DNA from: Chloroflexi bacterium RBG_16_68_14
GTDB taxonomy: Bacteria > Chloroflexota > Dehalococcoidia > DSTF01 > RBG-16-68-14
DNA: 38,051 nt
Assembly: GCA_001796995.1 (NCBI GenBank)
Contig: MGOB01000041.1
Coordinates: 17,588-55,638, forward strand
Direction: 5' to 3'
Shown: one piece after another, positions 1 to 38,051 of the stretch
Numbering within the stretch: the first letter of the stretch is position 1
Layout: every line of letters begins with the position of its first letter
The notes under the pieces: model-generated
What the model saw: the letters and a program-made list of their open reading frames with translations, nothing else
Database searches by the model: none
Told to the model about the DNA's origin: nothing
Position numbers and translations under genes: made by a program

Positions 1-392
1 AGCCCCTTGGTGCCGTCGGACAGCTCCCACCACATGCGCTTGCCGCCTGGCGCATCCTGCCGATAGTGGACGGCCACCAGCTCGCTGTGTTCGTCGCGCA
101 CGTCCCAGCATCGAACCGCTGGCGACGGCTGGCGTCCGTCCCGCTGGGGCGTGCTGGGCCACACGCCGCGTTCGCGTAGGGCGCCGAGCACCGCGTCCTG
201 AGAGCATCCTGCATGACACCGAACGAGTATCTTGCCGTCGCGCTCGGTCACGGCCAGGCTCGGCGCCGGGTCCTGGTGAACTGGGCAGTGAGTCTTACCG
301 TGGCCGCGCTGGGCGGCGGTAGAGCATGAGCAGCCGTGCCGCCCACAAGCGAGGGCTTCCCCGATGGCCTTCGCTGACGTTGCGTCAGGCAT
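1..392 (-). CDS. Primase-like zinc-finger protein of an integrated element (N-terminal part only; the gene runs off the left edge)
   Basis: Absent from the ORF track because no stop codon is reached. My own minus-strand translation from the ATG at 392-390 gives MPDATSAKAIGEALACGRHGCSCSTAAQRGHGKTHCPVHQDPAPSLAVTERDGKILVRCHAGCSQDAVLGALRERGVW... The pattern HCPxHxD..PSL...CHAGCS resembles the zinc-binding module at the N-terminus of phage/plasmid primases. The start overlaps the stop of the upstream HTH gene by 8 nt. Confidence 0.5.
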   Translation of the reverse strand, partial: MPDATSAKAIGEALACGRHGCSCSTAAQRGHGKTHCPVHQDPAPSLAVTERDGKILVRCHAGCSQDAVLGALRERGVWPSTPQRDGRQPSPAVRCWDVRDEHSELVAVHYRQDAPGGKRMWWELSDGTKG

Positions 393-579
393 CGGCGCCG
401 TTCACCTGCCGCAACCTCTCGGCAATGAACGCCTCCAGTGCGGACACCGGGACGCGCCGTGCGCGGCCCAGCTTCACGCTGGCGATCTCGCCGCGCATGA
501 CGAGTCCGTAGAGGTATGACCTCCCGATGCCCAGGCGCTCCGCAGCCTCACTTGGCGTCAACAGAATCTTGTCGTCCAT
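385..579 (-). CDS. Excisionase-family helix-turn-helix DNA-binding protein
   Basis: 64-aa ORF. LTPSEAAERLGIGRSYLYGLVMRGEIASVKLGRARRVPVSALEAFI is the typical MerR-like excisionase HTH. It lies near an integrase gene. Confidence 0.75.
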   Translation of the reverse strand: MDDKILLTPSEAAERLGIGRSYLYGLVMRGEIASVKLGRARRVPVSALEAFIAERLRQVNGADA

Positions 580-655
580 GCGTGTCCTCCTGAACTTGAC
601 TTCAGCCGTGGCTGTCTAATATGATAGCCATATACCTGATTGGATAACCATCCTG

Positions 656-1588
656 ATGCAGTCAGTACCAAATCAGTTTCTGGGACTATTGGGCGAGCAG
701 CCGGCCTTCCGCTGGGCGCGGTATGAGGAATGCCAATTGGCAAAACTTCCGCCGGTCCCGCCTTCGCCTCGAATCCTAGACATGCTGCTTACCTACCCCC
801 GTCCCCTAGACCTCCCGTCCGTCGATCTGTTCAGCGCGCACGAAGCGATCCTATGCGGGGGGAAGCCAGAGAAGTACGAGCCGCTGAAGGACGAGCCGAA
901 TCTCTATCTCAAGTTCGCTGATACGTATTGCGGAGATGACGCCGAGTTCGGAAAGCGTGCAGTGACGTTTGTCAGGTGCTACGGGCTACCACGCCACGTG
1001 CCCGTCTGCGAGGAAAGGTACGGATGTCCTGGTCTTCCACTAGACACGTTCGGCTCGGATGTCCAGGCGATGTCGAGGGCCGTCAAGCTGCTCGCAGCCG
1101 TTGATCAAGTTCGACGCGGCGGCGACTCTCGTGAACTGTCCTCTCTTGTGGAACGAAGACCCGGTGCAACAACCGATCGCCTGGCAAGCACAATGGGTAC
1201 ACGAGCTGCCCTCGTACTCCAGTCGATGCTGGAGCTTACGAATGCGCTGTCGGTGGAGCTTGATGGGGTTCGATTGTTGCCAATGCCAGATGTGGCAACG
1301 TTGCTGGATCACGCCATGAGCGGCAAGAGCCGCAAGGGGGGGTTTCCTTCTTCCATACTGCGTATCCTTCCGCAGTACACCTGCGACAGCCTACGAGCGG
1401 CGATGTGGCTTCAGGTCTACGTCGCCGCCACCGAGCAACGAATCGTTCGCGGCCGCTGCAAGGGGTGTGGGCAGCCCTTCGAGGCAAAGGACCGTCGCCA
1501 AGTGTACTGTGATCCCTACTGTCGCCATGCTGCCAATCAGCGCAGTTACTACTACAGCCACAAGAAGCAGCGAAGGAGGGCCAAATGA
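656..1588 (+). CDS. Hypothetical protein with a C-terminal Cys-rich zinc-ribbon-like tail (element cargo or regulator)
   Basis: 310-aa ORF with ordinary amino-acid composition. C-terminus reads CKGCGQPFEAKDRRQVYCDPYCRHAANQRSYYYSHKKQRRRAK. Its stop overlaps the integrase start (ATGA at 1585-1588). I do not recognise a family. Confidence 0.55.
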   Translation: MQSVPNQFLGLLGEQPAFRWARYEECQLAKLPPVPPSPRILDMLLTYPRPLDLPSVDLFSAHEAILCGGKPEKYEPLKDEPNLYLKFADTYCGDDAEFGKRAVTFVRCYGLPRHVPVCEERYGCPGLPLDTFGSDVQAMSRAVKLLAAVDQVRRGGDSRELSSLVERRPGATTDRLASTMGTRAALVLQSMLELTNALSVELDGVRLLPMPDVATLLDHAMSGKSRKGGFPSSILRILPQYTCDSLRAAMWLQVYVAATEQRIVRGRCKGCGQPFEAKDRRQVYCDPYCRHAANQRSYYYSHKKQRRRAK

Positions 1589-2724
1589 GCAAGCGAGGAA
1601 GCGGCGAAGGTAGCATCTTCAAGAGGGGCGACGGCCGGTGGGCTGCCGCCTTGAACCTCGGCTATGAGGGCGGACGGCGCCGACGCAAGCACCTGTACGG
1701 TCGGACACGCGGCGAGGTGGCACAAAAGCTTCAGCGCGTCCAGCGGACGCTCGCCGACGGGGGCGTGCTGACCGCCGAGCGCCAGACGGTGGCGACGCTC
1801 CTGGAGGCGTGGCTGAGCGACAGCGCCGCCAGCAAGGTGCGTCCGCGCACGCTCCAGCGCTACCGGGAGATCGTGCGGCTCCACCTGATACCGGCGCTCG
1901 GTAGGGTTCGGCTCTCGAAGCTCACGCCAGCCCACGTGGAGCGGATGCGAAACGAGGCGCTGGCCCGTGGCGTCTCGCCGCGCAGCGCTGCCCATCATCG
2001 CGCCGTCCTGCGAACGGCGCTCAACGTCGCGATGCGCTGGGGATGGATAGGGCGCAACGCCGCGAGCCTTGCTGAGCCACCGCGCATCCCGGAGCGGGAA
2101 GTACGCCCACTCGCCCCAAGCGACGCACGGGCGCTCCTCCAGGCCGTGCGCGGCGATAGGCTGGAAGCCCTGTTCACCGTGGCGCTGGCCTGCGGCCTGC
2201 GGCAAGGGGAGGCGCTGGCTCTGCGCTGGCCGGATATGGACCTAGAGCGCGGGACGCTGACCGTACAGCGAAGCCTACAGCGCGTCGGCGGCGAGTGGCG
2301 GTTTGTAGAGCCTAAGACGGCCCGCTCGCGTCGCATCATCCCGCTGCCAGCGCCCGTCATCGCTTCGCTGCGCGAGCATCGCGCCCGCCAGCTAGGGGAG
2401 CGGCTGCGCGTCGGCGCCGCCTGGGAGGGTCAGGGCTGGGGGGACTTGGTATTCACGGACGAGCTGGGCCGTCCGCTCTCCGGGTTCCACGTCCTGAGGC
2501 GCTTCAAGGCGCTTCTCGCGTTGGCCGGACTGCCGCCGATGCGATACCATGACCTGCGGCACGGCGCCGCCTCGCTGATGGCGGTTCAGGGAGTGCCCGC
2601 GAGGGTAGCGATGGAGCTTTTGGGACACGCGCAGATCAGTACGACGATGAACATCTACGCCCACGTCGCCCCAGAGCTCCAGCGGGACGCCGCCGAGCGC
2701 GTCAGTCAGGCGCTTTGGGGCTAG
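1585..2724 (+). CDS. Tyrosine-type site-specific integrase (phage integrase family)
   Basis: 379 aa. N-terminal GSIFKRGDGRWAA... arm-binding type segment. Catalytic region contains ALACGLRQGEALAL (Arg), HDLRHGAASL (His-x-x-Arg) and LLGHAQISTTMNIYAHV (His and the nucleophilic Tyr). Confidence 0.93.
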   Translation: MSKRGSGEGSIFKRGDGRWAAALNLGYEGGRRRRKHLYGRTRGEVAQKLQRVQRTLADGGVLTAERQTVATLLEAWLSDSAASKVRPRTLQRYREIVRLHLIPALGRVRLSKLTPAHVERMRNEALARGVSPRSAAHHRAVLRTALNVAMRWGWIGRNAASLAEPPRIPEREVRPLAPSDARALLQAVRGDRLEALFTVALACGLRQGEALALRWPDMDLERGTLTVQRSLQRVGGEWRFVEPKTARSRRIIPLPAPVIASLREHRARQLGERLRVGAAWEGQGWGDLVFTDELGRPLSGFHVLRRFKALLALAGLPPMRYHDLRHGAASLMAVQGVPARVAMELLGHAQISTTMNIYAHVAPELQRDAAERVSQALWG

Positions 2725-2800
2725 GATCGGATCGCGTGGCTGTCAAATTGGCTGTCAACCGCCCTCACCATCCCCCAGAAAGCGTCAAGTTTAGATTCGT

Positions 2801-2877
2801 GCCCCCGTAGCTCAGTAGGACAGAGCAGCGGTTTCCTAAACCGCGGGTCGCAGGTTCGAATCCTGCCGGGGGTACCA
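2801..2877 (+). tRNA. tRNA-Arg (anticodon CCT) with encoded CCA
   Basis: Hand-folded cloverleaf. Acceptor stem GCCCCCG/CGGGGGT, D arm GCTC-AGTAGGACA-GAGC, anticodon stem GCGGT/ACCGC with loop TTCCTAA (CCT at 2835-2837). Variable loop GGGTC, T arm GCAGG-TTCGAAT-CCTGC, discriminator A, CCA at 2875-2877. Confidence 0.93.
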
Positions 2878-2920
2878 CCTCTTCTGGTTCTCGGCTCGTA
2901 GGGGGAAGAGCGGCTGGCGA

Positions 2921-3313
2921 CTACGCCTTCCGCGCTGTCCCGCGCCCGTGCCGCTCCGCCAGGCGGCGGATCTCGCGGCACAGCTGGTCGGTATCGATCT
3001 GCTTGAGCAGGGCGTCGACCGCGCCGGCCTTCTTGACCGCCTGCCACAGCTCCGGCGTGAGGAAGGAGGCGAAGGCCACGACCGGCGCCTCGGTCAGTTG
3101 GCGCAGCTCCCGGCAGTCGTCCGCCCCGTCCCCGTTGCTGCGGTGGATGTCCAAGAGCACGATGTCGGGCCGGGCGCGGGGCAGGATGGTCGCCGCCTCC
3201 GCAACGCTGGAGGCACACCCGACGATCTCCAACTCCGGGTCCCGGCTCAGCCGCCGGGCCAGGCTGGTGCGGGCGTCCTCGTGGGTGTCGATGAGCAGAA
3301 CACGCACGGCCAT
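2921..3313 (-). CDS. Stand-alone response-regulator receiver (CheY-like) protein
   Basis: 130 aa. VRVLLIDTHEDA..., phospho-acceptor context DIVLLDIH, a conserved Ser (AFASF) and Lys (KKAGAVDALLKQ). No output domain. Confidence 0.85.
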   Translation of the reverse strand: MAVRVLLIDTHEDARTSLARRLSRDPELEIVGCASSVAEAATILPRARPDIVLLDIHRSNGDGADDCRELRQLTEAPVVAFASFLTPELWQAVKKAGAVDALLKQIDTDQLCREIRRLAERHGRGTARKA

Positions 3314-3382
3314 AGCACTTCTAGAGGCTCAGCGTACGCTACGCAGATAGCAGTTCCCTAGGCCCATAGAGCCCGTTTCGAA

Positions 3383-3396
3383 TGGCCAAATGGCCC
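3383..3396. promoter_or_regulatory. Palindromic box TGGCCAAATGGCCC (GGGCC-N4-GGCCC family), upstream of the stand-alone receiver gene
   Basis: Read directly from the sequence, in the 119-bp gap between the response-regulator stop (3433) and the receiver start (3313). One mismatch to the perfect palindrome. Confidence 0.45.
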
Positions 3397-3432
3397 TTCC
3401 TTTGTGGGCGCTTCGGCGTGGTAGTGGGGCCG

Positions 3433-4089
3433 TTACGGCGTCTCAGGTGAGGAGCGGCGGCGGGCGATGAAGGCGGCCGCCTCCGAGCGACGGCGGAGGT
3501 TGAGCTTCCCCAGAATGCTACTGACGTAGTTTTTCACTGTCTTGTCGCTCAGATAGACCTCCTGAGCGATCTCTTTGTTCGTCTTACCCTCCGCGATGAG
3601 GTCGAGGATCTTCCGCTCCTGCTCGGAGAGGAGGGAGAGCTCGTCGTCCTTGCTGACGCCGGCGCTCCGCACCTGTTCCAGCACCCGCTGGGTGACCGCC
3701 GGGTCCAGGAGGGACTCGCCCCGGGTGGCCCGCTCGATGGCCTCCACCAGAGTCTGGCCCTGGGTCTGCTTCAGCAGGTAGCCAGTGGCGCCGGCCATGA
3801 TGGAAGAGAAGACCGCCTCATCGTCCGCGTAGGAGGTGAGCATGAGCACCTTCGTCTCGGGCCGGTGGGCGCGGATCTCCCGGCAGGCCTCCACGCCGCT
3901 GCCGTCAGGCAGGCGCACGTCCATCACCACCACGTCAGGCTCGGTCTTGCGCGCCTCGGCGACGGCGCTGGCGACGGAGCCCGCCTCGCCCACCACCGCC
4001 ATCTCAGGTCGGCGGCGGAGCAGCGCACGCAGCCCCTGCCGCACCACCTCGTGGTCGTCCACGATGAGCACCCGGATCTGCTTGGCCAT
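3433..4089 (-). CDS. NarL/LuxR-family (DevR-like) two-component response regulator
   Basis: 218 aa. Receiver domain (IRVLIVDDHEVV, DVVVMDVRLPDGSG) plus a LuxR-type HTH (LSEQERKILDLIAEGKTNKEIAQEVYLSDKTVKNYVSSILGKLN). Its start overlaps the kinase stop (TAATG). Confidence 0.93.
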   Translation of the reverse strand: MAKQIRVLIVDDHEVVRQGLRALLRRRPEMAVVGEAGSVASAVAEARKTEPDVVVMDVRLPDGSGVEACREIRAHRPETKVLMLTSYADDEAVFSSIMAGATGYLLKQTQGQTLVEAIERATRGESLLDPAVTQRVLEQVRSAGVSKDDELSLLSEQERKILDLIAEGKTNKEIAQEVYLSDKTVKNYVSSILGKLNLRRRSEAAAFIARRRSSPETP

Positions 4090-5435
4090 TATCGTTTCCT
4101 TTCCATCGCGAGCGCCAGTTCGACGACAAGCTGCGTGCCCCTGCCGTTGACGGATTGCACGGAGAACCGGCCGCCCAGCGCCTCGACGCGCTCCCGCATG
4201 TTGCGCAGCCCTTGTCCGCCGGCCGAACGCTTCGGCTTGAACCCGACGCCGTCGTCGGTGATGGTCATCCGAAAGATGCCGTCCTTGCGCTGCAGCTTGG
4301 CCGTCACGCTGGAGGCCCGCGCGTGCTTCCGAACGTTGTTGAGCGACTCCTGGGCCACGTGGAAGAGCGCCGTGCTCTGGTCCTCTGAGAGCCCCTGGCA
4401 GGCGCCCGGCTCCTCGATGAGCTGCACGTCCAGCAGCGCGTTCACCTTCAGCTCTTGGAGCAGGCCGCCCACGGCCCCGGCCAGGTCCGTATCGGCCAGC
4501 ACGCGGGGCCGCAGGTTGAAGATGTAACTCCGGATATCGGCGATGGTCTGGTTCAGGTTCTGGATCGCCTTCTGGAGCTGGGGCTGTACCTCGGCTGGGT
4601 CTTGGGCCAGGTCCTCCAGGCAGTTCTCCAGGGTCAAGCCGGCGGCGTAGAGGGACTGGATCACGCCGTCGTGCAGGTCCATGCCGATGCGGTCGCGCTC
4701 CTCCAGCACCGCCAGGTCCTGCACCTGGTGGTAGAGGCGGGCGTTTTCGATGGCGATGGCGCCATGGGCGGCGAAGGTGCGCAGCGTCTCCTCGTCCTGC
4801 TCGGTGAAGGGCTGGCCCCCGCTCTTGTCCGTCAAGTATAGATCGCCGACGATCCGGCCTTCGTACACGATAGGCAGGCCGATGAAGCTGGTCATCAGCG
4901 GGTGGTGGGGAGGGAAGCCGGAGGAGCGAGGGTCGTCGGCGATGCGGTCGATGCGCAGCGTCTCCCCCTTCTGGATGACAGCGCCCAGCAGCCCCTTGCC
5001 CTCCGGCGGCCGGCCGATGCGCTCCCGCTCCTCTCGGCTGAGGCCCGAGGTCAGGAACTCCGCGATCTTCCCCTCCTCATTCACCATCGCCAGGGCGCCG
5101 TAGCGGGCGTCGGTCACGGCGCGGCTCAGGTCCACTACCTTCTGGAGGACGGAAGCGAGGTTCAGCTCAGAGGAGAGGGCGAGGCTCGCCTCGTTGATGG
5201 CGGCCAGGTGGCGGGCCCGCTGCACCATCTCCCGCTGGGCCTGTCCCAGGACGCGGAAGATCCAGCTCGAGAAGGCACCGGCGCCGAGAGCGGTGATCAC
5301 CGTGATCAGGACGACGACACCCGCGTCCGAGAGGAACCGGCCCAGCCCCAGCACCACCAGTGCGGCCACTGCGGCCACAAAGGTGACAGGGAGCCAGACG
5401 CCGAGTTGACGCCACCGGCGGATCAGAGCCTCCAT
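4089..5435 (-). CDS. Membrane-anchored GAF-domain sensor histidine kinase (HisKA_3 type, DevS/DosS-like)
   Basis: 448 aa. Two N-terminal hydrophobic segments. GAF-like block GFPPHHPLMTSFIGLPIVYEGRIVGDLYLTDKSGGQPFTEQDEETL...AIENARLY. H-box DRIGMDLHDGVIQSLY. ATPase boxes QESLNNVRKHA, DDGVGF and GQGLRNMRERV. Confidence 0.9.
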   Translation of the reverse strand: MEALIRRWRQLGVWLPVTFVAAVAALVVLGLGRFLSDAGVVVLITVITALGAGAFSSWIFRVLGQAQREMVQRARHLAAINEASLALSSELNLASVLQKVVDLSRAVTDARYGALAMVNEEGKIAEFLTSGLSREERERIGRPPEGKGLLGAVIQKGETLRIDRIADDPRSSGFPPHHPLMTSFIGLPIVYEGRIVGDLYLTDKSGGQPFTEQDEETLRTFAAHGAIAIENARLYHQVQDLAVLEERDRIGMDLHDGVIQSLYAAGLTLENCLEDLAQDPAEVQPQLQKAIQNLNQTIADIRSYIFNLRPRVLADTDLAGAVGGLLQELKVNALLDVQLIEEPGACQGLSEDQSTALFHVAQESLNNVRKHARASSVTAKLQRKDGIFRMTITDDGVGFKPKRSAGGQGLRNMRERVEALGGRFSVQSVNGRGTQLVVELALAMERKR

Positions 5436-5446
5436 GGCATGTCCAC

Positions 5447-5457
5447 ATTATAGATCA
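5447..5457 (-). promoter_or_regulatory. Promoter-like element; minus strand reads TGATCTATAAT (perfect TATAAT -10) just upstream of the kinase ATG
   Basis: Plus strand is ATTATAGATCA. Only 11 nt separate the TATAAT from the ATG at 5435, which implies a near-leaderless mRNA. The identical 11-mer recurs at 17753-17763. Confidence 0.5.
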
Positions 5458-5521
5458 TAAGGTACAGCTCGGTCGCCGCGCTTGTGCCGCCGGTATCCGC
5501 CAACCGCAGCGTGCGCAGCCG

Positions 5522-5558
5522 ACAAGAAAGGAAGCCCGTCCGGTAGCTCCGGACGGGC
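5522..5558 (-). terminator. Rho-independent terminator downstream of the Fe-S carrier gene
   Basis: 10-bp perfect stem GCCCGTCCGG/CCGGACGGGC (5534-5543 / 5549-5558) with loop TAGCT. On the minus strand it is followed by TTCCTTTCTT. Confidence 0.7.
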
Positions 5559-5582
5559 CCTTCGGGCGGGCAGGGTGGCCGG

Positions 5583-5948
5583 CTAGTAGCAGGGGCGAGG
5601 GGAGCCGCCGCCTTCGGCCGTGTCGAAGCTGGAGCCGCAGGCACAGCTCTTGACGGCGTTGGGGTTGAAGATGGTGAAGCCGCTCTTCATGATGTCTTCC
5701 ACGTAGTCGATCTCGGCGCCCTGGAGGAGGGGGGCGCTCTCGGGGTCGACGAGGAGGCGGACGCCGTCGTGCTCGACGACGAAGTCGTCCTCCTCGGTCT
5801 CCTGGGCGAGGGTCATGCCGTACTGGTAGCCGGAGCAGCCGCCGCCAGCGACGAAGACGCGGAGGGCGCCGGCCTCGGCTCCCTGCTCCTGGAGGAGAAG
5901 CTTCACTTTCTCAGCCGCCTTGTCGGTCAGGGAAACGATGTCGCTCAT
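5583..5948 (-). CDS. A-type iron-sulfur cluster carrier (IscA/ErpA/HesB family)
   Basis: 121 aa. LRVFVAGGGCSGYQYGM and C-terminal CACGSSF are the three conserved Cys of A-type carriers. A 13-residue tail, DTAEGGGSPRPCY, follows the usual C-terminus. Confidence 0.9.
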   Translation of the reverse strand: MSDIVSLTDKAAEKVKLLLQEQGAEAGALRVFVAGGGCSGYQYGMTLAQETEEDDFVVEHDGVRLLVDPESAPLLQGAEIDYVEDIMKSGFTIFNPNAVKSCACGSSFDTAEGGGSPRPCY

Positions 5949-6055
5949 GCTGGCTGCCTCTTTCTAGCTGTTTCGCGGCCCCGGTACCGATGCGCTTCGA
6001 TCCGAGGGACATCTTTCACCCTACCCTCATACCAGGCGCGATAGGGTCGCGGGAA

Positions 6056-6069
6056 GGGCCGTTCGGCCT
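6056..6069. promoter_or_regulatory. Palindromic box GGGCCGTTCGGCCT, about 110 bp upstream of the Fe-S carrier gene
   Basis: Read directly from the sequence. One mismatch to GGGCC-N4-GGCCC. Confidence 0.4.
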
Positions 6070-6166
6070 GACCGGTGCGGGGCGATCGACCCTTGGCACA
6101 GCAAGGCAGACTTCGTCGACAGAAGGCCTGCTGTCGGCGGGATGGTTCCGGGACAGGCGGCTCCCG

Positions 6167-6188
6167 AAAAAAACAGGCCATTTGGCCT
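6167..6188 (-). terminator. Weak terminator-like hairpin plus T7 tract on the minus strand (it is also a palindromic-box copy, AGGCCATTTGGCCT)
   Basis: Minus strand reads AGGCC-AAAT-GGCCT-G-TTTTTTT. The stem is only 5 bp, so termination is uncertain. Confidence 0.3.
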
Positions 6189-6460
6189 CTTGTCAGGAGC
6201 TGCCGCTGGGAGGTATGCTCTCTACCAAGAAGGCCGGATCGTCCAGAGAGACGGTCCGAGCGGAGGAGCCCATGAACATACGGGTCCTAGCAGGCGTTTG
6301 GCAGGTTGACAGATAAGGCCCTACCGGGAGACGGTAGGGCGCAAGGCAACGCCAGGGCTCGCACCCACAATGGGGAATAGCGGTCCAAGAATAGAAGGAC
6401 CCAACCACCCGGGGGCTACCCGATAGCGAGCGCGGCGTAAACGAACACAACCTAATGCGA

Positions 6461-6491
6461 CAAAGGCTCTCTCACTATGAGAGAGCCTTTG
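6461..6491. terminator. Strong hairpin between the non-coding gap and the 3' end of modC
   Basis: 13-bp perfect stem CAAAGGCTCTCTC/GAGAGAGCCTTTG with loop ACTAT. On the plus strand it is followed by CTTTCTCC; on the minus strand (modC sense) it is followed by TCGCATTAGG. It may act in both directions. Confidence 0.6.
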
Positions 6492-6531
6492 CTTTCTCCA
6501 TCGCCGAGGGCTCCCAGGTCTGATGTCAGCC

Positions 6532-7689
6532 CTACGGGTCCCCGCCTGGGATGACGTGGATCGCGTCCCGCCGAATGGAGACCGTGACCTCCTTGCGCCG
6601 GTCGAGCCCCAGACGGAAGTAGACGTAGCCGGGCAGCTCGATCTCCAGGTCGTAGTGGGCGGGCCCGTCGTCCGCCGAGGGCTGACAGTCCGTGACTGCC
6701 GGCCCGCCGCCCACCAGGCCAGCTCCCGAAGGGGCGAGGCGGAGGAAGAGGCGGTAGGTCTCCGCCTGGATGCGCTCCTCCACGATGCAGCCGTGCAGAG
6801 TATTCTGCCGCGTCTCCGAGGGCGGCCGGTCGAGCCGGAAGATCATGATCTGGGTGGGCCGGATGCAGACGTCCACGGGCGTCTCGGCGGTCAGGGGCCG
6901 TGGCGGCGCCTCCAGCACGTGGCCCCGCCAGGCGATGTGGAGCGCCTCTTCGTCGGCGGAGAGCACGGTGCCCCGCAGCACGTTGCGCGTCCGCACGAAC
7001 TCGGCCACCCGGCGGCTGATGGGCCGGTAGAAGACCTCCTCCCGCGGGCCCTCCTGGAGCACCCGCCCGCCGTCCATGACGGCCATGCGCTGGCCCAGCA
7101 GGAAGGCGTCCTCCAGGTCGTGCGTGACGACCACGGTGGTGACGCCGGCCCGGCGGTGGAGCGCCAGCAGCTCCTCGCGCAGGCCGCCCCGGATGCCGCT
7201 GTCTAACGAGGAGAAGGGCTCGTCCAGGAGGAGGACGTCCGGCCGGAAGGCGAGGGCGCGGGCCAGCGCCACCCGCTGCTGCTGGCCGCCGGAGAGCTCT
7301 CGCGGGCGGCGACTCTCCAGGCCCGCCAGCGCCATCAGCTCCACCATCTCGCGCACCCGGGCCGCTCGCTGCGCCGGCGGCAGGTCGCGCAGCCCGTAGG
7401 CGATGTTCTCCTCGACGGTGAGGTGGGGGAAGAGGGCGTAGTTCTGGGGGACGTAGCCCACCCGGCGCGCCTGGGGTGGCAGGTTCACGCCGGCGTCGCT
7501 GTCGAAGAGGGTACGGGCGTCGGCGACGATGCGCCCGGCATCGGGCCGGACGATGCCGGCGATGCACTGGAGGGTGAGGCTCTTGCCCGACCCCGAAGGG
7601 CCGAAGAGGACGGTCATCTCCTGGGCGGCGCGGAAGGCGGCGTCGAGCTGGAAGCCACCGAGCCGACGCTGGACGCGGACATCAAGCAC
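6532..7689 (-). CDS. modC: Molybdate ABC transporter ATP-binding protein with a C-terminal TOBE/Mop-like domain
   Basis: 385 aa. Walker A GPSGSGKS, signature LSGGQQQRVALARAL, Walker B LLLDEPFSSLD, and a ~130-aa C-terminal extension. Sits in an operon with modB and modA. Confidence 0.9.
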   Translation of the reverse strand: MLDVRVQRRLGGFQLDAAFRAAQEMTVLFGPSGSGKSLTLQCIAGIVRPDAGRIVADARTLFDSDAGVNLPPQARRVGYVPQNYALFPHLTVEENIAYGLRDLPPAQRAARVREMVELMALAGLESRRPRELSGGQQQRVALARALAFRPDVLLLDEPFSSLDSGIRGGLREELLALHRRAGVTTVVVTHDLEDAFLLGQRMAVMDGGRVLQEGPREEVFYRPISRRVAEFVRTRNVLRGTVLSADEEALHIAWRGHVLEAPPRPLTAETPVDVCIRPTQIMIFRLDRPPSETRQNTLHGCIVEERIQAETYRLFLRLAPSGAGLVGGGPAVTDCQPSADDGPAHYDLEIELPGYVYFRLGLDRRKEVTVSIRRDAIHVIPGGDP

Positions 7690-8512
7690 GGCTGCCTCCA
7701 GGGCTCCAGCCCAGCAGCAGCTTGGAGACCAGGAGCACGGCGAAGGAGAGCACCACCAGCACCGCTGCCAGCACCAGCGCCGCCGTGGTGTCCTCGGTCA
7801 GGGCGGTGTAGATGGCCAGGGGCATGGTCTGGGTGCGGCCGGGCGTGTTGCCCGCGAACATCAGGGTCGCGCCGAACTCTCCCAGGGCGCGGGCCCAGGC
7901 CATGACCGCGCCCCCGAGGAGGGCGGGCCGGGCCAGCGGGGCCGTCACCCGCAGGAAGGTCTCCAGCCGTGACCGGCCCAGCGTGGCTGACACCCGCTCC
8001 AGCTCCTGGTCGACCGCCTCGAAGCCGGCCTTGGCCGCCTTCACGTAGAACGGCGAGGCGACGAACACCTGGGCCAGTACCACCGCCGCCGTGGTGAAGG
8101 CGACCTGCAACCCTAGCGCGTCCAGCGCGTCTCCCAGGAGCCCCTCCCGTCCGAAAGCCATGAGCAGGGCGATGCCCGCCACCGCCGGCGGCAGCACCAT
8201 AGGCAGGTCTAGCAGGGTATCGATGACGTCGCGGCCCGGGAAGCGGCGCCGGGCCAGCAGCAGGGCCGTTGGCGTGCCGAGGGCCAGGATCACCCCCAGG
8301 CTGATAGCGGTGGTGATGAAGCTGAGGCGCAGCGCCTCGGTGACCACCGGGCGGTTCAGGTAGTCGCGCAGGTCATCCTGGGGCAGCACCCGGACGAAGA
8401 TGGCGACCAGGGGCAGCAGGAGGAAGAGGACCAGGGCCATCGCGGCAATACCGAGCGCCACGGCGTCAGCCGCCGGTCGCCGGATGGGCCCCCGAAGCGT
8501 GAGCGCTGGCAT
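7682..8512 (-). CDS. modB: Molybdate ABC transporter permease
   Basis: 276 aa, multi-pass membrane protein. Contains the EAA-type loop and ALGEFGATLMFAGNTPGRTQTMPLAIY, typical of the ModB/CysTW family. Overlaps modC by 8 nt. Confidence 0.88.
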   Translation of the reverse strand: MPALTLRGPIRRPAADAVALGIAAMALVLFLLLPLVAIFVRVLPQDDLRDYLNRPVVTEALRLSFITTAISLGVILALGTPTALLLARRRFPGRDVIDTLLDLPMVLPPAVAGIALLMAFGREGLLGDALDALGLQVAFTTAAVVLAQVFVASPFYVKAAKAGFEAVDQELERVSATLGRSRLETFLRVTAPLARPALLGGAVMAWARALGEFGATLMFAGNTPGRTQTMPLAIYTALTEDTTAALVLAAVLVVLSFAVLLVSKLLLGWSPGGSRA

Positions 8513-8516
8513 CAGC

Positions 8517-9293
8517 TCATTGTACCCCCAGGAAGCCGTACTTCACGAAGATGCGCTGCCCGCGCTCGGACAGCAGGAAGTCGATGAAGGCGCGGGCGCG
8601 CTCGAGGTTGCCCGTCCCGCTGAGCAGGGCGACGAGGTAGCGGATGTCCGGCTGGTAGGCATCGGGGATAGGGATGACGGTGGCGCCCTCGCGTCGCAGG
8701 CGGGGGGAGTCGGTCTCGTAGACGATGGCGGCGTCCGCCTCCCCCAGCTCCACCTTGCCCGCGACGGCCTCTGCGTTCTCCTCCTGAGACACCACGTTCG
8801 CCTCCACTCGTTGGGCGAAGTCGGCGCCGAAGGTCTCGCTCATCGCCGCCAGCGCCTGGCGCGTGTACGCGCCCAGCGGCACCCCCTGGTCCGCCCAGAC
8901 CAGGCGCAGCCCGGACGCCGCCAGCCCTTCCAAGGTCTGGATGTCCCCCGGGTTCCCTCCCGCCACAGCGACTACCAATCGGTTGCGGGCGAAGACTACC
9001 GGCTCGCCGACGAGGAGCTCCGCGTCCTGGGCGAGCTGCATCTGGCGCTCGTCCGCGGAGACGAAAACGCTCGCCTCCGCTCCCTGCTCAAGCTGGAACC
9101 GGAGGCGCTGAGAGCCGGCGAAGTTGAAGGAGAGGTCGACGTCGGGATGCTTCTCTTCGAAGGCGAGGGCGATCTCCTCCAGCGGCCCGCGGAGGGAGGC
9201 GGCGGCGAAGACGGTGAGGTCGCCGCCGCCGCCCCAGCCCGCCGCGACCGCTGCCAGCAGGACGGCGTTCAGACCGAGGACCGCGAGGCGCAT
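8517..9293 (-). CDS. modA: Molybdate-binding periplasmic/extracytoplasmic protein
   Basis: 258 aa. Signal-like N-terminus MRLAVLGLNAVLLAAVAA, then LTVFAAASLRGPLEEI...FNFAGSQRL...VFVSAD, the ModA fold signature. First gene of the mod operon. Confidence 0.88.
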   Translation of the reverse strand: MRLAVLGLNAVLLAAVAAGWGGGGDLTVFAAASLRGPLEEIALAFEEKHPDVDLSFNFAGSQRLRFQLEQGAEASVFVSADERQMQLAQDAELLVGEPVVFARNRLVVAVAGGNPGDIQTLEGLAASGLRLVWADQGVPLGAYTRQALAAMSETFGADFAQRVEANVVSQEENAEAVAGKVELGEADAAIVYETDSPRLRREGATVIPIPDAYQPDIRYLVALLSGTGNLERARAFIDFLLSERGQRIFVKYGFLGVQ

Positions 9294-9384
9294 CCGCTAA
9301 CCAGCCGGGGAGGCAGGACGGTGGGAACCACAGCCTGTCGGCGATTTGCCTCTGCCCCGCTTCCGGGTCCGGCGCGCTCCTTCC

Positions 9385-10662
9385 CTAGAACACCACGTCC
9401 CCGCGCAGGAGCTGCCGGGCGATGGTGCGGCGCTGGATCTCCGAGGTGCCGTCCGGGATCCGCAGCGTCCGGGCGATGCGGAACCCTTCGTGGAACGGGA
9501 GCTCGTTGGAGAGGCCCATGCCGCCGTGGATCTGGATGGCCCGGTCCAGCACCCGCTCCGCCCCCTCCACGGAATAGGCCTTGGCGATGCTGATCTCCTT
9601 CACCGGCAGGCGGCCCGTCGTCGGGAAGGCATCGACCAGCTCCGCTGTCCTGACCACCGTCTGCTTCGCCGTGAAGATGTCGATGGCGCATTCGGCCAGC
9701 ATGAACTGGATCGCCTGGTGCTCCGACAGCGTCACGCCGAAGGTCTTGCGCTGCTTCGCATACTCCAGGGAGCGGTCGAGCGCCCACTCCGCCATGCCCA
9801 CACAGCCGGCGGCGATGCTGAGCCGCCCCTCGGAGATGCCCAGCATGCCGATCTGGAAGCCCTGGTCCACCTGACCCATGATGCGCTCGTTGGGGACGCG
9901 CACCTCGTCCAGGGAGATGGAGCCGCAGTCGCTGCCCATGTGGCCCATGATGGGGAGCACCTTCTCCGCCTGGTAGCCCGGGGACTGGGCGTCCACCAGG
10001 AAGCAGGTGATGCCGCCCTTGTGCTGGGCGACCAACTCCGGGTCGGTGACGGCGAAGACCGCCGCGTGCTCGGCGTAAGGAGAGTTAGTGATCCACTGCT
10101 TGGTGCCGCTGATCACCCACTCGTCGCCGTCCCGGCGGGCCTTGCACTTGAGTCCCCACGCATCGGAGCCGGCGTCCGGCTCGGTGAGGGCGAAGCAGAT
10201 GGTCTTCTCCCCCGCCAGGAGCGATGGCAGGACCTGCTGCCGGACCGCCTCGCCCGCGCTGAGGAACATGTGGGAAGGGCCGTCCACGAAGCTGGCGATC
10301 AGGGTCATGGTCAGGAAGGCGTTGGACCAGCCGATGAGCAGCCGGCCGGGCCCGTACCGGCGCTCGATGGCCTCCAGGACCAGCACCCCCACACTGGAGG
10401 GAAGGCCCCCGCCGCCGATCTCCTCCGGCGCCAGCATGGCGTAGAAGCCGGCTGCCGCCGACTTGCGCCGGATGTTCCGCCTCGCCTCCGCGATCTCGTC
10501 CACCAGGCGCCCGTCGTCGCGGAAGAGCAGCCGCTCGTCGGCGAGGATCTTCCGGTACTGCTCCTCCAGGGGCAGCACCTCCGACTCCACGAACGAATGG
10601 ATGCCCTCGATGATGCCCTTGGCGAGCGCCTCCGTGTCCTCTCGGGATGTTGCCGTCGTCAT
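9385..10662 (-). CDS. Acyl-CoA dehydrogenase family protein
   Basis: 425 aa. FALTEPDAGSDA, ISGTKQWITN, QRKTFG, and IHGGMGLSNE...IPDGTSEIQRRTIAR at the C-terminus. Confidence 0.9.
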   Translation of the reverse strand: MTTATSREDTEALAKGIIEGIHSFVESEVLPLEEQYRKILADERLLFRDDGRLVDEIAEARRNIRRKSAAAGFYAMLAPEEIGGGGLPSSVGVLVLEAIERRYGPGRLLIGWSNAFLTMTLIASFVDGPSHMFLSAGEAVRQQVLPSLLAGEKTICFALTEPDAGSDAWGLKCKARRDGDEWVISGTKQWITNSPYAEHAAVFAVTDPELVAQHKGGITCFLVDAQSPGYQAEKVLPIMGHMGSDCGSISLDEVRVPNERIMGQVDQGFQIGMLGISEGRLSIAAGCVGMAEWALDRSLEYAKQRKTFGVTLSEHQAIQFMLAECAIDIFTAKQTVVRTAELVDAFPTTGRLPVKEISIAKAYSVEGAERVLDRAIQIHGGMGLSNELPFHEGFRIARTLRIPDGTSEIQRRTIARQLLRGDVVF

Positions 10663-10859
10663 GTCAAACCTCCCGGCCGAGCCCGCTCAGGCAGGCTCTC
10701 CACCGACATTGTACACGGCTTCACAGGCGAAAGAGGAGCCGTTTGGCACAAAGCAGGGGGACATTTGGGCTGTCCTTGTGACGGGGGGCGGTTCGGCGTA
10801 TCCTTTGGGCGGAAGGGCGCCGCCGGGGAGCGCTCCGCCTTCGGTGGGCGGTGGAGCTT

Positions 10860-10873
10860 GGGCCGTTCGGCCC
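10860..10873. promoter_or_regulatory. Perfect palindromic box GGGCCGTTCGGCCC in the divergent acyl-CoA dehydrogenase promoter region
   Basis: Read directly from the sequence, within the 363-bp gap between the divergent starts at 10662 and 11026. Confidence 0.45.
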
Positions 10874-11025
10874 TGGACAAAGAGGCGCCTCGGCACTGGA
10901 GAGCGCCCGTCGCAGGGAAGTAGGCTGCACCCGTTCAGCCTCGGCCCCGCTGGCCGTCGTAGGCGGTCCGGCGGGCAGTTGTTGCGCTGGTATCCGTCGG
11001 GAAACTTACTGGAGGAGGACGTTCG

Positions 11026-12222
11026 ATGGTGGATTTCTCTCTGCCTGAAGAGATCGAGAAGATGCGCGAGATGACGCGGGAGTTCGCCCGGCAGGAGGTG
11101 CGCCCTGCGGGCATCGAGTTGGACCGCATCCCGGAGCCAGAGAAGGCGTACACCAGCGACACCATGCGGCGGGTGCTCTCACGGGCGTACGAGGTCGGCT
11201 TCCACAAGATGAACCTCCCCAAGGAAGTCGGCGGCCTGGGCGCGCCGCCCATGGCCAACATCGTCGTGCAGGAGGAGCTGGCGGTGGGCGATGGCGGCAT
11301 CGCCAGCCACCTCTTGGTGGCGCCCATGATCGCCGGGCGCGCCGCCATGGGCGGCAATATGCACCCGTTCTACAAGGAGTACCTGGACGCCTTCATCAAC
11401 GACACCAAGGGCGAGCACAGCGGCGCCTGGGCCATCACCGAGCCGAACCACGGCTCGGACCTCTTCGAGTTCGGGCAGCCCGAGATCCAGATGGATACCA
11501 GAGCGGTCAAGGACGGGGACGACTACGTGGTCAACGGCCACAAGTCGGCCTTCGTCAGCAACGGCTGGCTGGCGGACGGCTACCTCCTCATGGTGAACGT
11601 GGACCCCAGCCAGGGCATGGAGGGCACGGCCACCTTCGCCATCCCAGGGAACCTCCCGGGCATCACGCGCGGCAAGCCGCTGAACAAGCTGGGTCTGCGC
11701 GCCCTCAACCAGTCGGAGGTCTTCTTCGATGACGTCCGCATCTCTCCGGAGTTCCTGATGCTGCCGCCGGGGCCGGGCTACAAGATGATGCTGGAGCGGA
11801 TGGTGACGAGCGGCAACACGGCGGTGGGGATCATCGCCGTGGGCGTGGCCCGCGCCGCCTACGAGGAGGCGCTGGCCTACGCGAGACAGCGCGTCCAAGG
11901 CGGCAAGGTCATCTTCGAGCATCAAGCCATCAAGCTGAAGCTCTTCAACGCCTACCGCCAGATCGAGGCGGCGCGGGCGCTCCTCTGGAAGTCCGCTTGG
12001 CAGATCAGCATCGGCCAGCCCCACCTGCCCACCGCCATGGCCGCCCGCACCGTGGCCAGCGACATGGCGATGCAGGTCACCGCCGACATGGTGCAGATCT
12101 TCGGCGGCTACGGCATCTCCAAGGAGCACCCGGTGGAGAAGTTCTACCGCGACGCCAAGTTGCTCCAGATCATGGACGGCACCAACGAGCTGGTCTCGCT
12201 CAAGGCGGCGGACTATCTGTAG
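11026..12222 (+). CDS. Acyl-CoA dehydrogenase family protein
   Basis: 398 aa. SD GGAGGAGG lies upstream. Contains AITEPNHGSDL, VNGHKSAFVSNG, ARQRVQGGKVIFEHQAI and IFGGYGISKEHPVEKFYRDAKLLQIMDGTNE. Confidence 0.9.
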   Translation: MVDFSLPEEIEKMREMTREFARQEVRPAGIELDRIPEPEKAYTSDTMRRVLSRAYEVGFHKMNLPKEVGGLGAPPMANIVVQEELAVGDGGIASHLLVAPMIAGRAAMGGNMHPFYKEYLDAFINDTKGEHSGAWAITEPNHGSDLFEFGQPEIQMDTRAVKDGDDYVVNGHKSAFVSNGWLADGYLLMVNVDPSQGMEGTATFAIPGNLPGITRGKPLNKLGLRALNQSEVFFDDVRISPEFLMLPPGPGYKMMLERMVTSGNTAVGIIAVGVARAAYEEALAYARQRVQGGKVIFEHQAIKLKLFNAYRQIEAARALLWKSAWQISIGQPHLPTAMAARTVASDMAMQVTADMVQIFGGYGISKEHPVEKFYRDAKLLQIMDGTNELVSLKAADYL

Positions 12223-12356
12223 AGGATCTCTAAGGGTGGTGGGCGTGGCCCGAGGAACGCCACAGGTTGCCCGCCGGCGCCTCGCTTCGCGTTGGCCTGG
12301 TGGCCGAGATGTGGGCCTCTACCTCGGCCCAGCGTGAGGGCGGCTGAGAAGGTGGG

Positions 12357-13604
12357 ATGACGAGCGCCCTGAGAAGCTATCTCGATACGCAGCGGCAGGA
12401 GATCCTCGGCCGCTGTACCGCCTGCGGCGACTGCTTCCAGGTCTGCCCTATCGTCTCTCTCACGCCCCTGAAGGGCGCCTCGCCCGAGGGGGTGGTGACG
12501 GGCGTGCTGGAGGCGCTGCGGGGCAAGCCCGCGCCCGGTGAGGCTGTCGCATGGGCCGAGGCCTGCACCCGCTGCGGCCTCTGCATCGAGCGCTGTCCGG
12601 AGGGGGTGAACCCGCGCAAGATGCTGGCCCTCACCGAGGGCCTGGTCCATGAGGCCGCGGGCGCGCAGGCGGGCAGCCGGTTCTTCCGCCTCATGTCGCG
12701 GAACATCCGGCTCCTGAGCGGGCTCCAGCTCAGCCACCAGAACCTCGCCGGCATCCAGGGTCCGCCCCAGGACCAGGCGGACGTGGTCTTCTACGTCGGC
12801 TGCAACCTCCTCTCCACGCCCCACATCATCCTCAACGTGATGGAGTTGCTCAGCGCCCTCGGGGTCGATTACCGGGTCGCCGGCGGGACCGGCTACTGCT
12901 GTGGCGTGATCCACTTCGTCGGCGGGGAGCTGGAGGCCACGGGAAAGGTCACGGGCCACCTATTCTCCAAGCTGGCCGCCTTCCGGCCCCGGACCGTCCT
13001 CACCTGGTGCCCCACCTGCGAGATGTTCCTGGGCGAGACCATGGCCGGATTGGGGCAGCACGAGTTCGAGCTCCAGCACGTCACCGATTTCCTGGTGGCC
13101 CACCTGGATGTCCTGAAGGAGCGAATGTCGAAACCCATACCCCGGCGCGTCGCCGTCCACGGCCACGGCGGCCTGCCCCACATCAGCGACAACGTGCGGC
13201 GGCTCCTCGGCGCCATCCCCGAGCTCGATCTGGTCGAGCTCCACGACGGCGGTGAGCTGGGGTATAGCTGCAACGTGGGCGGCCTGCTGCGGGTGCCCAG
13301 CCTTCAGGCGGAGGTGCAGGCCGCGGTCTGGCAGCAGGCCCGGGCCATCGGCGCCGACGAGCTGGTGGACCTCTACCACGGCTGCCACCGCCTCCTCTGG
13401 GACGAGGGGGGCCTGCGGGTCCGAAACTTCACCGACCTCCTGGTGGAGGCGATGGGCCTGCCCTCCCACGAGGACCGGTTCCAGCGCTACCGGGGGATGC
13501 CCGGCCCCCAGCAGGTGCTGGAGGCGGCCCGAGACCTGATGCGAGAGAACGCCATCGACCCGGCCCAGGTGGAGCGAGTGCTCCCGGCGCTGTTCCAGCG
13601 GTAG
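12357..13604 (+). CDS. HdrD/GlcF-like (Fe-S)-binding oxidoreductase: two 4Fe-4S ferredoxin motifs plus Cys-rich CCG domains
   Basis: 415 aa. CTACGDCFQVCP and CTRCGLCIERCP ferredoxin motifs. Followed by VFYVGC...GYCCG...WCPTCE and a second Cys-containing half (YSCN...YHGCH). Confidence 0.8.
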   Translation: MTSALRSYLDTQRQEILGRCTACGDCFQVCPIVSLTPLKGASPEGVVTGVLEALRGKPAPGEAVAWAEACTRCGLCIERCPEGVNPRKMLALTEGLVHEAAGAQAGSRFFRLMSRNIRLLSGLQLSHQNLAGIQGPPQDQADVVFYVGCNLLSTPHIILNVMELLSALGVDYRVAGGTGYCCGVIHFVGGELEATGKVTGHLFSKLAAFRPRTVLTWCPTCEMFLGETMAGLGQHEFELQHVTDFLVAHLDVLKERMSKPIPRRVAVHGHGGLPHISDNVRRLLGAIPELDLVELHDGGELGYSCNVGGLLRVPSLQAEVQAAVWQQARAIGADELVDLYHGCHRLLWDEGGLRVRNFTDLLVEAMGLPSHEDRFQRYRGMPGPQQVLEAARDLMRENAIDPAQVERVLPALFQR

Positions 13605-13696
13605 GAGGGCTCCCATGCCGCTAGCAGCTAGTGCCTATGCAACTTAATCCTCACCTACGCTGATGGCGAGCTGCCGGGCGGCTGTCTGAAGCTGTT

Positions 13697-13752
13697 CCCT
13701 CACCCCCGGCCCCTCTCCCTCGTCAACGAGGGAGAGGGGCCGGGGGTGAGGG
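13697..13752. repeat. 56-nt perfect palindrome (26-bp stem, 4-nt loop) between convergent genes; bidirectional terminator and/or REP-like element
   Basis: CCCTCACCCCCGGCCCCTCTCCCTCG-TCAA-CGAGGGAGAGGGGCCGGGGGTGAGGG. I verified the arms base by base as exact reverse complements. Confidence 0.85.
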
Positions 13753-13801
13753 AGTGTCAATACCGCAGCATACTCAGCGCGGAAAAAAAGTTGGAGGGGC
13801 A

Positions 13802-14665
13802 TTAGCTCTCCTCGCCCGCAGCCTCCTGCTGCACCAGATGGGCGCGGCCGTCCTCTTCCTCCACCGTGATCCAGCGGCCCCGGATGGTGCGGCCGCTGGG
13901 GTCCACCTCGGCGCGCAGGGCGGCTAGCTCCTCCTCGGAGGGGAGGTCGAAGGTCTCTACCGATGGCGCCATGAGCGGCTTAAACTCCATCTGAGCCAGC
14001 ACGTCGTCGACGGTGGCCCAGGGGGCGACGGCAAGCAGGCGCATGCGGCGGCTCTCCTCGTCGAAGTCAAAGACGGCCATCTCCGTCACCACCCGCCAGG
14101 GGCCCGTGTCGGCTGGCAGGCCCGCTCGCTGGCGAGCATCGGGGCTGCCGTCCAGGAAGCCGGGCGAGGACATGAAGTCCAGCTTGTTGACGAACTTGCG
14201 CCCCTGCTGGCGGGTCATCAGGATGGTGCGCCAGCAGAGGGAGGCGATCTCGTTGGCGCCGCCCGGCCCGCCAAAGCGGCGCGCCGGCCGCTCGTACGCT
14301 GCCCCGACGAAGGTGGAGTTGAAGTTGCCGTACTGGTCCACCTGGACGGCGGCCAGCACGCCGTAGTCGATGTAGCCCAGCCCGGCGTGGAAGTCCACCG
14401 TGTTCATGTCGGTCCAGGCGACGGCCCGGTAGCCGGCGGCGCTGGACGCGATGAGGAAGGCCGGCGCCGGCATCTGGACGGCCGGCGCGATGGTGCCGTC
14501 CTCGACGACATAGGTGAGGTTAGGCGTGCGCAGGCGCTTCGACAGAAGCACGGCGATGAGGGGCGGCCCGCCGATGGCGACGAAGTACAGCCTCTCCTCC
14601 TCCATCATCCGGGCGGTGGTGCAGATGATCTGCTCCATGTCCGTGAAGGTGCGTGTCGTGCTCAT
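13802..14665 (-). CDS. CoA-transferase subunit B (glutaconate/3-oxoacid CoA-transferase family)
   Basis: The track ORF (13802..15259) has an Arg/Pro/Gly-rich N-terminal extension, unlikely to be real, that overlaps the subunit A gene. I place the start at MSTTRTFTDMEQIICTTARMMEEERLYFVAIGGPP, an ATG at 14665 that overlaps the subunit A stop as ATGA. Confidence 0.85.
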   Translation of the reverse strand: MSTTRTFTDMEQIICTTARMMEEERLYFVAIGGPPLIAVLLSKRLRTPNLTYVVEDGTIAPAVQMPAPAFLIASSAAGYRAVAWTDMNTVDFHAGLGYIDYGVLAAVQVDQYGNFNSTFVGAAYERPARRFGGPGGANEIASLCWRTILMTRQQGRKFVNKLDFMSSPGFLDGSPDARQRAGLPADTGPWRVVTEMAVFDFDEESRRMRLLAVAPWATVDDVLAQMEFKPLMAPSVETFDLPSEEELAALRAEVDPSGRTIRGRWITVEEEDGRAHLVQQEAAGEES

Positions 14666-15633
14666 TCGTAGTAGCCCTCCCGGATCGTCTCCTCGGCGCG
14701 GAGGCGCTCCATCTTCTCCTGGCCGACGCGCTGTTCCAGCATCTCCTCGTGGGAGGAGACGCTGAACGCCCACTTGTCCAGATATTCGGCCATCTTGCCC
14801 TGGACCTGGGCCGCCCCGAACTCCATTAGGTGCTCCACGTCGGCCCGGTAGAGGCCGGGCACGGAGCCGGGGTAGCCACCGAAGGGAGCGTGGACGACGG
14901 CATCGACCATGTAGTAGGGGACCCGGGTCTGCTGGGGGTGGCGGCGGATCTCCTCGTTGGGGATGATCTCCTCGGTGGAGAGGACCACCTTCCGGGAGGC
15001 CATGGCCGTCTCCACCGGGGCGACGCCGGCGCCGAAGATGCGGGCGTTGCCGAACTCGTCGCACTGGTTGACGTGGATGAGGGCCACGTCCGGGTTGAGG
15101 GCGGGTACCAGGCAGACGGCCTGGCCGGTGTAGGGGTCCTCGATGAGCTTGGTGCCGGAGGTGCGGAAGACGTCGGTGCCGCCCAGGTAGCGCAGGGGCA
15201 GGAAGGGGACGCCCAGGGCGCCCGCCAACTGGCGGTAAGCCAGCGCGCCGTTGCTCCACTCGAAGAGCTGGACGCGGCCCTCCGCCATCGCTTCGTGGAT
15301 CACCCGGCCCACCTCCATCCAGCCTACGTCGATGCGGCTCACGCAGCCCGCGGCCACCAAAAGGGTGGCGTCGTGGGCGGTGAACTTGGCGGCGATCCAG
15401 AGGTCGCGCTTGCGCTGGCGGATGAGCTCGCGCATGAGGGAGGCGGGCCCGCGGTTCCAGATGTTGCAGTCGTAGCTCAGGTAATCGCCGTCCTGGACGA
15501 AGCGCTCGATGGCCTCGTGCTCGGACATCACTTTGGAGACGAGCCGCCGCTCCTTGTGGTCGCGGACGTGGCGGCGGAAGCCGTCGGGGTCGGGTGGCTT
15601 GAAGACGCCGGTGCCGGCGGCCAGGACGCTCAT
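14662..15633 (-). CDS. CoA-transferase subunit A (glutaconate CoA-transferase-like)
   Basis: 323 aa. KVMSEHEAIERFVQDGDYLSYD..., IHVNQCDEFGNARIFG. 4-nt overlaps with both neighbouring genes. Confidence 0.85.
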   Translation of the reverse strand: MSVLAAGTGVFKPPDPDGFRRHVRDHKERRLVSKVMSEHEAIERFVQDGDYLSYDCNIWNRGPASLMRELIRQRKRDLWIAAKFTAHDATLLVAAGCVSRIDVGWMEVGRVIHEAMAEGRVQLFEWSNGALAYRQLAGALGVPFLPLRYLGGTDVFRTSGTKLIEDPYTGQAVCLVPALNPDVALIHVNQCDEFGNARIFGAGVAPVETAMASRKVVLSTEEIIPNEEIRRHPQQTRVPYYMVDAVVHAPFGGYPGSVPGLYRADVEHLMEFGAAQVQGKMAEYLDKWAFSVSSHEEMLEQRVGQEKMERLRAEETIREGYYE

Positions 15634-16457
15634 CCTTCGCCCTCCCTAGGTGCCAGTCCGGGGATGGCCAGTTGCCATTCCAGGTTGAGGGCGTGGCTCA
15701 GGTACTTCAGCTCGGCGTCGCGCCAAGGCAGCGGGGCCGGCTCCTGGAGCATCCCTTCCTGCTTCATCTCCTCCACTACCTGCGAGTCCTCCTCGAAGGG
15801 CTTCCCGTGCTGCATCTCAAAGAAGATCTCCTCGAAGGGGTGCTTGCTGGTCTGACCGCCCGCCTCCCACGATTCGGCCGGGTAGCCGACGGACATGAGG
15901 CAGACGGGGATGGCCGTCTCCGGCAGGTTGAGAAGCTTGCCGATCTGCTCCAGGCGGGGGCTGCTCATCAGGCAGGTGCCCAGCCCCTCGTCCCAGGCCA
16001 CGAAGGTCGCCTGGGCCACCGCCTGCCCAACGTCCATGAAGGCGAGGGGTGCCACCGCCATCTGCTCCCAGGCGGCACCGAAGGCGGGCCGCAGGTTCCG
16101 CTCAATGATCGCTTTGGTCGCCTCCACGTCCTCGCCGATGCGCCGCTGCTCCGCCAGGTTCTTCAGGTCATCGATCCATTTGTTGACCTCGTAGGACATC
16201 TTGTCGTGGTACCAGAGGATGAAGCAGGGGGCGGTCTGCATCTGCTGGTAGCCCAGGGGCGGAGTGATCGCCTTGATCAGCTCCGGGGAGGCCTGGTCCT
16301 TCCAGATGACGATGGCGCGCGCCACGGTGACGTTGCCCACGCAGGAGGCGAGCCGCGCCGCCTGCAACATCTTCTGCACCTTCCACCGCTCCACCGGCCG
16401 GAAGGGCAGATAGTAGCGGATGCTGCGTCGATTGCCGATGACCCGCTTGACTTCCAT
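15630..16457 (-). CDS. Nitroreductase-family flavoprotein
   Basis: 275 aa. N-terminal RRSIRYYLPFRPVERWKVQKMLQAARLASCVGNV is the nitroreductase-fold signature. C-terminal extension of ~70 aa. Confidence 0.75.
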   Translation of the reverse strand: MEVKRVIGNRRSIRYYLPFRPVERWKVQKMLQAARLASCVGNVTVARAIVIWKDQASPELIKAITPPLGYQQMQTAPCFILWYHDKMSYEVNKWIDDLKNLAEQRRIGEDVEATKAIIERNLRPAFGAAWEQMAVAPLAFMDVGQAVAQATFVAWDEGLGTCLMSSPRLEQIGKLLNLPETAIPVCLMSVGYPAESWEAGGQTSKHPFEEIFFEMQHGKPFEEDSQVVEEMKQEGMLQEPAPLPWRDAELKYLSHALNLEWQLAIPGLAPREGEG

Positions 16458-16484
16458 TCAGTGACCTCTCCTTTTGCTCCTCAA

Positions 16485-17708
16485 TTAGATGGCAAGAATG
16501 TGGACGCAGGTGGCGGCCGCCTCGCCGCGCACCATGCCGCCGCCGTTCTCCGTCATGCCGACCTTCGCCCCTTGCACCTGCCGGTCGCCGGCCTCGCCGC
16601 GCAGCTGGGTCCAGATCTCGTAGATCTGCGCCACCCCCGTCGCGCCGATGGGGTGGCCCTTGGCCAGCAGCCCGCCGCTGGTGTTCACCGGCAGCCGGCC
16701 GCCCAGCCCGGTGACCCCTTCATCGATGAGCCGGCCGCCCTCGCCCTCGCCGCAGAGGCCCAGCTCCTCGTAGAGCATCAGCTCGGCCGGGGCGGTCGCG
16801 TCGTGCAACTCGAGGACGTTTACGTCCCGGGGGGTCAGGCCCGCCATCTCGAAGGCGCGCTGGGCGGCGCGGGCGCTCTCGCCCATGCCGTCCTCCGCCT
16901 GGGTGTCCGACCCGGTGACGAGGGAGGAGCCGCGCACCCACACCGGCTTGGTGGTGAACTGGCGCGCCTTCTCCTCGCTGACCAGGATGGCCGCCGCGGC
17001 GCCGTCGCCGATGGGGGAGCACATGAGACGGGTGAGCGGCTCCGAGATCAGGGGCGAGGCCAGGATCTCCTCCAGCGAGTAGACCTCTCGATACTGGGCG
17101 TGGGGGTTGAGGCTGCCGTGGTAGTGGTTCTTCACCGCGATGCGGGCGAACTGCTCCTTGGTGGTGCCGTAGCGCGCCATGTGGGCCCGCGCGCCCGCGG
17201 CGTAGAGGTCCATGAACAGGCTGCGGGACTTGCCGGCCCCGCTCTCCGCGCCCGCCTTCTCCTCCGAGGGCGGCTTCAGCCGCTGGGTGAGCTCCTTGAG
17301 CTGCTCCACGTCGACGGCGGAGCCGAAGGCCGCCATCGTCCGGCCCTTGTCCTCCGAGTACATCTTCTCCACCCCCAGGGCGAGGGCGACGTCGTACATG
17401 CCGGAGGCAACGTAGAGCCAGGCGACCTGGAAGGCGGTAGACGAGCTGGCGCAGGCGTTCTCGGTGTTAATGATGGGGATCTTGTCGATCCCCATCTCCC
17501 GCAGCATCACTTGGCCGCGAACGCACTCCTGGCCGGTGAGGAGCCCGGCGGCCGCGTTGCCAACGACGGCCACCTGGAGCGCCTTTTTGTCCGTGCCGGC
17601 CGACTGCAGCGCCTCGGTGACGGCCTCGTTGGCCAGCCACTTCAGCCCGCGGTCCTGGTACTTGGCGAAGCGGGTCATGCCCGCGCCTACGATAGCGACG
17701 CTTCTCAT
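16485..17708 (-). CDS. Thiolase (SCP-x / lipid-transfer-type acetyl-CoA C-acyltransferase family)
   Basis: 407 aa. VAIVGAGMTRFAK, active-site context NTENACASSSTAF, and C-terminal GHPIGATG ... NGGG. Confidence 0.9.
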   Translation of the reverse strand: MRSVAIVGAGMTRFAKYQDRGLKWLANEAVTEALQSAGTDKKALQVAVVGNAAAGLLTGQECVRGQVMLREMGIDKIPIINTENACASSSTAFQVAWLYVASGMYDVALALGVEKMYSEDKGRTMAAFGSAVDVEQLKELTQRLKPPSEEKAGAESGAGKSRSLFMDLYAAGARAHMARYGTTKEQFARIAVKNHYHGSLNPHAQYREVYSLEEILASPLISEPLTRLMCSPIGDGAAAAILVSEEKARQFTTKPVWVRGSSLVTGSDTQAEDGMGESARAAQRAFEMAGLTPRDVNVLELHDATAPAELMLYEELGLCGEGEGGRLIDEGVTGLGGRLPVNTSGGLLAKGHPIGATGVAQIYEIWTQLRGEAGDRQVQGAKVGMTENGGGMVRGEAAATCVHILAI

Positions 17709-17752
17709 GTTCGTGTCCTTTCCACGCTAGGTCTCCGGGTGTTGGCCGCACC

Positions 17753-17790
17753 ATTATAGATCACGTATAGATCACGCGCGCAATAGATGA
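17753..17790 (-). promoter_or_regulatory. Promoter-like region of the thiolase operon: TATAAT -10 within TGATCTATAAT, plus phased TATAGATCA repeats
   Basis: The plus strand has TATAGATCA at 17755-17763 and 17766-17774 (11-bp period), and a degenerate AATAGATGA at 17782-17790. The 11-mer ATTATAGATCA (17753-17763) is identical to 5447-5457. Confidence 0.5.
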
Positions 17791-17873
17791 CGAGCGCGTG
17801 CTCGCTCAGACCTGGCTTGGACACTACGGTCGACGCTCAGACCCTTCCCAGTGCCGAACCGCTCGTTTCCTGC

Positions 17874-17971
17874 GGGCCATACGGCCCAACTGCTAGCCCA
17901 GGCGGGAGGGCCGTGCGGCTCTTCCTGCCTCGATGGGCCATTTGGCCCCCCATCCATGGGCCATTCGGCCC
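17874..17971. promoter_or_regulatory. Three perfect-arm palindromic boxes in the thiolase / Mo-operon divergent region
   Basis: GGGCCATACGGCCC (17874-17887), GGGCCATTTGGCCC (17935-17948), GGGCCATTCGGCCC (17958-17971). The last two are both preceded by ATG and are centred 23 bp apart. Confidence 0.55.
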
Positions 17972-17984
17972 TATCATCGCCAAC

Positions 17985-17998
17985 TTAGCAATCGCTAA
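17985..17998. promoter_or_regulatory. AT-rich 5-N4-5 palindrome TTAGC-AATC-GCTAA, 26 bp upstream of the operon's first ATG
   Basis: Read directly from the sequence. Same 5-4-5 geometry as the GC-rich boxes. Could be an operator or part of the promoter. Confidence 0.3.
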
Positions 17999-18023
17999 AT
18001 TAAGCGCACACAGGAGGTGGGGT

Positions 18024-19610
18024 ATGCCCGACGCTACCTTCGACGCGATCATCATCGGCGCAGGCCACAACGGGATGGCCCTGGGCACCTACCTGGCCAA
18101 ATGCGGCTGGGAGGTGGCGATCTTCGAGAAGCGGACCGAGGAGGGCGGCGGCCTTTGCACGGAGGAGCTGACCCGGCCCGGCTTTCTCCACAACGTCCAC
18201 TGCAACTACCACACGCTGGTGGGCGTCTGCCCGGTGTACGACGACCTGGACCTCTATAGCCACGGCCTGGAGTACATCCACCCGCCGGTGCAGATGGGCA
18301 GCGTCTTCCCGGACGGCACCGCTCTCACTGTGCACGCCGACATCGATAAGACGTGCGCCTCCTTCGCCCGCTTCTCCGAGAAGGACGCGGAGACCTTCCG
18401 GCGGCTGCACGACGAGGTGAAGGGCTACCTGGACCTCATCCTGCGCACGCTGATGTACTCGCCTCCTATTCCGTTGCTGGACATCACCAAGGCGCTGGTG
18501 GTCTGGAAGGTGGCGGAGAAGTCGGAGTTTCTCAGCGTCCACTTGCGCAACATGACCATCACCCAGTTCCTGGACGAGCATTTCGAGAACGACAAGATCA
18601 AGGCCCAGCTCGCCTTCCAGGCCGCCATCTCCGGCTATTCTACGGACCGTAAGGGGCTGGGCGTCTCCTTCCCCCTCCTGGTGGGCAAGATGGACAACTG
18701 GCACGTCTGCGTCGGCGGCTCCCACCAGCTCGCCCACGCTCTGTGGGAAGCCTTCGCCCACGCCGGCGGAAGCGTCTTCCTCAACACGCCCGTGGCCGGC
18801 ATCCTCACCGAGAACGGAAAGGCCACCGGCGTCCGGCTCTACGACGGGAGCGAGGTGCGGGCGCGCCACGTCGTCGCCAGTACCATCGACCTGGAGCAGA
18901 CCTTCCTGAAGATGCTCCCCCGGGAGCGGCTGGCGAGCGAGCTGGTCCAGCAGGTGGAGCAGTACCCGCACATGGACTGGTCCTACTACAGCGTGCACCT
19001 GGCCCTGCGGGAGCCGCCCCAGTACCGGGCCGCCGAGTTCGACCCGGACATCCAGCAGGCCTGGGTGCTGAACGTCGGCTACGCCAACCTGGACGATCTG
19101 AACCAAGAGTGGAAGACGGTTCGTGCGGGCAAGCTGCCTGACCCCAAGCCCAACTGCGCCGTGAACACCCTCTTCGACCCGTCGGACGCGCCCGACGGCT
19201 ACTACACCGGCCTCATGCGCCAGTTCGCGCCCATCGGCATCGGCAAGGGCGGCTTCGAGGCCTGGGATGAGATGGCCAACCCCTACGGCGAGCGCTGCAT
19301 CGACGCTTGGAACGAGTACGCCCCTAATATCAAGCAGGCCATCATCGAGTGGGTGCCCTACACGCCCCTGGACATCTCGCGGCGGCTGATCAACATGGTG
19401 CGGGGCGATTGGATGAGCGGTCTCATCGACCTGAACAACCTGCTGACGGAGCGGCCCTTCCCTGACCTGTCCCAGTACCGGACGCCCTTCCAGGGACTCT
19501 ACATGTCCGGGGCCACCCAGCACCCCCACGGCTTCATCACCTTCGCGCCGGCCTACAACGCCCTGCAGGCCATCGCGGAGGATCACAAGTTGGAGCGATG
19601 GTGGCAGTGA
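18024..19610 (+). CDS. FAD/NAD(P)-dependent oxidoreductase, phytoene-desaturase (CrtI/COG1233) type, paralog 1
   Basis: The track ORF starts at 17787. I place the start at ATG 18024, preceded by AGGAGGTGG, giving MPDATFDAIIIGAGHNGMALGTYLAKCGWEVAIFEKRTEEGGG (GxGxxG-x17-E dinucleotide fold). About 528 aa. C-terminal GLYMSGATQHPHG. Confidence 0.85.
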   Translation: MPDATFDAIIIGAGHNGMALGTYLAKCGWEVAIFEKRTEEGGGLCTEELTRPGFLHNVHCNYHTLVGVCPVYDDLDLYSHGLEYIHPPVQMGSVFPDGTALTVHADIDKTCASFARFSEKDAETFRRLHDEVKGYLDLILRTLMYSPPIPLLDITKALVVWKVAEKSEFLSVHLRNMTITQFLDEHFENDKIKAQLAFQAAISGYSTDRKGLGVSFPLLVGKMDNWHVCVGGSHQLAHALWEAFAHAGGSVFLNTPVAGILTENGKATGVRLYDGSEVRARHVVASTIDLEQTFLKMLPRERLASELVQQVEQYPHMDWSYYSVHLALREPPQYRAAEFDPDIQQAWVLNVGYANLDDLNQEWKTVRAGKLPDPKPNCAVNTLFDPSDAPDGYYTGLMRQFAPIGIGKGGFEAWDEMANPYGERCIDAWNEYAPNIKQAIIEWVPYTPLDISRRLINMVRGDWMSGLIDLNNLLTERPFPDLSQYRTPFQGLYMSGATQHPHGFITFAPAYNALQAIAEDHKLERWWQ

Positions 19611-20137
19611 CGAACACCTTCTCCGACAATGGAGCGCTCCCCGTCACCGTCGCCGCCGGCGACGAGGCGAGCGGCCTGGCGCGGATCATCGCCCAGTATC
19701 TGGAGCAGATCCTGGGCGACTCGCCGGAGAAGCGGGCCGAGGCCGCGGCGTTGCGCGGCCGCCTGGGCCTCCTCGCCCGCGAGGGCGATGTGGCCGTCAC
19801 GATCGTCTTCGAAGACGGCGGCATCGCCATCGAGGAGGGGCTCCAGGAGCCGGATGCCGTCGTGAGCGGCGAAGTCGAGTTCTTGATGCACCTCCTGGCC
19901 GGCCGGGCGAACCTCGCCTGGGAGGTGTGCGGGGGGACCGTGGCCTTCCGGCCCGACCTCCGGCGTCCACTGTTCGGCTATCAGGCGTACCGCTTGATGC
20001 GCCTGCCGGGCGTGCATCTGTGGAGCGGACTGCCGCGCCCGCCAGCGCGCGCGGTGGTGGTGACGGCGGTCGTCGTTGGTGCCGTGCTGCTGGCGTGGCG
20101 CGCCCGTAGCCGGAGTACGGGAGGTGCACATGGCTGA
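19598..20137 (+). CDS. SCP2 (sterol-carrier-protein-2)-like domain protein with a C-terminal hydrophobic anchor
   Basis: 179 aa. GDVAVTIVFEDGGIAIEEG...DAVVSGEVEFLMHLLAGRANLAWEVCGGTVAFRPD matches the SCP2 pattern. C-terminal ARAVVVTAVVVGAVLLAW is a predicted TM segment. Overlaps both flanking genes. Confidence 0.6.
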   Translation: MVAVTNTFSDNGALPVTVAAGDEASGLARIIAQYLEQILGDSPEKRAEAAALRGRLGLLAREGDVAVTIVFEDGGIAIEEGLQEPDAVVSGEVEFLMHLLAGRANLAWEVCGGTVAFRPDLRRPLFGYQAYRLMRLPGVHLWSGLPRPPARAVVVTAVVVGAVLLAWRARSRSTGGAHG

Positions 20138-21746
20138 GGCGACCTTCGATGCGGTGATCATCGGTGCGGGCCACAACGGGCTCACGCTGGGAGCGTACCT
20201 GGCGAAGGCAGGTCTCTCCGTCGGCATCTTTGAGGGCCGGCACGAGGACGGCGGCGGCGCCAACACGGAGGAGGCCACCGTCCCCGGCTTCCACCACAAC
20301 CTCCATGCCCAGTACATGGAGTTCATCGACTACATGCCCATCTACCACGACTTCCGGTTGGAGAAGATGGGCGCCCGCATGATCTACCCGGACGTGCAAC
20401 TGGGCATCACCTTCGCCGACGGCCGGCCGCCCATCATCATCTATCGGCCCGATCCCGAACTGGAGAAGAAGACGCACCAGAGCATCGCCCAGTACTCCAA
20501 GCACGACGCCGACACCTGGTGCGATCTGAAGCGCAAGGTGATGGAGCGGGACCGGGTGATGGCTGGCTTCCTGTACAGGGCTCCGGAGGCCGAGGACGAT
20601 GAGCAGGGCGCAATGGCAACCATGGGCGGCGTCATGGGCCTTGCCGCCGAACTGGGCCTCACGATGACCGACTTCGGCAAGGCGCCCAAAGTGATCATCG
20701 ACCGGCTCTTCGAGTCCACTGAGCTGAGGGCGCTGCTCTACCGTCAGTGTGTCGAGTGGGGGAGCAACGTGCACGCCGGCAACGGCTTTGGCTTCGTCCT
20801 CTCTGTCCTCTGGTTGAGTGCCATCCACAAAATGTCGGTCGGTGGCACCCACACCCTGGCTCACGCCATGGCCAACGCCTGCCTGAAGCAGGGGGCCTGT
20901 ATCCGCTACGGCAAGCCGGTGGTGAAGATCCTGCTGAAGGACGGCCGCGCGACCGGCATCCAGCTCAAGGACGGGACGGAGATCGAGGCCAAGCTGCTCG
21001 TCGCCTCCAACGTCGACCCCAGGCAGACCTTCATCAACTTCATCGGCGAGGAGAACTTGGAAGCGTTCCGGCGCGAGCGGCTGGCCAACTGGCGCTTCGG
21101 GCCTGAGCACGTCCTGGGCACACCCTCCTTTGCCCTCCACCAAGCCCCGGCCTACAAGTCGGCCCGTCATAACCCGGACATCGACCGCTGCTTCTACACG
21201 GTCGTCGGCTTCGAGACGGCGGAACAGATGTCGGAGTACATCATCCAGGCCTACGGCGGCGCCATTCCGGACCGGCCGGGCGCAGGCACCTGGGTCAACT
21301 CCCTCTGGGACCCCACCCAGGCGCCGCCCGGCAAGCACGCCATGAACGGCTGGTTCTTCTTCCCCAAAGCCTCGTGCCTGACGCCGGAGGAATGGGACGA
21401 CGTACGCGCCACCTACAACGACCGATTCCTCAAGCTGTGGGCCGAGTACGCCCCCAACATGACCCGCGAGAACGTCATCGCCGACCGGCTCTATACGGCC
21501 TTCGATATCGAGAAGAAGATCGGCATGCCGGAGGGCGACTTCTCCCACGGACGCCCCGGAGGCGGCACAGGCATGGTCGGCGCCAGGGGCTACCAGTACC
21601 GGACCGAGTTCCCCGGCCTATATCTGTGCGGTGCGTCGGCCGGCGGTGGGGGCATCAGCGCCGCGCCCGGCTACAACGCCTTCAAGGTGATCTGCCACGA
21701 CTACAAGCTGCCCAAGGTGTGGCAGCAGGAATGTCGGGACTACTAA
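20130..21746 (+). CDS. FAD/NAD(P)-dependent oxidoreductase, phytoene-desaturase (CrtI/COG1233) type, paralog 2
   Basis: Start placed at ATG 20130 (SD GGGAGGTG), giving MAEATFDAVIIGAGHNGLTLGAYLAKAGLSVGIFEGRHEDGGG. Colinear similarity to the 18024 gene throughout (for example PGFHHNLHAQY vs PGFLHNVHCNY, and GLYLCGASAGGGG vs GLYMSGATQHPHG). Confidence 0.85.
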   Translation: MAEATFDAVIIGAGHNGLTLGAYLAKAGLSVGIFEGRHEDGGGANTEEATVPGFHHNLHAQYMEFIDYMPIYHDFRLEKMGARMIYPDVQLGITFADGRPPIIIYRPDPELEKKTHQSIAQYSKHDADTWCDLKRKVMERDRVMAGFLYRAPEAEDDEQGAMATMGGVMGLAAELGLTMTDFGKAPKVIIDRLFESTELRALLYRQCVEWGSNVHAGNGFGFVLSVLWLSAIHKMSVGGTHTLAHAMANACLKQGACIRYGKPVVKILLKDGRATGIQLKDGTEIEAKLLVASNVDPRQTFINFIGEENLEAFRRERLANWRFGPEHVLGTPSFALHQAPAYKSARHNPDIDRCFYTVVGFETAEQMSEYIIQAYGGAIPDRPGAGTWVNSLWDPTQAPPGKHAMNGWFFFPKASCLTPEEWDDVRATYNDRFLKLWAEYAPNMTRENVIADRLYTAFDIEKKIGMPEGDFSHGRPGGGTGMVGARGYQYRTEFPGLYLCGASAGGGGISAAPGYNAFKVICHDYKLPKVWQQECRDY

Positions 21747-21759
21747 CAGGGAGTGGGAC

Positions 21760-22221
21760 ATGCCGGCTATCTATACACGTCCGTGGTACGACAACATGAA
21801 GGAGATCCTCAACCGCAGCGATGAGGTGACCAAGAACGCGCCCCGCGGGGTGTGGCACGTGCTGGCCGAGATCCGGGGCGACGGTGTCTCGCCCTACATG
21901 GCGGCTGATGAGGTGAAGCGCTTCGCTATCGTCCTCAATGACGGCAAGTGCGATAGCTACGAGGAGCTGACGGAGGCGCCGCCTCGCAAGGACTTCGAGT
22001 TCATCCTGGAGCTGCCCGCCGCCCTCTTCGAGCAGATCGTGGCCAATCAGACGGACCCGGTGGAGTCCGGCCTCAAGGGCGCCATCAAGATTATCGGCGA
22101 CATGCGGGTGATGATCCAGAATGCGGAGCTGGTGAATGTCCTCTCGGACATCTACCAGCGCGAGGTGGAGACGGAGTGGCCCAAGGGGATGCCCCCCTAC
22201 TCGACAGGAGGTGCGCGATGA
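21760..22221 (+). CDS. SCP2-like small protein
   Basis: 153 aa. DFEFILELPAALFEQIVANQTDPVESGLKGAIKIIGDMRVMIQNAELV fits the C-terminal SCP2 pattern (G-x-hydrophobic-K-hydrophobic-x-G-D). No signal peptide or TM segment. Confidence 0.55.
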   Translation: MPAIYTRPWYDNMKEILNRSDEVTKNAPRGVWHVLAEIRGDGVSPYMAADEVKRFAIVLNDGKCDSYEELTEAPPRKDFEFILELPAALFEQIVANQTDPVESGLKGAIKIIGDMRVMIQNAELVNVLSDIYQREVETEWPKGMPPYSTGGAR

Positions 22222-24995
22222 CGGAGGCAGGGCTCATGCTGAGCGCCCTCGGCCAGAAGGGGAGGGCGCGAGGCGCGTCCTACCGTTCCTGGGAAGACCT
22301 CTACCGCCGGAAGTGGACGTGGGATCGGGTGGTGAAGGGCACCTGCAACCGGGCCGACTGCATCGCCGCCTGTACCCTGAACCTCTTCGTCAAGGACGGC
22401 ATCGTCTGGCGGGAGGAGCAGAACGCCATGTACGCCCAGACCAACGCCTCGGTGCCGGACTTCAACCCCCGCGGCTGCCAGAAGGGCATGGTCTACAGCG
22501 ACCTGATGTACGACGCCACCCGCATCAAGTACCCCTTGCGCCGGGTGGGCGAGCGGGGCTCCGGCAAGTGGGAGCGCATCTCCTGGGAGGAGGCGCTGAC
22601 CGAGATCTCCGACAAGGTCATCGACGTCTGCCTGGAGGACGGGCCGGAGAGCGTCGTCTACGACTTCGGCACCACCAACTTGGACTTCGGGCCCGGCACG
22701 CCGGCCGAGCAGCACCTGTTCCAACTGGTGGGCACCAGCGCGCTGGACGAGTGGGCCGGCGTGGGCGACCTGCCCATGGGCGCCATCCAGACCTGGGGCC
22801 TCTTCAACGCTGACGGCACGTCCGATGACTGGTTCAACGCCGAGACGATCCTGGTCTGGCTGGGCAACCCCGTCTACACCCGGGTGCCGGACGTCCACTA
22901 CATGTGGGAGGCACGCTACAAGGGGGCCCAGATCATCACCATCGCGCCGGACTATAACGCCACCGTCGTCCACTCCGACCTGTGGGTGAACCTCCGGGTC
23001 GGGTCTGACGCCGCCCTCGCCCTGGCCATCTGTCAGGTCATCCTGGAGGAGGGGCTGATCAAGGAACGCTACGTCCAGGAGCAGACGGACCTGCCCTTCC
23101 TGCTGCGGGAGGACACCCGCCGCTTCCTCCGCCAGTCCGACCTCGTCGAAGGCGGCAAGGACAACGTCTTCTACTTCTGGGACCGCGCTACCAATTCGCT
23201 GCGGGAGGCGCCGGGGACGGCCGGCCAGCCAGAGCCGTCCATCGCCCTGGGCGACCTGGACCCCGCCCTGGAGGGCCGGTTCGAGGTGGAGCTCGCCACG
23301 GGCGAGCGGGTCTCCGTGCGCCCCGTCTTCGAGCTGCTGCGGGAGCGCCTGCGGGACTACACGCCGGAGCAGGCCGCCAAGATCACCGGCGTGAGCGCCA
23401 AGGTCATCCGCAGGCTGGCCCACCAGGTTGCGGCCAGCCCGGCGGTGCTGGTCTTCTGCTCGTGGGGCGCCTGCAAGCACTACCACATGGACCTCTTCCA
23501 GCGGGCCATCATCCTCATCCTTGCCCTCACCGGCAACACCGGCAAGCGGGGCGCCGGCATGCGCATCGGCGCCTGGTGGAACATGGCCCTCAGTTACAAC
23601 CGGAACATCGGGCGGATGATAGAGGCGCAGGGTCCCAGCGAGCGTCCGAAGGTGCGGGATCTCGAGGAGATGATGAAGTCGATGATGCGCGCCAACAGCC
23701 CGGTGTCGCCGACCATGGTCTGGCTGTACGCCCACGACGAGGGATACCGGAAGCTGGTCGATACCGACTCCTACCATGACCCCGATCTCCCCCGCCCGGT
23801 GGGAGAATATGTGCGGGAGGCGCTGGACAAGGGCTGGATGCCCCTGTACCCCAAGGAGGGCAAGCCGCCTAGGGTCTTCCTTTACACCGGCATGAACCCG
23901 CTGCGCCGCTGGCCGGCGCCCGACGTCATCCGCGAGAACCTCTGGGCGAAGCTGGAGCTCATCGTCACCTGGGAGTTCCGCATGTCCAGCTCGGCCATGT
24001 ACTCGGACATCATCCTGCCGGCGGCCGGCTGGCACGAAAAGTCCGGCATCAAGTTCTGCCAGAGCTACGTGCCCTACGTCTGCGTGGGCGAGAAGGCGGT
24101 GGAGCCCCTCTACGAGTCCAAGAACGAGTTCGACATCATGGCCCGCCTGGCGGCCACCCTCGAGCGGCGCGCCCGGGAGCGGGAGGAGGGCGAGTACACC
24201 GACGCCTTCGGTCGCGAGCACGACCTGCGGGAGATCGCCCGCCTCTGGAGCTTCGACGGCCAGTTCGGGGAGGGCGACGCCGAGAAGGCGCTGGGCGTGG
24301 CCTTCGAGCTGTCGGAGCCCATCGGCGATGTCACCTGGGAGGAGGCCGCTCGCGCCGGCGCTGTGCGGGTGACCAGCGGCGGCAGCTACGGGCCCATCAC
24401 CGCCATCACCAGCGACGTGCGCGTGGACGAGACGGTCTACCCCTGCGCCTGGTTCGTGGAGGGGAAGGAGCCGTGGCCCACCCTCACCGGCCGCCAGCAG
24501 TTCTACATCGATCACCCCTGGTACTTGGAGTTGGGGGAGGAGCTGCCGATGCACAAGGAGTCGCCGCCGGCCGGCGGCGACTATCCGCTCCGGATGACCG
24601 GCGGCCATACCCGCTGGAGCATCCACGCCATCTTCCGCTCCAACCGCACCCTGCTCCGGCTCCAGCGCGGCGGGCCGGTGATGTACGTCAGCCCGAAGGA
24701 CGCCGCAGCGCGCGGGCTGCAGGACCATGACGTGGCCTGGGTGCAGAACGACGTGGGCGGGTTCAAGGTCCACGTCAAGCTGGCGCCCGGCGTCCAGCCC
24801 GGGCAGGTGGTGATGTACCACGCCTGGGAGCCGTACCAGTTCGAGCGGTGGTCGGGGCAGCAGGCGGTCAACCCTTCGCCGTGGAAGCCCCTCCACCTGG
24901 TGGGCGATTACGGCCAGCTCCAGTACCGCTTCGCCCTGGCCCAGCCCAGCAACATCTCGCGGGCGATGACGGTGGAGCTGACGAAGACGAACTGA
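22218..24995 (+). CDS. Type II DMSO-reductase-family molybdopterin oxidoreductase, catalytic alpha subunit 1 (ethylbenzene/steroid-C25 dehydrogenase-like), no Tat leader
   Basis: Start placed at ATG 22218 (AGGAGG 6 nt upstream; ATGA overlap with the previous stop). Conserved SWEDLYRRKWTWD. FS0 motif C43-x4-C48-x3-C52 plus NPRGCQKG. Putative Mo-ligand Asp184 in GVGDLPMG (GAC at 22767-22769). About 925 aa. Confidence 0.88.
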   Translation: MTEAGLMLSALGQKGRARGASYRSWEDLYRRKWTWDRVVKGTCNRADCIAACTLNLFVKDGIVWREEQNAMYAQTNASVPDFNPRGCQKGMVYSDLMYDATRIKYPLRRVGERGSGKWERISWEEALTEISDKVIDVCLEDGPESVVYDFGTTNLDFGPGTPAEQHLFQLVGTSALDEWAGVGDLPMGAIQTWGLFNADGTSDDWFNAETILVWLGNPVYTRVPDVHYMWEARYKGAQIITIAPDYNATVVHSDLWVNLRVGSDAALALAICQVILEEGLIKERYVQEQTDLPFLLREDTRRFLRQSDLVEGGKDNVFYFWDRATNSLREAPGTAGQPEPSIALGDLDPALEGRFEVELATGERVSVRPVFELLRERLRDYTPEQAAKITGVSAKVIRRLAHQVAASPAVLVFCSWGACKHYHMDLFQRAIILILALTGNTGKRGAGMRIGAWWNMALSYNRNIGRMIEAQGPSERPKVRDLEEMMKSMMRANSPVSPTMVWLYAHDEGYRKLVDTDSYHDPDLPRPVGEYVREALDKGWMPLYPKEGKPPRVFLYTGMNPLRRWPAPDVIRENLWAKLELIVTWEFRMSSSAMYSDIILPAAGWHEKSGIKFCQSYVPYVCVGEKAVEPLYESKNEFDIMARLAATLERRAREREEGEYTDAFGREHDLREIARLWSFDGQFGEGDAEKALGVAFELSEPIGDVTWEEAARAGAVRVTSGGSYGPITAITSDVRVDETVYPCAWFVEGKEPWPTLTGRQQFYIDHPWYLELGEELPMHKESPPAGGDYPLRMTGGHTRWSIHAIFRSNRTLLRLQRGGPVMYVSPKDAAARGLQDHDVAWVQNDVGGFKVHVKLAPGVQPGQVVMYHAWEPYQFERWSGQQAVNPSPWKPLHLVGDYGQLQYRFALAQPSNISRAMTVELTKTN

Positions 24996-25010
24996 GAAAG
25001 GAGCACAGTC

Positions 25011-25661
25011 ATGCTGGTAAAGCGCGTCGACGCCAAGAAGGAGGAGCTGCTGGACCCGGCTGGCGCCGCCTGGCGCAAGAGCCGCGGTAGCAAGGTGGTC
25101 CTTTCGCCCACTCCCCTGGACATACAGCCGACGGAGTACGTCCGCGTCTCCTGGCGGGGACGCCCCTACGGCAAGGTCCCCAGCATGCGGGTGAGCGCCC
25201 TCCACAACGGCCGCGACATCTTCTTCCGCCTGGTGTGGGAGGACGATTCCGCGGACAGCAAGATCGCCGATACCAACCAGTTCGTGGACGCCGTCGCCGT
25301 GCTCTTCCCGATTGCCGCTGACGCCCCCCTCATCGGCATGGGGATCAAGGGGAAGCCGGTGAACGCCTGGTTCTGGCGCGCCGACTGGGAGCAACCGAAG
25401 AACGTGGCCGCCGAGGGCATGGGCACGACACAGCGTCGCGATGACCCCGCCCTCGCCGCCAAGGCACGGCACACGCGCGGCCAGTGGGACGTGGTCATCT
25501 CGCGCTCGCTGAACGGGAAGCGGGCGCCCAAGGGCACGGCGACCTTGCAGGCGGGCACGATATCCAAGATCGCCTTCGCCATCTGGCAGGGCGCCAACCA
25601 GGAGCGGGCCGGCATCAAGGCCTTCTCTCTGGACTGGCAGGAGCTACAGATCGAGGCGTAA
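25011..25661 (+). CDS. Heme-b gamma subunit (EB_dh / ethylbenzene-dehydrogenase gamma-like domain), no signal peptide
   Basis: 216 aa. MRVSALHNGRDIFFRLVWEDDSAD...DAVAVLFPIAADAPLIGMGIKGKPVNAWFWRADWE matches the EbdC/SerC/DdhC-type domain pattern, including the MG heme-ligand context. Confidence 0.75.
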   Translation: MLVKRVDAKKEELLDPAGAAWRKSRGSKVVLSPTPLDIQPTEYVRVSWRGRPYGKVPSMRVSALHNGRDIFFRLVWEDDSADSKIADTNQFVDAVAVLFPIAADAPLIGMGIKGKPVNAWFWRADWEQPKNVAAEGMGTTQRRDDPALAAKARHTRGQWDVVISRSLNGKRAPKGTATLQAGTISKIAFAIWQGANQERAGIKAFSLDWQELQIEA

Positions 25662-25679
25662 TAGAAAGCGAGGCTCCCC

Positions 25680-26744
25680 ATGGCTGAGCAGCAAGTTCAA
25701 CGGCAGGTGGCCTTCGTCTTCGACCTGAACAAGTGCCTGGGCTGCCAGACCTGCACCATCTCCTGTAAGACCCTCTGGACCGACCAGCCCGGCATGGAGT
25801 ACATGTGGTGGAACATCGTCAACACCATGCCCGGTCGGGGCACGCCCCGCGACCGCGACCAAATGGGCGGCGGCTTCGATGCGGGAGGGAACGCCCGGCC
25901 CGGCGTCCTGCCCAGCGCCGCTGACTTCGGCGAGGCCTGGGAGTTCAACTATGACGAGGTGTTCTACGGCGGCAAGGGCCAGTCCGCCTACCTCCACCCC
26001 CGTCGGCCGGGCACCAACGGCGTAGCGGAGGCACCGGACTGGGGCCCCAACTGGGACGAAGACCAGGGCGCCGGCGAGTACCCCAACAGCTACTACTTCT
26101 ACCTGCCCACCATCTGCATGCACTGCGCTAACCCCGCCTGCCTGGCGGCCTGCCCCCGCCAGGCCATCTTCAAGCGGGAGGAGGACGGCATCGTCCTCAT
26201 CGACGAGGAGCGGTGCGACGGCTATCGCTTCTGCATGGAGGCCTGCCCGTACAAGCGCATCTATTTCAACCAGCCCCGCTCCATCTCCCAGAAGTGCGTG
26301 GCGTGCTTCGCCCGGCTGGAGCAGGGCGTGGCCCCCGCCTGCGTCCGTCAGTGCCCCGGCCGCGTCCGCCACTTCGGCTACCTGGACGACCCGGAGAGCG
26401 ACGTACACAAGCTGGTGGAGGTGTGGAAGGTGGCGCTGCGGCTCCACCCGGAGTGGGGGACCAAGCCCAACGTCTACTACGTGCCTCCCCTCTCCCCTTA
26501 CCGCTTCGACGAGAACGGCGACATCGACGAAGCGAACTCGCGCATCCCGATGGAGTACCTGCGCTCCCTCTTCGGCCTGGAGGTGGATGGCGTCCTGGCC
26601 ACCCTCAAGGAGGAGATGGCCAAGGCGCGCCGCGGCGAGCGGTCAGAGCTGATGGACATCCTCATCGCCTACCGCTGGCAAGACATGTTCAAGCCCTTCG
26701 TCCAGGATCCGGGCGAGCTGGAGCGCCCACCGGTGAAAGCATGA
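25680..26744 (+). CDS. Fe-S beta subunit 1 (NarH/EbdB-like, four Cys clusters)
   Basis: 354 aa. Contains CLGCQTCTISCK, CMHCANPACLAACP, CDGYRFCMEACPYKRIYFN and CVACFARLEQGVAPACVRQCP. Confidence 0.92.
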   Translation: MAEQQVQRQVAFVFDLNKCLGCQTCTISCKTLWTDQPGMEYMWWNIVNTMPGRGTPRDRDQMGGGFDAGGNARPGVLPSAADFGEAWEFNYDEVFYGGKGQSAYLHPRRPGTNGVAEAPDWGPNWDEDQGAGEYPNSYYFYLPTICMHCANPACLAACPRQAIFKREEDGIVLIDEERCDGYRFCMEACPYKRIYFNQPRSISQKCVACFARLEQGVAPACVRQCPGRVRHFGYLDDPESDVHKLVEVWKVALRLHPEWGTKPNVYYVPPLSPYRFDENGDIDEANSRIPMEYLRSLFGLEVDGVLATLKEEMAKARRGERSELMDILIAYRWQDMFKPFVQDPGELERPPVKA

Positions 26745-27406
26745 TGCGCGTCGAGGGATTGACCACGGCAGAGCAGACCGAGGCGGCCGCCCGCAGCCAG
26801 CTCTACCGGCTGCTGGCCAACGGCTTCGCCTTCCCCGACCGCGCCTTCTTCGCCGCCCTCGGCAACGGCAGCTATCGACGAGAGGTGGAGGAAACGGCGC
26901 AGGCGCTGCCCTACGCCCTCGATTGCACCCCGGACGGCCTCGGGGCGTCCGGGCAGTACGTCGACTTCCAGGCGGAGTACCTCCGCCTGTTCGAGGCGGC
27001 GATGGGCATGCCGCCCTGCCCCCTCTACAGCGGCCTCTACCGGGGCGGCCGCAAGGCGGTGATGGAGGAGCTGACCCGCTTCTACAACTTCTTCGGGCTC
27101 TCCGTGGAGCAGGGCGCCGGGGAGCTGCCGGACCACCTGACCATGGAGCTGGAGTTCATGCACTTCCTCACCTTCAAAGAGCTGGTCGCCGTCCATGGGG
27201 GCGGGGATCCAGCGCCCTACCGGCGCGCCCAGGGCGACTTCCTCGAGCGGCAGCTCACATCCTGGTTGCCAAAGCTGGAGGAGCGGCTGGAGAGGCTGTC
27301 GCCGCCACCTTTCTATGCTGCGCTGGCCTCTCTCACCAGCGCGCTCACCCACCTGGAGCACGCCTATGTGCGCGAGCTGACCTCGGCGGTCCTAGAAGGA
27401 ACGTGA
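26741..27406 (+). CDS. TorD/NarJ-family redox-enzyme maturation chaperone (delta subunit)
   Basis: Start placed at ATG 26741 (ATGA overlap with the beta1 stop). MMRVEGLTTAEQ...AEYLRLFEAAMGMPPCPLYSGLY...ELPDHLTMELEFMHFL is the NarJ/TorD signature. The longer track ORF from 26213 overlaps beta1 and is unlikely. Confidence 0.8.
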   Translation: MMRVEGLTTAEQTEAAARSQLYRLLANGFAFPDRAFFAALGNGSYRREVEETAQALPYALDCTPDGLGASGQYVDFQAEYLRLFEAAMGMPPCPLYSGLYRGGRKAVMEELTRFYNFFGLSVEQGAGELPDHLTMELEFMHFLTFKELVAVHGGGDPAPYRRAQGDFLERQLTSWLPKLEERLERLSPPPFYAALASLTSALTHLEHAYVRELTSAVLEGT

Positions 27407-27409
27407 GCA

Positions 27410-28525
27410 ATGCCAGCCGTCATCTGCGTTGTGGGCCAGAAGAACGTAGGGAAGACGGCGCTCATCGAGCGCCTCCTGCCGGAGCTGGTCGCCCGCGGCC
27501 GCCGGGTGGCCACCATTAAGCACGACGCCCACGACTTCGAGATCGATATCCCCGGCAAGGACACCTGGCGCCATCGCCAGGCGGGGAGCCGCACCACCAT
27601 CATCGCCTCCTCCTCTAAGGTCGCCATGGTGCGGCTGATGGAGCGGGAGGCGGAGTTGGAGGAGTTGCTCCGGCTGGTGGAGCCCTCCTACGACCTGGTG
27701 CTCATCGAGGGGTTCCGGCGGAGCCCGCTGCCCAAGATCCTCATCCACCGGCCTGAGGCGGGGAAGGAGTCGCCGGCTATCCTCGGCGACGTGTGGGCCG
27801 TCGTTACCGAGGAGGAGACCGACATCGCAAGGAGCGCGCCCCGGTTCCGGCCCGATGACGTGGCCGGCCTGGTCGACCTCATCGAGCAGCGGCTCTTGGG
27901 CGGGCCGGCCCAGGCGTCCGCCTGGAACCTGCCGGCGCTGCTGGCGGAGGCCGGTCGACAGCACGGCCACCTCTGCCCGGGCCAGGTCTTGGGGGTGCGC
28001 ATGGCCATCCTGGGCTGCGAACGGCTCGGCATCCCCGACCCCAAGTCGTCCAAGCGGGTGGTCGTTTTCGTGGAGACCGACCGCTGCGGCGCCGATGCTG
28101 TCCAGACGGTCACCGGCTGCACCCTGGGCAAGCGCACGCTGAAGTTCATGGACTACGGCAAGCTGGCGGCCACGTTCCTCGATACCAAGACGGGCCGGGC
28201 GGTGCGCATCTGCGCCCGCGAGAGCGCCCGAGAGGCCGCCCAGCGCTTCGCGCCCGAGGAGCCGGACCCCCACCGGGCCCAGCTCCGCGCCTACAAGGCC
28301 CTCCCGGACGACGAGCTGTTCACCGTCCAGGAGGTGCGCGTGGAGCTGAGCGAGACAGACCTGCCCGGCCGCCCGCGCCGTCGGGTGACCTGCGAGCGCT
28401 GCGGCGAGGCGGTCAGCGACGCCCGCGAGGTGTCCGCGGGCGGCCGGACGCTCTGCCGGGCGTGCGCGGGCGGCTCCTACTACGCGCCCATCCAGGAGCG
28501 GGTGCGGAAGGAGGCCCGGTCATGA
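27410..28525 (+). CDS. Fusion protein: MobB (molybdopterin-guanine dinucleotide biosynthesis adapter, P-loop) + FmdE-like domain + C-terminal zinc ribbon
   Basis: 371 aa. The N-terminal half, [19 protein letters not shown]...[22 protein letters not shown]...LVLIEGF, is MobB. The C-terminal half, [15 protein letters not shown]...[36 protein letters not shown], is the FmdE family. It ends in CERCGEAV...CRAC. Confidence 0.8.
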
Positions 28526-29178
28526 CGCGTGAGGTCATCGGCGCGGTGCTCGCCGGCGGACGTGGGCGTCGTATCGGCGGCGACAAGCCGTCGCTGGAGG
28601 TCGCCGGGCAGACGCTGGTGCGCCACGCCGTGGATGCCCTGCGTCTGGCGGGGCTGGACATCGCCCTGGTGCTCCGGCCCGGCCAGCCGGTACCCCTTAC
28701 CAGCCACACGGTGGCCGTCATCCGGGACGAGGTGGAGGACACCGGGCCCCTGGGCGGTCTCCACGCCCTCCTGCGCTGGCTGCCGGTCGAGTGGGCGCTG
28801 GTCGCGCCCTGCGATCAGCCCTTCCTGGCGCCGGAGCTGCTGCGAGGGCTGCTGACGGAGCCCAGGGACGATGTGGAGGTCATCGTTGGGCGGCCCGGAG
28901 ACCTCTTAGAACCGCTGCCCGGCCTCTATCGCCGCACCTGCCTGCGCGCCGTCGAAGAGGCGCTGGCCCGCCCCGGGCGGGAGCGCAGCCTGGGCGAGCT
29001 CCTCTCCTCGCTGCGGGTGCAGGCCGTACCGAAGGAGGCGCTGCGCCGTTGGGACGCCGAGCTCCTCTCCTACGTGAACGTCAATACGCCGGCCGACCTG
29101 GCGCGGGCCCGCGCCATCGTCGCCTCGGCCGGTGCGGAACATCGAGCGTCTGAACAGTTCGTGGGTCAGCGGAGGTGA
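28522..29178 (+). CDS. mobA: Molybdenum cofactor guanylyltransferase
   Basis: Start placed at ATG 28522 (ATGA overlap). [31 protein letters not shown] and APCDQPFL are the MobA motifs. About 218 aa. Confidence 0.88.
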
Positions 29179-29181
29179 GCC

Positions 29182-32013
29182 ATGCCTGCTCGAACGAGAA
29201 GCACGACGAACGGGGGTGCAACGGAAGACCGCTACCGCCAGCGCTGGCGCTGGGACAGCGTCGCCTGGGGTAGCCACTGCGTGGACTGCTACCCCAGCAA
29301 CTGTCCCCACCGCGTCTACGTCCGCGACGGCAAGGTGGTGCGCGAGGAGCAGGCGGGCACCTTCCCCACCATCGAGCGGGACGTGCCGGACATGAACCCC
29401 GCCGGCTGCCAGAAGGGCGCCATGTGGAGCCAGATGCTCTACGGCCAGGAGCGCGTCCTCTACCCGCTGAAGCGTGTGGGGGCCCGCGGCTCGGGCAAGT
29501 GGCGGCGGGTCTCCTGGAACGAGGCGCTGACCGACATCGCCGACAAGCTCATCGACGCCATCCAGGAGGTGGGCCCGGAGTCCATCATCCGCATCGGCGA
29601 GCCGGCGGAGGGCGGCACCCAGGCGCTCATCTGCGGGGGCGCCATCGTCGGCCGGCTGGGTGGCATCACCACCGACGTCCAAGCGGAGATCAACGACTTC
29701 AGCCCCGGCCTCTATGTCACCTACGGCAAGTTCGACCCGGCCGCCAGCGTGGACGACTGGTTCCACTCTGAGCTGGTCCTCATCTGGCACTGCAACCCCA
29801 TCTACACCAACATCCCCTGGTACCACTTCGTGGCCGAGGCCCGCTACAACGGCGGGGAGGTCGCCCTCATCGCGCCCGACTACAGCCCCTCCGCCCTCCA
29901 CGCGGACATCTTCGCCCCGGTGCGGGTGGGCACCGACGCGGCGCTGGCCCTGGGGATGTGCCAGTTCCTCATCCAGGAGGGGCTCTACCACGCCGGCTTC
30001 GTCAAGGAGCAGACCGACCTGTCGCTGCTGGTGCAGCTGGATAACCAGCGCTTCCTCCGCGCCAAGGACGTGGACGGCGGCCGGGACGACCAGTTCTACT
30101 GGTTCGATACGAAGACCCAGCGCATCGTCGAGGCGCCCAGAGGCACCCTTGCCCTGGGGAACGTGGACCCGGCGCTGGAAGGGGAGTTCCAGGCCACCCT
30201 GGCCGACGGCTCCAAGGTACGGGTGACGCCGGTCTTCGCCCTGCTGCGCAAGCTGCTGGACCGCCACTACACGCCGGAGAAGGCCTCCAAGATCTGTGGC
30301 GTCCACCCGGACGTGATGCGGCGCATCGCGCGCACGGCGGCCCGCAAGCGCACCCGCATCCTCATGGGCTGGAACTCCGGCAAGTATTACCACGGCGACC
30401 TGATGGAACGGTCCATGGCCCTCTTCCTGGCCCTCACCGGCAACTGGGGCAAGAAGGGCACCGGCGCCCGCTCCTGGGCGGTGGGCATGTTCGAGGGGAT
30501 GTTCTCCACCCTGGCCAAGCCCAAGGCCGGCCCCGAGGCCGCCCGCCAGGTCTTCGAGATGCAGGACCAGATGATGGCCGTCCTCAAGGCGGAAGACCCC
30601 ACCATGACCGATGAGATCGCCGTGGCCGAGGCGGGCTACCGCGGCGCCCGCATGGGCGGCATGGTCCCCGCCGTCTTCTTCTGGTACTACCACTGCGGCT
30701 ACCGGGAGCGCTGGAACAAGAAGGAGTGGAACGACCCCAGCATGAAGCGCCCCTTCGATGACTACATCCGCGAGGGGATCGAGCGCGGCTGGTGGGAGGG
30801 CTTCCGCACGCCGGACGAGAAGACGCCGCCCCAGGTGATCTTCGAGATCGGCAGCAACGTGCTGCGCCGGAGCCGGGGCGGCCAGGACATCATGGTGCGC
30901 AACCTGTGGCCCAACCTTAAGCTCATCGTCACCATGGACTGGCGGATGAACACCACCGGTCTCTACTCGGACTACATCCTCCCGACGTCTCAGCACTACG
31001 AAAAGACCAACTTCTGCTATACCACGCCCCATGTCATGAACCTGACTCTCTCGGACAGGGCGGTGGCGCCGCTTGGCCAGGCCATGTCCGAATGGCAGAT
31101 CACCCTCGCCCTGGCCAAGAAGATCGAGCAGCGGGCCAAGGCGCGCAAGTTCCTCGAGTACCAGACCCGTGGCATGGCCATCCGCCTGGACAACGTCTAC
31201 GACACCCTCACCAAGGACGGGGCGCTGGCGGATGACGACCGGCTGATGGACGAGATGGTGCGCGACAGCGCCATCGCCGGCGTGCTGCCGAGGGGGACGA
31301 ACCTGGAGACGTTGCGCAAGAAGGGCTTCGTCCGCTTTATCAACTGGGGCCTGAGCTCCATGGCCCTGGCCCAGGCATCGGACCTGAGGTCGGACGAGGC
31401 CCACGCCCCCTTCCGCTGGCACACGGAGAAGAAGCTGCCCTTCCCCACCCTCACCCGCCGCGCCCAGTTCTACATCGACCACGACTGGTTCCTGGAGGCG
31501 GGCGAGGAGCTGCCGGTGCATAAGGAGACGCCCAAGCAGGGCGGCGACTACCCCTTCGTCCTCACCTCCGGCCACCCGCGCTGGAGCATCCACTCCATGA
31601 ACATGACCAACCGGATCATCCTGGAGACGCACCGGGGCCACCCCTTCATGTCCATGAACCCGAAGGACGCCCGCGCCCGCGGCATCGAGGACGACGAGGA
31701 GGTGCGGGTGTACAACGATGTCTCCTCCATCCAGATAGCGGTGAAGATCTCAGCGCTCGTCCGCCCCGGCCAGCTCATCATCTACAACGGCTGGGAGCCC
31801 TACCAGTTCCGCCAGTGGAAGGGCGCAGAGAACGTGGAGCCCGGCATGGTCAAGTGGCTGCACCTGGCGGGCGGCTACGGCCACCTCCGGTACCGCGGCA
31901 TCCACTGGCAGCCGGTGCCCATCGACCGCGCCATCCACCTGGATGTCGAGAAGATCCGTCCGAAGTCCAAGGCGAAGGCCGCCGCCAAGGCGGGCCGTCG
32001 CCGCCAGCGCTAG
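29182..32013 (+). CDS. Type II DMSO-reductase-family catalytic alpha subunit 2 (ethylbenzene/steroid-C25 dehydrogenase-like), no Tat leader
   Basis: 943 aa. SD GGAGGTG upstream. EDRYRQRWRWD. FS0 motif H32-x3-C36-x4-C41 plus NPAGCQKG. Putative Mo-ligand Asp172 in EINDFSPG (GAC at 29695-29697). Lys/Ala/Arg-rich C-terminal tail. Confidence 0.88.
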   Translation: MPARTRSTTNGGATEDRYRQRWRWDSVAWGSHCVDCYPSNCPHRVYVRDGKVVREEQAGTFPTIERDVPDMNPAGCQKGAMWSQMLYGQERVLYPLKRVGARGSGKWRRVSWNEALTDIADKLIDAIQEVGPESIIRIGEPAEGGTQALICGGAIVGRLGGITTDVQAEINDFSPGLYVTYGKFDPAASVDDWFHSELVLIWHCNPIYTNIPWYHFVAEARYNGGEVALIAPDYSPSALHADIFAPVRVGTDAALALGMCQFLIQEGLYHAGFVKEQTDLSLLVQLDNQRFLRAKDVDGGRDDQFYWFDTKTQRIVEAPRGTLALGNVDPALEGEFQATLADGSKVRVTPVFALLRKLLDRHYTPEKASKICGVHPDVMRRIARTAARKRTRILMGWNSGKYYHGDLMERSMALFLALTGNWGKKGTGARSWAVGMFEGMFSTLAKPKAGPEAARQVFEMQDQMMAVLKAEDPTMTDEIAVAEAGYRGARMGGMVPAVFFWYYHCGYRERWNKKEWNDPSMKRPFDDYIREGIERGWWEGFRTPDEKTPPQVIFEIGSNVLRRSRGGQDIMVRNLWPNLKLIVTMDWRMNTTGLYSDYILPTSQHYEKTNFCYTTPHVMNLTLSDRAVAPLGQAMSEWQITLALAKKIEQRAKARKFLEYQTRGMAIRLDNVYDTLTKDGALADDDRLMDEMVRDSAIAGVLPRGTNLETLRKKGFVRFINWGLSSMALAQASDLRSDEAHAPFRWHTEKKLPFPTLTRRAQFYIDHDWFLEAGEELPVHKETPKQGGDYPFVLTSGHPRWSIHSMNMTNRIILETHRGHPFMSMNPKDARARGIEDDEEVRVYNDVSSIQIAVKISALVRPGQLIIYNGWEPYQFRQWKGAENVEPGMVKWLHLAGGYGHLRYRGIHWQPVPIDRAIHLDVEKIRPKSKAKAAAKAGRRRQR

Positions 32014-32027
32014 CGAGGAGGTCTGTC

Positions 32028-33125
32028 ATGCCAGCGAGACGATCAGGGACTGCTCCCCTGAAGCAGGTGGCGATGGTCTTTGACCTGAACAAGTGCATGG
32101 GCTGCCAGACCTGTTCCGTCGGGTGTAAGGTGCTCTGGACCCAGGAGGAGGGCGAGGACTACCAGTGGTGGTGCTCGGTCAACACCATGCCTGGCCGCGG
32201 CTACCCCAAGGACTGGGAGGGAATGGGCGGCGGCGCCAGGCAGGACGGCCGCGCCCTCGCCGGTCGTCTGCCTTCGCGGGCGGAGTTCGGCGGCGGCTGG
32301 CAGTACAACTACGAGGAGGTGTACACCAGCAAGGAGCACATTCCCCTCCGGCCCATCGACGGCAACGGCACCACCCAGTGGGGCCCCAACTGGGACGAGG
32401 ACGAGGGCGGCGGCCGGTGGCCCAACAGCTACTTCTTCTACCTGCCCCGCCTGTGCAACCACTGCACCCGCCCTGTCTGCCTGGAGGCCTGCCCGCGCGG
32501 CGCCATGTACAAGCGCCCCAAGGACGGCATCGTCCTGCGGGACGAGGATGAGTGTCGGGGCTACCGCTTCTGCATGGAGGCCTGCCCCTACAAGAAGATC
32601 TACTTCAACCTGGCGCGGCAGGTGAGCCAGCAGTGCATCCTGTGCTTCCCGCGCCTGGAGAGAGGGGTGGCGCCGGCCTGCGCCCGCCAGTGCCCCGGCC
32701 GCCTCGTCTTCGTTGGCTACGTCGACGACGAGGATGGTCCCATCAACCAGCTGGTCTACCGCTGGCGGGTGGCGCTGCCGCTCCACCCGGAGTACGGCAC
32801 CGGCCCCAACATCTTCTACATCCCGCCCCTGGCGCCCTACCGGCTCAACGCCGACGGCAGCCTGGACGAATCGACGCCGCGCATCCCCATGCAGGAGCTG
32901 GAGCAGCTCTTCGGCCCCCAGGTGGGACGGGCGCTGGCCACCCTGAAGCGAGAGATCGCGAAGAAGCGACGCGGCGAGGCATCGGAGCTGATGGACACCC
33001 TCATCGCCTACCACTGGAACGAGCTGCTGGGCCCCTGGACGCGAGACCCGGCCACCATTCGCTGGCTTCGTCCTGAGGCTTCGTCCCGAGGCTCAGCCCG
33101 AAGGGCTCAGCCCGAAGGGCGCTGA
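32028..33125 (+). CDS. Fe-S beta subunit 2 (NarH/EbdB-like)
   Basis: Start placed at ATG 32028 (SD GAGGAGG). Contains VAMVFDLNKCMGCQTCSVGCK, CNHCTRPVCLEACP, CRGYRFCMEACPYKKIYFN and CILCFPRLERGVAPACARQCP. About 365 aa and colinear with beta1. Confidence 0.9.
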   Translation: MPARRSGTAPLKQVAMVFDLNKCMGCQTCSVGCKVLWTQEEGEDYQWWCSVNTMPGRGYPKDWEGMGGGARQDGRALAGRLPSRAEFGGGWQYNYEEVYTSKEHIPLRPIDGNGTTQWGPNWDEDEGGGRWPNSYFFYLPRLCNHCTRPVCLEACPRGAMYKRPKDGIVLRDEDECRGYRFCMEACPYKKIYFNLARQVSQQCILCFPRLERGVAPACARQCPGRLVFVGYVDDEDGPINQLVYRWRVALPLHPEYGTGPNIFYIPPLAPYRLNADGSLDESTPRIPMQELEQLFGPQVGRALATLKREIAKKRRGEASELMDTLIAYHWNELLGPWTRDPATIRWLRPEASSRGSARRAQPEGR

Positions 33126-33174
33126 GGCCCAAGGCGACGCCGCTTGCCGGGGCCTCAGCGTCAAGAGGGACGAG

Positions 33175-36100
33175 ATGTCACGTAAGCGCGAGCGGCAGCA
33201 GGACGCGGCCCCGGGCGGTGGAACGCCTCCGCTTCTGGGCCAGCCCGTCACCCGCCGGGGCTTCCTCAAGGGCGCCTCGCTGGGTGCGGCCGCCCTCTAC
33301 CTGACCCAGCTCGGCTGCCGGGGCGGCGAGGAAGGCATCCGCCGCGTCGTCGCGCAGCCCTACCTCTACGGCGACTGGACAGATCTCTACCGCCAGAAGT
33401 GGCGGTGGGACAAGGTCACCTGGGGCACCCACCTCATCGACTGCTACCCGGGCAGTTGCCTCTTCCGCGTCTACACCAAGGACGGCATGGTCTGGCGGGA
33501 GGAGCAGGCGGGCCGCTACCCGGAGATAGAGCCCGGCGTGCCCGACATGAACCCGCGCGGCTGCCAGAAGGGCTCCTGCTTCAGCGACGTCATGTACGGG
33601 CCGGAGCGGCTGCGCTACCCCCTGCGCCGGGTGGGCGAGCGGGGCTCCGGCCAGTGGGAGCGCATCTCCTGGAAGGAGGCGCTCACCGACGTGGCCGACG
33701 GCATCCTCGACGCCCTGGAGGAGGTGGGGCCGGAGTCCGTCATCTATGAACTCCCCCCCGGCAACGGCGGCATCGTCAACGGGCCGCTGCCCGGCTGGCG
33801 CCTCAGCCGGCTTATCGGCGCGACGGTGCTCGACTCCAACGGCATGGTCGGTGACTTCAACGTCGGCCTCTACGAGACCTTCGGCAAGTTCCAGTTCGTC
33901 TCCTCCATCGACGACTGGTTCCACGCCGACCTGATCCTGGTCTGGCACATGAACCCGGTCTACACCCGCATCCCCAGCGTCCACTTCGTCTACGAGGCGC
34001 GCTACCACGGGACGAAAGTGGTCAATATCGCTCCGGACTACAACGCCTCCAGCGTCCACGCCGACCTCTGGGTGCCAGTGGAGCCGGGCTCGGACGCCGC
34101 GCTGGCGCTGGCCATGTGCCGCATCATCATCGACGAGGGGTGGGTGAACCGGGAGTTCGTGGTGGAGCAGACCGACCTGCCCCTTCTGGTCCGCCTGGAC
34201 ACGCAGCGCTTCCTCCGCCAGACGGACCTGGCCGGCGAGGGCGAGGAGGCGCGCGACGACCAGTTCTACGTCTGGGATGAGGCGTCCGGCGGCCCCGCAC
34301 CCGCGCCCAGGGACACGTTGCGGATGAATGCGCGTCCAGCGCTGGAGGGGCGCTTCGCCGTCACCCTGGCCAGCGGCGAGCAGGTGGACGTGACACCCGT
34401 GTTCGAGCTCCTGCGCGAGCGTCTGGCCGACTACACGCCGGAGCGGGCGGCATCCATCACCGGCGTCCGGCCGTCGGTGATCCGGCGGCTGGCCCGGATG
34501 GTCGCCGAGGCGAAGCGGGTGCACATCCTCCAGGGCTGGAACGTGAACAAGTACTACCACGGCGACCTGATGGAGCGATCGCAGGCGCTCCTGCTCGCCC
34601 TCACCGGCAACTTCGGCCGCAAGGGCACCGGCATGCGCGGGTTCAACAGCGCCCAGCTCCAGGTGGGGACGGTGGTGAAGGACCATGCCGGCATCGAGGG
34701 GTTCATCGAGCTGGCCGACCGCGCGCTGGACGTCGAGGAGGAGCTGCTCCAGGAGGACCCGACGCTAACGGAGGAGATGCGCGCCATTGGCATTGAGCAG
34801 GCCGAGGCCCAGCGGCGGGTGCTCTTCCCCTACGACGTGGGGCCGCTGACGGTGCCCGCCGCCTTCTACTGGTACTGGCACGCCGGCTACAAGGACGTCT
34901 GGGACGGCCACCCCGACTGGTCGGACCCAGCCATGAATCGGCCGCTCGGCGAGTACCTCGACGAGGCGGTCTCGAAGGGCTGGTGGGAGGGCGTCGCCCT
35001 GCCGCAGAAGGACCGGCCGCCTCGCGTCCTCCTGGAGGTGGCCGTCTCCACGCTGCGCCGCACCCGGGGCGGCTACAAGGTCCTGCGCGAGCATCTCTGG
35101 CCCAAGCTCAAGCTCATCGTGGCCGTCGACGTGCGGATGAGTAGCACCGCCCGCCAGGCCGACATCGTGCTGCCGGCGGCCGGCTTCTACGAGAAGACGG
35201 ACTTCCGCTTCCCGGTCACGGACGTAAACTTCCTGACGTTCACCGAGCAGGCCGTCAAGCCGGTAGGACAGTCGAAGCCGGAGTGGGAGATCTTCACGCT
35301 GCTGGCCCGCAAGATCCAGGAGCGTGCCCTGGCCCGCGGCGTGACGAAGGCGTCCGACGCCGCCGGCCGCGAGTTCCCGCTCGACAAGCTGGTGGAACGG
35401 TTCACCATGCACGGCGCGGTGCGCGAGCGCGACGGCGACGCCCTGGCCGAGGACATCGTGCGGGACACGGTGCGGGTGGGCGCGCTGCCGGAGCGGACAA
35501 CGCTCAAGACCTTCCGGAAGCAGGGCATCGTCCGCTTCACCGGCCTGGGGCAGACCGGCGGGGGCCTCAACCTCGCGACCGACATCAAGCCCGACGAGAC
35601 GGTGTCGCCCCTGCGCTGGCACGGCGAGCGGCAGGTGCCCTACCCAACGCTTACCCGTCGCATCCAGTTCTACATCGACCATGATTGGTTCCTGGAGGGG
35701 GACGAGGCGCTGCCCCGTCACAAGCCCAACCCCCAGATGGGGGGCTCGCACCCGCTGCGCATGACCAGCGGCCACCTCCGCTGGAGCATCCACTCTACCT
35801 GGGTGGCGAACAGGCTGATGCTCTACACCCACCGGGGCGGACCGTTCCTCATGATGTGCCCGGAGGATGCAGAGGCGAGAGGGCTCGCCGACAACGACGA
35901 GGTGCGTGTCTACAACGACTTCGACGAGTTTCGCGTGCGCATCAAGCTCTCGCCGTCCGTGCGGCCTGGCCAGGTGATCATCTACCATGCCTGGGAGCCC
36001 TACCAGTACCGCAACTGGAAGCCGTACGATACGGCGATACCGGGCATGATCAAGTGGCTGCACCTGGCGGGCGGCTACGGCCACCTGAAGTTCTGGCGCG

Positions 36101-36177
36101 ACAACTGGCAGCCCCAGCAGGCGGACCGCGCCATCGCGGTCGAGGTGGAGAAGGCGGCCGGGGAGGGAGCGGTCTAG
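33175..36177 (+). CDS. Type II DMSO-reductase-family catalytic alpha subunit 3 with a twin-arginine (Tat) signal peptide
   Basis: 1000 aa. Leader reads ...GQPVTRRGFLKGASLGAAALYLTQLGC. Then WTDLYRQKWRWD. FS0 motif H86-x3-C90-x4-C95 plus NPRGCQKG. Putative Mo-ligand Asp227 in VGDFNVG (GAC at 33853-33855). By eye it is closest to alpha2. Confidence 0.9.
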   Translation: MSRKRERQQDAAPGGGTPPLLGQPVTRRGFLKGASLGAAALYLTQLGCRGGEEGIRRVVAQPYLYGDWTDLYRQKWRWDKVTWGTHLIDCYPGSCLFRVYTKDGMVWREEQAGRYPEIEPGVPDMNPRGCQKGSCFSDVMYGPERLRYPLRRVGERGSGQWERISWKEALTDVADGILDALEEVGPESVIYELPPGNGGIVNGPLPGWRLSRLIGATVLDSNGMVGDFNVGLYETFGKFQFVSSIDDWFHADLILVWHMNPVYTRIPSVHFVYEARYHGTKVVNIAPDYNASSVHADLWVPVEPGSDAALALAMCRIIIDEGWVNREFVVEQTDLPLLVRLDTQRFLRQTDLAGEGEEARDDQFYVWDEASGGPAPAPRDTLRMNARPALEGRFAVTLASGEQVDVTPVFELLRERLADYTPERAASITGVRPSVIRRLARMVAEAKRVHILQGWNVNKYYHGDLMERSQALLLALTGNFGRKGTGMRGFNSAQLQVGTVVKDHAGIEGFIELADRALDVEEELLQEDPTLTEEMRAIGIEQAEAQRRVLFPYDVGPLTVPAAFYWYWHAGYKDVWDGHPDWSDPAMNRPLGEYLDEAVSKGWWEGVALPQKDRPPRVLLEVAVSTLRRTRGGYKVLREHLWPKLKLIVAVDVRMSSTARQADIVLPAAGFYEKTDFRFPVTDVNFLTFTEQAVKPVGQSKPEWEIFTLLARKIQERALARGVTKASDAAGREFPLDKLVERFTMHGAVRERDGDALAEDIVRDTVRVGALPERTTLKTFRKQGIVRFTGLGQTGGGLNLATDIKPDETVSPLRWHGERQVPYPTLTRRIQFYIDHDWFLEGDEALPRHKPNPQMGGSHPLRMTSGHLRWSIHSTWVANRLMLYTHRGGPFLMMCPEDAEARGLADNDEVRVYNDFDEFRVRIKLSPSVRPGQVIIYHAWEPYQYRNWKPYDTAIPGMIKWLHLAGGYGHLKFWRDNWQPQQADRAIAVEVEKAAGEGAV

Positions 36178-37622
36178 TGGCGCTCCTCGACGTTGGCCGC
36201 GAGACGTTGGCCCGCCGCCTGCCTCTCCAGTTCGACGAACTGGAGCGGACGACGGCCGGCGCCCTGGCCGCCCCCGACCGGCCCCTGGGCGTTCGAGGCC
36301 ACCTGGCGCTCTGGGCCAATCTTGGCTCCGGCCTCTATCTGCTGGTCGTCGGCGCCTGGCTGGTGCCGGCGCTGAGCATTCCCCAGGCCGTCATCGCCGC
36401 CCTCATCGGGGCCGGGCTGGGCGCGGCCCTGGTGGCCGTGGCGGTGCGCCTGGGCGCCGCCGAGAACCGGCCGGGCGTCGTCCTCCACCGAGGCGTCCTC
36501 GGCGAATCGGGCGCGCACCTCTACGGCGCTCTCGCCTGCTTCCGTCACCTGGCCTGGGGCGCGCTCCAGCTCGCCATCGCCGCCGAGCTGGCGGCGGCGG
36601 TAATGGGCCGCCAGGGCCTGGGCGGCGGCCGGCCTTTGTGGGCGGCCATCTTCGGCGCGCTGGTGCTGCTCATGGTGCTCGCCGGGCCGGCCACGGTGAC
36701 CCGGCGCTGGCTGGTGCCCAGCGCCCTGCTCACGCTGCTCATCGCCGTCGTCTTCACCTACTCGGCCTGGTCCGACTTCGGCGTGCCGACGATGCTCCTC
36801 CGGGAGGCGAGCGGCGGCTGGCCGAGCATGACCGCGGCCGTCGATATCGTAGCCGCGGTGGCCCTCATCTGGCTGCCCGTCGCGACCGACCTGGGGCGGC
36901 TGGGCAAGCCTCGCCGTGCCGGTATGGCCGCCTTCGCCGGGCTGGCGGGGATGACGGCCTGGTTCGTGCTCCTGGGGGTCCTGTTCATCCCTGCCGTCAA
37001 TGGGCGCGACCTGGCAGGCTTCCTGCTGGCGACGCCGGCCGGAGCCCTGGCGCTGCTCCTGGTGATCGTGCTGGAGCTGGACGGCGCCTTCGTCAGCCTC
37101 TACGGGCTGGCCTCCACGGCGCGCGCCTGGGCGCCCAAGGCGGACGCCGCCCTGCCCGCCGTCGTCGGCGGCGCGGCGGTCTTCGTCCTGGGCGCGGCCT
37201 TCATCGACCCCTTCGACTACGGCGACGCCCTCCTGCTGCTGGGGGCGGCGTTCGCGCCCCTGCTGGGCGTGTTGCTGGGCTTCCGAGCGGTACGCCATTG
37301 GTGGCTCCGGGCATCCGCGAAGACACGGCTGCTGCCCGACGGGCGGGTCGAGATCATCGCCGGGAGCATATCGCCGCCGGCGCCGGGTGGCGCCGTGGCC
37401 TGGGCGCTGGGCTTCCTGCTGTATAATTGGGCGGCGCCATTAGAGCTGCCCGCCTGGACGGCGGCGATGTCGGCTCTGTTCCATGACTTCCTCGGTCTCC
37501 CCTTCCCGGCCGACGTCCCCGGCCTGAGCGCCACCGCTCTCGGCTTCGTGGTCGCGTTCGTGGTCGCCGTGGGTACAGCGGGGCTGTGGCTTCGACGGTC
37601 GGCGCTACGTGAGGGCTCCTGA
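36177..37622 (+). CDS. Polytopic membrane transporter, possibly purine-cytosine permease (NCS1)-like
   Basis: The track ORF starts at 35685 inside alpha3. I place the start at GTG 36177 (GGGGAGGGAG 7 nt upstream; TAGTG overlap with the alpha3 stop). About 481 aa with roughly 12 hydrophobic segments. The family call rests only on weak resemblance (LWANLGSGLYLLVVGAW). Confidence 0.5.
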   Translation: MALLDVGRETLARRLPLQFDELERTTAGALAAPDRPLGVRGHLALWANLGSGLYLLVVGAWLVPALSIPQAVIAALIGAGLGAALVAVAVRLGAAENRPGVVLHRGVLGESGAHLYGALACFRHLAWGALQLAIAAELAAAVMGRQGLGGGRPLWAAIFGALVLLMVLAGPATVTRRWLVPSALLTLLIAVVFTYSAWSDFGVPTMLLREASGGWPSMTAAVDIVAAVALIWLPVATDLGRLGKPRRAGMAAFAGLAGMTAWFVLLGVLFIPAVNGRDLAGFLLATPAGALALLLVIVLELDGAFVSLYGLASTARAWAPKADAALPAVVGGAAVFVLGAAFIDPFDYGDALLLLGAAFAPLLGVLLGFRAVRHWWLRASAKTRLLPDGRVEIIAGSISPPAPGGAVAWALGFLLYNWAAPLELPAWTAAMSALFHDFLGLPFPADVPGLSATALGFVVAFVVAVGTAGLWLRRSALREGS

Positions 37623-37752
37623 TGGCCAGCGCGTGCCCTGGAGGTGATCGCCATACTTGCCGTAGAGTGAAGGAGCGAGGGATGGAGCAGGTCCTGCACG
37701 CGGATCTCCGCTGGCCGGTGCCGTGAGGGCGCCAGAGGAGAGGAGAAGGTCG

Positions 37753-38051
37753 ATGCGAGCGAATCTGGTTGCCGTACAGATGCGGGGCACCATCGATGAC
37801 TACGCCAGCGGCGAGGCGTTCCGCCGCCGTATGGCGGGGCTGATGGAGCAGGCGGCGGCCAAGGTCAACTTCGATCTGCCCACCGTCGTCTGCTTTCCGG
37901 AGACGCTGGGGCTCTGGTTGAGCTTCGTCCCTGAGGTCTATCACCAGATCCGGAACTGCAGGACCATTCGGCAGGCGCTCATTCGGGGCATCCCCCGGAA
38001 CCTGCGGCGCTTCCTGGGGGCTTGCTGGCGCTTCCGGACCATAGGCGTCCC
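37753..38051 (+). CDS. Carbon-nitrogen hydrolase (nitrilase superfamily)-like protein, N-terminal fragment (runs off the right edge)
   Basis: My own translation from ATG 37753 (SD GGAGAGGAGAAGG) gives MRANLVAVQMRGTIDDYASGEAFRRRMAGLMEQAAAKVNFDLPTVVCFPETLGLW... The VAVQM...FPE pattern fits the first strand and catalytic Glu of CN hydrolases. Confidence 0.4.
   Translation, partial: MRANLVAVQMRGTIDDYASGEAFRRRMAGLMEQAAAKVNFDLPTVVCFPETLGLWLSFVPEVYHQIRNCRTIRQALIRGIPRNLRRFLGACWRFRTIGV

What the first reader, a model, noticed from the sequence alone, without database searches (positions are those of the whole stretch)
3383..17971. A DosR-box-like 14-bp palindrome (GGGCC-N4-GGCCC) marks four promoter regions of the window
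Seen in the sequence, there are seven copies, all intergenic. TGGCCAAATGGCCC is at 3383-3396, upstream of the stand-alone receiver gene and next to the kinase/regulator pair. GGGCCGTTCGGCCT (6056-6069) and AGGCCATTTGGCCT (6175-6188) are upstream of the Fe-S carrier gene. GGGCCGTTCGGCCC (10860-10873) lies between the divergent acyl-CoA dehydrogenases. GGGCCATACGGCCC, GGGCCATTTGGCCC and GGGCCATTCGGCCC (17874, 17935, 17958) lie between the thiolase operon and the Mo-enzyme operon. The centre is always (A/G)T(T/A)(T/C) or its complement. From base composition alone I roughly estimate about one perfect-arm hit in the whole window. Four perfect and three near-perfect copies confined to the few percent of non-coding DNA is therefore striking. 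I scanned the intergenic regions carefully but the coding DNA only casually. Established knowledge: the mycobacterial DosR/DevR box is, as I recall it, TTSGGGACTWWAGTCCCSAA, that is GGGAC-N4-GTCCC, the same 5-4-5 geometry. Inference: these boxes are operators for the adjacent DevR-like NarL-family regulator. That would define a redox/hypoxia-responsive regulon linking the two-component system, Fe-S supply, beta-oxidation genes and the Mo operon.
Basis: partly seen in the sequence, partly recalled or inferred. Interest (0 to 1): 0.7.

Follow-up and report, generated by a model that had tools for sequence, protein, structure and literature searches.

The report
DevR/OsdR-type operator boxes in Chloroflexota
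The repeated GGGCC-N4-GGCCC palindrome is real and is very probably the binding site of the neighbouring DevR/DosR-like oxygen/redox response regulator, so this is a known kind of regulatory switch found in a new bacterial phylum rather than a new mechanism.

Summary
With the centre included (GGGMC-RWWY-GKCCC, up to 2 mismatches) the window has 11 matches, all in the 7.8% of DNA that is non-coding (P about 6e-13).

The window comes from Chloroflexi bacterium RBG_16_68_14. The adjacent regulator (3433-4089) is closest to M. tuberculosis DevR among solved structures (E 2e-60) and keeps its three base-reading residues. The kinase GAF domain matches the heme GAF-A of DevS/DosT, with the heme histidine and distal tyrosine kept.

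The motif keeps every position critical for DevR binding. It equals the OsdR consensus of Streptomyces coelicolor, AGGGCCGATCGGCCCT, which was deduced upstream of osdR orthologues and whose predicted sites OsdR bound in gel shifts.

In about 90 orthologous loci the box:
- is the most over-represented 5-4-5 palindrome;
- sits beside the two-component genes;
- has a weaker partner 22-23 bp away;
- lies 22-25 or 42-47 nt upstream of -10-like hexamers.

Boxes D, F and G are conserved in orthologous operons. Binding, the signal and the sign of regulation are untested. Box C heads a conserved, unannotated structured RNA gene.

The parts
3433..4089 (-). DevR/DosR/OsdR-type NarL-family response regulator, the proposed binder of the boxes
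   Evidence: Pfam Response_reg + GerE. Best solved relative is Mtb DevR 3c3w, E 2e-60, with K179/K182/N183 conserved. It is the only protein in the window with a detected DNA-binding domain.
4089..5435 (-). DevS/DosT-like sensor kinase with one GAF domain, HisKA_3 and HATPase
   Evidence: Pfam. The GAF domain matches the heme GAF-A of DosT 2vzw and DevS 2w3d/2y79 (E 5e-35 to 2e-33). The residues aligned with His149 and Tyr171 are kept.
2921..3313 (-). Stand-alone receiver gene, putative target of boxes A and A'
   Evidence: Pfam Response_reg only. A box directly after the regulator gene and upstream of a receiver or Usp gene recurs in orthologous loci.
3383..3396 (.). Box A, TGGCCAAATGGCCC
   Evidence: It starts 37 nt after the regulator stop. 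The six closest orthologous loci all carry a box 35-110 nt after the stop.
3361..3374 (.). Weak partner box A', GGCCCATAGAGCCC (3 mismatches), 22 bp from A on the receiver side
   Evidence: A TANNNT hexamer (TACGCT) lies 24 nt after it on the minus strand, read.
6056..6069 (.). Box B, GGGCCGTTCGGCCT, 108 bp upstream of the Fe-S carrier gene
   Evidence: It is not conserved upstream of Fe-S carrier orthologues.
6079..6092 (.). Partner box B', GGGGCGATCGACCC (2 mismatches), 23 bp from B
6175..6188 (.). Box C, AGGCCATTTGGCCT, directly upstream of the -35 of the RNA-gene promoter
   Evidence: Conserved as AGGCCACTTGGCAC in L150 but not in L153. On the minus strand it is followed by T7 and scores as a weak terminator.
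6190..6219 (+). Promoter TTGTCA-18-TATGCT, the only sigma-70 consensus match in 3200-18100
   Evidence: Both hexamers are conserved in L153 and L150.
6226..6497 (+). Conserved structured RNA gene with a 14-codon ORF (6273-6317) and its own terminator (6462-6495); putative regulon member
   Evidence: Fold z-score -7.7. No Rfam match. Homologues lie next to the kinase gene in L153/L154 and L150/L156/L157. The consensus fold has 78 pairs, 7 with compensatory change. Covariance-model core 6261-6442.
5583..5948 (-). Fe-S cluster carrier (HesB/IscA-like) gene, a possible target of boxes B and B'
   Evidence: Pfam Fe-S_biosyn. It has its own terminator at 5560-5532. This is the weakest target assignment.
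10736..10749 (.). Weak box GAGCCGTTTGGCAC, promoter-proximal for the minus-strand acyl-CoA dehydrogenase
   Evidence: TACAAT (10713-10708, minus strand) lies 22 nt after it, read. The equivalent pair in L001 is at 4139/4161.
10758..10771 (.). Weak box GGGACATTTGGGCT, 22 bp from 10736
10860..10873 (.). Box D, GGGCCGTTCGGCCC, between the divergent acyl-CoA dehydrogenase genes (9385-10662 minus, 11026-12222 plus)
   Evidence: Conserved between the orthologous divergent genes in L001 (3988) and upstream of the orthologue in L145 (526). TAGGCT (10921-10926) lies 47 nt after it.
17851..17864 (.). Weak box E', GTGCCGAACCGCTC (3 mismatches), 23 bp from E on the thiolase side
   Evidence: TAGTGT (17826-17821, minus strand) lies 24 nt after it, read.
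17874..17887 (.). Box E, GGGCCATACGGCCC
   Evidence: Its 5' half is conserved in L145.
17908..17921 (.). Degenerate box GGGCCGTGCGGCTC
17935..17948 (.). Box F, GGGCCATTTGGCCC, distal box of the plus-strand promoter
   Evidence: Aligned with a box in L145, L146 and L148, while the surrounding intergenic DNA averages 51% column identity.
17958..17971 (.). Box G, GGGCCATTCGGCCC, proximal box, centre about -43 relative to the -10 TAAATT (17996-18001)
   Evidence: A perfect box is present at the same place in L146 and L148.
13802..17708 (-). Thiolase, nitroreductase and CoA-transferase operon, putative target of boxes E and E'
   Evidence: Pfam. The same gene set is in L145.
18024..29178 (+). Operon for FAD oxidoreductases, SCP2-like proteins, an ethylbenzene-dehydrogenase-like Mo enzyme (alpha, gamma, beta, chaperone) and MobB/MobA; putative target of boxes F and G
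   Evidence: Pfam. The same operon lies downstream of conserved boxes in L145, L146 and L148.

Best explanation
The boxes are 'Dev boxes', operators of the DevR/DosR/OsdR-type response regulator encoded at 3433-4089.

Proposed mechanism:
1. The adjacent heme-GAF kinase (4089-5435) senses O2, NO, CO or redox state and phosphorylates the regulator.
2. A phosphorylated dimer reads the two GGG-C half-sites of a strong box through its recognition helix (K179/K182/N183 equivalents).
3. It helps a second dimer onto a weaker box two helical turns (22-23 bp) away.
4. The promoter-proximal box, centred near -43 and abutting the -35 region, then recruits RNA polymerase.

In this window the sites would co-activate:
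- the stand-alone receiver gene;
- a small structured RNA;
- two acyl-CoA dehydrogenase genes;
- the thiolase/nitroreductase/CoA-transferase operon;
- the FAD-oxidoreductase/Mo-hydroxylase operon;
- possibly the Fe-S carrier gene.

Shown here: the motif, its non-coding restriction, its conservation, its association with the regulator gene, the tandem spacing and the fixed distance to -10-like hexamers. Inferred: binding itself, activation rather than repression, and the signal.
For: Motif statistics:
- 11 of 11 matches lie in 7.8% non-coding DNA.
- 4 perfect copies against 0.55 expected.

Proteins:
- The regulator's best solved relative is Mtb DevR, and the DNA-reading residues are identical (roles of K179/K182/N183 from PMC13486717).
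- The kinase GAF domain matches DevS/DosT heme GAF-A with the His149/Tyr171 equivalents kept.

Motif identity:
- It keeps G3, G4, G5, C7 and W9, the positions critical for DevR binding (PMC3177182).
- It equals the OsdR consensus AGGGCCGATCGGCCCT. OsdR bound predicted sites in gel shifts, and mutating conserved positions lowered or abolished binding (PMC5069765).

In 80 species-level loci fetched with the regulator:
- GGGCC is the most over-represented 5-4-5 palindrome arm among arms seen more than a few times (54 observed, 8.4 expected).
- Hybrid GGGCC..GTCCC sites are common.
- About 26 of 31 strict sites are non-coding or lie in the first 78 nt of a mechanically extended ORF, which I take to be upstream of the true start.
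- 27 of 31 lie downstream of the regulator start.

Association with the regulator gene:
- A box lies within 250 bp after the regulator stop in 24 of 83 loci, against 9.4% expected. This holds for all 6 closest orthologues.

Architecture:
- A partner box 22 bp away scores z about 5, also without the window. Mtb boxes sit at -42.5 and -63.5.
- TANNNT hexamers cluster 22-25 and 42-47 nt after the box.

Conservation and targets:
- Boxes F, G and D are conserved in orthologous operons.
- Targets in relatives include pyruvate:ferredoxin oxidoreductase (three loci scanned, L034, L042 and L043; a fourth, L055, was not scanned), multicopper-oxidase/nitrite-reductase-like proteins (four loci), Usp, stand-alone receivers, H+-pyrophosphatase and a P-type ATPase. 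These fit a low-oxygen programme.
Against: - No binding, transcription-start or expression data exist for this organism.
- The rest of the genome could not be scanned. The only control is 207 kb of unrelated high-GC loci: 0.5 strict sites per 100 kb against 2.6.
- The kinase has one detected GAF domain, whereas DevS and DosT have two. Heme binding is untested.
- The kinase-regulator operon in this window has no box of its own upstream, unlike L006.
- Box B is not conserved with the Fe-S gene.
- Box C is absent from one of three RNA-gene homologues and could also act as a weak minus-strand terminator.
- Several predicted -10 hexamers are poor.
- A paralogous regulator with the same recognition helix could share the sites.
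Confidence: 0.85

Rival explanations
1. The boxes are operators of a different transcription factor, encoded elsewhere in the genome. Candidates are a paralogous NarL/LuxR-type regulator or a PAS-LuxR protein such as the one near the kinase in L006. The adjacent DevR-like regulator would then bind something else.
For: - No binding data exist.
- In S. coelicolor the kinase OsdK has a second cognate regulator (PMC5069765), so paralogue cross-talk is known in this family.
- L006 encodes a PAS+GerE protein about 5 kb from the kinase.
- The window's own kinase operon lacks a box upstream.
Against: - The motif matches what DevR-type recognition helices are known to read, and that helix is conserved here.
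- Boxes track the regulator gene across different genomic contexts.
- No other protein with a detected DNA-binding domain was found in the 38 kb window.
Confidence: 0.09
2. The palindromes act as RNA or DNA hairpins, either short intrinsic terminators or REP-like repeats, and not as protein operators.
For: - Each box can form a 5-bp G+C stem with a 4-nt loop (-8 to -12 kcal/mol with flanks).
- Box C on the minus strand is followed by T7 and passes the terminator scan.
- Box A lies just after the regulator stop codon.
Against: - Boxes D, E, F, G, 10736 and 10758 lie between divergent gene starts, where no transcript ends.
- Across loci, strict sites split as 9 divergent, 23 co-directional and 1 convergent.
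- The arm sequence itself (GGGCC or GGGAC) and the A/T-rich centre are conserved. There is no covarying stem of free sequence.
- Partners sit at 22-23 bp and -10-like hexamers at fixed distances. Hairpins would not require either.
- Apart from box C, none of the seven boxes is reported by the terminator scan or is followed by a T run.
Confidence: 0.04
3. The copies are chance occurrences of a G+C-rich palindrome in a 68% G+C genome.
For: With arms alone and one mismatch allowed, the count is not above expectation (17 against 12.2).
Against: - 0 of 100 shuffles reach 4 perfect copies.
- 11 of 11 full-motif matches lie in 7.8% non-coding DNA, P 6e-13.
- The boxes are conserved in orthologous loci.
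Confidence: 0.01

Closest known systems
OsdR (SCO0204) binding site of Streptomyces coelicolor, consensus AGGGCCGATCGGCCCT (Urem et al. 2016, PMC5069765)
   Same: - The same GGGCC-N4-GGCCC palindrome with the same A/T flanks.
- It is bound by a DevR orthologue that pairs with a DosT-like kinase.
- Sites cluster around the regulator's own locus.
- Targets include Usp and nitrate/redox genes.
   Different: - The phylum differs: Actinomycetota against Chloroflexota.
- The centre here is more A/T-rich (ATTT, ATTC, GTTC).
- The targets here are beta-oxidation-type genes and a Mo-hydroxylase operon.
- Binding is proven for OsdR and only inferred here.
Dev box of Mycobacterium tuberculosis DevR/DosR, TTSGGGACTWWAGTCCCSAA (Chauhan et al. 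2011, PMC3177182; DosR transcription activation complex, PMC13486717)
   Same: - 5-4-5 geometry.
- Critical G3, G4, G5, C7 and central A/T.
- Recognition residues K179/K182/N183.
- At least two tandem boxes in helical phase, with the proximal box near -42.5.
- A heme-GAF sensor kinase.
   Different: - Half-site position 6 is C here and A in Mtb (GGGCC against GGGAC). Mixed sites occur in relatives.
- Spacing is 22-23 bp here against 21 bp.
- The kinase has one GAF domain, not two.
- The regulon content differs.
NarL heptamer sites of E. coli (TACYYMT, often as 7-2-7 inverted pairs); from my own knowledge, not checked here
   Same: Same regulator superfamily (NarL/FixJ, GerE-type helix-turn-helix). 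NarL 1a04 is a solved relative at E 3e-33.
   Different: The sequence and geometry are different, and the recognition-helix specificity differs. The window's boxes do not resemble NarL heptamers.
DrrS, the DosR-regulated small RNA of M. tuberculosis (Moores et al. 2017, PMC5360333)
   Same: A stable non-coding RNA under a DosR-dependent promoter is the nearest precedent for the box-C-headed RNA gene at 6226-6497.
   Different: No sequence or Rfam relationship was found. The RNA here is about 270 nt, carries a conserved 14-codon ORF, and is known from only three distinct sequences.

Membership tests
DevR/DosR/OsdR operator (Dev box) | Inverted repeat of 5-4-5 geometry with G3 G4 G5 and C7 in each half-site and A/T at the centre (18-bp numbering of PMC3177182) | tested here: met
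   All four perfect boxes and the near-perfect ones keep GGG-C and a W-W centre. The motif is identical in form to the OsdR consensus.
DevR/DosR/OsdR operator (Dev box) | A cognate NarL-family regulator with the DevR recognition helix (K179, K182, N183) is encoded in the genome | tested here: met
   Protein 3433-4089 against 3c3w: E 2e-60, with the recognition-helix segment KTVKNYVS (DevR 179-186) identical.
DevR/DosR/OsdR operator (Dev box) | At least two boxes in tandem and in helical phase at regulated promoters (strong primary site, weak secondary site) | tested here: met
   Window pairs are 22-23 bp apart. The offset-22 signal has z about 5 across loci, also without the window. Examples are L158 8532/8554 and L003 17070/17093.
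DevR/DosR/OsdR operator (Dev box) | Promoter-proximal box centred near -42.5, next to or overlapping the -35 element | tested here: inconclusive
   TANNNT hexamers cluster 22-25 and 42-47 nt after boxes. Box C abuts a consensus -35. No transcription start sites are known, so the positions are predictions.
DevR/DosR/OsdR operator (Dev box) | Sites cluster at the regulator's own locus and are conserved in orthologous loci | tested here: met
   A box follows the regulator stop in 24 of 83 loci against 9.4% expected, and in 6 of 6 closest orthologues. Boxes D, F and G are conserved.
DevR/DosR/OsdR operator (Dev box) | Specific binding by the phosphorylated regulator | not testable with these tools
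   This needs EMSA, footprinting or DAP-seq.
DevS/DosT-DevR two-component system | Sensor kinase with a heme-binding GAF-A domain (proximal His149, distal Tyr171), a second GAF domain, HisKA_3 and HATPase | tested here: inconclusive
   The GAF domain matches DevS/DosT GAF-A at E about 1e-34 with the His and Tyr equivalents kept, and HisKA_3 and HATPase are present. Only one GAF domain is detected (448 aa), and heme binding is untested.
DevS/DosT-DevR two-component system | Induction of the regulon by hypoxia, NO or CO | not testable with these tools
   Support is indirect only. Targets in relatives are typical of anaerobic or low-oxygen metabolism, and Usp genes adjoin the regulator.
REP element or intrinsic terminator | Location at gene 3' ends; stem conserved by pairing, not by sequence; a T run after the stem for terminators | tested here: not met
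   Contexts are 9 divergent against 1 convergent. Six window boxes lie between divergent gene starts. The arm sequence is conserved as sequence. Only box C has a T run.

The most novel reading that the evidence does not exclude
The roughly 270-nt structured RNA at 6226-6497 is a new DevR-controlled riboregulator or dual-function RNA. It has its own promoter headed by box C, its own terminator and a conserved 14-codon ORF. It always lies next to the devS-like kinase gene in this Chloroflexota clade, which would make it a functional counterpart of mycobacterial DrrS. It would form part of a DevR-type low-oxygen programme that switches on an anaerobic Mo-hydroxylase/beta-oxidation pathway.
Probability: 0.3. 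Interest if true: 0.55.

Novelty: new member of a known kind. Interest (0 to 1): 0.35.

Why it matters
The finding extends the DevS/DevR (DosS/DosR, OsdK/OsdR) dormancy and hypoxia switch, with its operator sequence and promoter architecture nearly unchanged, from Actinomycetota to uncultivated subsurface Chloroflexota.

It gives a ready position-weight matrix for predicting low-oxygen regulons in these metagenome-assembled genomes.

It predicts that an ethylbenzene-dehydrogenase-like molybdenum hydroxylase and its beta-oxidation partners are under oxygen/redox control. That is a testable statement about anaerobic catabolism of hydrocarbon or steroid-like compounds in aquifers.

For a specialist the result is expected rather than surprising. 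My two literature searches that combined DosR with Chloroflexi found no paper on such a regulon.

Tried and rejected
- **Sigma-54 promoters.** I briefly read TTGGCAC at 6093 and 10743 as -24 elements. The GG-to-GC spacing does not fit. The 10743 copy is the 3' arm of the weak box at 10736. The 6093 copy directly abuts the 3' end of weak box B' (6079-6092).
- **Rfam.** A search of the window at gathering scores, and of 5950-6540 at E up to 1, found only a tRNA. The RNA at 6226-6497 belongs to no curated family.
- **Exact-protein look-up of the window's regulator.** This found no contig, so the rest of the source genome could not be scanned.
- **Fe-S carrier loci.** I spent the single metagenome scan on the Fe-S carrier protein, hoping to find the RNA and box B in syntenic loci. 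The 58 loci show neither. Box B is therefore not tied to that gene. The loci served as a rough negative control.
- **Covariance model of the RNA core.** A search over 1.38 Mb of held loci found only the three known members.
- **First position-weight matrix.** It was too stringent for neighbour scoring and was replaced by match counts.
- **Box upstream of the kinase gene.** None is present in this window. There is a TATAAT-like hexamer there instead.

Full report
**1. The observation**

All seven sequences are at the stated coordinates.

- The perfect pattern GGGCC-N4-GGCCC occurs 4 times against 0.55 expected. None of 100 dinucleotide-preserving shuffles reaches 4.
- Arms alone with one mismatch are not enriched (17 against 12.2). 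The near-perfect copies carry weight only through their A/T-rich centre and their location.
- I scored the full motif as GGGMC-RWWY-GKCCC against a gene map built from codon-position G+C and Pfam. The window has 4, 6 and 11 matches at 0, up to 1 and up to 2 mismatches.
- Every match lies in the 2961 non-coding bases, 7.8% of the window (P 3.7e-5, 2.2e-7, 6.3e-13).
- A mechanical ORF (17787-19610) runs over boxes E-G. Nearly all of the 120 best homologues listed are 527-532 aa, as expected for a start at 18024. These boxes are therefore non-coding.
- New weaker boxes are at 6079, 10736, 10758 and 17908 (2 mismatches) and at 3361 and 17851 (3 mismatches).
- These pair the boxes at 22-23 bp: 3361/3383, 6056/6079, 10736/10758, 17851/17874 and 17935/17958.

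**2. Source and neighbours**

- The regulator protein is 100% identical to one from Chloroflexi bacterium RBG_16_68_14.
- Gene 3433-4089 has a receiver domain and a GerE helix-turn-helix.
- Among solved structures its best match is M. tuberculosis DevR (3c3w, E 2e-60). The recognition-helix segment KTVKNYVS (DevR residues 179-186) is identical. It includes K179, K182 and N183, the residues that read GGGACT in the DosR transcription activation complex (PMC13486717).
- Gene 4089-5435 has GAF, HisKA_3 and HATPase domains.
- Its GAF domain matches the heme-binding GAF-A of DosT and DevS (E 5e-35 to 2e-33). The residues aligned with the proximal His149 and the distal Tyr171 are kept (roles from PMC4082495).
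- Only one GAF domain is detected, whereas DevS and DosT have two.
- No other protein with a detected DNA-binding domain is encoded in the window.

**3. Comparison with known operators**

- In the 18-bp numbering of Chauhan et al. (PMC3177182), G3, G4, G5 and C7 of each half-site and the A/T at position 9 are critical for DevR binding. Position 8 is not.
- The window's motif keeps all critical positions. It differs from GGGACT at position 6 (C for A) and position 8.
- The S. coelicolor orthologue OsdR was assigned the consensus AGGGCCGATCGGCCCT from the regions upstream of osdR orthologues. OsdR bound predicted sites in gel shifts and lost binding when conserved positions were mutated (PMC5069765). 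That is the same motif as here, flanking A and T included.
An even closer known match exists in OsdR.

**4. Related loci**

I fetched 6 loci through close orthologues. I fetched 80 species-representative loci with the regulator as query: Chloroflexota mostly, a few Actinomycetota and Bacillota, 57-81% identity. Nearly all carry the kinase directly upstream of the regulator.

In those 1.21 Mb:
- GGGCC-N4-GGCCC occurs 54 times against 8.4 expected from 5-mer frequencies. It is the most over-represented 5-4-5 palindrome among arms seen more than a few times.
- Hybrid GGGCC..GTCCC sites number 34, bridging the OsdR-type and DosR-type half-sites.
- Of 31 strict sites, 18 are called non-coding. Eight more lie within the first 78 nt of a mechanically extended ORF, which I take to be upstream of the true start.
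- 27 of the 31 lie downstream of the regulator start.

Association with the regulator gene:
- A box (up to 2 mismatches) lies within 250 bp after the regulator stop in 24 of 83 loci, against 9.4% expected.
- This holds in all 6 of the closest orthologues, although the next gene differs: receiver, Usp, or luciferase-like.
- In 207 kb of unrelated high-GC loci the strict motif is five times rarer (0.5 against 2.6 per 100 kb). This is a weak control.

**5. Promoter architecture**

- Around strict sites, similarity to the motif peaks at an offset of 22 bp (z 5.1, or 4.8 without the window) and 23 bp. Mtb Dev boxes sit at -42.5 and -63.5, and that tandem in-phase arrangement is required for activation.
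- TANNNT hexamers are almost absent near boxes except 22-25 nt (7 cases) and 42-47 nt (10 cases) after the box end. That is 17 of the 29 seen in 80 offsets. It places box centres near -43 and -65.

In the window:
- Box G is followed at 24 nt by TAAATT (17996-18001). A ribosome-binding site and the ATG at 18024 come next.
- The weak box at 10736 is followed at 22 nt, on the minus strand, by TACAAT.
- Box E' is followed at 24 nt by TAGTGT.
- Box D is followed at 47 nt by TAGGCT.
- Box C abuts the only consensus sigma-70 promoter in 3200-18100, TTGTCA-18-TATGCT.

**6. Conservation of individual boxes**

- In the orthologous FAD-oxidoreductase/Mo-enzyme operons of L145, L146 and L148 (85-88% protein identity), boxes F and G align in register. 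The rest of the intergenic DNA averages 51% column identity.
- Box D is conserved between the divergent acyl-CoA dehydrogenase genes of L001 and upstream of the orthologue in L145.
- Box B is not found upstream of Fe-S carrier orthologues.

**7. Regulon content**

Genes after strict boxes in relatives include:
- pyruvate:ferredoxin oxidoreductase in three loci scanned with Pfam (L034, L042, L043); a fourth long ORF in the same position in L055 was not scanned;
- two-domain multicopper-oxidase/nitrite-reductase-like proteins (four loci);
- stand-alone receivers, H+-pyrophosphatase, a heavy-metal P-type ATPase, a luciferase-like oxidoreductase and an Rrf2 regulator.

Usp genes sit next to the regulator. 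This fits a low-oxygen or redox programme by inference, and it overlaps in kind with the DosR and OsdR regulons (Usp, nitroreductase).

**8. Rival explanations**

- **Hairpins, terminators or REP elements.** Each box can form a 5-bp stem. However, six window boxes lie between divergent gene starts, and contexts across loci are 9 divergent, 23 co-directional and 1 convergent. The arm is conserved as sequence, not as pairing. Only box C has a T run, so it may double as a weak minus-strand terminator.
- **A different or paralogous regulator.** This cannot be excluded without binding data, but nothing points to one.
- **Chance.** Excluded.

**9. Mechanism and verdict**

The best-supported model is the Mtb and Streptomyces one:
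1. A heme-GAF kinase phosphorylates the regulator.
2. Dimers occupy a strong box and cooperatively fill a weak box two turns away.
3. The proximal box near -43 recruits RNA polymerase.

Shown here are the motif, its statistics, its conservation, its association with the regulator, and its geometry. Inferred are binding, activation and the signal.

This is a new member of a known kind, and interest is modest.

**10. Limits**

- The rest of the source genome was not available.
- No transcription start sites are known.
- Gene calls in fetched loci are crude.

Noticed in passing
window 6226-6497 (+), promoter 6190-6219, terminator 6462-6495; homologues L153 1700-1954 (-) and L150 2770-3017 (-): An unannotated, conserved, strongly structured RNA gene. 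The fold z-score is -7.7 and there is no Rfam family. Promoter hexamers are conserved, the terminator shows compensatory changes, and the consensus fold has 78 pairs, 7 of them compensatory. It carries a Shine-Dalgarno sequence and a 14-codon ORF (MNIRVLAGVWQVDR, 6273-6317). The ORF's differences between homologues are mostly synonymous. It always lies next to the devS-like kinase gene. Only three distinct sequences are known.
   Followed up: partly
window 17985-17998: A second 5-4-5 palindrome, TTAGCAATCGCTAA, overlaps the -10 (TAAATT) of the FAD-oxidoreductase/Mo-enzyme operon promoter. The block ACTTAGCAATCGCTAAATTA is nearly invariant in L145, L146 and L148 while the flanks diverge. It is probably the operator of another regulator, perhaps a substrate-specific one, acting together with the Dev boxes.
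   Followed up: partly
window 17755-17795: Three direct repeats (TATAGATCACG, TATAGATCACG, CAATAGATGACG) lie in the predicted 5' leader of the thiolase operon. They are possibly another operator.
   Followed up: no
window 18024-37622: Three paralogous molybdopterin-oxidoreductase alpha subunits (22176-24995, 29182-32013, 33175-36177) occur together with an ethylbenzene-dehydrogenase gamma subunit, Fe-S beta subunits, a NarJ-like chaperone, MobB/FmdE and MobA. FAD oxidoreductases and SCP2-like proteins precede them. The set resembles anaerobic alkyl-chain or steroid hydroxylase clusters.
   Followed up: no
window 1585-2874: A phage-type integrase gene (1585-2724) lies directly next to a tRNA gene (2801-2874). 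This is a typical integration hotspot, so DNA to the left may be a mobile element.
   Followed up: no
window 6532-9293 (-): A ModABC-like ABC transporter (SBP_bac_11, permease, ATPase) lies between the two-component genes and the acyl-CoA dehydrogenases. This is the same synteny as in L001 and fits the molybdenum demand of the neighbouring enzymes.
   Followed up: no
L148 13098-13111; L158 8532-8567: A perfect box lies inside the Mo-enzyme operon, between the alpha and gamma subunit genes of L148. A perfect and near-perfect pair 22 bp apart lies upstream of an amidohydrolase gene in L158. Both show further regulon members in relatives.
   Followed up: no

What the first reader, a model, noticed from the sequence alone, without database searches (positions are those of the whole stretch)
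18024..37622. A 19.6-kb, 15-gene operon combines CrtI-type flavoenzymes, SCP2 lipid-carrier domains and three ethylbenzene-dehydrogenase-like molybdoenzymes
Seen in the sequence: from the SD and ATG at 18024 to the stop at 37622, every gene is on the plus strand. Junctions are overlaps (19598/19610, 20130/20137, ATGA at 22218, 26741 and 28522, TAGTG at 36177) or gaps of 3-49 nt, so this reads as one transcription unit. Content: two copies of a module made of a ~530-aa GxGxxG FAD oxidoreductase (phytoene-desaturase type) and a small SCP2-like protein. These are followed by alpha1-gamma-beta1-delta of an Asp-liganded type II DMSO-reductase-family enzyme, MobB-FmdE, MobA, alpha2-beta2, Tat-alpha3 and a permease. 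Established knowledge: this enzyme subfamily (ethylbenzene dehydrogenase, p-cymene dehydrogenase, steroid C25 dehydrogenase) hydroxylates unactivated C-H bonds using water rather than O2. In Sterolibacterium several alpha paralogs are reported to share beta/gamma subunits. SCP2 domains bind sterols and lipids. Inference: the flanking genes are thiolase, CoA-transferase, acyl-CoA dehydrogenases, a redox-type GAF kinase and modABC. Together with them, the locus looks like an O2-independent pathway for a bulky hydrophobic substrate (isoprenoid, steroid, carotenoid-like or long alkyl). In it, lipid-carrier proteins and CrtI-type desaturases/oxidases are coupled directly to the Mo hydroxylases. I do not know of a characterised system with this composition.
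Basis: partly seen in the sequence, partly recalled or inferred. Interest (0 to 1): 0.85.

Follow-up and report, generated by a model that had tools for sequence, protein, structure and literature searches.

The report
Anaerobic lipid-oxidation operon: flavoenzyme, carriers, molybdoenzymes
An uncultured aquifer Chloroflexi bacterium has one tightly packed 14-gene operon joining two enzyme families that oxidise inert C-H bonds with water instead of oxygen to two small lipid-carrier proteins; the enzyme pairing is already known from anaerobic plant-sterol breakdown, but the carrier-containing, largely cytoplasmic version is uncharacterised and occurs in several phyla.

Summary
From 18024 to 37622 there are 14 co-directional ORFs, not 15, because MobB-FmdE is one fused ORF. 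Junctions run from -13 to +49 nt. Every domain assignment was reproduced.

The source is Chloroflexi bacterium RBG_16_68_14.

"CrtI-type" is too coarse for the two flavoproteins. They are full-length relatives (29-32% identity, 153-229 bits) of the delta24-steroid desaturase of Sterolibacterium. The histidines that carry its covalent FMN align with His59 of both window proteins.

Both small proteins are SCP2-like. The model of one matches solved SCP2 structures (TM 0.70-0.82).

Alpha2 and alpha3 group with ethylbenzene dehydrogenase (94% bootstrap). Alpha1 forms its own type II clade.

Alpha1 and alpha2 lack Tat signals, unlike the characterised hydroxylases whose N-termini were checked.

The flavin-SCP2-flavin-SCP2 cassette recurs in Dehalococcoidia, Binataceae, Actinomycetota and other lineages. 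About a third of those loci have EBDH-like genes within 10 kb.

The most likely function is oxygen-independent oxidation of an isoprenoid-type lipid, feeding beta-oxidation.

The flavin-plus-molybdenum pairing was characterised in 2024. This is therefore a new variant of a known kind, not a new kind. The substrate is unknown.

The parts
17709..18023 (.). Divergent intergenic region between the thiolase (-) and FAD1 (+), with candidate operator repeats
   Evidence: There are 3-4 copies of the palindrome GGGCCATNNGGCCC (17874, 17908, 17935, 17958) and 3 copies of TATAGATCACG. The palindrome recurs at 10860 and 3383. That makes 7 matches in the window against 0.92 expected. A regulatory role is inferred only.
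18024..19610 (+). FAD1: 528-aa flavoprotein subunit of the CtmAB / delta24-steroid-desaturase family
   Evidence: Pfam DAO, Amino_oxidase and NAD_binding_8. CrtO model 241 bits and crtI_fam 87.5 bits, both far below cut-off. 32% identity and 229 bits, full length, to the delta24-SD beta subunit. Motif GFLHNVHC at residues 53-60, with His59 aligned to the FMN-bearing His57/His58. His59 is invariant in orthologs.
19598..20137 (+). SCP2a: 179-aa SCP2-like protein with a C-terminal hydrophobic helix
   Evidence: Pfam SCP2 at 24.2 bits, above the 21.3 cut-off. 10 of 11 family members hit SCP2. The C-terminal hydrophobic helix followed by basic residues is conserved in Chloroflexi orthologs. The single-sequence model is poor apart from helix 150-174.
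20130..21746 (+). FAD2: 538-aa paralogous flavoprotein subunit
   Evidence: 34% identical to FAD1. 29% identity, 172 and 153 bits, to delta24-SD beta and alpha. Motif GFHHNLHA with His59 aligned to the flavinylated histidines.
21760..22221 (+). SCP2b: 153-aa soluble SCP2-fold protein
   Evidence: Pfam SCP2 at 21.1 bits (cut-off 21.3). 17 of 18 family members hit SCP2. The AlphaFold2 model (pLDDT 73, pTM 0.68) matches Thermus SCP2 1wfr/2cx7 at TM 0.70-0.82, E 1e-8. The top 46 Foldseek hits are all SCP2 proteins or SCP2-like domains, including UbiJ. It is a compact family of 64 representative clusters.
22218..24995 (+). alpha1: 925-aa Mo-bisPGD catalytic subunit, Tat-less, in its own type II DMSOR clade
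   Evidence: Molybdopterin and Molydop_binding domains. TIGR03479 at 962 bits, just below the 985 cut-off. 609 bits to EbdA against 592 to PcrA. Its own clade has 100% bootstrap. The Asp ligand and the Lys equivalent to Lys450 are kept, and the FS0 motif is CNRADCIAAC. There is no Tat signal and no room for one; relatives at or below 59% identity (where named: Binatia, Deltaproteobacteria) have Tat signals. 100% identical to a protein of Chloroflexi bacterium RBG_16_68_14.
25011..25661 (+). gamma: 216-aa heme b subunit (EbdC-like)
   Evidence: EB_dh domain, and TIGR03477 at 178 bits against a cut-off of 170. 148 bits to EbdC (2ivf_C), with the axial heme ligands Met108 and Lys201 conserved.
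25680..26744 (+). beta1: 354-aa iron-sulfur subunit
   Evidence: Fer4_11, and TIGR03478 at 505 bits against a cut-off of 481.
26741..27406 (+). delta: 221-aa TorD/EbdD-type assembly chaperone
   Evidence: Nitrate_red_del. TIGR03482 at 172 bits against a cut-off of 152.
27410..28525 (+). MobB-FmdE-zinc-finger fusion (371 aa), Mo cofactor maturation
   Evidence: MobB 146 bits, FmdE 128 bits, zf-dskA_traR 32 bits in one ORF. The mobB equivalog scores above cut-off. The fusion keeps its position in L001 and has a 63%-identical counterpart near the cassette in L021.
28522..29178 (+). MobA-like guanylyltransferase (218 aa)
   Evidence: NTP_transf_3 at 120 bits.
29182..32013 (+). alpha2: 943-aa EBDH-clade catalytic subunit, Tat-less
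   Evidence: 792 bits to EbdA against 503 to PcrA. 43% identity to EbdA. Groups with EbdA at 94% bootstrap. The ORF starts at the first possible codon after an in-frame stop, so there is no Tat leader.
32028..33125 (+). beta2: 365-aa iron-sulfur subunit
   Evidence: Fer4_11 at 101 bits. The start codon was chosen at ATG 32028, which follows GAGGAGG.
33175..36177 (+). alpha3: 1000-aa EBDH-clade catalytic subunit with a Tat signal
   Evidence: 804 bits to EbdA against 522 to PcrA. TIGR03479 at 991 bits against a cut-off of 985. Twin-arginine motif TRRGFLKG. Asp223 and Lys450 equivalents are kept; the His192 equivalent is absent.
36177..37622 (+). Polytopic membrane protein, weakly NCS1/CytX-like (481 aa)
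   Evidence: No Pfam hit. TIGR02358 at 116 bits and TIGR00800 at 47 bits, both below cut-off. Its GTG start overlaps the alpha3 stop codon.
16485..17708 (-). SCPx / lipid-transfer-type thiolase, divergent from the operon
   Evidence: Thiolase_N and Thiolase_C_1. Best NCBIfam matches are 'thiolase domain-containing' and 'lipid-transfer protein' models. Conserved next to the cassette in L001 and L013.
9385..16457 (.). Flanking acyl-CoA genes: two acyl-CoA dehydrogenases (9385-10662 -, 11026-12222 +), Fer4/CCG iron-sulfur protein (12357-13604 +), two-subunit CoA-transferase (about 13802-15633 -), nitroreductase-family protein (15630-16457 -)
   Evidence: Pfam and NCBIfam. The ACADs, thiolase and nitroreductase keep their synteny in L001.
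3433..9293 (-). LuxR-type response regulator (3433-4089), GAF-HisKA_3 kinase (4089-5435), ModC/B/A molybdate transporter (6532-9293)
   Evidence: Pfam. ModA at 134 bits (cut-off 62.5) and ModB at 230 bits (cut-off 183). An A-type Fe-S assembly protein lies at 5583-5948 (-).

Best explanation
The operon encodes an oxygen-independent 'activation module' for a poorly soluble isoprenoid-type lipid. The likely substrate is a sterol or hopanoid side chain or another terpenoid with allylic or tertiary C-H bonds.

Shown by sequence:
- FAD1 and FAD2 are paralogous subunits of a flavoenzyme of the limonene-dehydrogenase / delta24-steroid-desaturase family. Each keeps the histidine that carries covalent flavin in the characterised enzyme.
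- SCP2a and SCP2b are SCP2-fold proteins. SCP2a has a C-terminal hydrophobic helix.
- Three Mo-bisPGD alpha subunits are present with two Fe-S beta subunits, one heme b gamma subunit, a TorD-type chaperone, MobA and a MobB-FmdE fusion. A molybdate transporter is encoded nearby.

Inferred:
1. The SCP2 proteins extract the lipid from the membrane and present it to the enzymes.
2. The flavoenzyme oxidises an allylic position, either by desaturation to a conjugated diene or by water-dependent hydroxylation.
3. The Mo enzymes then hydroxylate allylic or tertiary carbons with water, and may oxidise the alcohol further, as S26DH1 does.
4. The alpha paralogs serve different steps or substrates. Two act in the cytoplasm (alpha1, alpha2, no Tat signal) and one outside it (alpha3, Tat signal).
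5. The resulting acid is converted to a CoA ester by the adjacent CoA-transferase. It is then shortened by the acyl-CoA dehydrogenases and the SCPx-type thiolase.
6. Electrons leave through heme b and Fe-S proteins.
For: Family membership of the flavoproteins:
- FAD1 and FAD2 align over their full length with delta24-SD alpha and beta (29-32% identity, 153-229 bits). That is stronger than delta24-SD alpha against beta (136 bits).
- Their His59 aligns with the FMN-linked His57 and His58.
- The motif GF.HN.H(A/C) is kept in every ortholog of at least 47% identity that carries a glycine at the first position; one (FAD1 of L020) reads EFNHNLHS.

Characterised precedent: in Sterolibacterium this flavoenzyme produces the allylic substrate for the Mo-dependent S26DH2 (PMC11061730).

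SCP2 proteins: the fold of SCP2b is supported, and both families hit Pfam SCP2.

Mo enzymes:
- Alpha2 and alpha3 group with EbdA at 94% bootstrap, away from ClrA, a Cld-linked PcrA-like protein and haloarchaeal NarG.
- The Asp ligand, the Lys450 equivalent and the heme b Met/Lys ligands are conserved.
- His192 of EbdA is absent, as reported for S25DH (PMC6153880).
- Gamma precedes beta in the window (alpha1-gamma-beta1-delta), as in the gamma3-beta3 fragment of S25DH (PMC6016249).

Conserved linkage:
- The cassette lies within 10 kb of EBDH-like genes in Dehalococcoidia (L001, L021, L038), Binataceae (L003), a 'deltaproteobacterial' MAG (L047), Actinomycetota (L015, L037) and L090, with different gene orders.
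- In Actinomycetota the cassette sits beside closer delta24-SD homologs (40% to beta in L013 and L015, 51% to alpha in L025).

Neighbours are beta-oxidation-type genes.
Against: - No substrate, transcript or activity data exist. The source is an uncultured MAG.
- The window contains no steroid-ring degradation genes, aldehyde dehydrogenase or enoyl-CoA hydratase.
- Roughly two thirds of cassette loci have no EBDH-like gene within 10 kb. The coupling is therefore frequent but not obligatory.
- A cytoplasmic heme-b-containing EBDH-like enzyme has no obvious electron acceptor.
- Delta24-SD and CtmAB work without any reported SCP2 partner, so the carrier role is inference.
- The SCP2 Pfam scores sit at the threshold.
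Confidence: 0.6

Rival explanations
1. The chemistry is the same but the substrate class differs. The operon degrades small terpenoid or alkyl-aromatic hydrocarbons of the limonene, phellandrene, p-cymene or ethylbenzene type. The flavoenzyme would act as a limonene-dehydrogenase-like allylic methyl hydroxylase. The Mo enzymes would act as p-cymene or ethylbenzene-dehydrogenase-like benzylic hydroxylases.
For: CtmAB, the other characterised member of the flavoenzyme family, hydroxylates monoterpenes and sits next to an acetyl-CoA acetyltransferase, an acyl-CoA dehydrogenase and a LuxR regulator (PMC4109377). Alpha2 and alpha3 are 42-43% identical to EbdA and group with it. Plant terpenes are plausible substrates in aquifer sediment and soil.
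Against: Two dedicated SCP2-fold carriers argue for a large, membrane-partitioned lipid rather than a volatile C10 compound. His192 of EbdA is missing in all three alphas. The EbdA equivalog model scores 646-848 bits against a cut-off of 2000. In Actinomycetota the cassette lies next to closer homologs of the steroid desaturase. There are no ctmEF-type ferredoxin or reductase genes in the window.
Confidence: 0.2
2. A biosynthetic or lipid-remodelling system rather than catabolism. A CrtO-like flavoenzyme with SCP2 carriers and Mo hydroxylases would introduce hydroxyl or keto groups, without O2, into the cell's own isoprenoid lipids (carotenoids, quinones, hopanoid-like lipids). This would be analogous to the SCP2 proteins UbiJ and UbiT in ubiquinone biosynthesis.
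For: The best NCBIfam match of FAD1 and FAD2 is the beta-carotene ketolase CrtO, over the full length (241 and 170 bits). The SCP2b model also matches UbiJ-SCP2. UbiT (an SCP2 protein) works with O2-independent hydroxylases (PMC6747719).
Against: The CrtO score is far below the 1000-bit cut-off, and cyanobacterial CrtO-like homologs carry Cys rather than His at the flavin site. No carotenoid, quinone or hopanoid biosynthesis genes are present. Conserved neighbours are acyl-CoA dehydrogenases, thiolases, CoA-transferases and enoyl-CoA hydratases. Three Mo enzymes plus a CoA-transferase fit degradation better.
Confidence: 0.1
3. The Mo enzymes are respiratory or detoxifying oxyanion reductases (nitrate, chlorate, selenate) or nitrite oxidoreductase-like enzymes. 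They would merely be co-located with an unrelated flavoprotein/SCP2 cassette.
For: Alpha1 scores almost equally against EbdA (609 bits) and perchlorate reductase (592 bits), and is 36-37% identical to ClrA and haloarchaeal NarG. Its clade is unplaced. In L090 the cassette neighbours a 1182-aa NarG/Nxr-sized alpha. Met/Lys-ligated heme b also occurs in Ser, Clr and Ddh enzymes (my knowledge).
Against: Alpha2 and alpha3 fall with EbdA, away from ClrA, the PcrA-like protein and NarG (94% bootstrap). There is no chlorite dismutase or nitrate/nitrite transporter. Translational coupling (ATGA overlap SCP2b/alpha1) and recurrent linkage in at least five lineages with rearranged gene order argue for a functional link. 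One alpha1-clade member carries an IMG annotation as steroid C-25 hydroxylase.
Confidence: 0.07

Closest known systems
Delta24-steroid desaturase (alpha4beta4, covalent FMN) acting before Mo-dependent steroid C26 dehydrogenase 2 in stigmasterol degradation by Sterolibacterium denitrificans (Zhan et al., J Biol Chem 2024, PMC11061730)
   Same: Both have two paralogous CrtI-superfamily flavoprotein subunits encoded side by side. FAD1 and FAD2 are 29-32% identical to them over the full length, and the flavin-binding histidine and surrounding GF..N.HA motif are conserved. In both cases the flavoenzyme is functionally paired with an EBDH-group Mo hydroxylase that uses water, and the pathway feeds beta-oxidation of an isoprenoid chain.
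   Different: Identity is only about 30%, so this is a distinct subfamily. Both window subunits resemble the beta subunit more than the alpha. Two SCP2-fold genes are interleaved, which is not reported for delta24-SD. Flavoenzyme and Mo enzymes are in one operon here, whereas adjacency is not reported in Sterolibacterium. Two of the three Mo alphas lack Tat signals, whereas all eight Sterolibacterium alphas have them. The substrate here is unknown.
Limonene dehydrogenase CtmAB of Castellaniella defragrans (ctmABCDEFG; PMC4109377)
   Same: A heteromeric flavoenzyme of the same family, sharing the covalent-flavin consensus (as stated in PMC11061730). It performs O2-independent oxidation of an allylic methyl group with water. 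Its neighbourhood has a thiolase, an acyl-CoA dehydrogenase and a LuxR-type regulator.
   Different: No ctmE/ctmF ferredoxin or reductase genes are present here. ctmC and ctmD are small hypothetical proteins of unknown fold, and I could not test whether they are SCP2-like. CtmAB is not linked to Mo enzymes. I had no CtmA or CtmB sequences for a direct comparison.
Ethylbenzene dehydrogenase, p-cymene dehydrogenase and steroid C25/C26 dehydrogenases (type II DMSO-reductase family hydroxylases)
   Same: Alpha/beta/gamma/delta gene set; Asp Mo ligand; Lys450 equivalent; FS0 cluster motif; Met/Lys heme b; TorD-type chaperone. There are more alpha than beta/gamma genes, as in Sterolibacterium. Alpha2 and alpha3 group with EbdA.
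   Different: The alphas are not orthologs of EbdA: 37-43% identity, and 646-848 bits against an equivalog cut-off of 2000. His192 is absent. Alpha1 and alpha2 lack the Tat leader. Alpha1 has Cys instead of His at the first FS0 position and forms a separate clade. MobA and MobB-FmdE are embedded in the operon.
UbiJ/UbiT SCP2 proteins of ubiquinone biosynthesis (UbiT with the O2-independent hydroxylases UbiU/UbiV; PMC6747719)
   Same: A small SCP2-fold protein dedicated to presenting an isoprenoid lipid to hydroxylases, including O2-independent ones. The SCP2b model matches the UbiJ-SCP2 structure.
   Different: That system is biosynthetic, not catabolic. The hydroxylases are unrelated (U32 peptidase family). 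There is no sequence-level relationship beyond the fold.
CrtO-type beta-carotene ketolase and CrtI phytoene desaturase
   Same: Same flavoprotein superfamily and overall length. CrtO is the best NCBIfam match. These enzymes also act on allylic carbons of isoprenoids.
   Different: Scores are far below both family cut-offs (241 against 1000; 87.5 against 238). Only about 30 bits against solved CrtI and CrtD. CrtI-like homologs have GF.FD.G or Cys in place of the His motif. They are monomeric and bind FAD non-covalently, as stated in PMC11061730.

Membership tests
CtmAB / delta24-steroid desaturase family of heteromeric covalent flavoenzymes | Full-length sequence similarity to a characterised member | tested here: met
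   FAD1 scores 229 and 194 bits, and FAD2 172 and 153 bits, against delta24-SD beta and alpha over about 520-550 residues. Delta24-SD alpha against beta scores 136 bits.
CtmAB / delta24-steroid desaturase family of heteromeric covalent flavoenzymes | Histidine for covalent flavin attachment within G-F-L/R-X-N/S-T/L-H-A near the N terminus | tested here: met
   FAD1 has GFLHNVHC and FAD2 has GFHHNLHA at residues 53-60. His59 aligns with the FMN-linked His57 and His58 and is invariant in orthologs.
CtmAB / delta24-steroid desaturase family of heteromeric covalent flavoenzymes | Two paralogous subunits encoded together | tested here: met
   FAD1 and FAD2 are 34% identical, 0.5 kb apart, and always paired in related loci.
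CtmAB / delta24-steroid desaturase family of heteromeric covalent flavoenzymes | Covalently bound flavin and allylic C-H oxidation activity | not testable with these tools
   Needs purified protein.
Phytoene desaturase family (TIGR02734 crtI_fam) / CrtO ketolase (NF045689) | Score at or above the curated family cut-off | tested here: not met
   crtI_fam scores 87.5 and 57.2 bits against a cut-off of 238. CrtO scores 241 and 170 bits against a cut-off of 1000. Solved CrtI and CrtD score only 28-33 bits.
SCP2 sterol-transfer fold (PF02036) | Pfam gathering score | tested here: inconclusive
   SCP2a scores 24.2 bits (passes 21.3). SCP2b scores 21.1 bits (just below). 10 of 11 and 17 of 18 family members hit at E <= 0.01.
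SCP2 sterol-transfer fold (PF02036) | Alpha/beta SCP2 fold | tested here: met
   Tested for SCP2b only. The model (pLDDT 73) matches 1wfr and 2cx7 at TM 0.70-0.82, E 1e-8, and the top 46 hits are all SCP2 proteins or SCP2-like domains. The SCP2a model is too poor to test.
SCP2 sterol-transfer fold (PF02036) | Binds a lipid in a hydrophobic tunnel | not testable with these tools
   Needs binding assays or a liganded structure.
Type II DMSO-reductase family (EBDH/Ser/Clr/Ddh/Pcr/Nar group) | Mo-bisPGD alpha subunit with an Asp ligand and an N-terminal FS0 cluster motif | tested here: met
   Molybdopterin and Molydop_binding domains in all three alphas. The Asp223 equivalent is conserved. H-x3-C-x4-C in alpha2 and alpha3; C-x4-C-x3-C in alpha1. 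TIGR03479 scores 991 bits (alpha3, passes 985), 962 (alpha1) and 941 (alpha2), the last two slightly below.
Type II DMSO-reductase family (EBDH/Ser/Clr/Ddh/Pcr/Nar group) | Fe-S beta subunit, heme b gamma subunit, TorD-type delta chaperone | tested here: met
   TIGR03478 at 505 bits (cut-off 481), TIGR03477 at 178 (cut-off 170), TIGR03482 at 172 (cut-off 152). Heme ligands Met and Lys are conserved.
Type II DMSO-reductase family (EBDH/Ser/Clr/Ddh/Pcr/Nar group) | Tat signal on alpha (periplasmic members) | tested here: not met
   Alpha3 has TRRGFLKG. Alpha1 and alpha2 have no leader and no upstream coding room. All eight Sterolibacterium alphas, CmdA, the EbdA sequences and the EbdA-like proteins visible in the table excerpt have a Tat motif.
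Hydrocarbon-hydroxylating subgroup (EbdA / CmdA / S25dA / S26dA) | Phylogenetic grouping with characterised hydroxylases rather than oxyanion reductases | tested here: inconclusive
   Alpha2 and alpha3 group with EbdA at 94% bootstrap. Alpha1 is in a separate 100%-supported clade of unresolved position. The tree lacks S25dA, S26dA, CmdA, SerA and DdhA.
Ethylbenzene dehydrogenase proper (NF042978 EbdA equivalog) | Equivalog cut-off and catalytic His192 | tested here: not met
   646, 848 and 844 bits against a cut-off of 2000. The position equivalent to His192 is not His in any alpha.

The most novel reading that the evidence does not exclude
The four-gene cassette (flavin subunit, SCP2, flavin subunit, SCP2) would be a self-contained, cytoplasmic 'lipid-extraction and activation' machine found in at least five lineages: Dehalococcoidia, Binataceae, Actinomycetota, Abyssobacteria and 'deltaproteobacterial' MAGs. 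In Chloroflexi it would have recruited Tat-less, cytoplasmic EBDH-type Mo hydroxylases. The SCP2 proteins would hand a membrane isoprenoid from one O2-independent C-H-oxidising enzyme to the next. On this reading the locus marks a widespread, unrecognised route for anaerobic turnover of sterol, hopanoid or polyprenyl lipids in anoxic sediments and aquifers.
Probability: 0.25. Interest if true: 0.8.

Novelty: new variant of a known kind. Interest (0 to 1): 0.62.

Why it matters
How sterols, hopanoids and other isoprenoid lipids are degraded without oxygen matters for carbon turnover in sediments and aquifers and for the preservation of lipid biomarkers. The biochemistry rests almost entirely on one denitrifying betaproteobacterium, Sterolibacterium.

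This locus shows the same two water-dependent C-H-oxidising enzyme families fused into one operon in an uncultured subsurface Chloroflexi bacterium. It differs from the known system in two ways:
- dedicated SCP2 lipid carriers, and
- Mo hydroxylases without export signals.

The carrier-containing cassette recurs in several phyla that are abundant in soils, sediments and sponges.

If the function is confirmed, it would extend anaerobic isoprenoid or sterol oxidation to monoderm and uncultured lineages. It would add a substrate-delivery component to the known pathway. It would also supply new water-dependent hydroxylases and desaturases of biocatalytic interest; S25DH is already used for 25-hydroxyvitamin D3 synthesis.

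If the substrate turns out to be an ordinary terpene, the finding is a modest extension of known pathways.

Tried and rejected
1. Exact-sequence look-ups of window proteins (FAD1, alpha3, and the identical alpha1 hit P0121) found no contig on record. I could not read beyond the window. The organism was identified only through the 100% hit name.

2. I could not obtain full sequences of S25dA1-8, S26dA, CmdA, SerA, DdhA, CtmA or CtmB. Only Tat N-termini are in the supplement of PMC7411048. The alpha tree therefore uses EbdA (transcribed from the PDB alignment), ClrA, a Cld-linked PcrA-like protein and haloarchaeal NarG from plasmid records. Alpha1 remains unplaced.

3. SCP2a and SCP2b show no BLAST similarity to each other and only a weak profile-profile match (probability 37%). 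I treat them as two separate SCP2 branches, not duplicates.

4. The single-sequence AlphaFold model of SCP2a was too poor for a fold search (pLDDT 52).

5. The sigma-70 promoter and terminator scan was uninformative for this high-GC organism.

6. The candidate operator palindrome is not found in the 90 related loci. Its role is unsupported by conservation.

7. Four literature searches for a described [CtmAB-like + SCP2 + EBDH-like] system found none. This covers only the open-access library.

8. I considered calling the flavoproteins CrtO ketolases, which is their best NCBIfam hit. I rejected this on score, on the His-versus-Cys motif and on genomic context.

9. I considered whether alpha1's missing Tat leader is a start-codon artefact. 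I rejected this because the preceding gene overlaps its start (ATGA), and 49 of the 50 closest relatives (62-100% identity) also lack a leader by the regex test; the exception, P0148 (67%), has a start that differs but no Tat call.

Full report
**Observation**

The window is 67% G+C. On the + strand between 18024 and 37622 I find 14 ORFs, each with a plausible start and usually a GGAGG-like ribosome-binding site. A consensus scan finds no excess of internal promoter-like or terminator-like sites: 0 against 1.3 expected, and 7 against 6.5. That scan has little power in this kind of organism.

The count of 15 genes is one too many. MobB, FmdE and a DksA/TraR zinc finger are one fused 371-aa ORF. 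A single transcription unit is therefore well supported by spacing, but it has not been shown. Alpha1 is 100% identical to a protein of 'Chloroflexi bacterium RBG_16_68_14' on a 58-kb contig, so the source is an uncultured aquifer-sediment Chloroflexi MAG.

**Domain assignments**

- The two ~530-aa proteins carry an N-terminal GxGxxG Rossmann motif and hit DAO, Amino_oxidase and NAD_binding_8.
- The two small proteins hit Pfam SCP2 at 24.2 and 21.1 bits (cut-off 21.3).
- The three ~925-1000-aa proteins have Molybdopterin and Molydop_binding domains.
- Gamma is EB_dh / TIGR03477, above cut-off.
- Beta1 is TIGR03478, above cut-off.
- Delta is TIGR03482, above cut-off.
- MobA and MobB are clear.
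- The last gene is a polytopic membrane protein with weak NCS1/CytX similarity.

The flanks were also confirmed:
- an SCPx/'lipid-transfer'-type thiolase;
- a nitroreductase-family protein;
- a two-subunit CoA-transferase;
- a Fer4/CCG iron-sulfur protein;
- two acyl-CoA dehydrogenases;
- ModA and ModB (both above equivalog cut-offs) with a ModC-like ATPase below its cut-off;
- a GAF-HisKA_3 kinase with a LuxR-type regulator;
- a phage-type integrase at the left end.

**What the flavoproteins really are**

'Phytoene-desaturase type' is true only at superfamily level. FAD1 and FAD2 score far below the curated crtI_fam cut-off (87.5 and 57 bits against 238) and the CrtO cut-off (241 and 170 against 1000). 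They reach only about 30 bits against solved CrtI and CrtD.

A literature search led to Zhan et al. 2024 (PMC11061730). That paper describes a delta24-steroid desaturase of Sterolibacterium denitrificans built from two paralogous subunits, each with FMN covalently bound to a histidine in the consensus G-F-L/R-X-N/S-T/L-H-A. It states that limonene dehydrogenase CtmAB shares this consensus.

FAD1 carries GFLHNVHC and FAD2 carries GFHHNLHA at residues 53-60. The paper's supplement gives both desaturase sequences, which allowed a direct comparison.
- FAD1 is 32% identical (229 bits) to the beta subunit and 30% (194 bits) to the alpha subunit.
- FAD2 is 29% identical to each (172 and 153 bits).
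- All these alignments are full length and stronger than desaturase alpha against beta (136 bits).
- The FMN-bearing His57 and His58 align with His59 of both window proteins.

His59 is invariant in the 18-sequence alignment, which includes FAD2. It is also present in every ortholog of at least 47% identity in the fetched loci. More distant CrtI/CrtO-like homologs have other residues there. I therefore file FAD1/FAD2 as a distinct subfamily of the CtmAB / delta24-SD family of flavoenzymes that oxidise allylic C-H bonds. Covalent flavin and activity are inferred.

**The SCP2 proteins**

The two small proteins are not detectably similar to each other, but each family consistently hits Pfam SCP2: 10 of 11 and 17 of 18 members.

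An AlphaFold2 model of SCP2b from a 28-sequence alignment has pLDDT 73 and pTM 0.68. It matches Thermus thermophilus SCP2 (1wfr, 2cx7) with TM 0.70-0.82 and E about 1e-8. The best 46 Foldseek hits are all SCP2 proteins or SCP2-like domains, including UbiJ-SCP2.

SCP2a ends in a hydrophobic helix followed by basic residues. This feature is conserved in Chloroflexi, but Binataceae have an amphipathic basic tail instead. Its single-sequence model was too poor to use.

SCP2b belongs to a compact family: only 64 clusters at 50% identity in 1.84 billion representatives reach E <= 0.001. It is thus a cassette-specific branch of the fold.

**The molybdoenzymes**

Scores against solved structures:

| Subunit | EbdA (bits) | Perchlorate reductase (bits) |
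|---|---|---|
| alpha2 | 792 | 503 |
| alpha3 | 804 | 522 |
| alpha1 | 609 | 592 |

I built a neighbour-joining tree (921 columns, 100 bootstraps). It used EbdA (transcribed), ClrA, a Cld-linked PcrA-like protein, haloarchaeal NarG and homologs from related loci.
- Alpha2 and alpha3 group with EbdA (94% bootstrap), apart from ClrA.
- Alpha1 lies in its own 100%-supported clade, whose position is unresolved.
- The tree lacks S25dA, S26dA, CmdA, SerA and DdhA, which I could not obtain.

Active-site and cofactor features:
- All three alphas keep the Mo-ligating Asp and the Lys equivalent to EbdA Lys450.
- None has EbdA His192. A review notes the same absence for S25DH (PMC6153880).
- Alpha1 has a Cys in place of the His at the first FS0 position.
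- Gamma keeps the Met/Lys heme ligands of EbdC.
- Gamma precedes beta in the window (alpha1-gamma-beta1-delta), as in the gamma3-beta3 fragment amplified for S25DH (PMC6016249). The same paper confirms that Sterolibacterium has fewer beta/gamma than alpha genes.

**An unexpected feature: missing Tat signals**

Only alpha3 has a twin-arginine leader. Alpha1 and alpha2 have none, and there is no coding room for one.

Within the alpha1 clade, 49 of the 50 closest relatives (62-100% identity; named ones are Chloroflexi or Dehalococcoidia) lack a leader. The more distant ones (where named: Binatia, Deltaproteobacteria) mostly have it.

Cassette-linked alphas are also Tat-less in L001 and L038 (Chloroflexi), L015 (Actinomycetes) and L003 (Binataceae). 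The one in L047 has a leader.

By contrast, all eight Sterolibacterium alphas, CmdA, the EbdA sequences and the EbdA-like proteins visible in the table excerpt, including Desulfococcus oleovorans Hxd3, carry Tat motifs (supplement of PMC7411048). Cytoplasmic EBDH-type enzymes, next to a cytoplasmic flavoenzyme and SCP2 proteins, are therefore a real difference from the characterised systems. The electron acceptor for a cytoplasmic heme-b complex is unexplained.

**Conservation elsewhere**

FAD1 has homologs of 60-90% identity in MAGs named as Chloroflexi, Acidobacteria, Myxococcota, Binataceae and Abyssobacteria.

In 80 loci from species-representative genomes plus contigs from the protein collection:
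- The order FAD1-SCP2a-FAD2-SCP2b recurs in Dehalococcoidia, Binataceae, 'deltaproteobacterial' and unclassified MAGs.
- Actinomycetota have FAD2-SCP2b-FAD1.
- EBDH-like genes lie within 10 kb in L001, L003, L015, L021, L037, L038, L047 and L090, and a beta-like gene in L011. That is roughly a third of the loci with enough flank, and the gene orders differ. Since EBDH-like genes are probably rare in most genomes (not measured here), this recurrence looks well beyond chance, but the link is not obligatory.
- The cassette-then-alpha1 adjacency of the window is repeated in L038 and L047.
This is an inference.
- In Actinomycetota the cassette sits directly beside closer homologs of the steroid desaturase: 40% identity to beta in L013 and L015, and 51% to alpha in L025.
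- Other recurrent neighbours are acyl-CoA dehydrogenases, thiolases, CoA-transferases, enoyl-CoA hydratases and TetR regulators.

**Mechanism proposed**

*Shown:* the family memberships, motifs and gene linkage described above.

*Inferred:*
1. The SCP2 proteins, one probably membrane-tethered, extract a hydrophobic isoprenoid-type lipid and present it to the enzymes.
2. FAD1/FAD2 oxidises an allylic position, either by desaturation (as in delta24-SD) or by hydroxylation with water (as in CtmAB).
3. The Mo enzymes hydroxylate allylic or tertiary carbons with water, and perhaps oxidise the alcohol further, as S26DH1 does (PMC7411048).
4. The alpha paralogs handle different steps or substrates, on the two sides of the membrane.
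5. The acid is activated by the CoA-transferase and shortened by the acyl-CoA dehydrogenases and the SCPx-type thiolase.
6. Delta, MobA, MobB-FmdE and the molybdate transporter supply the cofactor.

I put about 0.6 on this general reading.

*Rivals:*
- The same chemistry on small terpenes or alkylbenzenes (0.2).
- A biosynthetic lipid-modifying role by analogy with CrtO and with UbiJ/UbiT (0.1).
- Unrelated oxyanion reductases co-located by chance (0.07).

**Comparison with what is known, and novelty**

The closest characterised system is the Sterolibacterium stigmasterol route, in which a flavin delta24-desaturase of this family feeds a Mo-dependent C26 hydroxylase (PMC11061730). The central idea, a CrtI-superfamily flavoenzyme coupled to EBDH-type hydroxylases for O2-independent oxidation of an isoprenoid chain, has therefore been described since 2024.

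I could not find the following described in the open-access literature:
- the two SCP2-fold proteins interleaved with the flavoprotein subunits, as a four-gene cassette conserved across phyla;
- the physical fusion of that cassette with three Mo alphas and Mo-cofactor maturation genes in one operon;
- Tat-less members of the EBDH group.

The nearest functional precedent for a dedicated SCP2 partner is UbiJ/UbiT in ubiquinone biosynthesis (PMC6747719).

I rate this a new variant of a known kind, with interest about 0.6. It is a coherent, testable and widespread but uncharacterised system. It could extend anaerobic sterol or isoprenoid oxidation to uncultured subsurface lineages. Its substrate is unknown, and its core chemistry is already established.

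Noticed in passing
window 17755-17971; also 10860-10873 and 3383-3396: The divergent promoter region upstream of FAD1 holds 3-4 copies of the palindrome GGGCCATNNGGCCC and three copies of TATAGATCACG. The palindrome also occurs between the two divergent acyl-CoA dehydrogenase genes and next to the LuxR-type regulator gene. That makes 7 matches against 0.92 expected. It may be an operator that ties these units into one regulon. It is absent from the 90 related loci.
   Followed up: partly
window 1585-2724 (+): A phage-type tyrosine integrase (Phage_integrase plus an N-terminal SAM-like domain) lies at the left end of the window, preceded by a 310-aa ORF (656-1588) with no Pfam hit. The locus might lie on or next to a mobile island. 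I did not examine tRNA genes, att sites or the G+C profile for this purpose.
   Followed up: no
window 27410-28525 (+): MobB is fused to an FmdE domain and a DksA/TraR-type C4 zinc finger in one ORF. The fusion has counterparts near the cassette in the related Chloroflexi loci L001 and L021. FmdE is normally associated with Mo/W formylmethanofuran dehydrogenase, so its role in maturing these enzymes is unexplained.
   Followed up: partly
window 22218-24995 (alpha1), N-terminal residues ~43-53: The first ligand position of the FS0 iron-sulfur motif is Cys (C-N-R-A-D-C-I-A-A-C), not the His found in EbdA, ClrA, NarG, alpha2 and alpha3. The motif recurs in those alpha1-clade homologs whose displayed N-terminal 60 residues reach it.
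   Followed up: partly
L013 4030-11578; L015 4233-11593; L025 6183-21568: In Actinomycetota the FAD2-SCP2b-FAD1 cassette is immediately preceded by another pair of family members. These are closer to the Sterolibacterium delta24-desaturase (about 40% identity to beta). The Microthrixaceae locus L025 also holds a gene 51% identical to the desaturase alpha subunit. These organisms thus carry several paralogous systems side by side.
   Followed up: partly
L089 14525-15535; L088 17277-20384: In an Abyssobacteria contig the cassette is followed by an APH-family phosphotransferase. In another MAG it lies near a luciferase-like protein and a two-subunit CoA-transferase. In Sterolibacterium the 25-hydroxysteroid kinase is a phosphotransferase that co-purified with phytoene-dehydrogenase-like and luciferase-like proteins (PMC8449060). 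This is a speculative hint of shared context.
   Followed up: no
L090 690-13922: In GCA_900174565.1 the two flavoprotein/small-protein pairs are arranged divergently. They sit beside a 1182-aa (NarG/Nxr-sized) Mo alpha, a beta, a 343-aa EB_dh gamma, a delta, an acyl-CoA dehydrogenase and MobB. The cassette therefore also associates with a different subtype of type II enzyme.
   Followed up: no
P0197 (alpha1-clade homolog) N terminus: Its Tat leader (…SRREFLLAGGSALTLSLCHLRW…) resembles that of the uncharacterised, 'rather distantly related' Sterolibacterium paralog alpha8/DH8 (DRRSFLKAGGSALALSLCHLELL; supplement of PMC7411048). This is a weak lead that the alpha1 clade may correspond to DH8. 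Similar ALxLSL patterns occur in other EBDH-like leaders.
   Followed up: no
window 37753-38051 (+): A partial ORF after the permease gene runs off the end of the window. It has no Pfam hit for the 99 residues available. Whether it belongs to the unit is unknown.
   Followed up: no
window 5583-5948 (-): An A-type Fe-S cluster assembly protein (Fe-S_biosyn) lies between the sensor kinase and the molybdate transporter genes. This fits the heavy Fe-S demand of the Mo enzymes, but I did not examine it further.
   Followed up: no

What the first reader, a model, noticed from the sequence alone, without database searches (positions are those of the whole stretch)
22218..36177. Mixed predicted localisation: alpha1, alpha2 and gamma lack export signals, alpha3 has a textbook Tat leader, and there is only one gamma and two betas for three alphas
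Seen in the sequence: alpha3 starts with MSRKRERQQDAAPGGGTPPLLGQPVTRRGFLKGASLGAAALYLTQLGC (RR codons at 33253-33258). Alpha1 (MTEAGLMLSALGQKGRARGASYRSWEDLYRRKWTWD) and alpha2 (MPARTRSTTNGGATEDRYRQRWRWD) reach the conserved mature-domain motif after 20-30 residues that are not signal-like. Gamma (MLVKRVDAKKEELLDP...) has no hydrophobic leader. Alpha3 directly follows beta2 and has no beta, gamma or chaperone gene of its own. Established knowledge: characterised EBDH-type enzymes are Tat-exported periplasmic alpha-beta-gamma complexes. Inference: either two cytoplasmic EBDH-like enzymes coexist with one exported enzyme, or subunits are shared and hitch-hike (beta2 with alpha3, gamma with several alphas). 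A cytoplasmic heme-b EBDH-type enzyme would need a different electron acceptor from the usual periplasmic cytochrome c. The leader ends in LTQLGC, which is lipobox-like but not canonical, so alpha3 could be a Tat lipoprotein.
Basis: partly seen in the sequence, partly recalled or inferred. Interest (0 to 1): 0.7.

Follow-up and report, generated by a model that had tools for sequence, protein, structure and literature searches.

The report
Exported and non-exported EBDH-type hydroxylases together
One operon of an uncultured Chloroflexota bacterium encodes three molybdenum hydroxylases of the ethylbenzene-dehydrogenase type, of which two have lost the export signal that every studied member carries and one has kept it, so this enzyme type probably works on both sides of the cell membrane with shared helper subunits.

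Summary
The window comes from MAG Chloroflexi bacterium RBG_16_68_14. It encodes alpha1-gamma-beta1-delta, MobB/FmdE, MobA, alpha2-beta2 and alpha3.

- **Leaders:** only alpha3 has a Tat leader (TRRGFLK, RR at 33253-33258). In-frame stops and Shine-Dalgarno sites leave no room for leaders on alpha2, gamma or beta1. The upstream extension of alpha1 is not conserved in orthologues.
- **Not an artefact:** none of 120 alpha2 homologues and none of about 90 alpha2-like genes in 84 loci has a real Tat leader. All alpha1 orthologues in Chloroflexota lack one. Alpha3-like genes have one in 20 of 20 loci.
- **Evolution:** a tree indicates two independent losses. Alpha1 keeps the LxLxxL tail of the ancestral leader, much like NarG's remnant signal.
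- **Ordinary features:** EbdC itself has no leader, and having fewer beta/gamma than alpha genes is known from Sterolibacterium.
- **New points:** the mixed cluster is conserved in about 20 MAG loci, some with one beta and one gamma for three alphas. Alpha3 is always coupled to an NCS1-like permease, and alpha1 to an SCP2-like carrier.
- **Weak point:** the lipoprotein idea has little support.

Localisation is inferred from sequence, not measured. I rate this a new variant of a known kind.

The parts
18024..19610 (+). CtmA / delta24-steroid-desaturase-like flavoprotein subunit. The ORF opens at 17787; the likely start is ATG 18024.
   Evidence: Pfam Amino_oxidase, DAO and NAD_binding_8. It carries GFLHNVHC, which fits the covalent-FMN motif G-F-L/R-x-N/S-T/L-H-A of CtmAB and delta24-SD (PMC11061730). 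It is syntenic in L004 and L006.
19598..20137 (+). SCP2-like small protein 1, without a leader
   Evidence: Pfam SCP2 at 24.2 bits against a cutoff of 21.3. Its homologue directly follows the leaderless alpha1 in 10 loci of the second architecture.
20127..21746 (+). CtmB / delta24-SD-like flavoprotein subunit
   Evidence: Pfam hits. The motif GFHHNLHA is present. It is syntenic in related loci.
21760..22221 (+). SCP2-like small protein 2, without a leader. Its stop overlaps the alpha1 start as ATGA.
   Evidence: Pfam SCP2 at E 4e-4, just below the cutoff. It sits directly upstream of alpha1 in 7 related loci, at 72-84% identity.
22218..24995 (+). Alpha1: Mo-bisPGD catalytic subunit with no Tat leader. 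It keeps a remnant LxLxxL N-terminal peptide and has an all-Cys FS0 motif (C-x4-C-x3-C).
   Evidence: TIGR03479 at 962 bits, matching from profile position 39. EbdA 2ivf_A at E 1e-181, with EbdA Asp223 aligned to a conserved Asp. All 48 closest homologues are leaderless. The remnant peptide is shown in the alignment, and the His-to-Cys change.
25011..25661 (+). Gamma: EbdC-type heme b subunit, without a leader. It is the only gamma in the window.
   Evidence: TIGR03477 at 178 bits against a cutoff of 170. 2ivf_C at E 2.5e-42, aligned 2-213 to 2-211, with the Met and Lys at the positions of EbdC Met108 and Lys201 conserved. An in-frame stop lies 5 codons upstream.
25680..26744 (+). Beta1: Fe-S cluster subunit, without a leader
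   Evidence: TIGR03478 at 505 bits against a cutoff of 481.
26741..27406 (+). Delta: NarJ/EbdD-type assembly chaperone, the only one in the window
   Evidence: TIGR03482 at 172 bits against a cutoff of 152, and Pfam Nitrate_red_del. The start was located.
27410..28525 (+). MobB-FmdE-zinc-ribbon fusion protein (cofactor maturation)
   Evidence: Pfam MobB, FmdE and zf-dskA_traR. It is conserved next to gamma/delta in more than 20 loci.
28522..29178 (+). MobA (molybdenum cofactor guanylyltransferase)
   Evidence: Pfam NTP_transf_3 and NCBIfam MobA models, the latter below their cutoffs.
29182..32013 (+). Alpha2: Mo-bisPGD catalytic subunit with no leader and a basic Lys/Arg-rich C-terminal tail
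   Evidence: TIGR03479 at 941 bits, matching from profile position 45. The ATG lies one codon after an in-frame stop. None of 120 homologues has a Tat leader. About 90 alpha2-like genes in 84 loci lack a Tat leader in the whole upstream open frame. The tail is shown.
32025..33125 (+). Beta2: second Fe-S cluster subunit, without a leader. It is absent from some orthologous clusters.
   Evidence: TIGR03478 at 480.0 bits against a cutoff of 480.7. It is missing between alpha2 and alpha3 in L003, L005, L008, L009 and L021.
33175..36177 (+). Alpha3: Mo-bisPGD catalytic subunit with a Tat leader (residues 1-48, bases 33175-33318; RR at 33253-33258)
   Evidence: TIGR03479 at 991 bits against a cutoff of 985, matching from profile position 1. 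The motif is TRRGFLK. Alpha3-like genes carry a Tat leader in 20 of 20 loci, and 103 of 115 homologues do; the rest are truncated or alpha2-like.
36177..37622 (+). 12-TM NCS1-like permease. Its GTG start overlaps the alpha3 TAG stop by 1 nt.
   Evidence: Sequence at the junction. It follows alpha3 in every locus where sequence extends far enough (17 loci plus the window); in at least one of them (L085) a CN_hydrolase gene lies between the two. A profile of 12 homologues matches Mhp1 at E 4.5e-4 over 355 positions. Pfam Transp_cyt_pur reaches only 14.9 bits against a cutoff of 23.5.

Best explanation
The cluster is a catabolic operon for a hydrophobic, probably isoprenoid-, steroid- or alkyl-chain-type substrate. 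It encodes three paralogous EBDH/S25DH-type, water-dependent Mo-bisPGD hydroxylase catalytic subunits that are sorted to different compartments.

**Exported enzyme (alpha3).** Alpha3 is loaded with cofactors in the cytoplasm with the help of the single delta chaperone. It binds a beta, and probably the gamma. Its intact twin-arginine leader then carries the complex across the membrane, the usual hitch-hiker route of EBDH. Its gene is translationally coupled to an NCS1-like permease, which I infer moves the substrate or the hydroxylated product across the membrane.

**Retained enzymes (alpha1 and alpha2).** Both have lost the leader in evolution, in two separate events. No subunit of theirs has any export signal, so they stay on the cytoplasmic side. 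Alpha1 keeps the last part of the old leader (LxLxxL). I infer that this is a docking site for the delta chaperone, as in NarG. Alpha1 is also coupled to a leaderless SCP2-like lipid carrier, which could hand it the hydrophobic substrate.

**Shared subunits.** Beta, gamma and delta are drawn from a common pool, so the same gamma/beta gene products would end up on both sides of the membrane.

**What is shown and what is inferred.** Shown: gene content, presence or absence of leaders, their conservation, synteny and phylogeny. Inferred: actual localisation, subunit pairing, the role of the permease, the substrate and the cytoplasmic electron acceptor.
For: - **Family assignment:** all subunits are assigned by profiles.
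- **No room for leaders:** shown directly by the sequence.
- **Alpha1 homologues:** P0001-P0048 (at least 62% identity, Chloroflexota) are all leaderless. P0051 onward (59% or less) carry SRRxFL leaders.
- **Alpha2 homologues:** none of 120 has a leader.
- **Alpha3 homologues:** 103 of 115 have a Tat leader; the rest are truncated or alpha2-like.
- **Start-codon-independent scan of 84 loci:** about 90 alpha2-like genes lack Tat (three regex hits are untranslated upstream sequence). Alpha3-like genes have Tat in 20 of 20 loci. Alpha1-like genes are leaderless in 17 Chloroflexota loci and Tat-bearing in Binatia and others. Every gamma next to these genes starts like EbdC.
- **Tree:** a neighbour-joining tree gives ((leaderless alpha1, Tat-bearing sisters), (Tat-bearing alpha3, leaderless alpha2)), each group monophyletic. 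This implies two losses.
- **Remnant leader:** the N-terminal alignment shows the RRxFLxxxG half deleted and LxLxxL retained.
- **Synteny:** the mixed cluster recurs in L003-L011, L017-L025, L037, L062 and L067. L003, L005, L008 and L021 have three alphas with one beta and one gamma in the operon.
- **Coupled partners:** alpha3-permease coupling and alpha1-SCP2 coupling.
- **Precedents:** shared beta/gamma subunits (PMC6016249), a remnant Tat peptide on non-exported NarG (PMC10609526), and steroid side-chain oxidation alternating between periplasm and cytoplasm (PMC7411048).
- **Context:** CtmAB/delta24-SD-like flavoproteins, an SCPx-type thiolase, acyl-CoA dehydrogenases, CoA transferases and a ModABC-like transporter lie nearby (PMC11061730).
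Against: - No localisation data exist for any member of these clades, and all relatives found are from MAGs.
- The EBDH heme b (+256 mV) and Mo centre are tuned to a high-potential periplasmic acceptor (PMC8840923). No cytoplasmic acceptor is evident in the window.
- Subunit pairing is not determined. In other loci alpha2 has its own gamma and beta, or only a beta, so sharing is not universal.
- SignalP, TatP and LipoP were not available. Leader calls rest on motif and hydrophobicity rules.
- The permease assignment is weak: it is below the Pfam cutoff, and the single-sequence AlphaFold2 model was unusable (pLDDT 49).
- Hitch-hiking of alpha1 or alpha2 on an unknown signal-bearing partner encoded elsewhere cannot be excluded.
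Confidence: 0.7

Rival explanations
1. All three enzymes act outside the cytoplasm. Alpha1 and alpha2 would be exported without a leader of their own, either by riding on a signal-bearing partner (alpha3 or a protein encoded elsewhere) or through an unrecognised signal.
For: - Tat hitch-hiking of leaderless subunits is normal in this family; EbdB and EbdC do it.
- All characterised relatives are periplasmic and use high-potential acceptors (PMC10100899, PMC8840923).
- Alpha1, alpha2 and alpha3 are co-transcribed in about 20 loci.
Against: - No alpha-alpha complex is known for EBDH-type enzymes.
- Most alpha2-like loci have no alpha3-like gene within 8 kb.
- No beta, gamma, delta, SCP2 or flavoprotein in the cluster has a signal.
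- The stepwise decay of the leader and its loss in two separate clades are what relaxed selection for export would produce.
- Alpha1 is coupled to a leaderless SCP2-like carrier.
Confidence: 0.12
2. Alpha1 and alpha2 face the cytoplasm but are not soluble enzymes using the shared heme b gamma. They would be membrane-associated alpha-beta(-gamma) modules that pass electrons to the quinone pool through a membrane partner, in the manner of NarGHI.
For: - In the Binatia locus L001 the leaderless gamma gene is coupled to a 160-aa cytochrome b561-type membrane protein (PF01292, 30.7 bits against a cutoff of 30.1).
- Many beta-alpha2 pairs have no gamma within 8 kb.
- Alpha2 and its close orthologues carry a polybasic C-terminal tail that could bind the inner leaflet.
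- The precedent is NarGH docking on NarI.
Against: - No cytochrome b gene lies in the window or in the Chloroflexota loci examined.
- Alpha1 is directly followed by gamma and beta in the window.
- The function of the tail is pure inference.
Confidence: 0.25
3. The leaderless forms are artefacts: wrong start codons, frameshifts, assembly errors or decaying pseudogenes.
For: - The window is a metagenome-assembled contig.
- NCBI itself called a different start for alpha3 (P0241, 980 aa).
Against: - In-frame stops immediately upstream of alpha2, gamma and beta1, and strong Shine-Dalgarno sites.
- The same N-termini occur in independent assemblies from NCBI, JGI, ENA and Logan.
- Full-length conservation at 60-87% identity, with the Mo-ligand Asp and the FS0 cysteines invariant.
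Confidence: 0.02
4. Alpha3 is a Tat-exported lipoprotein, or is held by an uncleaved leader, rather than being a soluble exported enzyme.
For: - LYLTQLGC[RS]GG is invariant in the 11 closest orthologues.
- No Ala-x-Ala peptidase site is evident.
- Tat-bearing alpha1-like sisters often end in L(Q/E)(F/L)(A/G)C.
- Chloroflexota are generally regarded as single-membrane cells, which need to anchor exported enzymes (my own knowledge).
Against: - Gln at position -3 breaks the canonical lipobox pattern (recalled from memory).
- Relatives at about 65% identity have LSLTRLGF, with Phe in place of Cys. LTxLG therefore looks like a leader motif rather than a lipobox.
- The window's ModA-like binding protein has a signal peptide without a lipobox Cys.
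Confidence: 0.25

Closest known systems
Ethylbenzene dehydrogenase EbdABC(D) of Aromatoleum aromaticum (PDB 2IVF)
   Same: - It has the same four-gene module: a Mo-bisPGD alpha, an Fe-S cluster beta, a heme b gamma with Met/Lys ligands, and a NarJ-type delta.
- The Mo-ligand Asp (EbdA Asp223) is conserved.
- Gamma and beta have no leader.
- Alpha3 has a Tat leader like EbdA.
   Different: - None of the window proteins reaches the EbdA/B/C/D equivalog cutoffs (for example 646-848 bits against 2000), so they are not orthologues.
- Alpha1 and alpha2 lack the Tat leader.
- Alpha1 has Cys instead of His as the first FS0 ligand.
- There are three alphas for one gamma.
Steroid C25/C26 dehydrogenases (S25DH1-4, S26DH1-3) of Sterolibacterium denitrificans
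   Same: - Many alpha paralogues are present with fewer beta/gamma genes, and sharing of beta/gamma has been proposed and exploited experimentally (PMC6016249).
- They are linked with a CtmAB-like delta24 desaturase and with side-chain beta-oxidation (PMC11061730).
- The pathway alternates between the two sides of the membrane (PMC7411048).
   Different: - All S25DH and S26DH alphas carry Tat leaders and are assigned to the periplasm (PMC7411048). The cytoplasmic steps there use different enzymes (a kinase and a lyase).
- Here the Mo hydroxylases themselves are split between the two sides.
Respiratory nitrate reductase NarGHJI
   Same: - It is a type II DMSO-reductase-family enzyme that stays in the cytoplasm.
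- NarG keeps a remnant Tat peptide that binds the NarJ chaperone (PMC10609526, citing Ize et al. 2009).
- The alpha1 N-terminus looks like the same kind of remnant.
   Different: - NarG is about 1250 aa and scores only 230-300 bits against the window alphas.
- Nar uses a membrane di-heme NarI, not an EbdC-type heme b subunit.
- No NarI-like gene is present in the window.
Putative anaerobic alkane hydroxylase AhyABC of Desulfococcus oleovorans Hxd3 and other EBDH-like genes found in metagenomes
   Same: They are uncharacterised EBDH-like enzymes, proposed from genomes alone to hydroxylate aliphatic chains (PMC3653055; bioRxiv 10.64898/2026.01.09.698600).
   Different: - I had no AhyA sequence for comparison.
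- The papers I could search say nothing about its leader or location (one search found no paper that mentions both AhyA and twin-arginine).

Membership tests
DMSO reductase family type II enzymes (TIGR03479 alpha, TIGR03478 beta, TIGR03477 gamma, TIGR03482 chaperone) | Profile match at the curated cutoff for each of the four subunits | tested here: met
   bits against cutoff:
- alpha3: 991 against 985
- alpha1: 962, and alpha2: 941. Both fall just below only because profile positions 1-38 and 1-44 (the leader) are absent.
- beta1: 505 against 481
- beta2: 480.0 against 480.7
- gamma: 178 against 170
- delta: 172 against 152
DMSO reductase family type II enzymes | Asp ligand to Mo, and an N-terminal FS0 cluster motif with His as first ligand (H-x3-C-x3-5-C ... 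C) | tested here: met
   - The Asp aligned with EbdA Asp223 is invariant in all three alphas.
- Alpha2 and alpha3 have H-x3-C-x4-C.
- Alpha1 has C-x4-C-x3-C, that is His replaced by Cys. This holds in 47 of 47 leaderless alpha1-like proteins, against His in 66 of 66 Tat-bearing sisters.
- The feature is therefore met with a variation in alpha1.
Ethylbenzene dehydrogenase proper (NCBIfam equivalogs NF042978-NF042981) | Score at or above the equivalog cutoff | tested here: not met
   bits against cutoff:
- alphas: 646, 848 and 844 against 2000
- betas: 480 and 422 against 740
- gamma: 182 against 400
- delta: 108 against 360
EBDH/S25DH-type periplasmic hydroxylases | Twin-arginine leader on the alpha subunit, giving periplasmic or extracytoplasmic location | tested here: not met
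   - Met for alpha3 (TRRGFLK plus an h-region).
- Not met for alpha1 and alpha2, in the window and in their whole clades.
- Actual location cannot be tested with these tools.
EBDH/S25DH-type periplasmic hydroxylases | Heme b gamma subunit with Met/Lys axial ligands and no signal peptide of its own | tested here: met
   - Alignment to 2ivf_C runs 2-213 to 2-211.
- The Met and Lys aligned with EbdC residues 108 and 201 are conserved.
- The identity of those residues as the heme ligands is recalled from the EBDH structure paper and agrees with PMC8840923, which states Met/Lys ligation.
EBDH/S25DH-type hydroxylases | Water-dependent hydroxylation of an alkyl C-H bond; identity of the substrate | not testable with these tools
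   Only the gene context is available: CtmAB-like flavoproteins, two SCP2-like proteins, an SCPx-type thiolase and acyl-CoA dehydrogenases.
Remnant Tat signal peptides on non-exported molybdoenzymes (NarG type) | The N-terminal peptide is homologous to a Tat leader, has lost its export function and binds the NarJ-family chaperone | tested here: inconclusive
   - Homology is supported. The alpha1-clade N-termini align with the C-terminal half of the sister clade's leaders.
- By a strict pattern, LxLxxL is kept in 28 of 48 leaderless proteins and 65 of 69 Tat-bearing ones. Another 15 of 48 have xRRL/KRL variants.
- Chaperone binding was not tested.
- Alpha2 has no such remnant.
Bacterial lipoproteins | Lipobox [LVI][ASTVI][GAS]C at the end of the signal peptide | tested here: not met
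   - Alpha3 has T-Q-L-G-C, and Gln at position -3 and Leu at position -2 do not fit the pattern as I recall it.
- The Cys is conserved only in the 11 closest orthologues and in 2 of the more distant relatives.
NCS1 (nucleobase-cation-symport-1 / Mhp1) transporters, for the protein at 36177-37622 | Profile match to the family | tested here: inconclusive
   - Pfam PF02133 gives 14.9 bits against a cutoff of 23.5.
- A profile of 12 homologues matches Mhp1 (4d1a, 2jln) at E 4.5e-4 over 355 positions.
- The AlphaFold2 single-sequence model was too poor to use (pLDDT 49).
CtmAB limonene dehydrogenase / delta24-steroid desaturase flavoenzymes, for 18024-19610 and 20127-21746 | Two adjacent paralogous subunits of about 60 kDa, each with the covalent-FMN motif G-F-L/R-x-N/S-T/L-H-A | tested here: inconclusive
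   - The two adjacent paralogues carry GFLHNVHC and GFHHNLHA, which compare well with the motif given in PMC11061730.
- No reference sequences were available for a direct comparison.

The most novel reading that the evidence does not exclude
EBDH-type molybdenum hydroxylases are not exclusively periplasmic. A large, uncultured-only radiation in Chloroflexota/Dehalococcoidia, Binatia and Deltaproteobacteria-type MAGs has lost the Tat leader at least twice and works in the cytoplasm. In clusters like this one, a single beta/gamma/delta set serves both an exported paralogue and cytoplasmic paralogues, so the same heme b and Fe-S subunits are dual-localised. The exported enzyme, its coupled NCS1-like permease, the SCP2-like carriers and the cytoplasmic enzymes would then form a trans-membrane hydroxylation relay for a hydrophobic isoprenoid- or steroid-like substrate. 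The cytoplasmic enzymes would use an electron outlet other than cytochrome c.
Probability: 0.4. Interest if true: 0.75.

Novelty: new variant of a known kind. Interest (0 to 1): 0.6.

Why it matters
Oxygen-independent C-H hydroxylation by EBDH-type enzymes is thought to need a very oxidising Mo centre and a high-potential periplasmic acceptor such as cytochrome c. Every studied member is Tat-exported.

**Consequences of a cytoplasmic branch**
- A different electron route would have to exist, either a quinone reached through a membrane partner or an unknown soluble carrier.
- The energetics assumed for anaerobic hydrocarbon, terpenoid and steroid activation would change.
- It would give a natural example of shared redox subunits being partitioned between compartments according to which catalytic subunit they bind.

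**Practical value**
- Metagenome surveys that score 'EBDH-like/AhyA-like' genes as periplasmic hydrocarbon hydroxylases would need to distinguish the leaderless clades.
- Leaderless enzymes could be easier to produce heterologously for biocatalysis, for example 25-hydroxyvitamin D3-type hydroxylations.

**Evolution**
- The two independent leader losses, one of which leaves a remnant peptide, repeat the path proposed for NarG.

Tried and rejected
- **Upstream alternative starts.** Alpha1's GTG 22176 adds 'DRRCAM', but the h-region is too short and interrupted by Glu. The extension is not conserved, and in orthologues it is cut by stops. Rejected.
- **Three 'Tat' hits among alpha2-like genes.** My regex flagged L033, L075 and L079. 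These lie in untranslated upstream sequence without a start codon or hydrophobic region. False positives.
- **Two apparent 'no Tat' calls.** L037 (alpha3-like) and L056 (alpha1-like) were misses of my filter. Both have clear RRxFL leaders on inspection.
- **AlphaFold2 of the permease from a single sequence.** Mean pLDDT was 49, so the model was unusable and I ran no fold search. An alignment could not be submitted because the loci-derived homologues are not accepted by that tool.
- **Exact-sequence look-up of alpha2** found nothing. The source was identified through the homology search instead.
- **Literature searches** for a described cytoplasmic or leaderless EBDH-like enzyme found none. The library lacks most subscription-journal papers, including the main EBDH reviews, so this absence is weak evidence.
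- **Rfam scan for a Moco riboswitch or other regulatory RNA** found only a tRNA.
- **Search for a membrane cytochrome b** like that of Binatia locus L001 in the window and the Chloroflexota loci: none found.
- **Taxonomy look-up of the MAG name** failed.

Full report
**1. What is there**

The window is high-GC DNA. Alpha1 is 100% identical to a protein of the MAG 'Chloroflexi bacterium RBG_16_68_14', and the same holds for alpha2 and alpha3.

On the + strand the gene order is:
- CtmA-like flavoprotein, 18024-19610
- SCP2-like protein, 19598-20137
- CtmB-like flavoprotein, 20127-21746
- SCP2-like protein, 21760-22221
- alpha1, 22218-24995
- gamma, 25011-25661
- beta1, 25680-26744
- delta, 26741-27406
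- MobB-FmdE-zinc-ribbon fusion, 27410-28525
- MobA, 28522-29178
- alpha2, 29182-32013
- beta2, 32025-33125
- alpha3, 33175-36177
- a 12-TM protein, 36177-37622

These assignments rest. Profiles place the four structural genes firmly in the type II DMSO-reductase family. They are nearest to EBDH but far below the EbdABCD equivalog cutoffs. The best solved relatives are EbdA and EbdC of 2IVF, and PcrA. The Asp aligned with EbdA Asp223 is conserved, as are the Met and Lys aligned with EbdC residues 108 and 201.

**2. Check of the observation**

Every statement of fact in the finding holds.
- **Alpha3** carries T-R-R-G-F-L-K, with the RR codons at 33253-33258, followed by 16 uncharged residues ending in LTQLGC.
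- **Alpha2** starts one codon after the in-frame MobA stop and has a GGAGGTGA Shine-Dalgarno site. No leader can exist.
- **Gamma and beta1** each have an in-frame stop five codons upstream.
- **Alpha1** has an AGGAGGTG site 5 nt before ATG 22218, which overlaps the upstream stop. The only possible extension, GTG 22176, adds 'DRRCAM'. The following uncharged stretch is only 10 residues, and the extension is neither conserved nor open in orthologues.
- **Subunit count:** a BLAST of all window ORFs finds three alphas, two betas, one gamma and one delta.
- **Profile coverage:** the TIGR03479 profile is matched from position 39 in alpha1, 45 in alpha2 and 1 in alpha3.

**3. Is the leaderless state real?**

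Yes, and it is a property of whole clades.
- The 48 closest homologues of alpha1 (62-87% identity, Chloroflexota/Dehalococcoidia) are all leaderless. From 59% identity downward (Binatia, Deltaproteobacteria and others) the homologues carry SRRxFL leaders.
- All 120 best homologues of alpha2 (59-84% identity; Chloroflexota, Binatia, Deltaproteobacteria) are leaderless.
- Of 115 alpha3 homologues, 103 have Tat leaders. The rest are truncated or belong to the alpha2 clade.

To remove any dependence on gene calling, I translated the complete upstream open frame of every alpha-like gene in 84 fetched loci. The results were:
- about 90 alpha2-like genes without Tat; the three regex hits are untranslated sequence;
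- alpha3-like genes with Tat in 20 of 20 loci;
- alpha1-like genes leaderless in 17 Chloroflexota loci and Tat-bearing in the Binatia-type loci.

A neighbour-joining tree of 118 sequences gives ((leaderless alpha1 clade, Tat-bearing sisters), (Tat-bearing alpha3 clade, leaderless alpha2 clade)), each group monophyletic. This points to two independent losses.

An alignment of N-termini shows how alpha1 lost its leader. The RRxFLxxxG half was deleted, and the end of the h-region, LxLxxL, was kept as the new N-terminus (M-TEAG-LMLSALG against ...AFLALSLGNLQL). This closely parallels the remnant Tat peptide of NarG, which serves as the NarJ binding site (PMC10609526). Alpha2 has no such remnant.

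**4. Which parts of the finding are ordinary**

- **A leaderless gamma.** The window gamma aligns residue 2 to residue 2 with the 214-residue EbdC and from position 1 of both gamma profiles. In the EBDH lineage gamma and beta are carried out by the alpha leader. All gammas next to these genes in 84 loci start the same way, M-x-x-K-(R/K)-V. The only exception accompanies an unrelated Tat-bearing enzyme in L031.
- **Fewer beta/gamma than alpha genes.** Sterolibacterium denitrificans has eight alpha paralogues and fewer beta/gamma genes. S25DH1 is alpha1-beta3-gamma3 there, and alpha2-4 were produced with beta3/gamma3 (PMC6016249).

**5. What is not ordinary**

Every characterised member of the EBDH branch is described as Tat-exported and periplasmic (PMC10100899 Table, PMC7411048, PMC8840923). 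This covers EBDH, p-cymene dehydrogenase, S25DH, S26DH and also Ddh, Ser, Clr and Pcr. I found no paper describing a leaderless or cytoplasmic EBDH-type enzyme. The searchable library is incomplete, so this is weak evidence.

The genome-collection scan returned 534 relatives. The best 79 loci all come from MAGs, with no cultured organism among them.

The mixed arrangement is conserved. Two architectures recur in about 20 species-level MAGs:
- ctmA-scp-ctmB-scp-alpha1-gamma-beta-delta-mobB/fmdE-(mobA)-alpha2-(beta)-alpha3-permease
- mobB/fmdE-gamma-delta | alpha1-scp on the opposite strand | alpha2-gamma-beta-alpha3-(CN_hydrolase)-permease-beta

In L003, L005, L008 and L021 the operon holds three alphas, one beta and one gamma. 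There the shared-subunit reading is hard to avoid, and the same beta/gamma products would have to serve an exported alpha and non-exported alphas.

A Binatia locus (L001) shows the same mixture. It has one Tat-bearing alpha, one leaderless alpha, two betas, one leaderless gamma and one delta. It also has a cytochrome b561-type membrane protein coupled to gamma.

**6.

- **Alpha3 and the permease.** In the window the alpha3 TAG stop overlaps by one base the GTG start of a 481-aa, 12-TM protein. A homologue follows alpha3 in all 17 loci where sequence extends far enough; in at least one (L085) a CN_hydrolase gene sits between them. A profile of 12 homologues matches the NCS1 transporter Mhp1 (E 4.5e-4, 355 positions), although Pfam stays below its cutoff. 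One homologue (L011) carries a C-terminal Rieske domain.
- **Alpha1 and an SCP2-like carrier.** Leaderless alpha1 is always adjacent to a leaderless SCP2-like protein, upstream in one architecture and downstream in the other.
- **Wider context.** The cluster also holds a CtmAB/delta24-steroid-desaturase-like flavoprotein pair with the covalent-FMN histidine motif (PMC11061730), an SCPx-type thiolase, two acyl-CoA dehydrogenases, CoA transferases, an HdrD-like Fe-S protein and a ModABC-like transporter. This points to catabolism of a hydrophobic isoprenoid-, steroid- or alkyl-chain-type compound.

**7. Most likely mechanism**

- **Shown:** one alpha has an intact Tat leader. Two alphas and all accessory subunits have none. 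These states are clade-wide, the cluster is conserved, and the beta/gamma/delta genes are fewer than the alpha genes.
- **Inferred:** alpha3 with beta (and gamma) is assembled with delta and exported by hitch-hiking. Alpha1 and alpha2 with beta (and gamma) stay on the cytoplasmic side. The permease links the two sides by moving the substrate or the hydroxylated product. The SCP2-like proteins present the hydrophobic substrate to the cytoplasmic enzymes. The retained LxLxxL peptide of alpha1 is the delta docking site.

The idea of a pathway that alternates between the two sides of the membrane has a precedent in anaerobic cholesterol side-chain oxidation (PMC7411048). There, however, the cytoplasmic steps are not catalysed by Mo hydroxylases.

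The main unsolved point is the cytoplasmic electron outlet. EBDH's heme b sits at +256 mV and is thought to reduce cytochrome c (PMC8840923). Nothing in the window supplies an equivalent inside the cell. The b561-type gene in the Binatia locus and the polybasic C-terminal tail of alpha2 orthologues hint at a membrane/quinone route, but that is speculation.

**8. Rivals**

- **Export of alpha1 and alpha2 by piggy-backing** cannot be excluded without experiments. It is disfavoured because most alpha2-like loci lack an alpha3-like neighbour, no other signal-bearing partner is present, and the leader decayed independently twice.
- **Artefact or pseudogene explanations** are refuted.
- **The Tat-lipoprotein idea for alpha3** is weak. 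The Cys is invariant only among the closest orthologues. Relatives at about 65% identity have LSLTRLGF. The motif fails the canonical lipobox, and the window's own solute-binding protein is not a lipoprotein. An uncleaved leader acting as an anchor remains possible, since no Ala-x-Ala site is visible.

**9. Verdict**

The finding is real and goes beyond annotation noise. It is not a new kind of enzyme. It is a new variant of the EBDH/S25DH kind, with leaderless catalytic subunits that are probably cytoplasmic, co-encoded with an exported paralogue and sharing accessory subunits. The variant is widespread in uncultured Chloroflexota, Binatia and Deltaproteobacteria-type MAGs. Localisation, subunit pairing, substrate and electron acceptor all remain to be measured.

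Noticed in passing
window 22344-22373 (alpha1 residues 43-52, GTCNRADCIAAC): The first ligand of the FS0 iron-sulfur cluster is His in type II enzymes but Cys in alpha1. All 47 leaderless alpha1-like proteins have Cys, and all 66 Tat-bearing sister proteins have His, so the change coincides with loss of the leader.
   Followed up: partly
window ~31951-32010 (alpha2 C-terminus, KIRPKSKAKAAAKAGRRRQR): Alpha2 and its nine closest orthologues carry a 20-30-residue Lys/Arg/Ala-rich C-terminal tail. It is conserved in composition but not in sequence, and more distant alpha2-like proteins, alpha1 and alpha3 lack it. It may bind the membrane or nucleic acid; its function is unknown.
   Followed up: partly
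window 36177-37622; L011 15726-17549: A 12-TM NCS1-like protein is translationally coupled to alpha3, with its GTG start overlapping the TAG stop by 1 nt. It is conserved after every alpha3-like gene. The L011 homologue has a C-terminal Rieske [2Fe-2S] domain fusion (CPH...CPGHG), which is odd for a pure transporter.
   Followed up: partly
window 18024-19610 and 20127-21746: Two adjacent paralogous FAD/FMN oxidoreductases carry the histidine motif of covalent-FMN limonene dehydrogenase CtmAB and delta24-steroid desaturase (GFLHNVHC and GFHHNLHA). This suggests allylic oxidation of an isoprenoid chain (PMC11061730).
   Followed up: partly
window 19598-20137 and 21760-22221: Two leaderless SCP2-like (sterol-carrier-type) small proteins are present. 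One overlaps both flavoprotein genes, and the other overlaps the alpha1 start. A homologue directly follows alpha1 in the second cluster architecture.
   Followed up: yes
window 27410-28525: A MobB-FmdE-DksA/TraR-type zinc-ribbon fusion protein is conserved next to gamma/delta in more than 20 related loci. The role of the FmdE domain in maturation of Mo enzymes is unknown.
   Followed up: no
L001 15278-15760 (Binatia MAG, GCA_026004195.1): A 160-aa, 4-TM cytochrome b561-type protein (PF01292, 30.7 bits against a cutoff of 30.1) has its stop overlapping the start of the leaderless gamma gene. This is a possible membrane/quinone outlet for an EBDH-like complex. It is absent from the window and from the Chloroflexota loci.
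   Followed up: partly
L004 14053-16890: In one orthologous cluster a 945-aa protein with a cupredoxin (Copper-bind) domain plus NHL-type beta-propeller repeats is inserted between beta2 and alpha3. It is a candidate extracytoplasmic electron acceptor for the exported enzyme.
   Followed up: no
window 1585-2877: A tyrosine-recombinase (phage integrase family) gene at 1585-2724 is followed directly by tRNA-Arg(CCT) at 2801-2877. GC content is lower in the first 2 kb (0.64). This looks like the edge of an integrated element to the left of the catabolic cluster.
   Followed up: no
window 6532-9293 (- strand): A ModABC-like ABC transporter lies upstream of the Mo-enzyme cluster: a binding protein of the SBP_bac_11 type, a permease and an ATPase. 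The binding protein has a Sec-type signal peptide without a lipobox cysteine.
   Followed up: partly
window 15630-17708 (- strand); L001, L046, L069, L074: A thiolase (Thiolase_C_1, SCPx-type) and a nitroreductase-family protein sit side by side in the window. The same pair recurs next to alpha2-like genes in Binatia and other MAGs, which suggests a conserved functional link.
   Followed up: no
L003 and L005 (- strand, 16.3-22.9 kb): Next to the orthologous clusters lie a fourth leaderless alpha2-like gene with its own beta and two radical-SAM/SPASM proteins, and CN_hydrolase and alpha/beta-hydrolase genes follow the permease. In L085 a CN_hydrolase also lies between alpha3 and the permease.
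   Followed up: no
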